Assembly: GCA_963732285.1 (NCBI GenBank)
Contig: CAVSYT010000006.1
Location: 46,610-110,609, forward strand
Source of the DNA: an uncultured Methanomicrobiales archaeon
GTDB taxonomy: Archaea; Halobacteriota; Methanomicrobia; Methanomicrobiales; Methanospirillaceae
DNA length: 64,000 nucleotides
Direction: 5' to 3'
This document shows, piece after piece, positions 1 to 64,000 of the stretch. Position 1 is the stretch's first letter, and each line of letters starts with the position of its first letter. The notes beneath the pieces were generated by a model that saw nothing but the letters and a program-made list of their open reading frames with translations, was not told where the DNA came from and ran no database searches. Position numbers and translations under genes: made by a program.

Positions 1-268
1 TGACCTCTTTCCGGTAAGACGCATCGGGATAGATCCATTTCCAGATGGTGTTATGGCCCAGCACTTCATCTGCAGAATAGCCGGTGATCTCCTGTGCAGC
101 ACGGTTCCATATGACAACATTCCTGTCCTTATCCAGAAATGTCATCCAGAGTTTTGCGTTGATGATGATGCTTTCAAGAAACTGGGTAAGGGCGTGTGAG
201 TCTAACGTGGATGCCCATTCCTGCTGGATACCCACCATCTTTTTTTCTGGTGCCGGTGACTTTTCCAT
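1..268 (-). CDS. PAS-domain sensor protein, 5' part (runs off window)
   Basis: Manual translation from ATG at 268: MEKSPAPE...WMTFLDKDRNVVIWNRAAQEITGYSADEVLG, a PAS signature. Confidence 0.75.
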   Translation of the reverse strand, partial: MEKSPAPEKKMVGIQQEWASTLDSHALTQFLESIIINAKLWMTFLDKDRNVVIWNRAAQEITGYSADEVLGHNTIWKWIYPDASYRKEV

Positions 269-434
269 CTGAATTCCTCGGTGGTAGTGACCACGCCCCG
301 GAAAAATCAGGGTTTCTGAGATCGTGGCGATCACTATGGGTTGATAAGTGAGTGTATTCTCTGGTTTGTCATAATCAATCTTTGGTTGCTATTTAACCTT
401 CAAAATAAAAGAGGGAGAATTTTCAGGTTAATCC

Positions 435-806
435 GACTTTGTTCAAACGCACATGAACGGGCGTTCGCACCCTGACAATGAAACTCCAAGATATTGCGAT
501 GGTCCCCTGCCTCAGGGCCTCTCTTTAGGCACGGCAGGGCAAGGAGGTTTCAGCACATTTCCGTCATTGATCCGCCGCACAGGAAGCCCCGTCAGGGGCG
601 GCGGGGTTTATCACAATGATGAATGATGTTTGTTTTTCACTATTACCTGAACCAATCGGATTTTCATGGGAAACCCTCTAAAAAAGAGGAGGTCAAGGGG
701 ATGCTCCCCTAGGGCTGCTTCCCTGCTATGGGGAAGAGGGGGGGTCACCCTCCAAACAACCGATATGAAGAAACGAAATATTGGAAAACAGGATTTTAAC
801 AGACCC
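435..806. mobile_element. Composite MITE E1: TIR-bounded MITE carrying a 226-bp IS110-ended unit (448-673)
   Basis: Degenerate TIRs GACTTTGTTCAAAC / GATTTTAACAGACCC; flanks GTTAATCC / GTTAACCT (6/8 TSD); internal modules shared with other copies. Confidence 0.8.
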
Positions 807-812
807 GTTAAC

Positions 813-2470
813 CTACAAAAAGAGCGGCACGTCCTTAAACTCCGTTACGTCAAACATACCCCTGTCGGTGATTCTCAGCGAGGGTATCACGGTTAAGGAA
901 AGAAACGAGAGGTACATGAAAGGATCATCAATTCCGCACATCTTTTGGGTGACCTCATGGAGTTCTTCCATGCGGGTTGCAACGGCCTGATAGGGCAGTG
1001 TTGACATCAGTCCGCCACAGTCCAGCGGGAGGCGGGCTTCCTTCTCCCCGGAGATGGCGACCATCCCCCCCTTCATCTGTTTCACAGCCTCAACTGCCCG
1101 CAGGATCTCTTCGTCACTGGTTCCGACCGCAATCAGGTTGTGGGCATCATGGGCGACACTGGATGCGATTGCACCGTCCTTAAACCCAAAACCATGAACA
1201 AGTCCGATACCGTGTGCACCGGTGCGTACCGGTTGCAGACCACCACTTTAAGGATGTCATGTTCGGATTCGGCACGTTCTTTCATGGAAATTTTCAGGGA
1301 TTCTGTTACGATCTGGTGCGGAATAATACCGATAACCCGTGCAGTGCCTTTATCGGGTAGCCGTAATGCATCTGCGGAGGGAACAGTGCACGGGAATGCC
1401 GGTTTCAGGTTGTGTTCTCCGCCCGGCAGGGTATCTGCCAGTTCCTTACCGGCAACAAATACCTGCTGTACAATAAAGGTGCGGGGATCATTGATGACGC
1501 AGAAATCTGCCCTGCGCCCGGGTGTCAGGGCGCCACGATCATAAAGCCCGAACCGTTCGGATGCAGACAGGGTAGCCATGCGGATCGCAAGTTCGGGTGA
1601 TACTCCGCATTCGATGGCCGTGCGGATGCAGCGATCGATATGCCCGTTGTTCATCAGCAGGTCCGCATGGCAGTCGTCAGTTGCAAAACAACAGCGGGAA
1701 ACGGTGAGCGGGGTGATCAGGGGGGCAAGTTCTTTGATATTGCGTTCTGTCGAACCTTCCCGGATATACAGGAACATGCCTTTATGCAATTTTTCTTCGG
1801 CTTCAGAAAGGGTAGTGCATTCGTGATCGCTCTGGAGCCCGGCAAGGATGTAGGCATTCAGGTCATTGCCGGAGAGCATGGGGGCGTGGCCGTCCCGGAG
1901 GGAAAAAAGCTCCAGTTTTCTTCCGATTTCCGCATCAGCGCCAAGAACCCCGGGATAGTTCATCATCTCGCCCAGACCTGAGACGCCCTCACGGTCTTTG
2001 AACCGGGCAAGATCTTTCGCATCAAGGACAGCCCCTCCGACATCCATCGGTGTCGCCGGGACACAGGATGGAAGCATATACCGGATATCAACCGGAAGTC
2101 CTGACCGCTGGGACAGCATCCAGTCAATACCGGCACTCCCGGCAACATTGGCAATCTCATGGGGATCGGCAATTACAGTTGCAGTCCCGTGCTGCGCTAC
2201 GAGCCGTGCGTATTCCCCGGGGGTGAGCAGGGAGCTTTCGATATGGACATGGGCATCGATGAGGCCGGCAACAATGTATTTCCCGTTGAGATCGTACTCT
2301 TTTTTCCCGGAATAATCCCCGGTGCCAAGAATAATTCCGTCTTTGACGGCAAGGTTCCCTTCATCCCATGTGCAGGTAAACGGGTTGAAGATTTTTGCGT
2401 TGGTGAATACTGCATCCGCCGGGGCAGTGCCCCGGGCTGCATTGATTGTTTCCAAAGAAAATACGGTCAT
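813..2470 (-). CDS. ade: Adenine deaminase (frameshift near 1130-1210)
   Basis: IDAHVHIESS, DPHEIANV, GEMMNYPG, SDHEC, REGS, ATDDCH motifs; C-terminal part in ORF 813-1085 (GLMS...DPFMYLSFLSLTVIP). Confidence 0.92.
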
Positions 2471-2475
2471 ACTGG

Positions 2476-2825
2476 TTACACCACGATATCCCGGATAACG
2501 GCAGTTTTTCGTTCGCCGTTTCCGATAAGGTAAATATAGAGTTTGTAGCTGCCCGGTTCAAGCGACACCGGGAGGGAAACCTGATTTTTCCCTTTTGTTA
2601 AGGGAGCCGGGCGTACACGACCCGGTATTCATTCTGGTGAAGATCCCTGATCTGGTAGATGGTCACCTGTATTCGTGCATCAGCACTATTGTCACTGCTG
2701 CTCAGGTTGACGATGATCTCCCCGTTGTCGTACCGGGCATCATCAATTGCGGGAGATGTACACCCGGCAATGATGACGAGCATGACGCAGAGAAGAAGGA
2801 GAGAAAATCTGTGCAGCCCGCTCAT
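2476..2825 (-). CDS. Small putative lipoprotein (frameshift near 2608)
   Basis: Hydrophobic signal ending IIAGC; the shifted frame continues LEPGSYKLYIYL to TAA at 2476-2478, 5 bp before the ade start. Confidence 0.6.
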
Positions 2826-2935
2826 GATCCAATGGTAAAACGGCAAGGTTAAAAACCGTATGGTTATCTGGCGGACCTGTCGCTGCGGGTTGAAATGAAA
2901 CGGTTCGGTTATTTCAGTCGGAAATCATGGAGTCC

Positions 2936-3221
2936 GATCCTGCTGATACGGACATGGACTATTGAGTTCACACCCCATCATAGCGTTTCTTATGAAAATC
3001 AGCATATTCAGATACGATTTGAAAATGGTTTTTGTATCATTATGATGAACGCCGCCGCCCCCGATGGGACGCCCCCGTGGCGGATCAATGAAGGAAATGT
3101 ACTGAAACTTCCCAGCCCTGCCGTGCCTGAAGAGAGGCCCAGAGGCAAAGGAACCATCGCACTATCAGGGATTTTCATTGTTCTGGAGTGAACGCCCGTT
3201 CATGTGTGTTTCAACAGAGCC
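2936..3221. mobile_element. Composite MITE E2 (degenerate left end; A1-hairpin-B1 unit, no central MITE body)
   Basis: Right end GAACGCCCGTTCATGTGTGTTTCAACAGAGCC; ATGAAAATC at 2992; GC hairpin 3051-3083. Confidence 0.75.
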
Positions 3222-3294
3222 CAAAGCAAAAAAAAAGAACCATTTCCATGCTGCGTCCACAGCAGAACTGCATTAACAGAAGATGAAAGAAAAT

Positions 3295-3696
3295 CTAACA
3301 CGGAGATTGTTTTACGGTTGCATGGGCGCTGCGGATAATCTGCGTTAATTCAGGAAATTCCTCTAATGGATTTCCGCGTCGCTGAACATATGCCGCCTTA
3401 CATTTTTCCAGTGAGTCTCTCATTTCATCATCCAGATCCCTGCCTGAATACAGGATGAACATTGCATCACACCCGCAGGAACGCAGGTGTGCCATCAGCA
3501 AACACCCGTTCATTCCCGGCATAGTATAATCGAATATAATAGCATCGAACTTTTGTGATCGTGCAAGTTCAATAGCCCCGGCTGGTGAATTGCATGTCTG
3601 GATCGCAAAATCCGGCTCCCGGTCAAGTTTGCGGCAGGTAAGATCCAGAAGTACGGGGTCATCGTCAACAAGGAGCACAGAGATCATGAAAATCAT
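3295..3696 (-). CDS. Single-domain response regulator (REC)
   Basis: VLLVDDDP, IIFDYTMPGMNG, LYSG. Confidence 0.85.
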   Translation of the reverse strand: MIFMISVLLVDDDPVLLDLTCRKLDREPDFAIQTCNSPAGAIELARSQKFDAIIFDYTMPGMNGCLLMAHLRSCGCDAMFILYSGRDLDDEMRDSLEKCKAAYVQRRGNPLEEFPELTQIIRSAHATVKQSPC

Positions 3697-4007
3697 CTTC
3701 TTACCGGTATACTAAGATTGGTGTGCGGTAAAATATATCGGGTTGCTCCGGTGTGCTGTACCGGACAATGCCCCATGAGTGATTGTGAAAATAGTCTGCA
3801 CAGACTTTCGGTAAACCGGGACGTGTCATATGCAATGCATTATACGACATTCTTCCCTAGTTGTATAAACATACCCGTACTTCCTGCACAGCAACCCGTG
3901 GTTAAGGCTATATAGTTTGATAGGAAGGTTCTGTATCAGGAATAGAAAATTCCCGGGCATCCCCATAAGGATGAACCCGGTACTATATGTGCAACGTGTG
4001 ATCTGGT

Positions 4008-6954
4008 ATGATTAACGTACTCTACACAGATGATGAACCCGCCCTTCTCGAGATAGGGAAACTGTTTCTTGAGCAGTCAGGAGAGATTCAGGTAGAGACT
4101 GCCATTTCCGCGATTGAAGGTTTACGTCTGCTGGAGGATCACACTTTTGATGCTGTTGTTTCTGATTACCAGATGCCGGGGATGGATGGGATCACCTTCC
4201 TTAAGCAGCTCAAGGCATCAGGAAATACCACGCCGTTCATCATCTTCACTGGCAGGGGTCGTGAAGAGGTGGTCATTGAAGCACTTAACGGGGGTGCTGA
4301 TTTTTATATCCAGAAGGGCGGCGAACCCCTGTCCCAGTTTGCCGAACTTATCCATAAGATAAAAATTGCCGTAGGGCGCAAACGGGCCGGAGATGCACAG
4401 CAGCAGGACGAGATCCGGGTCCAGACGTTGTTGGCGTTTTACCAGATGACCTCTGCGCCGTTAAAGGAACTGATGTCCTTTGCCATAGAAAAGATCGTTG
4501 AGATCTCCACAAGTTCGATTGGGTATCTCGCGTTTGTCAACGATGATGAGACCCTGCTTACCATGTATGCGTGGTCAGCTCGGGCAATGAAGGAATGCGC
4601 AACCCGCGAAAAACCGATTGAATATCCCCTCCACACAACCGGGTTATGGGGAGAGGCAGTCCGTCAGCGCCGCCCGGTGATCACCAATGATTATGCAGCC
4701 AAAAATCCCCTGAAAAAGGGACATCCGCGGGGGCATGTTCCTATCATCAGGCACATGAATATCCCGGTCTTTGATGGCGATCGGATCGTCATGGTTGCCG
4801 GTGTAGGAAACAAAACGTCTGATTATGACCAGCGGGATGTCCAGGAACTCTCGCTCCTGATGAGCGGGTTATGGAATGTTATCAAAGCACGCCGGGCTGA
4901 AGAGGAACTCTTAAAGAAAAACGAGGAACTGGGAGCATCGTATGAGCAGCTGGCTTCTGCGGAAGAGAAACTCCGTGCCAAGGTAGATGAGCTGACCCGG
5001 CAGGAACTGGTGCTCCGGGAGAGCAGGCGCCAGCTTGATGCAATGGCCGCAAACATTCCCGGGGTTGTATACCGGTTTTTCGTGAACCCAGACGGGACTT
5101 ACGGGTTTGATTATATCAGCGAGCGCAGCCGGCAGATACTGGGAATCGAAAACGACCCGGCGACATTTTTTGCCCGGATAACTGAAGGTATCGTTCCAGA
5201 AGACCGGGAACGGTTCCTCAGTTCTTATCCGGCACGCGATCAGCACGAAAACGCTCTGGGAAATTGAAGGCCGGTATGTCAAACCCTCCGGGAAACGGAT
5301 CTGGATAAGCGCGATGTCAAGCCCGGTAATGGAAGACAACCTGCTCATCTTCGATGGTGTATTTTTTGATAATACCGCCCGGAAGCATGCCGAAGAAGAA
5401 CTCTTAAAGAAAAACGAGGAACTGGGTGCATCGTATGAGCAACTTGCTGCCGCTGGAGAAGAACTCCGTGCGAACCTTCATGAACTGACCCGGCAGGAAC
5501 GGGAACTCCGGGAGAGCGAAGAGCGGTACCACCAGTTTTTCAAAACAACGTTAGACAGCACCTTCATCACAACTGCTGACGGGCGGTGGGTAGACTGCAA
5601 TGACGCCTTAGTGGAAACTTTCGGGTATAACAGTCGTGAGGACGTATTCAGCAGGCCCGTATCAGCGTTCTATGCACATCCCGAAGACAGGGCGGCGTTC
5701 CTTAAAATTGTTGAACGGGATGGATATGTAAAAGAATATCCCCTCCTGTGGAGGAAAAAAGACGGGACGATCGTTGATGGCCTTATCACTATTGTACCCC
5801 AGAAAAATCCGGACGGTTCTGTTAAAGGTTTTATCGGCACTGTCCACGATGTCACCGGTAAAAAACGGGTTTCTGCCCCCCTTTCCACTCGCGAACCATT
5901 CAACCAGGGCCGCGTGGAAAACCTGCCGGATTACATTGTCGTCTATGATCAGGATAGAAAGATTCTTTACGTAAACCCGTCTGTGGAAAGTGCGCTCGGT
6001 TATGATGCAGACACGATGATCGGCACATCAATACTCTCGTATATAGCGGAAGAATCCCGGAACCGGGCTCATGAAAACATGACTGCACATGATGAAATGG
6101 GAATAATTCCTGTGTACGAGATCGATCTAATCGCACGTGACGGTTTCCGCAGAACGGTGATTGTGAAAGGAACACAGATCCTGTACGATAACAATCCTGC
6201 GACCCTCCTGCTTCTCATTGACATGACCATGCGAAAGGCGCTTGAAGATCAGCTCAAGGCTCGTGCTGCAGAGCTCTCCCAGATCTCAACCGCATTCCGG
6301 CAGGCGAATAAAAAACTCATGCTCTTATCCAGTATCACCCGGCACGATATCAACAACCAGCTCACGGTGATCCTGGGCTATCTCGGATTACTCGAAAATA
6401 CGCAGTCCGATCCCGAACTCAATGAATTTTTCCTCAAGGTTATCCATGCGGCAAGGCGCATCTCTTCCATGATCGAGTTTACCAAGGAATATGAGGAGAT
6501 CGGGGTATCGGATCCTACATGGCAGGACATAAAAATCGTGGTATACATTGCCGCAAAAGAAGCCCCGCTCGGGCATGTCCTGCTGAAAAATGACATTCCT
6601 GCCGGTACTGAAGTGTTTGCCGACCCGCTCATTGCCAAGGTCTGTTACAACCTGATGGATAATGCGGTGCGGTATGGCGGGAAGATTACGACCATCCGGT
6701 TCGCGGTTGAGGACCCTGAAGGGGATCTGAAACTCATATGCGAGGATGACGGCGACGGTGTTGCTGCAGATGAGAAGGAACGGATCTTTGAGCGCGGTTT
6801 TGGGAAAAACACCGGGCTTGGACTTGCGCTTTCGCGGGAGATCCTCTCTCTCACCGGTATCACTATCCGTGAAACCGGGACGCCGGGAAAGGGAGCACGG
6901 TTTGAGATGACGGTGCCAAAAGATATCTGGCGGACAACCGGAAAGGGACCATAA
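4008..6954 (+). CDS. Hybrid REC-GAF-PAS histidine kinase (frameshift near 5230)
   Basis: REC (YTDDEP, SDYQMP), GAF, PAS repeats, H-box ITRHDINN, NAVRYG, DDGDG, GKNTGLGL; ORFs 4008-5267 and 5314-6954. Confidence 0.88.
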
Positions 6955-9900
6955 TGGGAGCGGCAATCCGGGTTCTCTATGTGGATGATGAATCCACACT
7001 TCTTGAGATCAGCAAACTCTTCCTCGAAGCGGGAGGGGAGTTTGTCGTTGATACGCTCCAGTCTGCACAGGATGCACTTCTCCTGCTGGAGACGGAGCGG
7101 TATGACGCCATTATCTCTGACTACCAGATGCCGGAGATGGACGGCATTGAATTTTTGAAAACGCTGCGTGCCGCGGGCAATACTATCCCCTTTATCCTCT
7201 TCACCGGGCGGGGGCGTGAGGAGATTGTTATCCAGGCACTGAACCATGGTGCTGATTTCTACCTCCAGAAAGGCGGTGAACCCCGGTCACTGTATGCAGA
7301 ACTTGCTCACAAGATTCACCAGTCCGTGAACCGGAAACGGTCTGAAGAGGCACTTAAAGAGAGTGAGATGCGCTTCAGGCAGGTATTCGAAACCCTGCCC
7401 ATTGGCCTGTGGCTTGCAGATAAAAACGGGAAGCTCATCATGGGAAATCCTGCCGGGCAGAAGATCTGGGGGGCAGAGCCCCATTTCGGCCAGGAAGAGT
7501 ATGGTGCCTTCAAGGCATGGCGCATGCCATCCCGCGAGCAGATCCGTCCTGATGACTGGGCGCTTGCCCATGCCGTGAATGAAGGAAGGGTCACTGAGCA
7601 CGAACTTCTCGAGATTGAAGCGTTCAATGGCATTCATAAACATATTCTGAACTGGGTATCTCCGGTCAAAAATGAGAACGATGAGATCTTCGGTGCATTT
7701 GTCATCAACCAGGATATCACGGAATCGGAGCATGCGATCAAGGCGCTGCACGAGAGTGAATGCAGGTTCCGGGCGATCTTTAATGCAACATTTGAGTTCA
7801 TGGCCCTGCTTGAGCCTGATGGAAATATCGTAGTGGTAAATGAAACGGCCCTGCAGTTTGGCGGTTTTTCGCTGGCTGACGTCATACACAAACCCTTCTG
7901 GGAAATCCTCTGGTGGACAATTTCTCCGGAAATTTCTGCCCGTCTGAAGGATGCCGTTTCCCGTGTTGCGTCAGGTGAATTTGTACGGTACGAAGTGGAT
8001 GTTCTGGGTAAAGATAACCGGGTAGTTACCATTGACTTCTCGTTAAAGCCAGTCCGGGATGGTTCAGGAACCATTACTTCCCTTGTGGCTGAGGGGCGGG
8101 ATATCTCCGGGATTAAACGGACAGAACAACTTTTACGGCAGCAGACTGATGCCATGGAATCTGCGATCGATGGTATGGCCATCCTTGACAAAAACCAGCA
8201 GTATAGCTGACATGAACCCGGCCCATGCACGGTTTTACGGATATGATTCTCCTGAAGAACTTATCGGGAAGTCCTGGCGTCTCCTGTATGACGAAGAAGA
8301 GTTAATCCGGTTCGAACGGGAGATCATGCCGGAGTTTATCAGGAAGGGAAATTTCCGGGGAGTGACACGGGGAAAGAAAAAAGATGGCAGCACCTATCCG
8401 CAGGAAATATCGCTCACAGCACTGGAGGACGGCGGACTTATCTGTATCGTGCGGGACATTACTGAACAAAAAAATATTGAAGACGCACTTCGGGAAAGTG
8501 AGGAACGGTTCCGTACTCTTGCAGCTTATATTCAGGATCCTGTCCTTATCCTTGATTTCGACGGGAGTGTGCAGTATGCCAACAATGCAGCATTCCGGTT
8601 CGTAGGAATCCCGCCTTCGCTTGATGTGAGTTCGGAGAATATTGCCACGTTCATTGCACCGGAGTCGCAGGAGAAGGCACTTGCGGATCTGGAAAAGGTC
8701 CGGGTGAGCGGGGGCCCTCTTATTGCGGAATACCGGATGCGGACTGCGCAGGGAGAGATCAAATGGGTTGAGGCGGTGGGTACACGGGTTTCGTGGAATA
8801 AAACAGACCGGGACCTGGTTGCCCTCCGCGATATTACCTCACGTAAACAAGCGGAAGAAGAACTACGTCTCAAGGATAATGCCATTGAATCCTCAATAAA
8901 CGCGATTGCCATCGGAGATTTGTCGGGTAACCTGACCTATGTTAATCCGGCGTTTCTTTCTATCTGGGGCTATGAGGACCGGAATGAAGTGCTTGGCCGA
9001 TCGGCAATCTCCTTCTGGATTGTGGAAGATGAAGCTCAACAGGTTTTTGAAGAGATACACGCAACGGGAAAATGGTCCGGGCAGATGACGGGGCGAAAAA
9101 AAGATGGTACATCCATTCAGGTTCAATTGTCGGGAAACCTGATCCGTGGTGCTTCCGGTGAGCCCGTTGCCATGATGAGCTCATTTATTGATATCACCGA
9201 TCAAAAGCGGATCGAAAAGGCACTCCGGCAGAGTGAACAAAAATTCCGCAGCATGGTGGAAGCATCGCCGGATATAATCTGGGAGACCGATACCCGGGGA
9301 AATTTCACGTATGTGAGTCCCCAATCCAGCCAACAGTCTGGTTACCCCCCGGAAGAGCTCATCGGTTCACCGTTACTAAAGCTCGTTTCTCCGGAATCAC
9401 TGGACGCCATGCATAAAATATTCCTTTCCATTATCCAGGATAAATCTTCATTTATCACGTTTGAAATTCCGGCAGTCCACCGGAATGGCAGCGTGGTTGT
9501 CCTTGAAATCCGTTCGGTAATTATAAACGATGAAGACGGGCAGGTTATCGGCTTACGGGGGATTGCACGGGACATTACTGAACGCAGGAAGGCAGAAGAA
9601 TCATTACAGCTGGCAAACCGGAAACTCCATCTCCTCTCCAGCATCACCCGGCATGACATCAATAACCAGCTTTCTATCATGCGGGGTTATTGTAAACTCC
9701 TGGAAACGAAGATGCATGACCCGGCTTTCTCCGGGTATTTCGAGAAAGTCAATGCATCTTCTGAACGGATCTCTTCTATTATCAGATTTACGCGTGAATA
9801 TGAAGATCTGGGTGTCAAAACCTCTGCATGGCAGGACATATGGCAGTTACTGGAACCAGCAACCCGGGATTTAGGTCTGGGGCATATCCGGCTCATCAAT

Positions 9901-10287
9901 GATCTCCCCCCGGTATGGAGGGTACTTGCTGATCCGCTGATTGTCAGGGTCTTTTTTAACCTGGTGGATAATGCCGTGCGCTACGGGGGGAAGATCACGA
10001 CTATCCGGTTTTCGGTTAAGGAGTCCGGTGAGGATCAGGTCATCGTGTGCGAAAATGATGGTGAGAGTATACCGTACGATGAGAAGGAGAAGATTTTTGA
10101 GCGGGGTTTCGGGAAGAATACCGGCTTCGGGCTCTTTCTCATCCGTGAAATCCTTGCGATTACCCATATCACTATCAAAGAGACGGGAGAACCGGGAAAA
10201 GGAGCACGATTCGAGATGATGGTGCCGAGAGGAAACTACCGGTTTGGCGATATCACGGATGTGCGGGACAGCATAAAAGACGAGTAA
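6954..10287 (+). CDS. Hybrid REC-multi-PAS histidine kinase (frameshift near 8205)
   Basis: REC, about six PAS domains, ITRHDINN H-box, HATPase boxes; ORFs 6954-8210 and 8059-10287; TAATG overlap with upstream kinase. Confidence 0.88.
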
Positions 10288-10427
10288 GAAATTGATCGGG
10301 AGACGCGGATCGTTCTTTAGCGTACGGGTAAAAACATTCCTGCGTGGAGAACACAATCCTGAAATTCCGGTAGCCCGGTGTGTTCACACGTTCCGGCACA
10401 ATGATTTCTGTTTTTATACAGGACACC

Positions 10428-10868
10428 GGCTCTGTTGAAACGCACATGAACGGGCGTTAACTCCTGAATTATGAAAATCATTAAAATTTCATATTGGGGA
10501 GGGCTCCCCGCCTCAGGGCCTCTTCGAGGCACGGCGGGGCATGGAGGTTTTTTGTATTTACCGCCCCTAAAACCGCCGCGGGGGCGTCCCATCGGGGGCG
10601 GCGGCGTTCATCATAATTATACAAAAAACATTTTCAAATTCTATTTGAATATGCTGATTTAATATGAAAATGCCAACATCATTTTCATTTTGTCTGCTTG
10701 TAGCCCTTTGGCATCATGTCTGTTTTCATGGGAAATCCTATTTTTCCGTTCTTCACTTCTTCTTCTCGCGTGCTTGGAGGGTGACCCCCTCTCTCTCCCG
10801 GAGGGGGAGGCCGCCCACGGGGAGCATCCCCTTGACCCCTCCCATTTTTAGAGGGTTTCAACAGAGCC
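10428..10868. mobile_element. Composite MITE E3: left TIR occupied (10441-10735), right TIR empty
   Basis: Perfect TIRs GGCTCTGTTGAAAC / GTTTCAACAGAGCC; flanks AGGACACC / GGGACATC (6/8). Confidence 0.88.
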
Positions 10869-10986
10869 GGGACATCCGCAATTTCCTGACTTATATAATA
10901 CTATACGTTTTTTAAACGCCGATCAGAATGCATTTACCGTGATAATAAAAATAAAATTAACGCATGTGGTATTTTCTGGTGATTTG

Positions 10987-11358
10987 ATGCGAGAGGAAAG
11001 CGTTCAATATTTTACTGAAACGGAAGAAGAGTTCGCGAACCTGTTGATCGAGATTGGTATAAAGAAAAATGTTGCGAGAATGCTTGTTTTTCTTTCAAAT
11101 ACCCCAAACGCAACCTCCCGGGAAATTGAACGCGGTGTCGATATGCGCCAGCCTGAAGTGAGCATCGCGATCAAATACCTTACCGAACAAGGCTGGATTA
11201 ATTGTGAGGAGATCCCTTCCGAAAAGAAAGGCCGCCCCCAGAAAAACTATTCACTCGCAGTACCGGTAAAAGAAATTATCGCCATCATCGAAGAAGAAAA
11301 GAAGAACGAAGCAAATCAACGGCTCGCACTTGTCAGGAAAATGCGGGAATATGTCTGA
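10987..11358 (+). CDS. Archaeal winged-helix transcriptional regulator (ArsR/MarR/TrmB-like)
   Basis: ATSREIERGVDMRQPEVSIAIKYL...KGRPQKNY. Confidence 0.8.
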   Translation: MREESVQYFTETEEEFANLLIEIGIKKNVARMLVFLSNTPNATSREIERGVDMRQPEVSIAIKYLTEQGWINCEEIPSEKKGRPQKNYSLAVPVKEIIAIIEEEKKNEANQRLALVRKMREYV

Positions 11359-11552
11359 CACAATTACCAGAATTTTTTTTGGCATACCGGGATATGGTTT
11401 AAGTTGGATAGATAGTCTCTAATGCTGAGGAATTTTAGCGGTCCGGGAGATCGCTGCAGGCTTTTACGAAAGCACCTAAAAAAAGAAGATCTATTTCCTT
11501 TTATGCACTCTCCCCGGAGAGATATTCGATAACGATATCATCAGGAGTGGAT

Positions 11553-12692
11553 TTACCCGGTCACCTGCGAGTACGTGCCGGTCATCTTCCGGGCAACCGG
11601 GTCCCAGAGGAACTGCCGGTCCACCTTGCTTCGCCCCCGTCTTCCCATTACCTGTGCATTTTCCGGGTCATCGATAAGGGTGCTGATTCCCCATGCGAGC
11701 GATCCCGGTTCAGGATATACTTTTATGCCATTGACAAAGGAGTCAATATTCTCTGAGAGTCCCCCGACATCACAGGCAACAACGGGTTTTTCTGCACTCC
11801 ACGCTTCGAGAAGCACAAGACCGAACGGCTCGTTCCTGCTGGGAATCACGACAAGATCGCATGCGTTCAGGAGACGGATATACTCGGAATCCGGAATATA
11901 CCCGATAAAATTCACCGGGAGGTCCCGTGCCCGATCCTCGAGGAACTGTCGCATACCTCCGTCACCGGCAACGATTACTTTTGCATCCCAGCGATTCTGG
12001 CAGACCTTCCGGATAGCGTCGATGAACAGGTCCGGGCCTTTCTGGTACACCAGTCGCCCGATGAACAGGATGAGCGGGGCATAGGGATGGATCCCGTACG
12101 CCTTTTTCACTTCACCGGCATCGACATGGGCACGGTACTGGCGAGGCACAATGCCGTTCGGGACCACATCGCACTTCCAGTCGGGAACATTGTAGAGCTG
12201 CATGATCTCATTTTTCATCACCTGTGAAACAGCAGTCACCCTCTTTGCAATCAGCCCGCCATACCACTCCTTGCCCGAGACCTCCTTATATTCCCACCAG
12301 TCCCCGTAATGGTTACCGTTCCTCCCGTATTCGGTGGAATGGAACGTAAGGATCGTGTCCCGGTCCTTCAGCCGGTGAAGCGCCGGGATCGGGTGCCAGT
12401 CGTGGAAATGCAGGATATCAAATTTTGACTTCTTATCAAAACCATGGAACTGTTCCACCATCGCATTGCTCATGTCCTCACAGTACTGCACGGTATTGTT
12501 GCCATAGGGGTGGCAGTAGTGGTAACTGACACCATTAATCTCCTGGTCCGGCATTGTCCCGCGGGTGAAATAATGCACTTCATGGTTCTTTGCCAGGGTC
12601 TCTGCGAGGTTGGTTGCTGCGCTGGCGAGCCCACCTACCCGTTCGGAATACATCGATTCCCAGCAGAAGAATGCTACATTAAGTGACTCCAT
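11553..12692 (-). CDS. GT4 glycosyltransferase (glycogen synthase-like), copy 1
   Basis: VGGL, LHFHDWH, FIGRLVYQKG, PSRNEPFGLVLLEAW. Confidence 0.88.
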   Translation of the reverse strand: MESLNVAFFCWESMYSERVGGLASAATNLAETLAKNHEVHYFTRGTMPDQEINGVSYHYCHPYGNNTVQYCEDMSNAMVEQFHGFDKKSKFDILHFHDWHPIPALHRLKDRDTILTFHSTEYGRNGNHYGDWWEYKEVSGKEWYGGLIAKRVTAVSQVMKNEIMQLYNVPDWKCDVVPNGIVPRQYRAHVDAGEVKKAYGIHPYAPLILFIGRLVYQKGPDLFIDAIRKVCQNRWDAKVIVAGDGGMRQFLEDRARDLPVNFIGYIPDSEYIRLLNACDLVVIPSRNEPFGLVLLEAWSAEKPVVACDVGGLSENIDSFVNGIKVYPEPGSLAWGISTLIDDPENAQVMGRRGRSKVDRQFLWDPVARKMTGTYSQVTG

Positions 12693-22115: not shown

Positions 22116-23785
22116 ATGGTGCGTGAACAGGAAATCAACCGGATTACTCAATTGCTTGCGGATAATCCTTCCGGCATGACCATCGAACAGGTATCCCGCC
22201 AGCTTGCAATAAACCGGACTACTGCAGCAAAATACCTTAACTTTTTAATTGCATCCGGGAAAATTGAAAAACGCAATCTCGGGCCGGCAAAAATTTTCAC
22301 CCTGTCGCCCCGTATACCGCTTTCCCAATTCCTGAATCTCTGGCATGACGGAATCATTATTCTTGATGATAATCTCGTCATCCAGCAGGTGAACGATCCC
22401 TTACTGGCACTCCTGTCCCTGAACCGTGAAGATATTATTGGAGTACCTGTTGCCAAATCCCCTCTGGCAAAAATCTTTACGGATTCAGGAATGAACCTGC
22501 TGCTGAACGGGCGGTCAGGGTCAGGAGCAGGTACAGGTTGTTACGTTCATGATAGGGGATAAGGCACAGCCGTTCCGCATGAAGGTGTTACCCCTCGTCC
22601 TGGACCATGGGGAACAGGGACTTGGTATCATCCTCGAAAAAATGCCTTCCGGACCGGTTCCGGTACCCGTTGTCCTCAACTCAGGTTCTGTAAAAGAAAC
22701 CGCTCCTGAAAAGATTTCTGACAATGCAGAGTTCGAACGAAGGATATCTGAGTACCGGAAGATCGAAAAGGCACTTGTTGAATCGGAAGCAAAGTACCGG
22801 GCACTTGTTGAGAATATTACCTGAGGTTATCTTCACGCTCAATGATCAGGACATCATCACCTATGTCAGCCCGGCAATAAAGAACCTGACCGGAAATGAT
22901 CCGTCCGCGCTTCTTGGGCATTCCATCCAGGAATTTGTGTATAATGAAGACATAGTACCGTTCGAAAAAGGTCTTGAACGGAACCGCCGGGGAATATTCG
23001 AGCCATATGAATTCCGCCTGCGAACCCTGAACCTGTCACTACGCTGGGTCCAGGTATCCGGAAAAACCCTGCCCGGCAAAGATGCCGGAACGGGATTTCA
23101 TGGAGTCATTGCCGATATCCATGAACGCAAACGCATGGAAGATGCACTGCGCCATGCAAACAAACAGATCATCCTCCTGACCAGCATCACCCGGCATGAT
23201 ATCCTTAATGGTATCACTAAGATGAGGTTATGTCTTGATCTGGCGAAAAATGAAACAATGGATGAAAAACTCCTCCACTTCTTCGAGCAACAGGAATCAA
23301 TCATTGCCTCCATTCAACACCAGATTACTTTTACCCGGGATTACCAGAATATTGGCATACGCCCGCCCCGGTGGAAGAACATTGCAGACAGTTTCCATGC
23401 CGCTGTAGCAACGGTCCCTCTGGGAAAAATAGCAGTTTCCGTTGATATCAAAAACATACAGATCTTTGCGGATAATTTAATTGAACGGGTATTTGCAAAC
23501 CTGATTGAAAATACTCTTGAGCATGGCGTTAAGACAACAACGATCCGGTTCTTTTCCGAACCGCATGGAAAGGATCTGGTCCTTGTCTATGAAGATGATG
23601 GCATTGGTATACCCGCTGATGAAAAAGATCTGGTGTTTGAGCATACCCGGAAAGGACGCATCAGTTACGGGTTGTTTTTCTCCCGGGAAGTGCTCGCGAT
23701 AACGGGTCTCTCCATTAAAGAGACCGGAGAAGCCGGTAAAGGCGTCCGTTTTGAAATCCTTGCACATGAGGGATTGTTCAGGTAA
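22116..23785 (+). CDS. HTH-PAS-PAS histidine kinase (frameshifts near 22525 and 22820)
   Basis: N-terminal HTH GMTIEQVSRQLAINRTTAAKYL, PAS, ITRHDILN, DDGIG. Confidence 0.8.
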
Positions 23786-23877
23786 TATCAGGATGGTGAT
23801 CAGATGTACCAGGGAAATAATGTATTATCATATTCGGCATGGCTGGAGAATCAGACCGGCCTGGAGGAGTTCTGATA

Positions 23878-24348
23878 ATGGCATATGCAGGAGAAATTCT
23901 GGAATTTACGCTGGGTAACGAGCACTATGCAATCGATATCACTCCCGTACGTGAAATAGTTGAAATGACACCAATCACTGTTATTCCCCGTACACCTGAA
24001 CACATAACCGGGGTGATCAATCTTCGTGGTGAGATCATCAATATCCTGAACCTCAATACATTCCTTAAGTTACCCAATCAGCCGATATCAGCATCACAGA
24101 AGATTATTGTATTTATGGCTGAAGCAGCAAAAGGCAACAATGTGGGCGTCATTGTCGATAATGTCAGCAGTGTAACTGAAATTTCAGCAGCACAGGTTGA
24201 TACGATGATGGAAGGATTTGCCGGGAATGAATCAAAATATATCAAGGGTATCATTACCACCGGAACTGTTGGTGGAGAAAAAGAGGCACGGGGATTGATC
24301 ATCTGGCTTGACATCCAGAAGATGTTTAATGATATAGAAAATGCGTAG
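23878..24348 (+). CDS. cheW: Chemotaxis adaptor CheW (second)
   Basis: LEFTLG..YAID..VREI, GVINLRGEI, GVIVDNV; start 23878 or 23839. Confidence 0.9.
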   Translation: MAYAGEILEFTLGNEHYAIDITPVREIVEMTPITVIPRTPEHITGVINLRGEIINILNLNTFLKLPNQPISASQKIIVFMAEAAKGNNVGVIVDNVSSVTEISAAQVDTMMEGFAGNESKYIKGIITTGTVGGEKEARGLIIWLDIQKMFNDIENA

Positions 24349-24369
24349 TATTCTTAGGAAATACTTTTT

Positions 24370-25200
24370 ATGGAAGATTCCGCGACTGAATTCAACCTCC
24401 TGAAGCGATATGTCGAGCAGTTGCTCAGGATCCAGTGTTCAAATTATAAGGAGGATTATATCAAAAGACGTTTTTTATCCCGTATGCGTTCAACGAATTC
24501 CACAACATATGCGGATTATCTCAGGTATCTCAAAACACATCCTGCGGAAAATGAACCTTTACGCAATGCCCTCACGATCAATGTGACTGAATTTTTCCGT
24601 GACAAAGAGGTTTTTGACGAGATTAAGAATACCGTTCTGCCTGCAATCTTCCAGCAGAGAAAACGCGTCTCTATCTGGTGTGCCGGTAGTTCAACAGGTG
24701 AAGAACCCTATTCCCTTGCCATTATTCTCTACGATATACTTTCCCGTCATAAGGATTTGTCCGGCACGATCATTGCAACTGATATCGATGAAGTGGTGCT
24801 TGCAAAGGCAAAAGCAGGAATTTTTGAAGAGAAATCCATATCGAAACTGAGCACCCTGCAGGTTCAGCGTCATTTTACCAAACGGCCGGATGGCACGTAT
24901 GAAGCAAAGCAGCACTTAAAAGATCTGCTCCGTTTCCGCCCCCATGACCTGATGAGCGGTGCCCCCCCGGCACGGTATGTGGACCTTATCACCTGCCGTA
25001 ATGTCACGATCTATTTCAACGAGAAACAGAAGGATGATCTTGCCCATATGTTTCATTCAGCCCTCATCACTGGCGGGTATTACATCATGGGAAAGACGGA
25101 ATATCTGGGTCGGGCTGTAGACGATCTGTTTGTTCCAAAAAACACCGCCCAGAAAATTTTTATAAAAAAGGAAAAACCAGCGTCCTTAAGAACCGGTTAA
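24370..25200 (+). CDS. cheR: Chemotaxis methyltransferase CheR
   Basis: TINVTEFFRD, WCAGSSTGEEPYS, ATDID, CRNVTIYF. Confidence 0.93.
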   Translation: MEDSATEFNLLKRYVEQLLRIQCSNYKEDYIKRRFLSRMRSTNSTTYADYLRYLKTHPAENEPLRNALTINVTEFFRDKEVFDEIKNTVLPAIFQQRKRVSIWCAGSSTGEEPYSLAIILYDILSRHKDLSGTIIATDIDEVVLAKAKAGIFEEKSISKLSTLQVQRHFTKRPDGTYEAKQHLKDLLRFRPHDLMSGAPPARYVDLITCRNVTIYFNEKQKDDLAHMFHSALITGGYYIMGKTEYLGRAVDDLFVPKNTAQKIFIKKEKPASLRTG

Positions 25201-25463
25201 TGCTTTGGGCGTTCATCCACGTCCAATTTTTCCCCACGGACAAAATCCTTGGTCAGATCACGCTGGATCTGCCTTCGGGTAGCAAGCTGTTTGATCTGGG
25301 TAAAAACAACATAGAAATTTGCTCCGACGATTATAATGACGAGCATCAGGCTCACCCAGAGCATTACGCCTGCTGCAGAGAGAAACGCAGCCCAGAGAAG
25401 AACAACAAACGAGATCAGGTAGAAAAAAATCCACATCTGAATCCCCGGCAGCTCCATACTCAT
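25197..25463 (-). CDS. Small two-TM membrane protein
   Basis: Two hydrophobic segments and charged tail; AAGGA before ATG. Confidence 0.55.
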   Translation of the reverse strand: MSMELPGIQMWIFFYLISFVVLLWAAFLSAAGVMLWVSLMLVIIIVGANFYVVFTQIKQLATRRQIQRDLTKDFVRGEKLDVDERPKH

Positions 25464-25620
25464 CCTTTATTCCCCGATTGGATAAAAAATATCTGTGAGT
25501 TACATTGAAGTCCCGTAACAAAAACGGTACTAACAAGTAACCTTTACCCGCAGCCGGCGCTGGTTATTTTTACCGGTAAATATCGCCATCGTTTTTATAG
25601 AGTATCTCATAGTACAGTGT

Positions 25621-26262
25621 GTGGAAAAAGGCGATATTCTCACTCTTGTCGCGGGTCTTATCATAGTTCTGGCAGTCGCAGTTATTGCAAATCCCCAGAA
25701 CCTTGCCTTCATTACGGGCGCCGGTCAGACGACGCCTCCTGCCACCATCCCGGTTACGACCATTTCAAACCCGACAATGGCCCCTTCGATTTCTGTTATC
25801 CCCACACCCACTCCGGTACCCCCCGATGCACCCCCGTATCGGATTTACTATACGGACAAACCTTTCCAGTACCCGGTCTTCAAACTTCCCGATAATATGG
25901 AAACGTTCGGGGCATCGGATATCGTATCGCGGAGCCAGGAGCGGGTTCCTTTCGCATTTGTCGAAGGAAACCGGGGAGGTCTGACTCAGGAATTTTCTGT
26001 ACCGTATCCCGTCTGGATTATCAACACCACGGTTATAGCAAACAGGACTCCTCAGTATGGCAAATTCCAGATGGCGCTCTGCTATGCAGAAAATGGTGCA
26101 ATCATCGAAGGAGAAGAGATCCTGAACCGGGGGAGTTCATACCGGATTGTCCAGACATCCAATACCGAGATGTACATGATCGTCAGCACTGCATACATCG
26201 ATAGTTATTATATCAGTCTCGAAGCCCCCCGGGAATACTATGATAAGTATCGCCCACGGTAA
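25621..26262 (+). CDS. Membrane-anchored hypothetical protein with Pro/Thr linker
   Basis: N-terminal TM, P/T-rich linker, globular C-terminus. Confidence 0.65.
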   Translation: MEKGDILTLVAGLIIVLAVAVIANPQNLAFITGAGQTTPPATIPVTTISNPTMAPSISVIPTPTPVPPDAPPYRIYYTDKPFQYPVFKLPDNMETFGASDIVSRSQERVPFAFVEGNRGGLTQEFSVPYPVWIINTTVIANRTPQYGKFQMALCYAENGAIIEGEEILNRGSSYRIVQTSNTEMYMIVSTAYIDSYYISLEAPREYYDKYRPR

Positions 26263-26582
26263 TCCCTTATAACACCGGTATTGTTCTGGCTCCCGGAAAT
26301 GATCCCGTGATTCGATGAGATGCCCGTTTCGGGGAGAAAATATCCGGTCTGATTAATGATTTTCTCCCATGAAACAGCCATACTTTTAATACCTAGCCAT
26401 AACGATTGAGGTACAATCAGCATTTGCCTGATGAGAAAATTAGGGCATGATCCTGAAATACTGCACGGAACCCGTGCCTTATGGAATAGAATCCTTCACC
26501 GTATCGCTGAGGAGATGGAAATTGTTGATATTTCCTTAATGGGGAATGGGAAGATAATCTCCGGATTCCTCAAGGATGGTCC

Positions 26583-27536
26583 ATGATGTATACAATTACC
26601 CTGATATCAACAGATGAGAATGAGCGCCTGCAGGAACTTTATCTCCCCAAAGTCCTCTACGAGCTCAAATCCGAAATATACGGATGCTGTATCAAACTGC
26701 TTTCAAACGATCACACCATTAAGGAAATGTGGCAGGAGAATTTTTATCCGATGTCACAAAATATCCGGTCACACGGGCGGTTATTCATCTTCAAAGATCC
26801 GGCCTACAACCCGGACACGGTTTTTTTCGATCCGCATTCAAGGACAGGGTACCTGATCAACTTCAATTATTACGGCTGGGTAAAATCCATTGCCCTCAGT
26901 TTAGCCGGGGATATCCTCGAAGATGAACATAATATCTATTCTGTGCATGGCGCCTGTCTGGATATTGAAGGAAAAGGTCTTTGCCTTGTTGGTAATTCCG
27001 GCGCAGGAAAAACTACCCAGACCTATGGTCTGTTAAAAGATCCGCATAGCCGCATAGTATCGGATGACTGGTTCTTTTCACGCGTATATGGTCCGGATAT
27101 CCTTGCATATGGTTCAGAAAAAAATTTCTATATCCGAAAAGATCTGGCAACGGTCTGGAAGGAATACGACGGGCTTGTTCCCAAGGGTGATTATGATGCG
27201 GAAGGCAGGGCTGTTGCAGATCTCCGGTGGGTGATTGGTAAAGGCAGGATCCTTCCCATGACCACCCTGAAAATGATGATTATCCTCAAGCGGGATCCCA
27301 CGGATACCAGCGAGGCCCGGTCACTGCTTCCCGAAGAAGGTCTCAAACTGTTTGAAGAAAATAACTACTTCAACCCGCATTTAATCGTCAATAACCCCTA
27401 TAAAAAACATATACGGAAACGGTATATTACCAACCTGCTTGAACGGACTACCGTGTACGTTGTTAATACCACGACTCCCGCCCCGGTAACCCAGAGACTG
27501 ATCCGGTCACTGGCAAATGTTCCCCAGGGTCCCTGA
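26583..27536 (+). CDS. HPr kinase/PEPCK-like P-loop protein
   Basis: VHGAC...GNSGAGKTT...IVSDDW arrangement typical of the HPrK/PEPCK nucleotide-binding fold. Confidence 0.7.
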   Translation: MMYTITLISTDENERLQELYLPKVLYELKSEIYGCCIKLLSNDHTIKEMWQENFYPMSQNIRSHGRLFIFKDPAYNPDTVFFDPHSRTGYLINFNYYGWVKSIALSLAGDILEDEHNIYSVHGACLDIEGKGLCLVGNSGAGKTTQTYGLLKDPHSRIVSDDWFFSRVYGPDILAYGSEKNFYIRKDLATVWKEYDGLVPKGDYDAEGRAVADLRWVIGKGRILPMTTLKMMIILKRDPTDTSEARSLLPEEGLKLFEENNYFNPHLIVNNPYKKHIRKRYITNLLERTTVYVVNTTTPAPVTQRLIRSLANVPQGP

Positions 27537-27723
27537 ATCAGCAATCCCTGTCACAGGTTCAACCGTATAGGGGCAGACTCGATTGTACTTGCTGCAAAGC
27601 AAGTGCCACACTTACATTCGGGCATTATTATATAACCGATCATTTCATATTGCACACCAACGGGAAACTCTTGTGCTGTCCCGACATGTGGCAGGCATGT
27701 GCAGTCAGACCCGGGGGGTAATC

Positions 27724-30501
27724 ATGAGTAAAAAATGGGTGTTTGCTTTCAATGAAGGTGATGGCAGGAACAAGAAACTTCTCGGTGGCAAGGGTGCCAA
27801 CCTGTGCGAGATGACCCAGATCGGTCTCCGGGTTCCTCCCGGTTTTGTTATCACAACGGAAGCATGTCTTGCGGTGGTAAATGATCCCAAAAAAGAACTC
27901 CCGCAGGGAATGATGGAACAGGTGCATACGCATCTTGCAGAAGTGGAACGCACAAGCAACCGTGTCTTTGGCGGGAGAAATAACCCTCTCCTGATCTCGG
28001 TTCGCTCGGGTTCTGCCATGTCCATGCCGGGGATGATGGACACCATCCTCAACCTTGGTCTCAATGCAGAGACTCTCCAGGGTCTCATCGCCCAGACAGG
28101 AAACACACGGTTCTGTTACGATGCGTACCGGCGCTTCATCCAGTTGTTCGGGAAGGTCGCCTTAGGTGTACCGGAAGCGGACTTTGATGCAGAGTTTGAG
28201 GCAATAAAGCAAAAGGCCGGGGCAAAGCATGATGTGGATCTCTCCGCTAATGATCTTGCCGAAATATCAGAACGTTTCCTTTCCGTTGTCCGGCGCAGCA
28301 CCGGTAAACCCTTTCCTTCTGATCCCCGCGAACAACTCGAGATCGCTATCCGGGCGGTATTCAATTCATGGAGCGGGAAACGTGCTGTTGACTACCGGCG
28401 GGAATTCAGGATAACGCCCGAAATGGCCAATGGTACTGCGGTAAATGTCATGCAGATGGTCTTTGGCAACATGGGCAATGATTCTGCTACCGGCGTTGGT
28501 TTCACCCGCGATCCCGGCACGGGTGAGAATGTCATGTTCGGGGAGTATCTCGTAAATGCACAGGGAGAGGATGTCGTAGCCGGTATCCGCACGCCAAAGC
28601 CGGTTGCTGCCATGGAAGAAGAGATGCCGGGCCTGTATGGTGAATTGCAGGACCTGCGCAATAAGCTCGAAGCGCACTATAAGGAAGTCCAGGACTTTGA
28701 ATTTACCATTGAAAAGGGCACGCTCTACTGCCTCCAGACACGCAATGGCAAGATGAATGCCCATGCCCTTGTCCGCACATCGGTAGAGATGGTCAGGGAC
28801 AGGCTTATCGATAAACGCCAGGCACTCCTCCGCATCCAGCCGGAGATGCTGGAACAGATGCTTTTCCCGCGACTGGACCCGAAGGTAACAAAAAAGCCCA
28901 TCGCAAAAGGGTTACCTGCATCCCCGGGAGTTGCTGTCGGTGTTGCGGTGTTCGATGCAGACCGTGCCGAAAAACTGGGACGGACCGGTGAGAAGGGTGA
29001 TTCTTGTCCGGGAAGAGACCAAGCCTGAAGATATTCACGGTTTCTTTGCATCGCAGGGAATCCTGACGAGCCGGGGTGGTAAGACTTCTCATGCCGCCGT
29101 AGTTGCACGGGGCATGGGTAAACCCTGTGTATCCGGTGCCGAAGGTATTCACATAAATGTCCGCATGCGTCACGCGAGAGCGGGCGATCAGGAATTCGGT
29201 GAAGGGGCATTGATCACGATCGACGGCACAACCGGAGCAGTCTATCTAGGCGAGGTTGCGATGATCGAGGCGGAGTTCTCGGAGGAACTTGCAGTCCTGC
29301 TGGAAATGGCTGATGGTATGGCGAGGCTCAGGGTGATGGCCAACGCAGACACTCCGCTTGATGCGGAACGTGCGCTGAAGTTCGGCGCCATGGGTATTGG
29401 CCTGTGCCGCACCGAGCGCATGTTCAACGGCACAGAACGCCTCCCTGTCATGATAGAGATGATTGTTGCCGAGACACAGGCAGACTCGCCAGGTTGCGCT
29501 GGACAAATTACTCCCTATCCAGCGTGAAGATTTCAAGGCGATCTTCAGGGTCATGTCCCCCCTGCCGGTGACCGTCCGCCTGCTTGATCCTCCTATCCAT
29601 GAATTCCTGCCCTCAGAGTACCTGCTGGTCGAAGACCTTGAACATCTCCATCACCTGCGCGAGATCCTGCGGGGCATGCAGGTGCTGTCAGATGCGGTGA
29701 CTTTTATGAACCAGACACAGGAGATCCAGTCCCTTGTGCAGCAATTCACCGACCCGGTGCTGGTGGACCAGGCGATCGCAAAAAAGGAGGCAATCTTGCG
29801 GAAAGTCCGTGCCCTGCACGAGGTCAACCCGATGCTTGGCCATCGCGGGGTCCGGCTCGGTCTTACCTTCCCGGAAGATCTATACCATGCAGATCCGGGC
29901 AATTCTCGAAGCTGCAGCTGAGTGCCAGAAAGCGGGTATCGTGGTACATCCCGAGATCATGGTCCCCAGGTCTGTACGGCACAGGAACTCGTGCGGGTAA
30001 AAGTGTGGGTTGACGAAATCCGTTCATCAGTCGAAGCCGCTCACAACGTGAAACTGAATTTCATGTTCGGGTCCATGCTCGAAGTGGTCCGTGCCTGCAT
30101 GCGGGCAGATAACCTTGCAGAAATGGCGGAGTTCTTCTCCTTTGGAACAAATGACCTTACGCAGGCAACCTTCTCCTTCTCGCGCGAAGATGCCGAGAAC
30201 AAGTTCCTTCCCATGTACAACCAGAGCGGCATCCTGCAGGACAACCCGTTTGAGGTGCTGGATGTCAAAGGTGTTGGCCGCCTCATGGAATCGGCGGTGA
30301 AGTGGGGGCGCCATACCCGTCCAAATATGAAAGTAGGCATTTGTGGAGAGCACGGCGGGCACCCTGCCTCCATCCGTTTCTGCCACAAGATTGGGCTGAC
30401 GCTACGTGTCCTGTTCCGGCCCCCGTATCCCGATTGCCCGGCTGGCAGCTGCCCAGGCTGCTATCCTGGAAGGGGAAAAGATGGCTGACAAGGCGGTATG
30501 A
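27724..30501 (+). CDS. ppdK: Pyruvate,phosphate dikinase copy 1 (several frameshifts)
   Basis: [68 protein letters not shown]. Confidence 0.93.
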
Positions 30502-30793
30502 AGGGAGACTCTCTTTTTTGCCCCCTCCTCGAACGAACCCATCGTCAATACAGAACCTTTTTTTTGTCACGGTGCCAATTTTTTCACTGGATTGTAAAAA
30601 AGTGCTGGACGCCTTTCGCGCTCACCGGTTCTTCAGGTATGATGTGATAATTGCGTTCACGAGCAGAAGAGATCAAGGAATTCGTCTTTTCTTTTTTCTC
30701 GTATCCTGCATTTACGTCAGTCGACCCGGATCACCCTGATTCGCGATCCTGAAAATACGGTGGCCCGGTGCAGAATTTTAAAATGAGGGAATC

Positions 30794-33573
30794 ATGAACA
30801 GGAAATGGGTATATGCTTTCACAGAAGGCGATGGCAAGAACAAAAAGCTGCTGGGCGGCAAGGGCGCAAACCTTTGCGAGATGACACAGATCAGGCTTAA
30901 AGTGCCGCCGGGTTTTGTTATCACTACCGAGGCCTGTCTTGCCTGCCTGGATAATCCGAAAAAAGAACTCCCCCCGGGCATGATGGACCAGGTTCACGCT
31001 AATCTTGCTGAGGTGGAACGCACGAGCAACCGTGTCTTTGGCGGGCGTGAAAACCCCCTGCTGATATCGGTACGTTCAGGTTCTGCCATTTCCATGCCGG
31101 GCATGATGGATACCATCCTCAATCTCGGTCTCAATGCAGAGACCCTTCAGGGCCTGATCGCCCAGACCGGGAATGAACGATTCTGTTATGATGCCTATCG
31201 CCGTTTTATCCAGCTCTTCGGCAAGGTTGCCCTTGGCGTTCCGGACGCGGAATTCGATGCTGAGTTCGAAGCAATCAAACAAAAAGCCGGTGCCCGGCAT
31301 GACGTTGATCTCTCCTCCCATGACCTTGCTGAGATTTCGGAACGGTTTTTAAAGGTCGTTCACCGCATTACCGGCAAACCATTCCCCGCTGCACCCCATG
31401 AACAGCTGGAGATTGCCATCAGGGCAGTATTCAATTCATGGAGTGGACGGCGTGCGGTAGATTACCGCAGGGAATTTAAGATTACGCCCGATATGGCCAA
31501 CGGCACTGCAGTAACCGTGATGCAGATGGTTTTTGGCAACATGGGAAACGATTCTGCCACCGGCGTTGGTTTCACCCGGGATCCCGGTACAGGAGAAAAT
31601 GTCATATTCGGCGAATACCTGGTAAATGCGCAGGGCGAGGATGTTGTTGCCGGTATCCGAACGCCAAAGCCGCTTGCTGCAATGGCCGAAGAGATGCCGG
31701 ACATTTACCAGGAACTGCAGGTGCTGCATAAAATACTTGAATCTCACTACAAGGAAGTTCAGGATTTCGAATTCACGATAGAAAAAGGCATACTCTTTCT
31801 TTTACAGACGAGAAACGGCAAGATGAACGCTTCTGCCCTTGTACGGACCTCGGTAGAGATGGTCAATGAAGGACTCATCACAAAATCCCAGGCCCTACTT
31901 CGTATCCAGCCGGATATGCTTGACCAGATGCTCTTTCCCCGTCTTGACCCGCGGGTTACTGAAAAGCCCATTGCAAAAGGGCTTCCCGCATCTCCCGGGA
32001 GTAGCAGTGGGCATTGCTGTCTTCGATGCCGATCGGGCTGAGCAGAGGGGGCGGACTGGTGAACGCGTGATTCTCGTGCGTGAAGAGACCAAACCCGAAG
32101 ATATTCACGGCTTCTTTGCCTCGCAGGGAATCCTGACAAGCCGTGGGGGCAAGACTTCCCATGCCGCCGTTGTAGCACGGGGTATGGGAAAACCCTGCGT
32201 CTCCGGGTGCCGAGGGAATTCATGTCGATGTCCGCCTGCGGCAGGCCCGGGCGGGAGACCAGGAATTTGGTGAGGGTGCGTTGATCACGATTGATGGCAC
32301 TACCGGTGCAGTCTATCTCGGTGAGGTTGCCATGATAGAGGCAGAATTCTCACCAGAACTCAACATTCTCCTTTCATGGGCGGATGAAGTGGCCCGTCTC
32401 GGTGTCATGGCCAATGCTGACACGCCGGATGACGCGGAAAGGGCGGTAAAGTTTGGTGCTGTGGGTATTGGCCTGTGCCGGTACCGAGCGCATGTTCAAT
32501 GGTGCCGAGCGCCTGCCCATCATGGTTGAGATGATTGTTGCTGAGACAAAGGCGGTTCGCCAGGCAGCTCTCGAGCAAGCTGCTGCCGATACAGCGCGAT
32601 GACTTCATCAGCATCTTCAAGGTGATGGCTCCCCGCCCGGTTACTGTCCGCCTATTAGACCCCCCGATTCACGAGTTCCTTCCCACAGAAAATCTTCTTG
32701 TAGACGATATCGTGCATCTCCGCAACCTGCGCGAGGTTCTGCGGGGCATGCAGGTTCTTTCGGATGCAGTCACGTTCATGAACCATACCCGGGACTTCAA
32801 AACCCCAGGTGCAGAAGTTCACTGACCCGGTGCTGGTTGATGAAGCGATTGCGAAAAAGGAGGCGATCTTACGGAAAGTCCGCGACCTTCACGAGGTCAA
32901 TCCCATGCTCGGCCACCGGGGTGTACGGCTCGGCCTTACCTTCCCGGAAATCTATACCATGCAGATCCGGGCCATTTTAGAAGCGGCAGCAGAATGCCAG
33001 AAAGCCGGTATCGAGATTCACCCGGAGATCATGGTACCCCAGGTCTGCACATCGCAGGAACTCAAGCGGGTAAAAGTGTGGGTGGATGAGATCCGGAAGG
33101 ATGTGGAATCTGCCTATAAGGTAAAACTCAATTTCAGGTTCGGTTCCATGCTCGAAGTAGTCCGAGCCTGCATGCGGGCAGACAATCTTGCAGAAGAAGC
33201 GGAGTTCTTCTCGTTCGGGACAAACGACCTGACCCAGGCAACCTTCTCCTTCTCGCGGGAAGATGCTGAGAATAAATTCCTGCCCATGTATAACCAGAGC
33301 GGCATCCTGCAGGATAACCCGTTTGAAGTGCTGGATGTCAAAGGTGTGGGGCGCCTCATGGAACAGGCAGTCAAATGGGGGCGGCACACCCGTCCGGATA
33401 TGAAGATGGGCATCTGCGGTGAACACGGTGGCCACCCTGCTTCAATTATGTTCTGCCACCGGATTGGCCTGACCTATGTATCCTGCTCCGGACCCCGTAT
33501 CCCCATTGCCCGGCTGGCGGCAGCACAGGCAGCGATCCTTGATGGCGATGCTATGGTGGATAAGGCAGCCTGA
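30794..33573 (+). CDS. ppdK: Pyruvate,phosphate dikinase copy 2 (several frameshifts)
   Basis: Same motifs as copy 1, diverged at many synonymous sites. Confidence 0.93.
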
Positions 33574-33912
33574 CCGGGATTTCTTCAACTCTTTGTTTTT
33601 AAAATTCCCGGAACATATTATTTTTTTCAAGGGTAACGTTTCAAAAAACCTGGTTTCTTTAAATTCGTGTAACGTAAACTCTGATAAATTACGTTATCTC
33701 ACAGACTATGAAATAAAGTGACTGTTATTGACAGGTATGTACTTTCCTCGCGTGACTGTTTTTTCAAAATTGTCCTGTAGTTCTGTGGGGTCGCCACAAC
33801 GGCGGGGGAGGGGTCATGCCAAAGTACCCCCAATATGCGTGAAAAATATTTGCCCGCGGTTGAATTATGAAAGATTTTACGTTAAAAAAGAGGTAAAATT
33901 ACCCTTTAGCCA

Positions 33913-36079
33913 TTACATTTCCTGTCGCTTGTATTTTCTGGCTAATGCAAGAGCCGGGACATATCCGGTTCTGACATATTCCTTAAGCATTCTCTTGGCA
34001 GAAAACTGGGGTGCAGTGGTCCGCATGGTCTCCTTCATTTTTTTCACCCACATATGGGGGATCCCCTCGTCAGAAAGGGTGTAGTACATCGGAACCACTT
34101 CATGTTCGAGCAGGGTATAGAGTTGTTCTGCATCAACATGGTCCCTTCGTTCACCGGTTTCATGATTGCCAAATGCCCAACCGTTCGTCCCGTTGAAGGC
34201 TTCAAGCCACCAGCCGTCAAGAACACTCATGTGCAGGACACCGTTCAGCGATGCTTTCATACCGCTTGTTCCACACGCCTCCATGGGGGGAACCGGGTTA
34301 TTGAGCCAGACATCAACGCCATGAACAAGGTATTGTGCGATCTGTTCACCATAATCCTCAACAAAGGCAATCCTCCCGGCAAAATCCTGCTGGTGAGCAT
34401 ATTGGTAAATCTTCTGGATGATTCGTTTACCGTCATCATCAGCCGGATGAGCTTTGCCGGCAAAGATGATCTGCACCGGCATCCACCGGTTGTTCACGAT
34501 TCTCTTGAGTCGTTCAATATCATGAAAAATAAGATCAGCACGCTTGTACGTCGAGAACCTGCGGGCAAACCCGATGGTAAGTGCGTAGGGGTCGAGAAGT
34601 GCCCCGCCGGTTATTACATTGATAGGATCTGTACCTTCCCCTCCCCATTTCCGGCGTTTGAACTCCCGAATCCTGTTCACAAGTTTTCGTTTCAGCTGGG
34701 TGTGGACAATCCACAATTCTTTATCAGGAATTTCATTGATCATTTCCCAGATCAGAGGACTGTCATGATCGTTTAACCAGTTCGGGCAGGATGGTGAAAA
34801 ATACTTGTTCAACAGGAGGAGCATTTTTGGATCGAGCCATGTGGGTACATGCACACCGTTTGTTATATGGTGAATGGGGATTTTTTCTTTTGTTAAGTCC
34901 GGCCAGAGCGGTTGCCACATATCCCTTGCAACCTCGCCATGCTTTTTACTCACGCCGTTTTTTAATGCACACATTTTCAGGGCAAATGCCGTCATGTTGA
35001 ATAATCCCGCGCTATCCTCGGGGGAATACCCCATGCGCAGGAAGGTTTCCCTGTCAATGTCAAGAAGAGGGAAATAACGGGAAAAATATTTGTCCATAAG
35101 GGAATAGGGAAATGCATCGTGCCCGGCGGTACTGGTGTATGGGTCGTGAAAATACTGGTTTCGTGGACTCTTTTTCGTGCTTCTTCAAAACTCAGTTTAT
35201 CGGCAACCTGTTCCCGGATCCGTTCAAGCAGCACAAATGCCGGGTGTCCTTCATTCAGGTGAACGATTGATGGTCGTATGCCCAGAATATCCAGTACATA
35301 ACTCCCGCCAATACCCAGCACAATCTCCTGCCTGAGCCTCAATTCATTGTCACCGGTATAGAGCCGGGAAGAGATGATACGGTTGATCGGGTCATTTTGT
35401 GGGATATCGGTATCCAGAAGATACAGCGGGATATTTCCTACATCCACTTTCCAGACTGCAATGTATATCGGGGGCTCAATAAACGGCACCCGGGCAACCA
35501 GCTGGTTGTCATGGTTATACATGACTCGTTTGATGGGTGCTGCATCACGGTTCAGGATTTCCTTGATATTTTCCTGCCAGCCATACGAGTTGATGTGCTG
35601 GTGAAGATATCCCTCAGAGTACATGAAACCAACAGCGACAAGGGGTAAACCGAGATCACTGGATTCTTTTAAATGATCCCCGGCAAGAAAACCCAGTCCC
35701 CCGGCATAAAACGGGAGGGAGTGCTGGAGACCGTATTCTGCTGAAAAATAGGCAATGGAAAGGCCATGATTATCTGAAAAATGTTCGGTAAACCAGACTG
35801 TTATTCTGGTCCATCTCTTTCCGGAAAAGAGCCATTACGAGATCGTAATGCCGGAGATACAGGGGATTTTTTGAAGCGGCAATGAGGGTTTCTTCGGGAA
35901 TTTCCCTCAGCATTTTTACCGGGTTATGGATACTTTCTACCCATGCCTGTGGGTTTAAGTTTTTAAAGACCATCTTTACTGCCGGATTCCAGACTCCACC
36001 AGAGATTGTAGGCTAAATCGATGAGCCCGGAAATACGTTCCGGTACATGCGGAAAATCCGTGTTGGTAGTTTCGGCCAC
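33913..36079 (-). CDS. glgP: Alpha-glucan (glycogen) phosphorylase (frameshifts)
   Basis: AYFSAEYG, YAGGLGFLAGD, LRQEIVLGIGG, HLNEGH, TNGVH, FARRFSTYKR, EACGTSGMKA; GTG start at 36079. Confidence 0.92.
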
Positions 36080-36314
36080 ACTATCCCCCAATGATTGAGT
36101 AGTGGTATCATTTCATTAAAATACTATTGTAATAAAAACCGTAAAATAAAAAAATTGTTTTTATTGGGCCGGATTCCGGATGCACATCCTTTCACAAAAT
36201 CAGGAACCATATCCCCTTGCAAAAACCGGAGTCTGATCTCCGTTATTTGGCTTATGTTCTTAAAAATTCCGGGATTTATGGGAAGTCCGGAATCCTTGAT
36301 TTTTTTTGGTATAG

Positions 36315-36636
36315 GGCTCTGGTGAAATCCTGTTTTCCCGTTCTTCGCTTCTTTTTTCCGGATGCCTGGAGGGTGACCCACTTTCTTTTTTAGAGGGTTT
36401 CCCATAAAAATCCGATTTTTTGATACAGTGAGTTAATGGGGGTTCGCTCCAAACCCTCATAGGATTGTGCCGCCGCCCCCGAATGGGCGCCCCCGCGGCG
36501 GATTAAAAATGGAAATGTGCTGGAACCTCCTTGCCCTGCCGTGCCTCGAAGAGGTCCTGAGGGGGGGACCCTTGCACTATTATGGATTTTCATTGTTCTG
36601 GAGTGACTCCCCGTTCAGATTCGTTTCAACAGAGAA
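36315..36636. mobile_element. Composite MITE E6: shortened body, 226-bp unit in right TIR (36402-36627)
   Basis: GGCTCTGGTGAAATCC ... GTTTCAACAGAGAA; flanks TGGTATAG / GGGTATGG (6/8). Confidence 0.82.
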
Positions 36637-36870
36637 GGGTATGGATAAAATCAGCAAAAGAACCCGAGAAAATCGGGAGTTTAACAAAAATTTCCAGTAT
36701 ATCTCTTACAGGGGCCCTATAAAAATAGGGTGAAATTATCTCTCCTTTGCCAGATGTGGTGAAGAATTTTTTTCAATGGTGTTTGTCCGCGAAGCAGGAA
36801 CCGGTAAAAATAACCTAATGAAACATTTGAAATCACACAACACCAAAAGAGGATTTGGGCGTACACCTGC

Positions 36871-38121
36871 ATGGATGATAAGACCTGGAAAAAACTCTAT
36901 GATACGGTAAGTGTCGGGACCCCAAACCCGGTGATTGTCGGATACAATATTAATCTTGACCGGATAATCACGGTTACCCCGGCATTACTCTGTTCAGCAC
37001 TCTTCAATCGGCCGGTTTTCTCGGAACTCCGGTCCCGGCTCCTGCACTCCATGCACACCTGCACTGCTGAAGAGTGGTTTGTAACCGATCCTCAGCGGTA
37101 CCAGCAGTTCATCCGCATATTTGCCGATACGGGCCATCTTGTCATTGGAGGGCAGGCCGGTATTGCCGCAGTCCATCTGTCAATGACGGGTATTTCAGAT
37201 GTGCTCTGTATCGCTCTTTCTGTGGGGCCGAAGACCGGAAAAATTCTTGATCGTTCCGGTGTTCAGGTCCTGGATCTCAACGGAGGATGCGGGCAGTCTT
37301 CCGATATCATCCACCTCGTCTTTGAATATCCTCCGGGCCTTGTTCCCGTGGCTGAGGGTGTAATCCCGAGAAGTAATCGTTTCATTGCATCTCCCGTCCA
37401 TCCGCCGGAGTCGGTACTCATCCCACGTGACAAAATGGATGCAGTCATGGCAACGATCTCCTCGTATCCCCGTGCGTTTCTTTCCGGATACCAGTACCTT
37501 CAGACTGATGATGAATTCCGGAAGGCAGCAGAACAGATCGCCCTCATGAAAAAGAGTAACAGCCATATGCGCATTCATGTTGAATGCGTATCGGTGACCG
37601 ATCCTGCGGTGATAAACGGCTTTATCCGCCATATTCTTCCTGTAGCAGACAGTATCGGACTCAATGAACATGAGCTTGTATTACTCATCCGTGGTCTGGA
37701 TTCACCGGAAGACAAACCGGTGATTTTTGAGTCCATTTCTCCCGTTCAACTGGTACAGGGTGCACGGGAGATTTGTAAAAAAACCGGACTTAAACGCCTC
37801 CACCTCCACACGTTCGGGTATTACGTGTTGATTATCAGAAATGATTGTGCACACCCGGAAGAATCGCGAAATGCCCTGCTCTTTGCCTCCCGTGCAACAG
37901 CCAATGCTGCACAGGGGACACACCTGGAAATTTCCCCATCGGGAATCTCTGCATGTGAGATGGTTTTTGAGATATTCGGCCCGGAGGTTTCGACCGGGAT
38001 TTCCCGGACTCACACGCATACGATCGTCATGATTCCAACAATTGTTGCACAGGATATTGCAAAATCCTCCGGGCTCGGAGATATCCTTTCATCCAGCGCA
38101 TTTGTCGTTGATCAATTCTGA
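36871..38121 (+). CDS. pfkC: ADP-dependent phosphofructokinase/glucokinase family protein
   Basis: GYNINLD, GGQAGI, IHLVFEYP, RSNRFI, SGYQ, GLNEHEL, HLHTFGYY, GLGDILSS. Confidence 0.85.
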   Translation: MDDKTWKKLYDTVSVGTPNPVIVGYNINLDRIITVTPALLCSALFNRPVFSELRSRLLHSMHTCTAEEWFVTDPQRYQQFIRIFADTGHLVIGGQAGIAAVHLSMTGISDVLCIALSVGPKTGKILDRSGVQVLDLNGGCGQSSDIIHLVFEYPPGLVPVAEGVIPRSNRFIASPVHPPESVLIPRDKMDAVMATISSYPRAFLSGYQYLQTDDEFRKAAEQIALMKKSNSHMRIHVECVSVTDPAVINGFIRHILPVADSIGLNEHELVLLIRGLDSPEDKPVIFESISPVQLVQGAREICKKTGLKRLHLHTFGYYVLIIRNDCAHPEESRNALLFASRATANAAQGTHLEISPSGISACEMVFEIFGPEVSTGISRTHTHTIVMIPTIVAQDIAKSSGLGDILSSSAFVVDQF

Positions 38122-38181
38122 ATAACCATCCTGCTGTGTCTCGCCAGACGATGACTATAAGCAGACAACAAAGGGTAATGC

Positions 38182-38732
38182 GGCTCTGTTGAAACAGGCA
38201 TGAACCGTTCGGGTGCACACCTGAATTATGAAAATCATTAAAATTTCATATTTGGGAGGGCTCCCCGCCTCAGGGGCTCTCTTTTGGCTCGGCGGGGCAT
38301 GGAGGTTGTTTGCATCTGTAGTCCCGAAAACCGCCGCGGGGGCGCCCCGTTGGGGGCGTCGTCGTTCATCATAATTATACTAAAAACATTTTCAAATACT
38401 ATCTGGGTAATCTGATTTTCATGGGAAATTCTATTTTCCCGTTCTTCGCTCCTTCTTCTCTACTGTTTGGAGGTTGACCTCCCTCTTTTTCAGAGGGTTT
38501 CCCATGAAAATCCGTTTAGTTCAGGTAATATTGGGAAAAGCATCATTTACCATTATGATAAACCCCGCCGCCCCGGATGGGACGCCCCCGCGGCGGATCA
38601 ATGACGGAAATGTGCTGAAACCTCTGTGCCCTGCAGTGACTCGGAGAGGCCCGGAGGCAGGGAACCCTTGCACTATCATGGATTTTCATGGTTAGGGTGT
38701 GAACGCCCGTTCATGTGCATTTCAACAGAGTC
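38182..38732. mobile_element. Composite MITE E7: both TIRs occupied (38195-38428 and 38502-38723)
   Basis: TIRs GGCTCTGTTGAAA / TTTCAACAGAGTC; flanks GGTAATGC / TATAATGC (6/8). Confidence 0.88.
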
Positions 38733-38918
38733 TATAATGCATAATCTCAGTGCCCTATTTTTTAAAAAACACCCGCCATCATTTTTTATGAATTCCGGGT
38801 ATACAGGGGAAATATATATCTGACTCGATGTTTACCTAATTACAACAGGTAATGAAAGTATTCGCACCTTCAATAAGCCAGTATTCTCTCCCTGTATCGT
38901 CGGGTTGTCCCGAATATC

Positions 38919-38957
38919 CCTGAATCCCGGACTCTCTCTGAAAGTCCGGGATTCGGG
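38919..38957. promoter_or_regulatory. Strong inverted repeat upstream of GH57 copy 2
   Basis: GAATCCCGGACT-N9-AGTCCGGGATTC, perfect 12-bp arms; function unknown. Confidence 0.4.
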
Positions 38958-39001
38958 CAACCTGCGGACCATCCCCGTTTTCCGATGAGGAAGTATTCGT
39001 T

Positions 39002-40458
39002 ATGCCATCGATCAGTATCGGGTTTGAAGTTCACCAGCCTTACCGCCTTAACCGGCAGTTTGAACCAATCCCCATGATGAAAAAGAAAGATCTTTTTAAT
39101 CACTATTTTGATGGCCTGAATAAGGAAATACTTCAGCGTGTTGCAGAAAAGTGCTACAATCCTGCCACAAAAATTATTCTTGAAAAACTTGATGAAGGTT
39201 TTTCCTGCTCTTTTTCCTTATCAGGAATAGTCATTGAGCAGATGGAAAAGTGGAGCAGGGACACCCTCTCACTCTTCGAACAGGTTGCCCGGCATAAAAA
39301 CTGCGAGATAATCGGGCAGACCTACTATCACAGTATTGCCAGTTGTTTTCATGACAAATCAGAATTCAAAGAACAGGTCCGTCTTCACTCTGATCTGATG
39401 CATGACCATTTCAGGGTCAGGCCGACAATCTTTGAAAACACAGAATTCACGTTCAATAACGATATAGCCGCTACGATAAGGGATTTGGGTTTCTCCGGTA
39501 TCTTTACCGAAGGTGTAGATCGTATTCTTAATGGGCGCAGCCCGAATCATCTCTACACCTGCCGGGATATTCCGGTTCTGCTTCGCAACACCAGGTTTTC
39601 CGATGATATTGCATTCCGTTTTGCCAACCGCACATGGGACATGTACCCGCTGACCGCAGAAACCTACGCCCAATGGATCGCCTCTTCTCCAGGGGATGTG
39701 ACTCATGTGTTCCTGGACTACGAAACCTTTGGCGAGCATTTCTGGAAGGAGACCGGGATATTTGACTTTTTACACTCTCTCCCTGATGAGCTGGCAGAGC
39801 GAGGTGTTGAATCGATCCTGCCATCAGAGATGCGTTTCCCGCTTTTCACCCGTTGGGGAAATCGATGTCAGGGAGACCATTTCCTGGGCTGACCTTGAGA
39901 AGGATACTTCCGCATGGATGGGAAATGATCGGCAGCGGGCAGCTTTTCATGCCGTCCAGACCGGCACATCACTATGCCATCGACAAACCGATCTGGAGAT
40001 ATCTCCAGACCAGCGACCATTTCTATTATATGGCCTCCAAATACGGCACGTGCGGGGAAGTTCATAGTTATTTCAGCCATCACGAGGCTGATGATGCGTT
40101 CACGACCTACATGAGGGTGCTTGCAGATTATGAATTGCGTAATATCCGGTTGATGAAAAACCGGAAATCGGCAAAAATCCTGCGAACCCTTGCCCCGGAA
40201 CAGGCATTTCATTTTGCCGGACCCTCAGGATTCATCGGTCATACTGCCTATAACCTCGACCAGTTTGAAGAATTGATATACATTGTACCCAAGGATTCTA
40301 TCCAGTTCCACCAGGAACGAGGTGATTTCTCCCGGTGGATAACAGATATTCTGGAGGATCCACATCTTGCAGAGAGCATCACCGGGGTGAGCGAGCGCCA
40401 TGATCTGGCAAAGGCAGTAAAAGAACGAAGAGAATTGCTGTGGAGTCACTTAAAATAG
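39002..40458 (+). CDS. GH57 alpha-amylase, copy 2 (frameshifts)
   Basis: FEVHQP, QTYYHS, DYETFGEH, QTSDHFYYM; paralogue of 12674-14216. Confidence 0.88.
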
Positions 40459-41589
40459 CCTTTTTCTGCTGGGAATCGATGTATGCAGAACGGGTTGGCG
40501 GGCTTGCCAATGCTGCAACGAATCTTGCAGAAACGTTGGTAAAACAGCAGCATGAAGTGCATTTTTTTACCCGGGGAACTATGCCCGATCAGACCGTCAA
40601 TGGCGTATCTTACCACTATTGCCAACCCTCCGGAAAAAATATTGTCGAATATTGTGATGCCATGAGCCGGGCGATGGTGGACCAGTTTGCGATATGTGAT
40701 ACCCCGCACCCCTTTGATATTCTTCATTTCCATGACTGGCATCGTTGTGCAGGCTCTCCATCTTCTGCAGGACAGAAATACGATCTTTACCTTCCATTCA
40801 ACGGAATACGGGAGGAATGGCAACCAGTACGGGGACTGGTGGGAGTTTAAGGAAATCTCCGGAAAGGAATGGTACGGGAGTCTTGTTGCCAAACGGGTAA
40901 CGGCAGTGTCTGCAAGCCTTAAAAGATGAAGTGATGCGATTATACAATATCCCTTATGACAAATGCGATGTTATCCCAAACGGGGTTGAACCTCGCGAAT
41001 ACCGGATAAGCAGTCGATCCGGGTGATGTGAAACAGGCGTATGGCATCCATCCTTATGCTCCCCTGGTCCTGTTTATCGGCAGGCTCGTGTACCAGAAAG
41101 GGCCGGATATATTCATCGAGGCGATACGAAGAGTCTGCCAGCACCGCTGGGATGCAAAAGTGATTGTTGCCGGGGACGGATGGATGCGGCAGTTCCTTCA
41201 GGAGCGGGCAAAAGATCTGCCGGTAATCTTTGTCGGCTACATCCCGGATTCCGAGTATATCCGTGTCTTGAATGCTGCAGATATTGTTGTCATCCCCAGT
41301 CGCAATGAGCCGTTTGGTCTTGTGCTTCTTGAGGCATGGAGTGCAGAAAAAGGTGTTGTTGCCAGCAATGTTGGCGGACTGTCAGAAAATATCGATGCAT
41401 TTGTAAACGGTATAAAAGTAGATGTGAACCCGGAATCCCTTGCCTGGGGTATCAATTCTCATGATCGATGAACCCTGGAATGCCGGGGCTCTGGGAAAAC
41501 GGGGGAGAAAGAAAGTGGATCGGGTATTTCTCTGGGGTCCGATTGTAAAAGAACTGACTGAAACCTATGCCCGAACATTGTCAAAATAA
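40440..41589 (+). CDS. GT4 glycosyltransferase (glycogen synthase-like), copy 2 (frameshifts)
   Basis: FHDWH, FIGRLVYQKG, PSRNEPFGLVLLEAW; paralogue of 11553-12692. Confidence 0.85.
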
Positions 41590-41669
41590 TGATATTGCAC
41601 TGGCATTTCATCATTTTTACCGGATTTCTATCGGTGCTGCCCCACGGCAAAGCATGAATTTAATGGATT

Positions 41670-41960
41670 GGGGGGCTCCCTCCAGGCAGCCGAAAAGAAG
41701 AAGCGAAGAACGGGAAAATTGGATTTCCGATGAAAATCAGCAAATTCAGATAGTATTTGAAGATGTTTTCAGGAATAATTATGATGAACGCCGCCGCCCC
41801 CAACGGGGCGCTCCCGCGGCGGTTTCAGGAACTGCAGAGTCAAACAACCCCGATGTCCTGCCGTGCCTGAAGAGAGACCCTGAGACAGGGAACTCTCGCA
41901 CTATCATGGATTTTCATTGTTCGGGAGTGAACTTCCGTTCTTACAGGTTTCAAAAGAGTC
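41670..41960. mobile_element. Composite MITE E8 (left end truncated; 224-bp unit 41728-41951)
   Basis: Partial MITE body, GGATTTCCGATGAAAATC junction, GC hairpin, end GTTTCAAAAGAGTC. Confidence 0.75.
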
Positions 41961-42092
41961 GGATTTCAGTTTTTTTTAACACTGTCCGTTTCCAGTCTGG
42001 TATCGGACCAAAAAACTCTGTGGGGCATATGCGAAATCTTACGAAGATGCAGGATAGTTTTTACCTGATACCGGTATATAGTGGAATTACGC

Positions 42093-43055
42093 ATGCTTCA
42101 TCCTAACTTTAAGGACACGATAGCAGCATCGCCGTATATCTTTACCCTTGGGGTTGCCGGGGACAGCGGTTCGGGAAAGACTACGTTTACGCAGGGTATC
42201 CGAAACATTTTTGGCAATGATCTTGTCTCAACCATAACGCTTGACGATTACCATAGTCTTGACCGGAATGAACGCACTGAACGGGGAATTACAGCCCTGA
42301 ACCCTGAGGCAAACCGAATTGAGCAGCTTGAGCAGGATCTTATCTCGCTCAAACGGGGCGTTCCTGTTGAAAAACCGTCCTACAACCATACCACGGGAGA
42401 ATTTGATCCTCCGGCCATCTTCCGTCCAAAGAAGATCCTCATACTTGAAGGACTTCATACGCTGTTCACCCCTACCCTGAGAAAATATCTTGATTTCACG
42501 CTCTTTGTGGATCCGGTGAAGCAGGTAAAGTATGACTGGAAGATCATGAGGGATGTGAACAAGCGTGGGTATTTGGGTGATGCCGTTCTCAAAGAGATCG
42601 CAGAACGGGAACCGGAATACGAACGCTACATTGCTCCCCAGAAGGAGTACGCGGATGCCGTCATTGGTATCGATTACTCCCGGTACGGGCAGCCGCTCGG
42701 AAAAGAACGGAATGTGTACAAGGTCACCCTCTCCCAGAACCGGATGAAACAGAGTATCGAAAATATCGATCTCTCTCTGGACCTGTATTCCATCCTTTCT
42801 TTATCGGAGCGGAACTTTTCGCTGGAGTTTGTGACCAGTGAGCAAGGCAGACAAAAAATGGGTCAACTGATTATTGACGGGGAACTCAGCGGGCATGTGG
42901 TGAAAAAGCTTGAGCGCAGCATTGAAGAACAGACACAGGTGCATCCCATCTCGATCTTCAGAAACCGTTCCTACGTCACCGCAGGGGATCTTGCCCAGCT
43001 CATCCTCTGCTGGCGCATTATTCACCGCCGGATTTTCATGGAAACCTGCAGGTGA
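42093..43055 (+). CDS. prk: Phosphoribulokinase (archaeal type)
   Basis: GVAGDSGSGKTT, LDDYHSLDRNER..GITALNP, YNHTTG, EGLH, WKIMRD..RG, YIAPQKEYAD. Confidence 0.88.
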   Translation: MLHPNFKDTIAASPYIFTLGVAGDSGSGKTTFTQGIRNIFGNDLVSTITLDDYHSLDRNERTERGITALNPEANRIEQLEQDLISLKRGVPVEKPSYNHTTGEFDPPAIFRPKKILILEGLHTLFTPTLRKYLDFTLFVDPVKQVKYDWKIMRDVNKRGYLGDAVLKEIAEREPEYERYIAPQKEYADAVIGIDYSRYGQPLGKERNVYKVTLSQNRMKQSIENIDLSLDLYSILSLSERNFSLEFVTSEQGRQKMGQLIIDGELSGHVVKKLERSIEEQTQVHPISIFRNRSYVTAGDLAQLILCWRIIHRRIFMETCR

Positions 43056-43229
43056 TGCCAGTCACAACGATCACTGTATACAAAAAGACCATATCCTGTG
43101 AATGAGAAGGAAAGAATAGGAGCGATCAATGAAAGCAGATGAACCCATCAGTTTCCCGCTTGATGTGCCTTTCAATCCTTATGCAGATATACCAGAGCAG
43201 GGAACTATGAATCCGGGAGTTATCCGGCT

Positions 43230-44269
43230 ATGAAAACCATTGGTGTCCTGACCGGGGGAGGTGACTGCCCCGGGCTTAACGCGGTAATCAGGGCTGTGGA
43301 GAGGGCGGGGAAAAAATATGACTTTGAAACCCTCGGTATCCGGAACGGGTGGCAGGGTCTCATCGATGGCGATGTTGAGCCGCTCACCGATTTCTCCGTT
43401 TCAGGTATTCTTCCCAAGGGTGGAACGATCCTTGGCACATCCCGTACGGACCCGTTGAAAAATATATCGGATTTCCAGAAGATCAAAGCCAATATAAAAA
43501 AATACGGCATTTATGCGCTCATTGTCATTGGCGGTGACGGCACCCTTTCTGCTGCCCGCGACATAGCAAAGCAGGGAATTCCTGTTGTGGGCATTCCCAA
43601 AACCATAGACAATGATATCAGCGGAACCGATATGACATTCGGTTTTGATACCGCAGTGGCCACGGTCACTGAAGCAATCGACCGTCTCCATACAACGGCG
43701 GAGTCTCACCACCGTATCATCGTTGTTGAGGTTATGGGCCGGAATGTCGGGTGGATTGCGGTCACTGCAGGAATTGCCGGGGGAGCTGACGAGATCCTGA
43801 TCCCTGAAGTGCATTTTACCCTGGACGGGGTCTGCAAAAAATTAAAGGCCCGGTATGATGCCGGTAAAAAATTCTCGATTGTTGTCATTGCAGAAGGTGC
43901 TCACGCGAAAGATCTCGGCGTGACTCCGTTCCTGAGAATGAACTGGATGAATGCGGTCATGAGAAGTTTGTGGGTGTTGGCAACATCCTGGGTAAAGAAC
44001 TTGAACGCCGGATGGGTATTGAAACACGCGTTACCATTCTCGGCCATGTCCAGCGGGGTGGATCACCAACGGCATTTGACCGGGTTCTTGCAACCCGTTT
44101 CGGTGTTGCCGCAGTCCAGCTCGTGTATGCCGGTGATTTCGGGATGATGGTTGCCCTGCAGGGAAACAAGATCACCAGCATCCCTCTTGAAATCGCAGTG
44201 AACCAGATAAAAACGGTTGATGATGATTTCTATGAACTGGCTATGACAGTAATCGGTGGTCAGAGATGA
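43230..44269 (+). CDS. pfkA: PfkA-family 6-phosphofructokinase (frameshift near 43930)
   Basis: LTGGGDCPGLN, GGTILGTSR, GGDG, PKTIDND, VEVMGR, LGHVQRGG. Confidence 0.92.
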
Positions 44270-45024
44270 ACAAAATCCCGCCTTCTCAAAAAGGGATGCC
44301 CACCGATCCGGTGTTTTCGGTCTGCTGGGACGGGCCTCTGCCGGAACCGGTTGTCAGGACGGCAGAGGATCTCCGGAGTGTGCTGGCAAATCCCGGATGT
44401 TCCTGCACAGGACCGGTTTATTACATGTATCGTGATGTTGCCCGGACCTCCGAAGATCGCAGCTGGCTTGCTGCACAGCACCTTCGATTCGATATTACGG
44501 TTATCCCCCCTCGTGAACTCTGCGGTGAGTACAATAAAACCAAAGGGCATTTTCACCCTCCCGATCCTTCCGGTACCGGCTACCCGGAGATATACGAAGT
44601 CCTTGCCGGTGAAGCACATTACCTGATCCAGAATCATGATTGTTCTGATGTCGTGATGATAGCAGCCTGTGCCGGGGATATCGTTGTCGTCCCTCCCGGC
44701 TACGGGCATGTGACCATCAACCCGACTCATGCTACGATCCTCCAGATGGCAAATATTGTATCCTCGCGTTTTTCCAGCAATTATCACGGGTATGAAGCGC
44801 AGAACGGGGCTGCATTTTTTGAATGGATAAAAGAGGGTTTTGTAAAAAATCCGACCTACCGGAATCACCCGAATCTCCGGCTCGTAAAAGCGCAGCGACG
44901 TGCAGATGTAACGGATGCAATCCCCGATCCGCTCTATAACCTCATTGAAAAACGTGCACCGGTTCTCGAATTTCTCAATCGCCCGGAAAAATTCGAATCA
45001 TTATTCCGGGGACTTTATCCGTAA
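44266..45024 (+). CDS. pgi: Cupin-type glucose-6-phosphate isomerase
   Basis: TKGHFH, YPEIYEVLAGEA, VPPGYGHVTIN; ATGA overlap with pfkA. Confidence 0.85.
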   Translation: MNKIPPSQKGMPTDPVFSVCWDGPLPEPVVRTAEDLRSVLANPGCSCTGPVYYMYRDVARTSEDRSWLAAQHLRFDITVIPPRELCGEYNKTKGHFHPPDPSGTGYPEIYEVLAGEAHYLIQNHDCSDVVMIAACAGDIVVVPPGYGHVTINPTHATILQMANIVSSRFSSNYHGYEAQNGAAFFEWIKEGFVKNPTYRNHPNLRLVKAQRRADVTDAIPDPLYNLIEKRAPVLEFLNRPEKFESLFRGLYP

Positions 45025-45313
45025 AACTTTTTTTATGGAACTATACTGACAACTGAAGTAATTAGTGAAATAGTTGCGAACCGTTTCTGTAAACCACGTT
45101 ATTTTTCGTTCTGATTAACCAAAATGAGATAAATTCAGTAGAAATATTGGAGATGACAGCATCATTTTTATCAAAACCGGTTCGCTTTTAATTCCCGTCT
45201 TCACGAAAAAGGAAATGGCAACACATCAGGACAGGCGGTTTCAGTTATCAAAACTATTCCATGACCCCCCGATTCCCTTTTTCTGGTATCGTTTGGGCAG
45301 ATTATAAAATATT

Positions 45314-45786
45314 GGCTCTGTTGTAACGCCCATGAACCGTTCGGGTTCACTCCCAAACTATGAAATCCATGATAGTGCGATGGTTCCCTGCCTCAGGGCC
45401 TCTCTGAGGAATGGCAGGGCAAGGAAGTTTCATTACATTTCTTTCATTGATCCGCCGCGGGTGTGCCCCTACTGGGGCGGCGGGACAATCCTACGGAGGT
45501 TTGGGGCGAACCCCCATTAACTCATTGTATCAAAAAATCAGCATATTCAGATAGTATTTGAAAATGCTTTTTGTATAATTATGATGAACGCCGCCGCCCC
45601 CATGGGACGCCCCCGCGGCGGTTCAGGTGCCTGCCCGTCTTTAAACCATTTGCCCAGCGAGGCCCCGACGATGCGGCCGAGCGACCCCCAAAGGGGGTGG
45701 GTTGACTCTTAAAAACTATAAGAAGAGAGTATACGATTTTCATACATCGGGTATGAACTCCTGTTCATGCCTGTTTTAACAGAGCC
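45314..45786. mobile_element. Composite MITE E9: two opposed units fused, no MITE body
   Basis: GGCTCTGTTGTAAC / GTTTTAACAGAGCC; flanks AAAATATT / GAAATATT (7/8); two GC hairpins. Confidence 0.85.
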
Positions 45787-45802
45787 GAAATATTTAAAAA
45801 AA

Positions 45803-46519
45803 TTAGTGTTCTTGGGTTCTCCGGATGAAGAGCACAGCACCGAGTATTCCAATAATTAACACTGCCGGAAGAAACATGGTCGGGAACTCGGGAACCGGCA
45901 TTTCTGTTTCCACAACCTCTACATCATCAATAAGGGCTCCGTAAGAATCTGCCATTCCGCTACCGGTAAATGATATTGTGGTTAAAGCCCCTGCAGCTTC
46001 ACGTTCGAATGTATATTTTGTCCAACTTCCCATCCCGCCCGCGGTAATTTCAGACGGAGCTCCGGTCCAGTCAAACTGAAGTGTGCAGGGATTATGATTA
46101 TCGTTCGGACGGCATCTTTCTTCATATGAAACACTATACCGTGCACCTGCTATCGTTGCAAACGTTTGCGATATAGTCACGTTTGCCGGTTCACCACTGA
46201 GTGAACCGGTTGGCCCGTCCCAGTCGGTATCCAGTTCCCCATGCTGTTTACCTTCAAATGAAGGAATACTTTCAACCGTATTGGTTTTCTGTAACTCCAT
46301 ATTCGCAATTGCCGGGATGTTCTTTCCATTATAGGAAGTGGGGTTGTTTGCCCATTGGACACTCCAGTCAAGACCAGCAGTCCCATCGGGAAAAATGTCC
46401 CAGCTGTTTGCTACCAACGGATTTTCAAACCCGCCGTTGTTTACAAGGTTTGCTGAAGCCACGCCGATACACGCAAGGAACAGTATCAGGATCAGTCCCA
46501 GTGTTAATGGTTTTTTCAT
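45803..46519 (-). CDS. Secreted PEF-CTERM protein with jelly-roll-like (DUF642-like) domain
   Basis: Signal peptide, NLVNNGGFENP, GALIDDV, VPEFPT + TM + RR. Confidence 0.8.
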   Translation of the reverse strand: MKKPLTLGLILILFLACIGVASANLVNNGGFENPLVANSWDIFPDGTAGLDWSVQWANNPTSYNGKNIPAIANMELQKTNTVESIPSFEGKQHGELDTDWDGPTGSLSGEPANVTISQTFATIAGARYSVSYEERCRPNDNHNPCTLQFDWTGAPSEITAGGMGSWTKYTFEREAAGALTTISFTGSGMADSYGALIDDVEVVETEMPVPEFPTMFLPAVLIIGILGAVLFIRRTQEH

Positions 46520-46806
46520 GATAATCATCCTCATCCGGAATGCGGGATCAGTAAGAGCCCGGTATACATTCAGGTCAACCAAAAATTTACTTATCCAGAT
46601 ATTATTATATGCAATGCACCGCTGCCTTGCATGCTGTTTCTGATAAAAACAGGTTACCCGGTCAATTGAGGTGATGGTATAGTGCTCTGGACTCGAACAG
46701 GATTGTACCGATGCCTCAGTCCGGGCACTATTCGGGAAGATTTAAGCAAATGAAAAATGCTGGAATCATCATTGATCCGCCGTGCCCCGGTACTGCCCTG
46801 TGAGTT

Positions 46807-49312
46807 TCATGAAAATTTCACTCCCAGGTACCCTCCCAGTTCTTCAAACAGTCTGGTCCAAAGTTTTGCGTGTTCATCGCCGGACACTGAAAGTGCCTGC
46901 ATGGCCGCTGCTCTTTTCCGGCCGATGAGGAAATAGTGATTCTGGCATTCCCAAAGATTGTATGTCAGGGAAAGTGGGGATAACAGCGTAAAGGTGGTTG
47001 TGATCTTTTCGAGCAGGATCACATCATCCGGGTTCTCAAAAAGACGATGCATAAGATTGGTTATTGCATTGCTTGCAGTAAAATTGAGAGTTGCTGTGTC
47101 CGGGCTGAATTTTCCTTTTGTCATTTCATCGACAAGAACCGCAAGTCTTTGTGTATCGATATTGTCATTGGTAAGAACTTTCGTGAGATCAAGATTGATG
47201 ATATACCAGACCGGATCCTCGAGCACTTTTGGCGGGGGAATCTGCATCTCTCTCATGGCATGGAGAAGTGGAGAAAACTGGTTGTAGATGTGCCGGAATG
47301 CAGATTCCGTATCCGCAAGTGTGGAGTTAAGAACTGAATATCAGTACTTTCCGTTGTCCATCCCGTAACAGATCCCAGAGTGAATAGAAACGGTTCCCAA
47401 AATGGTTTTCAAGGCAGACAATCATCTTTGGGATGTCGCTTCTGGAAAAACCATTCAGTAATTCATCCCGCATGGCAGCATATGTTTTATCATCCGGAAA
47501 TTCTGTAGCGCCGCCAATAAAATTATGATTTCCCAAATGAAGGACGGCAAACATCAGGGTATTTTCTTCCCAGGTGATATCGGAATACAGGTAGACCTTG
47601 CCGATGGCCAGTTTAAGGTCGCCAGCTTCTTTTTTATTATATGCCTCGTTCTTAAGGGTAAAATTCTTTATCCGTATCTTTTCCGGGGAATCTTCAATCA
47701 GCGATGACAACGCATAATGAAAACCCACCCGGGAAAGATCGACAACGGAAGTCTGGACAAAGCGCCGGTATACCTGCGCCCCGTTTTTGTATTCAGGCAC
47801 GTTACTGGGGGCTTTTTTTAACTGGTAAATAAAGTCCGGTTCCGGATCAAAACCTGCCACTTCCCGGACCAGTTGCATCGCACGACAGGCATACCGCAGC
47901 ACCTGGACCGATTCTATGCCGGAAATGTCGTCAAAGAACCACCCGCAGCTTGTATACATGAGCATAGCGTTTCTCTGGATCTCGAGCAGTTTGAGTGCCT
48001 CGATCTTCTCTTTGGAGGAAAGAGTACGGACCGTATGTTTTGAAAAAAACAACTCAATATTCTGTGGTGAACGGTCCAGGATGACATCAATATAATCATC
48101 CCGTGCCTGCCAGGGGTCAGTCACAAATGAGCTCATTCGTTCATTAAAAAGTGTCACCAGTGTCTGACGGAGCCCGTCCATGGCTTCCCGAAGCGGGGAC
48201 CGCCATTTCTGCCGTGATGTGAGAGGACAACTTTTTATCGATGTCGCGTCTTCCGTTGGTACGGAATGGATTAATGGATTTGAAGATGCTGTCTGGACAA
48301 TAGAACCCGGGGTACAACACCCGCAATCCGCTTTCCAGCGTTCGACGCCATGGATGCAGCTCCATGATGAATTTTCAATTATTTCGACCTGGTGTGCTGG
48401 TGGATTATTACTCAGGTATTCTCCATAGATAGTAATCCGGGCAAGATTTTTGGATTCTATGAGATAGAGGGCATATGCAAGCGCCATATCCCCAAACCGG
48501 TGGTGATGCCCATATGTCTCACCGTCGGATGCGATATTCAAAAGCCCGGACTGTATCTGGTACTGGGAAAAAAACCGCATCATCCTGTTTGCATACACTT
48601 CACCATTTTCCAAAAGATTGGAAAATGCAATTTCCTGTGAAATGCCTTCGTCATAGAAAAAGATGACAATCGAATCTCCGGATGGTAACCGGCAGAGGTA
48701 GGGTAGTGAAGTATCAATCCCTCCCCGGGTTACATCCGTCCAGTGTGAGTCATTGACCGGTTTGATCCTTTGTGCCTGTTTTGGAGAGAGGATCGTAAAC
48801 GCAATTCCCTGTTCTGCCAGAATCTCAAGGGTTTCTACATCAACTGCGGTTTCGGGCAGCCACATGCCTTCGGGTTTTCGTTTGAACCGGGATATGAAAT
48901 CCTTAATTCCCCAGATAACCTGGGTATGTTTATCCCTGCTGTTTGCAAGGGGCATAATCACATGGTTATACACCTGGGCAATGGCAGAACCATGCCCTGA
49001 GAACCTGTTCATGCTCTCTTTATCTGCATCAAGGATTGCCTGGTACACTTCCCTGTTGTTCTGTTCCAGCCATGTGAGCAGGGTAGGACCTACATTGAAA
49101 CTGATCTTTGCATAATTGTTGACAATATCGATGATCTTCCTGTTCGAATCGAGAATGCGGGATGCCGCATTTGGTGCATAGCATTCTGCAGTTATGCGTT
49201 CATTCCAGTCATGATAGGGGTATGCTGAATCCTCTGTCTCAACTTCCTCAAGCCAGGGGTTTTCACGGGGAGGCTGGTAAAAATGCCCATGTATGCAGAT
49301 AAAACGACTCAT
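46807..49312 (-). CDS. GH57-related protein with DUF3536-type region (frameshift near 47335)
   Basis: IHGHFYQPPRENPW, GMWLPET, SDGETYGHH, SWSCIHGVERW, MYTSCGWFFD. Confidence 0.85.
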
Positions 49313-49526
49313 GCCAAGATCACCTCGTAAAAACTTTCAACTATGACTCAATCATTTTTGGATATTCACCCATTCTCTTTTTACCAGATAATAAACTTCC
49401 GTGCATGAAATGTTCCGGGTTTACTCAAGGGATAACTCAACAGTGGATATCTTCAGACTCGTTAATTTTAATTTCCCGTTGATTTGAAAATCTACAGAAA
49501 ACTACCTGATAAAAGAATACTATTCC

Positions 49527-50205
49527 GGTTCTGTTGAAACGCACATGAACCGTTCGGGTTCACTCATGAATTATGAAAATCATTAAAATTTCATATTGGG
49601 GAGGGCCCCCCACCTCAGGGCCTTTCCGAGATGCAGCGGGGCATGGAGGTTTTTTGCCTTTGCAGTCTCTAAAACCGCCGCGGGGGCGTCCCATCGGGGG
49701 CGGCGGCGTTCATCATAATTATACAAAATACATTTTCAAATATTATCTGAATATGCTGATTTTTCTGGGAAATTCAGTTTCCCGCGATTTGCTTCTTCTT
49801 CTCAACTGCTTGGAGGGGGAGGCAGTGCTAGGGGAGCGTCCCCTTGACCTGCGGTTTTTCATTACCCTAATGGGGGCCATAGCACTATTGGGAAATGCCC
49901 GGGAGATGGGGACAAAAAGTTCGATATGCTGGAGACCCCAGGAGCGACTCCTTGTTATTTCTGGATGGTGTCTCATGAAAATCCGATTAGTTCAGGTAAT
50001 ATTGAAAAACAAACATCATGTACCATTACGATAAACCCCGCCGCCCCCGAAGGGGCGCCCCGCGGCGGATCAATGACGGAAAATTTACTGACACCTCCTT
50101 GCCCTGCCGTGCCTAGGAGGGGCCCTGAGGCAGGGAACCATCGCACTATCATGGATTTTTATTGTTAGGGAGTGAACTCCCGTTCATGTTTGTTTTAAAA
50201 AAACC
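49527..50205. mobile_element. Composite MITE E10: both TIRs occupied, body with segment D
   Basis: GGTTCTGTTGAAAC / GTTTTAAAAAAACC; units 49540-49772 and 49973-50196; flanks ACTATTCC / ACTTTTTA (5/8). Confidence 0.82.
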
Positions 50206-50568
50206 ACTTTTTACAAATCCGCGGAAGTTAGCACGAATATTCCCCTTGATTGACCAAAGTAAATGCTGTATGTTGATTGCTTTCGATACGTTTGTGTCAG
50301 AGTAGATTTTCTTAAAAAAAAATAACTCTCTGCTGTCCAGGTAAATCAGATTATGTGGAAACCCGGGAGAAATGCGATGATATCTTCTCACTGTAAGGAA
50401 GTTCCCTGCATCGGCAGAATGGATTTCCTTTTCGGATGTCCAATGAACGTAGTAATGCTCAGAACCGGATGAGCAGCTGAATTATACGAAATGGAACTGA
50501 GTAAAAAACAGTTGCGGAAACGAAAATAGCAATAATATTTTGTTTATGAAAATGGTTATGGGAAAAAT

Positions 50569-50757
50569 CTAGAGTTTTTCCACAGTGATCCGGATCCGGT
50601 CACCGGCTTTTAATACATGACCTTTCGGGATGTCAATGTTGTACCAGAGCGCGTTAGGTGTCTCCTGCGTTGGGTCCTGTGACATCAGGCAGTCTTTGTA
50701 GTCGTTGATATCTGCAACAAATTCGATCTCGGATTCGAATTCCAGAACTTTCGCCAT
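50569..50757 (-). CDS. Small hypothetical protein
   Basis: 62-aa ORF MAKVLEFESE...GDRIRITVEKL directly downstream of the small HTH gene. Confidence 0.55.
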   Translation of the reverse strand: MAKVLEFESEIEFVADINDYKDCLMSQDPTQETPNALWYNIDIPKGHVLKAGDRIRITVEKL

Positions 50758-50786
50758 AATAAAAGAGTCAGATAAGATGAATGGGA

Positions 50787-51038
50787 TTAGCACGCCCGTG
50801 GCGTGACCATCCATGTTGTACTGTTCGAATAACTCCACCGTTTGATGTCCAGTTCCTTACAGTTGTCTGCAAGGATCGCCATATTGGTTCCTACCTCTTT
50901 TGGTGACAGGCCAAGGTCTTTTGCAATATATTTCGATTTGAAATAGTGCTTGCCTAAGGTTATGCCTGAATTGAGGTACTGGACGATCTTGTGCTGGGTC
51001 TCATTATACGTATCACGTAACTTTTTGGTAGTTGACAT
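50787..51038 (-). CDS. Small archaeal winged-helix protein
   Basis: YFKSKYIAKDLGLSPKEVG...WSYSNSTTW; GAGG RBS. Confidence 0.75.
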   Translation of the reverse strand: MSTTKKLRDTYNETQHKIVQYLNSGITLGKHYFKSKYIAKDLGLSPKEVGTNMAILADNCKELDIKRWSYSNSTTWMVTPRAC

Positions 51039-51264
51039 GTTATGCCTCAGCATTAGAAACTCATATAACTTAATTGGTATATAAGTCTTTCTAATTTTCG
51101 GGTCAAAAATCCAGTCTTTTTTTCTGTACTACACAACAATTCTGACCAGAAAGAATTTATCGGGCGCTCCGGTCGAATTGTTTTTGGAAATAGTGATTTC
51201 CGTGCAGGTTTCTATCATTTACGGGGATATTTATGCAAAGCGGTCAATAATAACAGAAAAAAAA

Positions 51265-53112
51265 TTATTGCTGTACCTGTGCGTCAGCAATCTTGCTAAT
51301 CAATGCTTCGATAACGACAGAGCGCATACCTTCAACGAATTTTATACTGCCAACCACAAGGTGCCCGCCACCGCTGATTCCGCCGCCCGGGATCTCGACA
51401 CGCAGTTCCCTGACCATTTTCGGGATGTTCATCAGGACGCCACGGGAACGGAGCACGGCAAAGTCCGGCCCAAACCCGATTGTAACAACGGGCTTGCCAA
51501 CATTCTGCTGGCAGAGACGGTCATGTACTTCACCGGATGTTTTACCCGGGGGTGGGAAGGTGAACTTATGGGCATGGATCTCGACATCGAGAAGGAACAG
51601 GCGTGCATCGTTTTTCAGTACGCGGGGATCAACGTGGGCCATGCAGGCGCTCATCTGGTCAGCGATCATGGTATTTGCCCCGTCAATCAGGAGCGCTAAG
51701 AGTTTCTTGTGACGCTCGGTATTACCGGTAATGTTCAGGATATCCTTTACAATCTCCCTGCCATCATTGAACCGGAGCCAGAACTGCTCGTAATCAAGGG
51801 CAAGGGCAATATCCTTGCAGGCCTGTTCGGGGTAGTTGTCCTGCACAAGTGCAAGATATAATGCCCGTTCGGGTGCTTCGCTCCGGTCGCCGACAGCTGC
51901 AACCGCCGGGAGGTGGCGGATTAACGGTTCGACTTTGGGATTGATCAACCGTGCGACTTCTGTCCCGAGCATACCGGCCGTGATACCAAAGTCTCCGCCG
52001 ACATGGTAGGGGTTGACATGAGCCAGGAGGTATTTGTCGATAGAGGTGTCCGGGTGGTGGTGGTCGATCACGACAAACGGGATATCGTAGACACTGGCGA
52101 TCTTATACGATGGTTCGTCTTCTTCGGTTGACCCGTTATCGGTGAGGATTACAAGCGGCATCTTCTGGCCGAACCGGACATGGTCTTTTAATGAGAAGTC
52201 GAGGTCCCGGGTGATGTCTTCGATTTCGTAGAATGGTGCTTTTGAAGGAGCCCGCTTGAATAAGAAATACTCAGCATCAAAATCCCCGCCACTCTCACGG
52301 ATAAGGGAGACAACAGCCTGCTCAATGGCGACTGCAGAGCAGATACCGTCTGCATCTGCGTGGTGCCGCAGGATGATTGGCTGGGAGGTGAAGACCGCTT
52401 TCCTGATGATCTTTGCGACTTTCCTCATTTCGGGACGGAGTTTTTCCATGACCTCGCTTGGGACAAGGAGAGAAATTTCCTCCGGTTCCGAACGGAGATC
52501 AAGCGCCTTTTCGATCCGTACCTTCACAACTTCAGCTTCTTCATCCGTGAGGATAGACAGTCCGTCCACTTCAATCTGGATCTGGTCGTTTCTCATCATC
52601 ACTTCGCCGATGAGCTTGACCATGTTCCCGAGTTCTGCTTCAGGGTATGCCCGTACACCGGCTTCGATAAATGCGGCGCCGTTCTGGGTCCCGGTTTCGT
52701 CAACGATGGTAAAGATGGTAGGTCCGCTTGTCTGTTTGATCTGGGCGATCTCACCTTCGATGGCAACGGTCTTTCCAAGTTTTGACGGCAGATCGATAAT
52801 TCTTACGGTCGTGGATTTTCGCTCCACATTCTCGACCTGGTAAACCTGGTACTGCACTTCTTCGAGATCGATATTACCGTTTGGCCGGACCTCGCGGACT
52901 TTTACCAGGACGGAATCGCGCTCCTTGTGTTCTGCCTTTACATTGCTCTTGTGCACAAGTCCCTTGATCCGGTCGTTTAACTGGACGAACATACCAAAGG
53001 TTGCAAAACCCTGCACCTTTCCCTGGTAGATATTTCCTGCTTCGATGTCAGCAAGATCACAGCCGGCACCGAGCCGGTAGACGAGCACATTGTTTGAATC
53101 ATTATTTTGCAT
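51265..53112 (-). CDS. Archaeal RecJ-like DHH phosphoesterase with S1 and OB-fold domains
   Basis: S1 (FGMFVQL..GLVH), QTSGPTIF, HHADADG, TDNGS, DHHHP, GGGH. Confidence 0.85.
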   Translation of the reverse strand: MQNNDSNNVLVYRLGAGCDLADIEAGNIYQGKVQGFATFGMFVQLNDRIKGLVHKSNVKAEHKERDSVLVKVREVRPNGNIDLEEVQYQVYQVENVERKSTTVRIIDLPSKLGKTVAIEGEIAQIKQTSGPTIFTIVDETGTQNGAAFIEAGVRAYPEAELGNMVKLIGEVMMRNDQIQIEVDGLSILTDEEAEVVKVRIEKALDLRSEPEEISLLVPSEVMEKLRPEMRKVAKIIRKAVFTSQPIILRHHADADGICSAVAIEQAVVSLIRESGGDFDAEYFLFKRAPSKAPFYEIEDITRDLDFSLKDHVRFGQKMPLVILTDNGSTEEDEPSYKIASVYDIPFVVIDHHHPDTSIDKYLLAHVNPYHVGGDFGITAGMLGTEVARLINPKVEPLIRHLPAVAAVGDRSEAPERALYLALVQDNYPEQACKDIALALDYEQFWLRFNDGREIVKDILNITGNTERHKKLLALLIDGANTMIADQMSACMAHVDPRVLKNDARLFLLDVEIHAHKFTFPPPGKTSGEVHDRLCQQNVGKPVVTIGFGPDFAVLRSRGVLMNIPKMVRELRVEIPGGGISGGGHLVVGSIKFVEGMRSVVIEALISKIADAQVQQ

Positions 53113-53277
53113 TATTTCTCACCACACACACAGCGAAACGGGCATTTTTGCTTAAGTTTTTTTTATCAATGCCACGCGATTGGATATTGCTCTGTATATT
53201 CATGAATGGGTGTCTGAAGATTTAATTTACTTGTTATCCGCAAAAAGAGAAATCGTGAATAAAAAAGGAGGATTGGA

Positions 53278-54217
53278 TCAATCCCGGAACGGCACTTCAA
53301 TCATATCAAGATCATTGGGGGATACAACATTTCCGGAGAATTTTTTCTTTGCATCACTGACATGAGCCTGTGAATCAATATACCGTGAACTGATATGGAC
53401 AAGTACAAGGGTCCGGGCTGCAAGGAGCAGCTGCAGCTTCTCCGGCCTGCGATGCCGTGGCATGATAAAATTCCGCAGCCCGGTTTGCCTCAGATTCATC
53501 ATAGGTTGCATCATGGATCAGCAGATCTGCATTCCGGGCAACCTCTCCCAATGTTGTATGGACGGCACGGGTATCTCCCGTGTACACAATCTTTCGTCCG
53601 GGACGGGATTCGCCAAGAACATCTTCGGGTTTTACCTCGCGTTTTTGTCCATCAGTAGTAACCGTAACCGTCTCCCCGCGCTGGAGCCTGCCAAACAGGG
53701 GACCCGGGGGAACCCCGAGAGCGATTGCCCCTTCACGGTTGAACCTGCCCGGGCGGGGATCTTCTTCCAATGAATATCCCAGTGCAGGCATACCGTGGCT
53801 TACGGCAAATGCGGTGATGGTATACCCGTCAAACCGCACCCATGAACCATGAGACAGTTCAACTGCTTCGATGGGGAATTTTAGATTGAACCGTGCAACG
53901 TGCCGCAGCGTGTTGACAAATTCCTGTACCCATTCCGGCCCGTAGATGGTAAGAGGTTCAGTGCGCCCGTTGAATGACATGGTCTGGACAAGGCCGAAGA
54001 TTCCGAGGAAGTGATCTGCGTGCCAGTGGGTGACAAAGATCGCGTTGACCAAAAATCCGCATCGTGCTCTCATCATCTGCTGCTGGGCACCCTCCCCGCA
54101 GTCAAAGAGCAGGGTATCCGAACCGTGCCGTATCATGATGCAGGGGGGATTGCGCTGCGGGGTTGGCAGGGCACCGGCCGTGCCAAGGAAATAGACATGC
54201 AGGGTTTCACCGCTCAT
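53278..54217 (-). CDS. rnz: Ribonuclease Z (frameshift near 53420)
   Basis: FLGTAGALPT, DCGEG, THWHADH, GVPPGP exosite, YTGDT, HDAT, LVHISSRY. Confidence 0.92.
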
Positions 54218-54988
54218 GAAAAACACTTCCTGAATACCGGTAAACTCTTTTTTGCTTCTTCAATGGATCGCCCTTCGATAACGACAATGCCGGAATAGTT
54301 TTCAAAAACTGTTTTGCCGATCCGTTCCAGTTGATGGTCCCGTCACCCAGTGCGAGGTGTTCATCAGACATGCCGTGATTGTCATGGATATGGATATGGC
54401 TGGCTTTTTTTACCTGCGGAGAGAAAATCATTCACTTTGCCCAGGGTGTTTGCGTGCCCGAAATCAAATGTCATGCCGATACCTTCGATACCTTCCGTCA
54501 TGCCCATTAATTCTTCGGGTAACTGGCAGAGGAATTCTTTTACCCCAATCATATTTTCAAGACAGGCTAGTGCTGAATGCTCTGCTGCACATTTCCCGAT
54601 CTGCCGGAGCGCTTCTTTCTGGAGATTCCAGACTTTCTGGGGCATCAGTTTTCCTACCGGGGACAGGTAACCCGGGTGAATGGTGATCCGGTCAGTGAAT
54701 GCGGATGCATGGGTTATGCAGGTGCATATCTGGCGGATCGATTCACGCCATATCGGATCGTTGAGGGTGGCAAGGTTCAGGTCCCCATAGGGGGCATGCA
54801 CGGTGATCCCAAGATCGGTGCTTGCAATTACCTCTTCAATTTTTTTAAAGCACGGCGGGATTATCAAGTCTGTAGTTGCCGTCAGCGACAATCTCCCACC
54901 CGTCATAACCTGCCTCTTCGATCCCGTATACCCATGTGATATCGTCCCAGACTTTCGATGATGAGGAGAAATATGGTTTGATGGTCAT
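54214..54988 (-). CDS. Sugar phosphate isomerase/epimerase (xylose isomerase-like TIM barrel), frameshifted
   Basis: HAPYGDLN, HPG, LENM, FDFGHA, HIHDN..DEHL..GDG. Confidence 0.8.
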
Positions 54989-55543
54989 GGTTCACGTCCC
55001 AGGGAGGCGAGAACAGAGGTCACTGCGGTGGAGAATTCCTCAAGGCTTCCTTCGTTTGTTATATTGATATCTGCTTCTGCCAGTGCATTCGCCCAGACCC
55101 CAGTTCAGTCTCGCGTTCGTCCCGTGTCCGCAGGGATTCGGCGGAGGACAAAATCATCGGAACGCCCGCGTGCCGCGATCCGGTCCAGCCGTTTTTCAAA
55201 CGATGAGTCGATGCTGATGAGTGTAAACGTTGAAAAGTGCTTCCGGAACAAGCCTGACTTCAGCATCTCCCCGTATCCCGTCAATAAGGACCAGCGGGGC
55301 TGACTGGTGTTTGATCTCCGGGATACAGAGTGCAGCAATGGCATCCATACCGTTCTCGGCACGGAGCCTGTTTGCCGTTGCACCGAAATTCGTATCATTG
55401 GGTTCCAGTCCGCGCTTTGGTACCGCAGTCCGGATCATGTCGCCCATGACAATGACCGGGATACCCATTTCGGCCGCAATCTTTGAAAATTCACCTTTAC
55501 CGCTTGCGGGAAGCCCGACAACACCAATTACTTTCAGAGACAT
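54985..55543 (-). CDS. P-loop nucleoside kinase, dephospho-CoA kinase-like/UPF0200 (frameshifts)
   Basis: GVVGLPASGKG, VMGDMIR, IDGIRG, RGRSDD. Confidence 0.75.
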
Positions 55544-55564
55544 CTTCTCCGTTATACAGATATT

Positions 55565-56330
55565 TCACCAATCTCCCGTGTTCGTATCCTGTACCTTTTC
55601 TTTCAGGGTATCTGCAATCTCTTTAATCTCTTTCAGTGTTAGTGGGGAATGTTTGTTCTGTTCGTTTCGTTTTTTGCAGATATATTCCCCATTGGTCATT
55701 TCAGGATTTGCACTGCGCATTAGCTGCGATCTTATGTTCACCCTGCTGAAGAACAAGTGGCACATCCCCAATTTTCTCTGAAATCTGCCTGATATATTCT
55801 CGGTTCTCATAAAATACGGTAAACACGACTTCAAATTCTGCTAACTTTTTATTTTCCCATGCCTTTTTGCAAATACTAATGGACTTCTGGACATTTTTTT
55901 CATAATTTTCTTTTGCCATCAGGTTGTAACCCTCAGTATTTCCGGAAAAACCTTCCCATGTCGATTTGTAATCAATGGCGACTTTGTCCACCAGTCCATC
56001 GGAGATTAACGCTTCCAGGGTATCCGGGAAAAAACCATTGGTCTGGATTCCTACTTCAAGGTTATTTTTTTTTGCATACCGGGCCAGAGTTAGCAAAGCA
56101 TCTTTCTGCCATGTGGGTTCCCCCCCGGAAAAAACCACCCCGCTGATAAAAGGCGATGAGGTTTTAATCATTTCAGTGATCTCTTGTATATCGCGATAAT
56201 CCTCGCCGGTCTGGATAGTTTCATTCTGGCAGTACGTGCACCGTAACGGACAACCCCGTAAAAAAAGCGTGCAGACTGCCTTTCCCCGCCAGTCGATCGT
56301 GGAGAGGGAAACAAATCCCCCAAAGTTCAA
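55565..56330 (-). CDS. Radical SAM protein, anaerobic RNR activase-like (frameshift near 55710)
   Basis: GCPLRCTYCQN, FSGGEP, TNG, IDYK. Confidence 0.82.
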
Positions 56331-56648
56331 TTTGATATGATCACCGTCCTGATTATTTTAGCAGAAAGATTATTTTACTGTATTGAGTCGAAATTGCAGT
56401 CGCGGGGTCATGCAGGGCAGATTAACTGCGGCATCAGATTACACCGTTTTTCGTGATGATAAGGTTCATACTGATGTCATTTTCACTGGATGGAATTAAC
56501 GAAAATTCCTGGCAGGAGAATGAAAGGCCGATCCGCATCATCGTGGCAGTCTATAATCATTGTCCGTTTTATTCAATAAGGATGACTATCCTTAATACGT
56601 GCTCAAAAAAGAGGAGGTGATGGCGTGGCAAAAAAAGGAATATACTGA

Positions 56649-57927
56649 TTAGAACTGGAAATGCTTGTTCACGATCTTGATTGCGCAGTAGTCACCGCAC
56701 ATGGTGCACCCGTCCGTGTCAGCAGGCATACGCTCGTCCCGGATGGCTTTTGCCCGGGCCGGGTTCATGGCAACGGCAAACTGGCGGTCCCCAGTCAAGA
56801 TCGCGGCGGGCATGTCCCATCTCGAGATCGAGTTCCCGGGTCTTTTTCAGTTTGATCATATCGCCGACATGGGCAGCGATACGGGAACTCATGACACCTT
56901 CGTATACTTCTTCGGGTGTCGGGAGGGCAAGGTGTTCTGCGGGAGTGACGTAGCAGATGAAATCTGCGCCAAGCGAGGATGAGATTGCTGCGCCGATGGC
57001 AGCAACCCGGTCATCGTATCCCGGGGCAATATCGGTGACAATGGGGCCGAGCATGTAGAACGGCTTGTTGTTGGTGACCCGCTTCATCAGCGTGACATTG
57101 GCTGCGATCTCATCGATCGGCACATGGCCCGGGCCTTCGACAATGACCGGCACATTCTCGTTGTGCGCCTTGTCGGCAAGTTCTGCATTGATGAGCAGTT
57201 CCTGGACTGCGGCACGGTCGGTTGCGTCGTGGATGGCACCGGCGCGCATACCGTTACCCATCGAGAGGGTGACTTCGTGCTCCTTCATGATCTCGAGCAG
57301 GTAATCAAACTCGCTATAGAGCGGGTTCTCCTTCTCGTTGTGGAGCATCCATGCGGTCATGAATGCACCGCCGCGTGAGACAAGTCCCCCGTGCCGGCCC
57401 TGGTTTTTCAGGCGCTTGACCGTCTCCCAGTTGATACCGGTGTGGATGGCCATGAAGTTGGTGCCGAGTTTTGCCTGTTCGGCCGTGATACGGAAGAGGT
57501 CGTCTTCCTTCATGTTGACGACAGCACCGTCCTTGATGGCCGCTTCGATGAATGCCTGGTAGAGGGGAACACAACCAACCGACAGGGTGGTGTTTGCAAT
57601 TACCTGTTTGCGGATCTCGACAAAGTCGCCACCGGTTGAAAGTTCCATCAGGGTATCGGCACCGGCACGTTCGGCCTGTTTTGCCTTCTCGATTTCCTCG
57701 GGGATATCAACAATATCGGTAGATGTACCGATGGATGCATTGACTTTGGTGCGGAGACCTTCGCCAATACCGCAGATCTTTACTTTGCGGTAGGGTGAGA
57801 CCGGGATAACGATGTGGCCTCCGGCAACACCGCGCCGGACAAAGTCTTCGGTGACTCCTTCCTGCTTGGCAACGATCTTCATCTCTTCGGTGACGATGCC
57901 CCGCTTGGCATCTGCGACAATACTCAT
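56649..57927 (-). CDS. thiC: Phosphomethylpyrimidine synthase ThiC family (frameshift near 56790)
   Basis: TKVNASIGTS, MELSTGG, VSRGG, EGPGH, YVTPAEHL, C-terminal CTMCGDYC in shifted frame; Bza-type paralogue not excluded. Confidence 0.88.
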
Positions 57928-58240
57928 GGCATACAGGTTGCAGTAAAGACCAGATAAAGGCTTGTTTTTTCAATTCTGGACTAAATCTGGCTTGTCCTCT
58001 CAACAAGTAAAGTTGATTTGGAATAACGCAGAATTTTTTGCTTTGTAATTATTGCCCGAATCATGTCCGGGTCGCAGAGATCAAAGGAATGCCCTCGAAA
58101 TGAAATGGCGAATTCCTGATCGGTCTGCCTTTGCATTTTCTATCCCTGTTTTGAAACGAAGGAGATATGGCCAAACATCTATTTTATATATATTGAGACG
58201 CTAACTTATGGTAAACCTTAATGGATTGAGGTGTTTTACG

Positions 58241-60629
<2,389 letters not shown>

Positions 60630-60663
60630 TCAAAGATAAGAAAGCAAAAATGGAGGATTTCAC

Positions 60664-61105
60664 ATGAACGATGATGTTCAGGAACTATTCCGGGAGATGG
60701 ACGCACTTGCGGACCATCTCTTTGCCGGTATGGCCCGGGACTTTGGTTCTGCTATAGTAGTGCCCCATAGTTACCGTGCTATCGCTCCAGACTATTACCA
60801 TCAGCCTGAACCGCGGGAGCAACCCGACAGCTATCCCCTCGCTTCCCGTATCAGAACCCCTGTCAGAAGTGCACCGGATTGAAAATGAAGTGATGGTTAT
60901 TGCCGATGTGCCCGGTGCAACCCGGGAGTCCGTCCATGTCGCGGTCATCGGAAATGAACTCATTATGGATGCAAAAAGTGTAGATCGTCAGTATCATACG
61001 ATTGTTGCGCTCCCGCCAGTCGATCCGGACTCCATGCAGACCTCGCTCAAGAACGGGGTTCTGGAAGTGACGTTCAGGTTATCCGGATCGTCAGGAATTG
61101 CGTGA
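60664..61105 (+). CDS. Hsp20-like small heat shock protein (frameshift near 60845)
   Basis: VIADVPG...LKNGVLEV; GGAGG RBS; follows cdc48. Confidence 0.8.
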
Positions 61106-61143
61106 TTGCCGGGAAACAAAAAAATCTTTTTTTTTCGAGAATT

Positions 61144-61457
61144 GGCTTTGTTGATGTGAGCTTTAACGAGTGTTCACAGCCGAATCAGGAAATCAATGAT
61201 ATTTCGATATTTCCCTGCCTCATGACCTCTCTGATGTACGGCTGTGAAAAGTGATTTCAAAATTAATTATTCCTTAAAACTGTTGCGGGGACGCCCGTCA
61301 GGGGCGATGGTTTTAGGGATTGTAAAAACAAAAACCTCCATGCCCCGCGGAGCCTCGTAGATGCCCTGACGCGGGGAGCCTCCCCAGATATGAAATTTTA
61401 ATGATTTTCATAATTCAGGTGTGCACCCGAACGGTTCATGCCTGTTTCAACAGCAAA
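61144..61457. mobile_element. Composite MITE E11: A1 and A2 arms joined head-to-head at the GC hairpin (degenerate)
   Basis: GGCTTTGTTGA ... GGTTCATGCCTGTTTCAACAG; right half is the reverse complement of the E3/E7 left arm. Confidence 0.75.
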
Positions 61458-61472
61458 AACAAAAAAGGGATT

Positions 61473-63818
61473 CTATTCTTTCCTTCGGACAAATAAAAGC
61501 ATCACGCCAATACACCCGGCGAGAATGACAACCGGTACCATGGGTGTAGGGAACTCAGGTACAGGATTGCAGCTGCCATTGGATGCGAGGTTGAAGTCCG
61601 CCGTTGCCATTACTGCACCTGGCGAAACGGATACCGTCAGCATGTCGGGTATTGTGTAGCACTTCATCTTCACGACAATATCATATTTCCCGGATTCCAT
61701 TGCAAAGGTAAACGGCGTTACTTTCCCGGTATCCTTACCATCGATCCAGATTGCGGCACCGGCTGGTGTCGAAGTGACAGCAATTGAATCGTCCTGTGAG
61801 ACCGGGACAAGCGTGAACTGAGCGGTTTTGCCTGAACCGGCTATCACGATTACTTCCTGTTCTGCACATTCGTAACCTGCTAAAGTGACCTTCACGGTAT
61901 GACTTCCGGGGTTCACATCGGATAGCGTAAAGGGCGTCACCCGTCCGGTGCCAATGCCATCAATGTAAATTTCAGCTCCTCCCGGATCGGATGTCACGGA
62001 AATGCTGCCGGTAGTTGGGACTTTAATAAATTTCTGGATCCGTGAATTTCCAGAATCCGCGACATAGACATTGCCGATACTATCAACGGCTACTCCGGTA
62101 GGCATATCAAACTCTCCGTTGCCTGACCCTGGAGAACCCCATTGTGTGAGATAGGTTCCCCCTGAATCAAATTTCTGGATCCGATGATTTCCGGTTTCGG
62201 TGACGTAGACATTGCCTGAACTATCAACGGCTACTCCAAAAGGCATGTCAAACTCTCCGTTGCCTGAACCCGGAGAACCCCATTGTGCCAGATAGGTTCC
62301 CCCGGAGTCAAATTTCTGGATCCGTGAATTTCCATAATCCGCGATGTAGACGTTGCCGGAATTATCGACCGCTACTCCGGCAGGCTGACTAAATTGTCCG
62401 TTGCCTGACCCTGGAGAACCCCATTGTGTGAGATAGGTTGCCCCGGAGTCAAATTTCTGGATCCGTGAATTTATGACATCCGTTACGTAAACGTTGCCAA
62501 AACTATCGATGGCTATTCCAAAAGGCATGTTAAACTCTCCGGCGCCCGATCCCGGAGAACCCCATTGTGTGAGATAGGTTCCCCCTGAATCAAATTTCTG
62601 TATCCGGTTATTTGTAATATCTGACGTGTAGACGTTGCCGAGATTATCAGAGGCCACTCCAATAAGGTAATTGAATTGTCCGGCCCCCGAACCCTGAGAA
62701 CCCCAATGCGTTACATAGGTTCCCCCGGAGTCAAATTTCTGGATCTGGATATTGTAAGTATCTGCGACGTAGACGTTGCCGTTACTATCAGCGGTTACCC
62801 CATAAGGTGTATTAAGCGGTCCGCCGCCCGGAATTTCAGAACCATCCCATTGCGTCAGATAGGTTCCCCCGTTGTCAAATTTCTGGATCCGGCTATTGAA
62901 AGTATCCGCGACATAGACCTTTCCGAGACTATCAACAGCGACCCCATAAGGCAGGTTAAACTCTCCGTTACCCGAACCCTCCGTACCCCATTGCGTCAGA
63001 TAGGTTCCATCGGAATTAAATTTCTGGATACGTCCACCGCCGGACATGAAGCCACTATCTTTATCCAAGACATAGACATTGCCGAGACTATCAGCAGCTA
63101 TTCCAAAAGGCACATTAAATTGCCCGTTGCCCGAACCGTCAGAACCCCATTGCATCACATATGTTCCCCCGGAATCAAATTTCTGGATCCGATGATTTCC
63201 GGTATCGGTGATGTAGACATTATCTGAACTATCAACGGCTACTCCAACAGGCCCGATAAACTGCCCGTTGCCCGAACCCTGATAACCCCATTGTGTCAGA
63301 TAGGTTCCCACGGAGTCAAATTTCTGGATCCTGTGGTTGAAAGAATCCGCGATATAGACATTGCCCGGACTATCGACGGCTATTCCATAAGGTTGGTTGA
63401 ACTCCCCCTCGCCCGAACCCTGAGAACCCCATTGCGTTACATAGGTTCCCCCGGAGTCAAATTTCTGGATCCGGGAATTTCCAGCATCCAGGACGTAGAT
63501 GTTTCCCAGACTATCAACGGCTACTCCAACAGGCTGATTAAATTGTCCGTTGCCCGAACCCTGAGAACCCCAATGCGCCAGATAGGTTCCCTCGGAGTTA
63601 AATTTCTGGATCTGTGAATTTCCAATATCCGCTACATAGATGTTGCCGAGACTATCAACAGCTACTCCAAAAGGTGTTTTAAGTGGTTCTCCGACCAGAA
63701 TTACAGAACCATCCCATTGTGTCACATACTTATACGTTTCCGCTGCCAGTGCGCCCTGGACAAGAATGAGAATAATAAGGAGCGCGGCAACACCCATCAA
63801 TACGCGTTTCGGTTTCAT
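61473..63818 (-). CDS. Surface protein: 12 NHL repeats, two PEGA domains, PEF-CTERM
   Basis: Signal peptide; repeats PxGVAVDSxGNVYVxDxxNxRIQKF; SVTSDPGGAEIYIDG; VPEFPT + TM + RRKE. Confidence 0.9.
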   Translation of the reverse strand: MKPKRVLMGVAALLIILILVQGALAAETYKYVTQWDGSVILVGEPLKTPFGVAVDSLGNIYVADIGNSQIQKFNSEGTYLAHWGSQGSGNGQFNQPVGVAVDSLGNIYVLDAGNSRIQKFDSGGTYVTQWGSQGSGEGEFNQPYGIAVDSPGNVYIADSFNHRIQKFDSVGTYLTQWGYQGSGNGQFIGPVGVAVDSSDNVYITDTGNHRIQKFDSGGTYVMQWGSDGSGNGQFNVPFGIAADSLGNVYVLDKDSGFMSGGGRIQKFNSDGTYLTQWGTEGSGNGEFNLPYGVAVDSLGKVYVADTFNSRIQKFDNGGTYLTQWDGSEIPGGGPLNTPYGVTADSNGNVYVADTYNIQIQKFDSGGTYVTHWGSQGSGAGQFNYLIGVASDNLGNVYTSDITNNRIQKFDSGGTYLTQWGSPGSGAGEFNMPFGIAIDSFGNVYVTDVINSRIQKFDSGATYLTQWGSPGSGNGQFSQPAGVAVDNSGNVYIADYGNSRIQKFDSGGTYLAQWGSPGSGNGEFDMPFGVAVDSSGNVYVTETGNHRIQKFDSGGTYLTQWGSPGSGNGEFDMPTGVAVDSIGNVYVADSGNSRIQKFIKVPTTGSISVTSDPGGAEIYIDGIGTGRVTPFTLSDVNPGSHTVKVTLAGYECAEQEVIVIAGSGKTAQFTLVPVSQDDSIAVTSTPAGAAIWIDGKDTGKVTPFTFAMESGKYDIVVKMKCYTIPDMLTVSVSPGAVMATADFNLASNGSCNPVPEFPTPMVPVVILAGCIGVMLLFVRRKE
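62025..63730 (-). repeat. Coding tandem repeat of about 141 bp (NHL blades)
   Basis: AAATTTCTGGATCC and CCCCATTG recur with ~141-bp period. Confidence 0.9.
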
Positions 63819-64000
63819 GATATGCTCCTCCATTCACCTCGCAACATGAGGTATGGGGGAAATTTTTGAAGAATTTCAGTTTAATACCATGAAACGAAGC
63901 CAGCGGGATGAATCTGAAATGAAACTTGTATAAAAAACAGTTAAATATATGCAAGGCATCGTTGCAAGGCACCGTATCAAAAACCCCCATAAAAAACGGG

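Follow-up and report, generated by a model that had tools for sequence, protein, structure and literature searches.

IS110-like ends and a fixed site in MITE termini mark ~222-bp units of Methanoregula as candidate non-autonomous IS110 derivatives

A ~222-bp unit is present in ~85-100 copies per genome in this Methanoregula, a methanogen, and these units are probably non-autonomous derivatives of one IS110-family lineage, designated here as IS110a, that are mobilised in trans. The combination of IS110-type ends and a fixed AAA site in the end of a MITE makes them look like hitch-hikers of the IS110 machinery. Such a reading had been put forward in the initial annotation of the window (the whole 64,000-nucleotide stretch analysed here) and is supported, as every prediction that could be tested at the sequence level held.

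Units, their ends and their host MITE

The nine units listed previously for the window were all found again, with their ends refined by a few nucleotides; the list had missed the unit at 2989-3208 (-) and the unit pairs in 45314-45786 and at ~61145-61453. The longer unit reported at 10441-10735 exists as 10441-10732, but it is otherwise an ordinary unit, in which a foreign 62-bp element, mini-b, is nested. The features of the window are as follows.

448-670 (+): unit of 223 bp; diverged TIR tip GACTTTGTTC and AAA before it (435-447), AAA (671-673) and the MITE body after it, up to the other TIR (806)
2989-3208 (-): unit absent from the initial annotation; TIR tip GGCTCTGTTGAAA at 3209-3221; right flank containing a left-end fragment of another unit in inverse orientation
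10441-10732 (+): long unit, 292 bp, including the nested element; TIR tip at 10428-10440; MITE body reaching 10868
10661-10722 (-): mini-b, 62 bp, CAGACATGATGCC...GGCATTTTCATATT, with AAA on either side
14945-16577: MITE carrying IS110a in one TIR, 1633 bp from TIR to TIR, 8-bp TSD CGATTATC
15082-16564 (-): IS110a, IS110-family element, 1483 bp; left-end tip CACACATGAAC at 16564, right end ...CAATTTTCATGGG terminating at 15082; flanked by AAA at 16565-16567 and 15079-15081
16368-16564 (-): left non-coding end of IS110a, with 5' hairpin, subterminal CATGAAAATTG and bridge RNA
15108-16367 (-): recombinase gene of IS110a, DEDD_Tnp_IS110 plus Transposase_20; mechanical ORF 15308-16333
18605-18822 (+): unit, 218 bp; TIR tip GGCTCTGGTGAAA at 18592-18604
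36401-36623 (-): unit, 223 bp, in one TIR of the MITE at 36315-36636, the other TIR of which (at 36315) is empty
38182-38732: doubly filled MITE, comprising unit 38195-38425 (+), MITE body and unit 38501-38719 (-)
41727-41947 (-): unit, 221 bp; TIR tip 41948-41960
45314-45786: truncated tail-to-tail unit pair between two TIR tips, with the unit right ends and the MITE body deleted; 8-bp TSD matching at 7/8 positions
49540-49769 (+): unit, 230 bp; TIR tip GGTTCTGTTGAAA at 49527-49539
49972-50192 (-): unit, 221 bp, in a degenerate TIR belonging to another MITE subfamily (...CAGAAATAACAAGGAGTCGCTCC)
~61145-61453: degenerate, truncated tail-to-tail unit pair

A genome-wide nhmmer search with a unit profile returned 128 matches (E down to 9e-87), 84 of which are near full length. 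Both ends were resolved for 81 genomic units, most of them 217-231 bp long, and this set is the basis of the end and flank counts given here. Units start with C(G/A)CACATGAAC and finish with GATTTTCATGGG, and their sites share one layout, i.e. unique flank, GGCTCTGTTG, AAA, unit, AAA, yCCT and the remaining MITE. Immediately upstream, 73/81 units show at most two mismatches to GCTCTGTTG; the left AAA was observed in 78/81 (a count that the search pattern partly presupposes) and the right AAA in 69/81. Comparison with three other IS110 variants identified AAA as the core, instead of the GAAA-like core proposed initially: the G in front of it is part of the right end (CATGGG) at one side and, at the other, of the target (CTGTTG).

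The resemblance of the unit ends to those of the IS110 element was borne out, as was the dissimilarity of the interiors. The first ~45 nt of the unit correspond to the left end of IS110a and the last ~12 nt to its right end, and the match of the unit HMM to IS110a is confined to these end portions. Units retain the C(G/A)CACATGAAC tip on the left, together with a small hairpin and subterminal ATGAAAATCC, and at the other end GATTTTCATGGG, which adjoins the AAA core. Both ends are well conserved among units, with majority fractions of 0.84-0.92, and the a-type right end CATGGG is exact in 47/81. The only near-terminal repeat spans 6 nt (CATGAA/TTCATG), accompanied by a 10-nt subterminal repeat; no long terminal inverted repeats and no TSD beyond AAA, which would be features of a classical MITE, were found in the units. 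Furthermore, the ~222-bp units contain no recombinase ORF and no bridge RNA. Their interior is taken up by a conserved REP-like cargo of two near-perfect, GC-rich hairpins without guide-bearing loops.

The TIRs of the host MITE are 17 bp long and its TSDs 8 bp, the latter matching at 7 or 8 positions in 46/73 elements (0/73 in an offset control). The predicted coexistence of filled and empty TIRs was confirmed genome-wide, the empty sites being paralogous MITEs and not alleles of one locus: ~25 MITEs are empty (50-150 bp from TIR to TIR), ~35 carry one unit (300-450 bp), ~12 carry two (450-700 bp) and one, of 1633 bp, holds IS110a. The placement of units within the TIR in a fixed orientation, as described initially, was also observed for IS110a, which occupies the identical position and orientation, after GGCTCTGTTG-AAA and before AAA-yCCT.

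Mini-b was found in 9 copies, 7 of which are located at the same AAA in a unit right end; the copy at 10661-10722 is inserted at CCCATGA-AAA-TCAGC, the reverse complement of the unit right end. Its full-length relative, IS110b, fills the same unit right-end site in genome G060, and in genome G007 it lies inside the right end of IS110a. To the three-tier system envisaged initially, mini-b adds at least a fourth tier, which targets the unit right end. The label 'DDE' for the MITE derives solely from its TIRs and 8-bp TSD, and a transposase for the host MITE was not found. Mini-b is also a second small derivative that behaves like the ~222-bp units.

IS110a, its bridge RNA and guide-to-site covariation

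A genome-wide Pfam search identified only two IS110 loci, and the a-type IS110 is present as a single copy in this 63%-complete MAG. DEDD (RuvC-like) and Tnp (Transposase_20) domains were detected both in the element at 15082-16564 and in P0001, an intact 419-aa orthologue relative to which the IS110a recombinase contains two frameshifts. These frameshifts may be sequencing errors, because the assembly breaks other genes too; an intact IS110a orthologue exists in G007.

The left end of IS110a folds into a closed RNA with two internal loops, bounded by the closing strands GUGGGCAG/CUGCCCAC, and a six-sequence alignment revealed compensatory changes in 11/36 of its pairs. The target loop (GAGAGGAUUUUA / UGUUGUAGAAAGU) matches the MITE TIR, with an A at position -2 of the target guide versus a T in 80/81 unit sites. 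The 3' side of the donor loop, as read at 16368-16564, is GGAUGGGAAAUUG, and its guide, AUGGGAAA, corresponds to the right end plus core common to the units. A right-donor guide was not found in the IS110a donor loop.

Guides and sites were shown to covary in four diverged IS110 variants, on the 3' sides of both loops. For the donor loop, AUGGGAAA is associated with CATGGG-AAA in variant a, AUGACAAA with CATGAC-AAA in the contig C2 copy, AUGCCAAA with CATGCC-AAA in G038 and AUAUUAAA with CATATT-AAA in variant b. For the target loop, GUAGAAA is paired with CTGTAGAAA in G005 and G045 and with CTGTTGAAA in this genome; a second 3' side, GAUAAAAAAAC, is paired with the left target plus core GTTAAAAAAAC, a third, GGGAAAAAAAC, with a poly-A target, and a fourth, CAUGAAAA, with CCCATGA-AAA. 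IS110 variants that are 40-49% identical in protein keep the end sequences yet use other targets, indicating that these ends are an IS110 trait.

A mechanism consistent with these features would be as follows. In losing the recombinase gene together with the bridge RNA, units would have kept no more than the cis requirements of a bridge-RNA-guided recombinase, and a copy of IS110a would provide recombinase and RNA in trans. They would excise as circles, in which the donor loop is expected to pair with CATGGG-AAA at the junction between the unit right end and left end, and the target loop with CTGT(T/A)G-AAA-yCCTCT in the TIR of the abundant MITE family with 8-bp TSDs. Strand exchange at AAA would then bring the unit into the TIR, 13 nt from its outer end and always in one orientation; AAA would flank it on either side, and nothing else would be duplicated.

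Alternative explanations for the distribution of the units

The units could instead have spread passively, by one or a few IS110-type insertions in TIRs followed by copying of the resulting composites by the MITE transposase, in which case the high copy number would be uninformative with regard to IS110-mediated movement. Such an origin would fit the 8-bp TSDs that surround whole composites, filled ones included, and the fact that unit insertion leaves the outermost 13 nt of a TIR intact. It would also fit the strain comparison: composite 38137-38791 is absent whole from the contigs of a ~90%-identical strain, the contig of which likewise skips 45309-45796 (the composite of the tail-to-tail pair), and no unit-only presence/absence allele was found at an orthologous locus, the strain differences seen in these contigs being whole composites. 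We nevertheless consider passive spread unlikely, as the MITEs that carry units belong to at least four subfamilies and may be filled in either or both TIRs, with each unit subtype found in most contexts, and unit identity does not correlate with the identity of the adjacent MITE (Mantel r = -0.12, p = 0.95; r = 0.15, p = 0.19). For a few units, the site consists of TTG-AAA alone and no MITE is recognisable there, and the ~25 unfilled MITEs are empty at both ends. Moreover, head-to-tail dimers join different units, some with different cargo, through a single shared AAA; the tandem junction TTTTCATGGG-AAA-C(G/A)CACATGAAC occurs 22 times in 9/108 genomes of the genus, compared with 0 occurrences of a reversed control. 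Whatever their mode of spread, the copies in this genome look old: their mean pairwise identity is 78% and the maximum 94.6%, which gives no sign of recent movement here.

Even less likely is that another enzyme, e.g. a host-encoded or unassembled recombinase, moves or moved the units, which would then have acquired their ends by capture or convergence. Every Methanoregula genome tested (18 plus 5) contains units, whereas IS110 relatives were found in only 8/60, and five unit-rich genomes lack a match to PF01548 (the DEDD domain). One of these, G067 (two contigs, 96% complete), also lacks a PF02371 match, and its units are fairly young, eight of them having a mean identity of 91.5% and a maximum of 97.8%. 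Conversely, multi-copy IS elements are often lost from MAGs, no alternative candidate was seen, and this reading is disfavoured by the exact match of the IS110a donor-loop guide to the unit right end plus core and by ends that are conserved in 40-49%-identical IS110 variants with different targets. The least probable reading is that of a REP-like or small-RNA module used by the host, e.g. for transcript 3' end stability or termination, with the IS110-like ends an incidental relic. The two hairpins of the cargo are the part of the unit best conserved across species, and the outer stem of hairpin 1 displays a compensatory T-A to C-G change; in G031 and in this genome, hairpin modules were also observed that lack IS110 ends. 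A host role of this kind leaves unexplained why units are inserted at one point and in one orientation in MITE TIRs, why AAA flanks them and why their ends are conserved. No Rfam family was matched: in the window, no covariance model reached the gathering threshold, and the units and the IS110a left end gave only chance-level matches. If limited to the cargo, it agrees with the derivation of the units from IS110a.

Comparison with known systems

The closest precedent for the units is MITEPpu9 of ISPpu9 in Pseudomonas putida KT2440 (PMC12288879), and the idea is thus not wholly new. ISPpu9 forms transposase-dependent minicircles of the ssr9 module, MITEPpu9 (PMC12288879). Like the units, MITEPpu9 is short, lacks a recombinase, has ends resembling those of a resident IS110-family element, occurs both beside the IS and alone, and is located in a repeated host sequence (REP, compared with the MITE TIR for the units) with the core at both ends. 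Both also carry a left-end palindrome near the tip, GCCC-N4-GGGC in MITEPpu9 and GAAC-N4-GTTC in the units. MITEPpu9 differs in being bacterial, in having 8 copies and in its core, AG, whereas the units are archaeal, number ~85-100 per genome, occur genus-wide, have the core AAA and target a transposon TIR. MITEPpu9 carries as cargo an sRNA with complementarity to an antisense RNA from the IS, whereas the two-hairpin unit cargo is unrelated to the IS; furthermore, the minicircles of MITEPpu9 were shown by experiment, whereas circles of the archaeal units are predicted from sequence.

IS110a itself resembles the IS621/IS110 bridge-RNA systems (PMC11208160, PMC11208158) in its RuvC-like DEDD and Tnp domains and, as in IS621, in a left-end RNA with target and donor loops. 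The 3' sides of these loops have, in both elements, the same sense as the left target plus core and the left donor plus core, respectively. The core is CT in IS621 and AAA in IS110a, the host of which is an archaeon. A 22-bp donor is functional for IS621 if its bridge RNA comes in trans (PMC11208160); the units, unlike IS621, code for no protein and no bridge RNA.

Classical MITEs, which possess TIRs and a TSD and derive from DDE transposons, share with the units a small size, a non-coding nature and multiple copies, and the units would likewise depend on an enzyme acting in trans. The host element of the units, with its 17-bp TIR and 8-bp TSD, is of this classical type. The units, unlike classical MITEs, are inserted at one sequence and in one orientation, with no duplication beyond the shared AAA. 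Lastly, the unit cargo is similar to REP/BIME and REPIN elements in consisting of GC-rich, extragenic, dispersed hairpins that also occur without IS110 ends; unlike those elements, the hairpins of the units travel between IS110 ends.

The unit family and its MITE host

Alignment of the eight units listed in the initial annotation, all of which were found to be present, revealed a mean column identity of 70% in a common orientation, with conserved columns clustering at either end and in a pair of GC-rich hairpins; three of the listed units are located on the minus strand. The listed repeat family was borne out genome-wide by a search with a unit profile, which returned 128 matches (best E-value 9e-87), 84 of them near full length. 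The following members had not been listed before:

2989-3208, minus strand, additional unit identified with the unit profile
Inside 45314-45786, truncated tail-to-tail unit pair
~61145-61453, degenerate tail-to-tail unit pair

In both pairs, the units are bordered by two terminal inverted repeat (TIR) tips, and deletions have removed the right ends of both units together with the body of the MITE, a pattern suggesting that a long inverted repeat has lost its central part. The pair at 45314-45786 has retained its target site duplication (TSD) at 7 of 8 positions and is missing from the contig of a related strain.

The MITE that hosts the units carries GGCTCTGTTGAAAyCCT at both ends, and 8-bp direct repeats with 7 or 8 matching positions were observed for 46 of 73 TIR-to-TIR elements (0 of 73 in an offset control). 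At least four MITE subfamilies with a common tip of ~17 nt were distinguished, and units were present in all four.

Table. TIR-to-TIR elements by length class (length; number; content)
50-150 bp; ~25; empty
300-450 bp; ~35; one unit
450-700 bp; ~12; two units
1633 bp; one; IS110-carrying MITE

While the TIRs and the 8-bp TSD of the proposed 'DDE MITE' are present, no DDE transposase was found in the window, and the assembly contains no autonomous element with such TIRs besides the IS110-carrying MITE; the term 'DDE' is therefore deduced here from TIRs and TSD only.

Individual insertions follow the order unique flank, GGCTCTGTTG, AAA, unit, AAA, yCCT and remaining MITE, the unit starting with C[G/A]CACATGAAC and ending with GATTTTCATGGG. 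Both ends were resolved for 81 units, of which 73 are directly preceded by GCTCTGTTG with no more than two mismatches, a motif that was not a requirement of the unit search. The units have in common with IS110a, the IS110 element of the window, the left-end tip, a small hairpin (GAAC-N4-GTTC) that covaries between IS variants, a subterminal ATGAAAATCC and the right end. The majority fraction was 0.84-0.92 in these IS110-shared segments and in the two hairpins, compared with 0.72-0.76 in the linkers. As initially proposed, the unit interior does not resemble IS110: similarity ends at nt ~45 and bridge-RNA features are absent. An interpretation of the interior as a degenerate bridge RNA was rejected on these grounds, in addition to the lack of internal loops and of a closing GUGGGCAG/CUGCCCAC stem. 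The linker GGAGGTTTCAGCA was likewise dropped as a candidate TIR-complementary guide, as the second unit subtype does not conserve it.

IS110 variants and their predicted guides

The window contains a single IS110a copy, which occupies the same AAA of the MITE TIR, in the same orientation, as the units, consistent with the shared insertion site that had been suggested:

15082-16564, minus strand, IS110a with DEDD_Tnp_IS110 and Transposase_20 domains

Relative to an intact orthologue of 419 aa and 87% identity (P0001, from genome G007, with its left-end RNA at L012:1239-1434), this copy contains two frameshifts. The source MAG (2.18 Mb, 11 contigs, rated 63% complete), in which the window corresponds to C6:46610-110609, includes the archaeal marker families Hef-associated nuclease and CDC48 and PAN-like ATPases; named relatives of its IS110 assign it to Methanoregula within the order Methanomicrobiales. 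Several of its genes are split: the pyruvate-phosphate dikinase gene (27583-30488), for instance, is broken into four ORFs that overlap. A gene for a CDC48-type ATPase (59011-60450) is truncated. Indel errors in the assembly are therefore likely, which bears on the reality of the two IS110a frameshifts.

The left non-coding end of IS110a (197 nt) was predicted to form a 5' hairpin and, downstream of it, a stem (GUGGGCAG/CUGCCCAC) enclosing two hairpins with large internal loops. An alignment of six left ends was made from four diverged variants, i.e. the a-type, a copy on contig C2 of the source genome, a family in genome G038 and IS110b (b), the latter three being 40-49% identical to the a-type at protein level. 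The fold was retained throughout, with both sides changed in 11 of 36 pairs, and the guide loops were shown to covary both with the site of insertion and with the element's own right end.

Table. Guide loops (3' sides) and matching sites (variant; second loop; right end and core; first loop; left target and core)
a; AUGGGAAA; CATGGG-AAA; GUAGAAA; CTGTAGAAA (G005, G045), CTGTTGAAA in the window
C2; AUGACAAA; CATGAC-AAA; GAUAAAAAAAC; GTTAAAAAAAC
G038; AUGCCAAA; CATGCC-AAA; GGGAAAAAAAC; poly-A target
b; AUAUUAAA; CATATT-AAA; CAUGAAAA; CCCATGA-AAA

For the a-type, the reverse complement (AAATCCTCT) of the 5' side of the first loop (AGAGGAUUU) matches the right target, while no right-donor guide could be assigned on the 5' side of the donor loop. 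The strand logic is that of IS621, in which the left guides are in top-strand sense, complementarity to this strand being seen for the right target guide (PMC11208160). On the basis of this logic and the covariation of guides, sites and right ends, the core is therefore AAA, and not GAAA as initially annotated. It follows from the same comparison that the bridge RNA of IS110a would be aimed at the MITE TIR, with GGCTCTGT[T/A]GAAAyCCTCT as its predicted target, and at a donor junction that is also present in the units.

The C2 copy (locus L021, C2:374900-376390, minus strand) belongs to a third variant of IS110 (49% identity) and is disrupted by a frameshift and by internal stops; its insertion site reads CCTGTTAAAAAAAC-...-CAAAATTAAAAATC. 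As the stretch of ~60 nt preceding its left end is similar to the target-loop region of the copy itself, it may have landed next to what remains of a related left end. Genome G038 harbours a 1.5-kb IS110 in ~20 copies that share at least 99.7% identity (46% identical to IS110a; loci L016, L020, L026, L028 and L029), an apparently active family that is located after runs of A, carries target loop GGGAAAAAAAC and donor loop AUGCCAAA, and is not associated with units.

The initially proposed three-tier system of MITE, IS110 and units was retained, except that a further tier was found on top of it:

10441-10732, long unit
10661-10722, minus strand, 62-bp element within this unit, with AAA on both sides
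C3:230046, C3:81838, C4:50298, C5:64642, C6:127142, C9:302131 and C9:107845, other copies of the 62-bp element in the source genome
L017 (G060:C27), 491-2254, reverse orientation, IS110b at the same AAA inside the right end of a unit
L012 (G007:C63), ~2715 onward, reverse orientation, IS110b at the same AAA inside the right end of IS110a

The tips of the 62-bp element are IS110-like (CAGACATGATGCC...GGCATTTTCATATT), and seven of its nine genome copies are located at CCCATGA-AAA-TCAGC, which is the reverse complement of the unit right end, with one at the same motif in the left end of a unit. It seems to have arisen by deletion from the IS110b lineage, which is not present in the source assembly and whose full-length members are ~40% identical to IS110a. 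The IS110b target loop (CAUGAAAA) fits the site in the unit right end, and its donor loop (AUAUUAAA) fits its own right end.

Spread of the units and their hairpin cargo

Units were found in either TIR, in both TIRs and in four MITE subfamilies, with left- and right-end subtypes spread over these contexts, and unit identity was not correlated with that of the adjacent 70 nt of MITE (Mantel r = -0.12, p = 0.95; r = 0.15, p = 0.19). Furthermore, the junction TTTTCATGGG-AAA-C[G/A]CACATGAAC occurred 22 times, in 9 of 108 Methanoregula genomes (reversed control, 0), and represents two different units head to tail with one AAA in common (loci L050, L048 and L052), the outcome expected if another element inserts at the AAA adjoining a copy already in place. 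Together with the similar behaviour of the 62-bp element, these observations argue for repeated independent insertion of units. In the L050 dimer (G075:C16), the first element combines IS110a-type ends with a different interior, so such ends serve several cargo types within the genus.

Passive copying of units within composites, i.e. MITEs with inserted units, still contributes: the composites at 38137-38791 and 45309-45796 are missing as a whole from contigs of a ~90%-identical strain in a sediment metagenome, and no unit-only allele was found in those contigs. This strain comparison drew on two sets of DNA contigs (share of words, 0.07), in which many joints represent cross-mapping between repeats. 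The precise empty alleles predicted for two loci, GGCTCTGGTGAAATCCTCATTTT and CGACTTTGTTCAAACCCTCTAAAA, had 0 matches each in the metagenome contigs, and the presence/absence polymorphism proposed as a check was not observed for units on their own in these contigs. The nearest species representative of the genus shows only 79% identity in the neighbouring ADP-PFK gene and is therefore too distant for comparison of orthologous insertions. The interpretation of the units as IS110-derived is supported by comparative sequence evidence, from which we infer mobility in trans.

Both hairpins of the cargo, whose pairs were counted by hand, are near-invariant between species, the outer stem of hairpin 1 showing a swap from T-A to C-G. 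RNAalifold returned almost no consensus structure for 86 copies in an HMM-register alignment, and neither Rfam at gathering threshold (window) nor E-value searches (units and IS left end) yielded anything meaningful; a MIR2646 match was discarded as reflecting only an inverted unit pair. Two-hairpin modules without recognizable IS110 ends were identified in genome G031 (L045 and L046) and as solo copies in the source genome:

C9:160742-160870, solo hairpin module
C1:32053-32177, solo hairpin module
C3:147099-147206, solo hairpin module

Some end-less modules contain a third hairpin (GGGGTATGGGGGCATCAGCCCCC); they represent units that have decayed or else a REP-like repeat in its own right. Given the shared ends, the lack of a bridge RNA and the solo occurrence of the hairpins, we read the unit as a REP-like cargo framed by IS110a ends.

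Distribution and comparison with known systems

Unit matches were obtained in each of the 18 Methanoregula genomes drawn first and in all 5 of a mostly closed set, and in none of 12 genomes from other families within the order. Complete units sharing these ends and this target were read in G005, G009, G013, G016, G049 and G067. IS110 relatives were detected in only 8 of 60 genomes. Five unit-rich genomes had no match to PF01548, and one of these, G067 (2 contigs, 96% complete), had none to PF02371 either; the partner is therefore often missing. Multi-copy IS elements tend to drop out of MAGs. Nevertheless, in view of the near-closed genomes without IS110, it is a real possibility that the partner has been lost or that IS110a is supplied from outside. 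In viral contigs, neither a relative of the IS110a recombinase nor a right-end/TIR junction was found. Eight of the units in G067 have a mean identity of 91.5% (maximum 97.8%). In the source genome, a mean of 78% (maximum 94.6%) indicates old units, and the family there looks ancient rather than active.

Bridge-RNA recombinases are under development as programmable genome editors, and to our knowledge little is known of their natural behaviour beyond single autonomous copies. We lean, if only slightly, towards a parasite stack in Methanoregula, in which a MITE with an 8-bp TSD is invaded at its TIR, under the guidance of a bridge RNA, by IS110a and its ~222-bp derivatives (the units) without recombinase or guide, and these in turn, at the IS110a-type right end, by IS110b and its 62-bp derivative; the units, whose conserved two-hairpin cargo may serve a separate function, would then be a natural high-copy example of minimal donors on which bridge recombination acts entirely in trans. 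The locus suggests that an IS110 lineage in archaea has given rise to a family of ~100 copies per genome dependent on an outside protein and guide RNA, and that one mobile element can specialize on the end of another, with the 62-bp element specializing on that one in turn. About 1% of the source genome, otherwise unexplained intergenic structure, is thereby accounted for as nested repeats, and the natural donor/target pairs with mismatches represent a set for testing guide tolerance.

For IS621, a 22-bp donor is sufficient with the bridge RNA in trans (PMC11208160), and the unit family is suggested to be a natural counterpart to such minimal-donor experiments. A 2026 preprint describes tandem non-coding repeat units adjoining IS110 genes and in-trans action of a bridge RNA. 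Among published cases, the closest is MITEPpu9 of Pseudomonas putida, the ssr9 module of ISPpu9, which has copies of the IS end boxes at its borders, is present in 8 copies and forms transposase-dependent minicircles (PMC12288879). The unit family is of the same kind, with clear differences: its host is archaeal, its copy number is roughly tenfold higher and its presence genus-wide; the units encode neither recombinase nor guide RNA and carry a REP-like cargo; and their target lies inside the TIR of another transposon, with a further parasite atop the units themselves.
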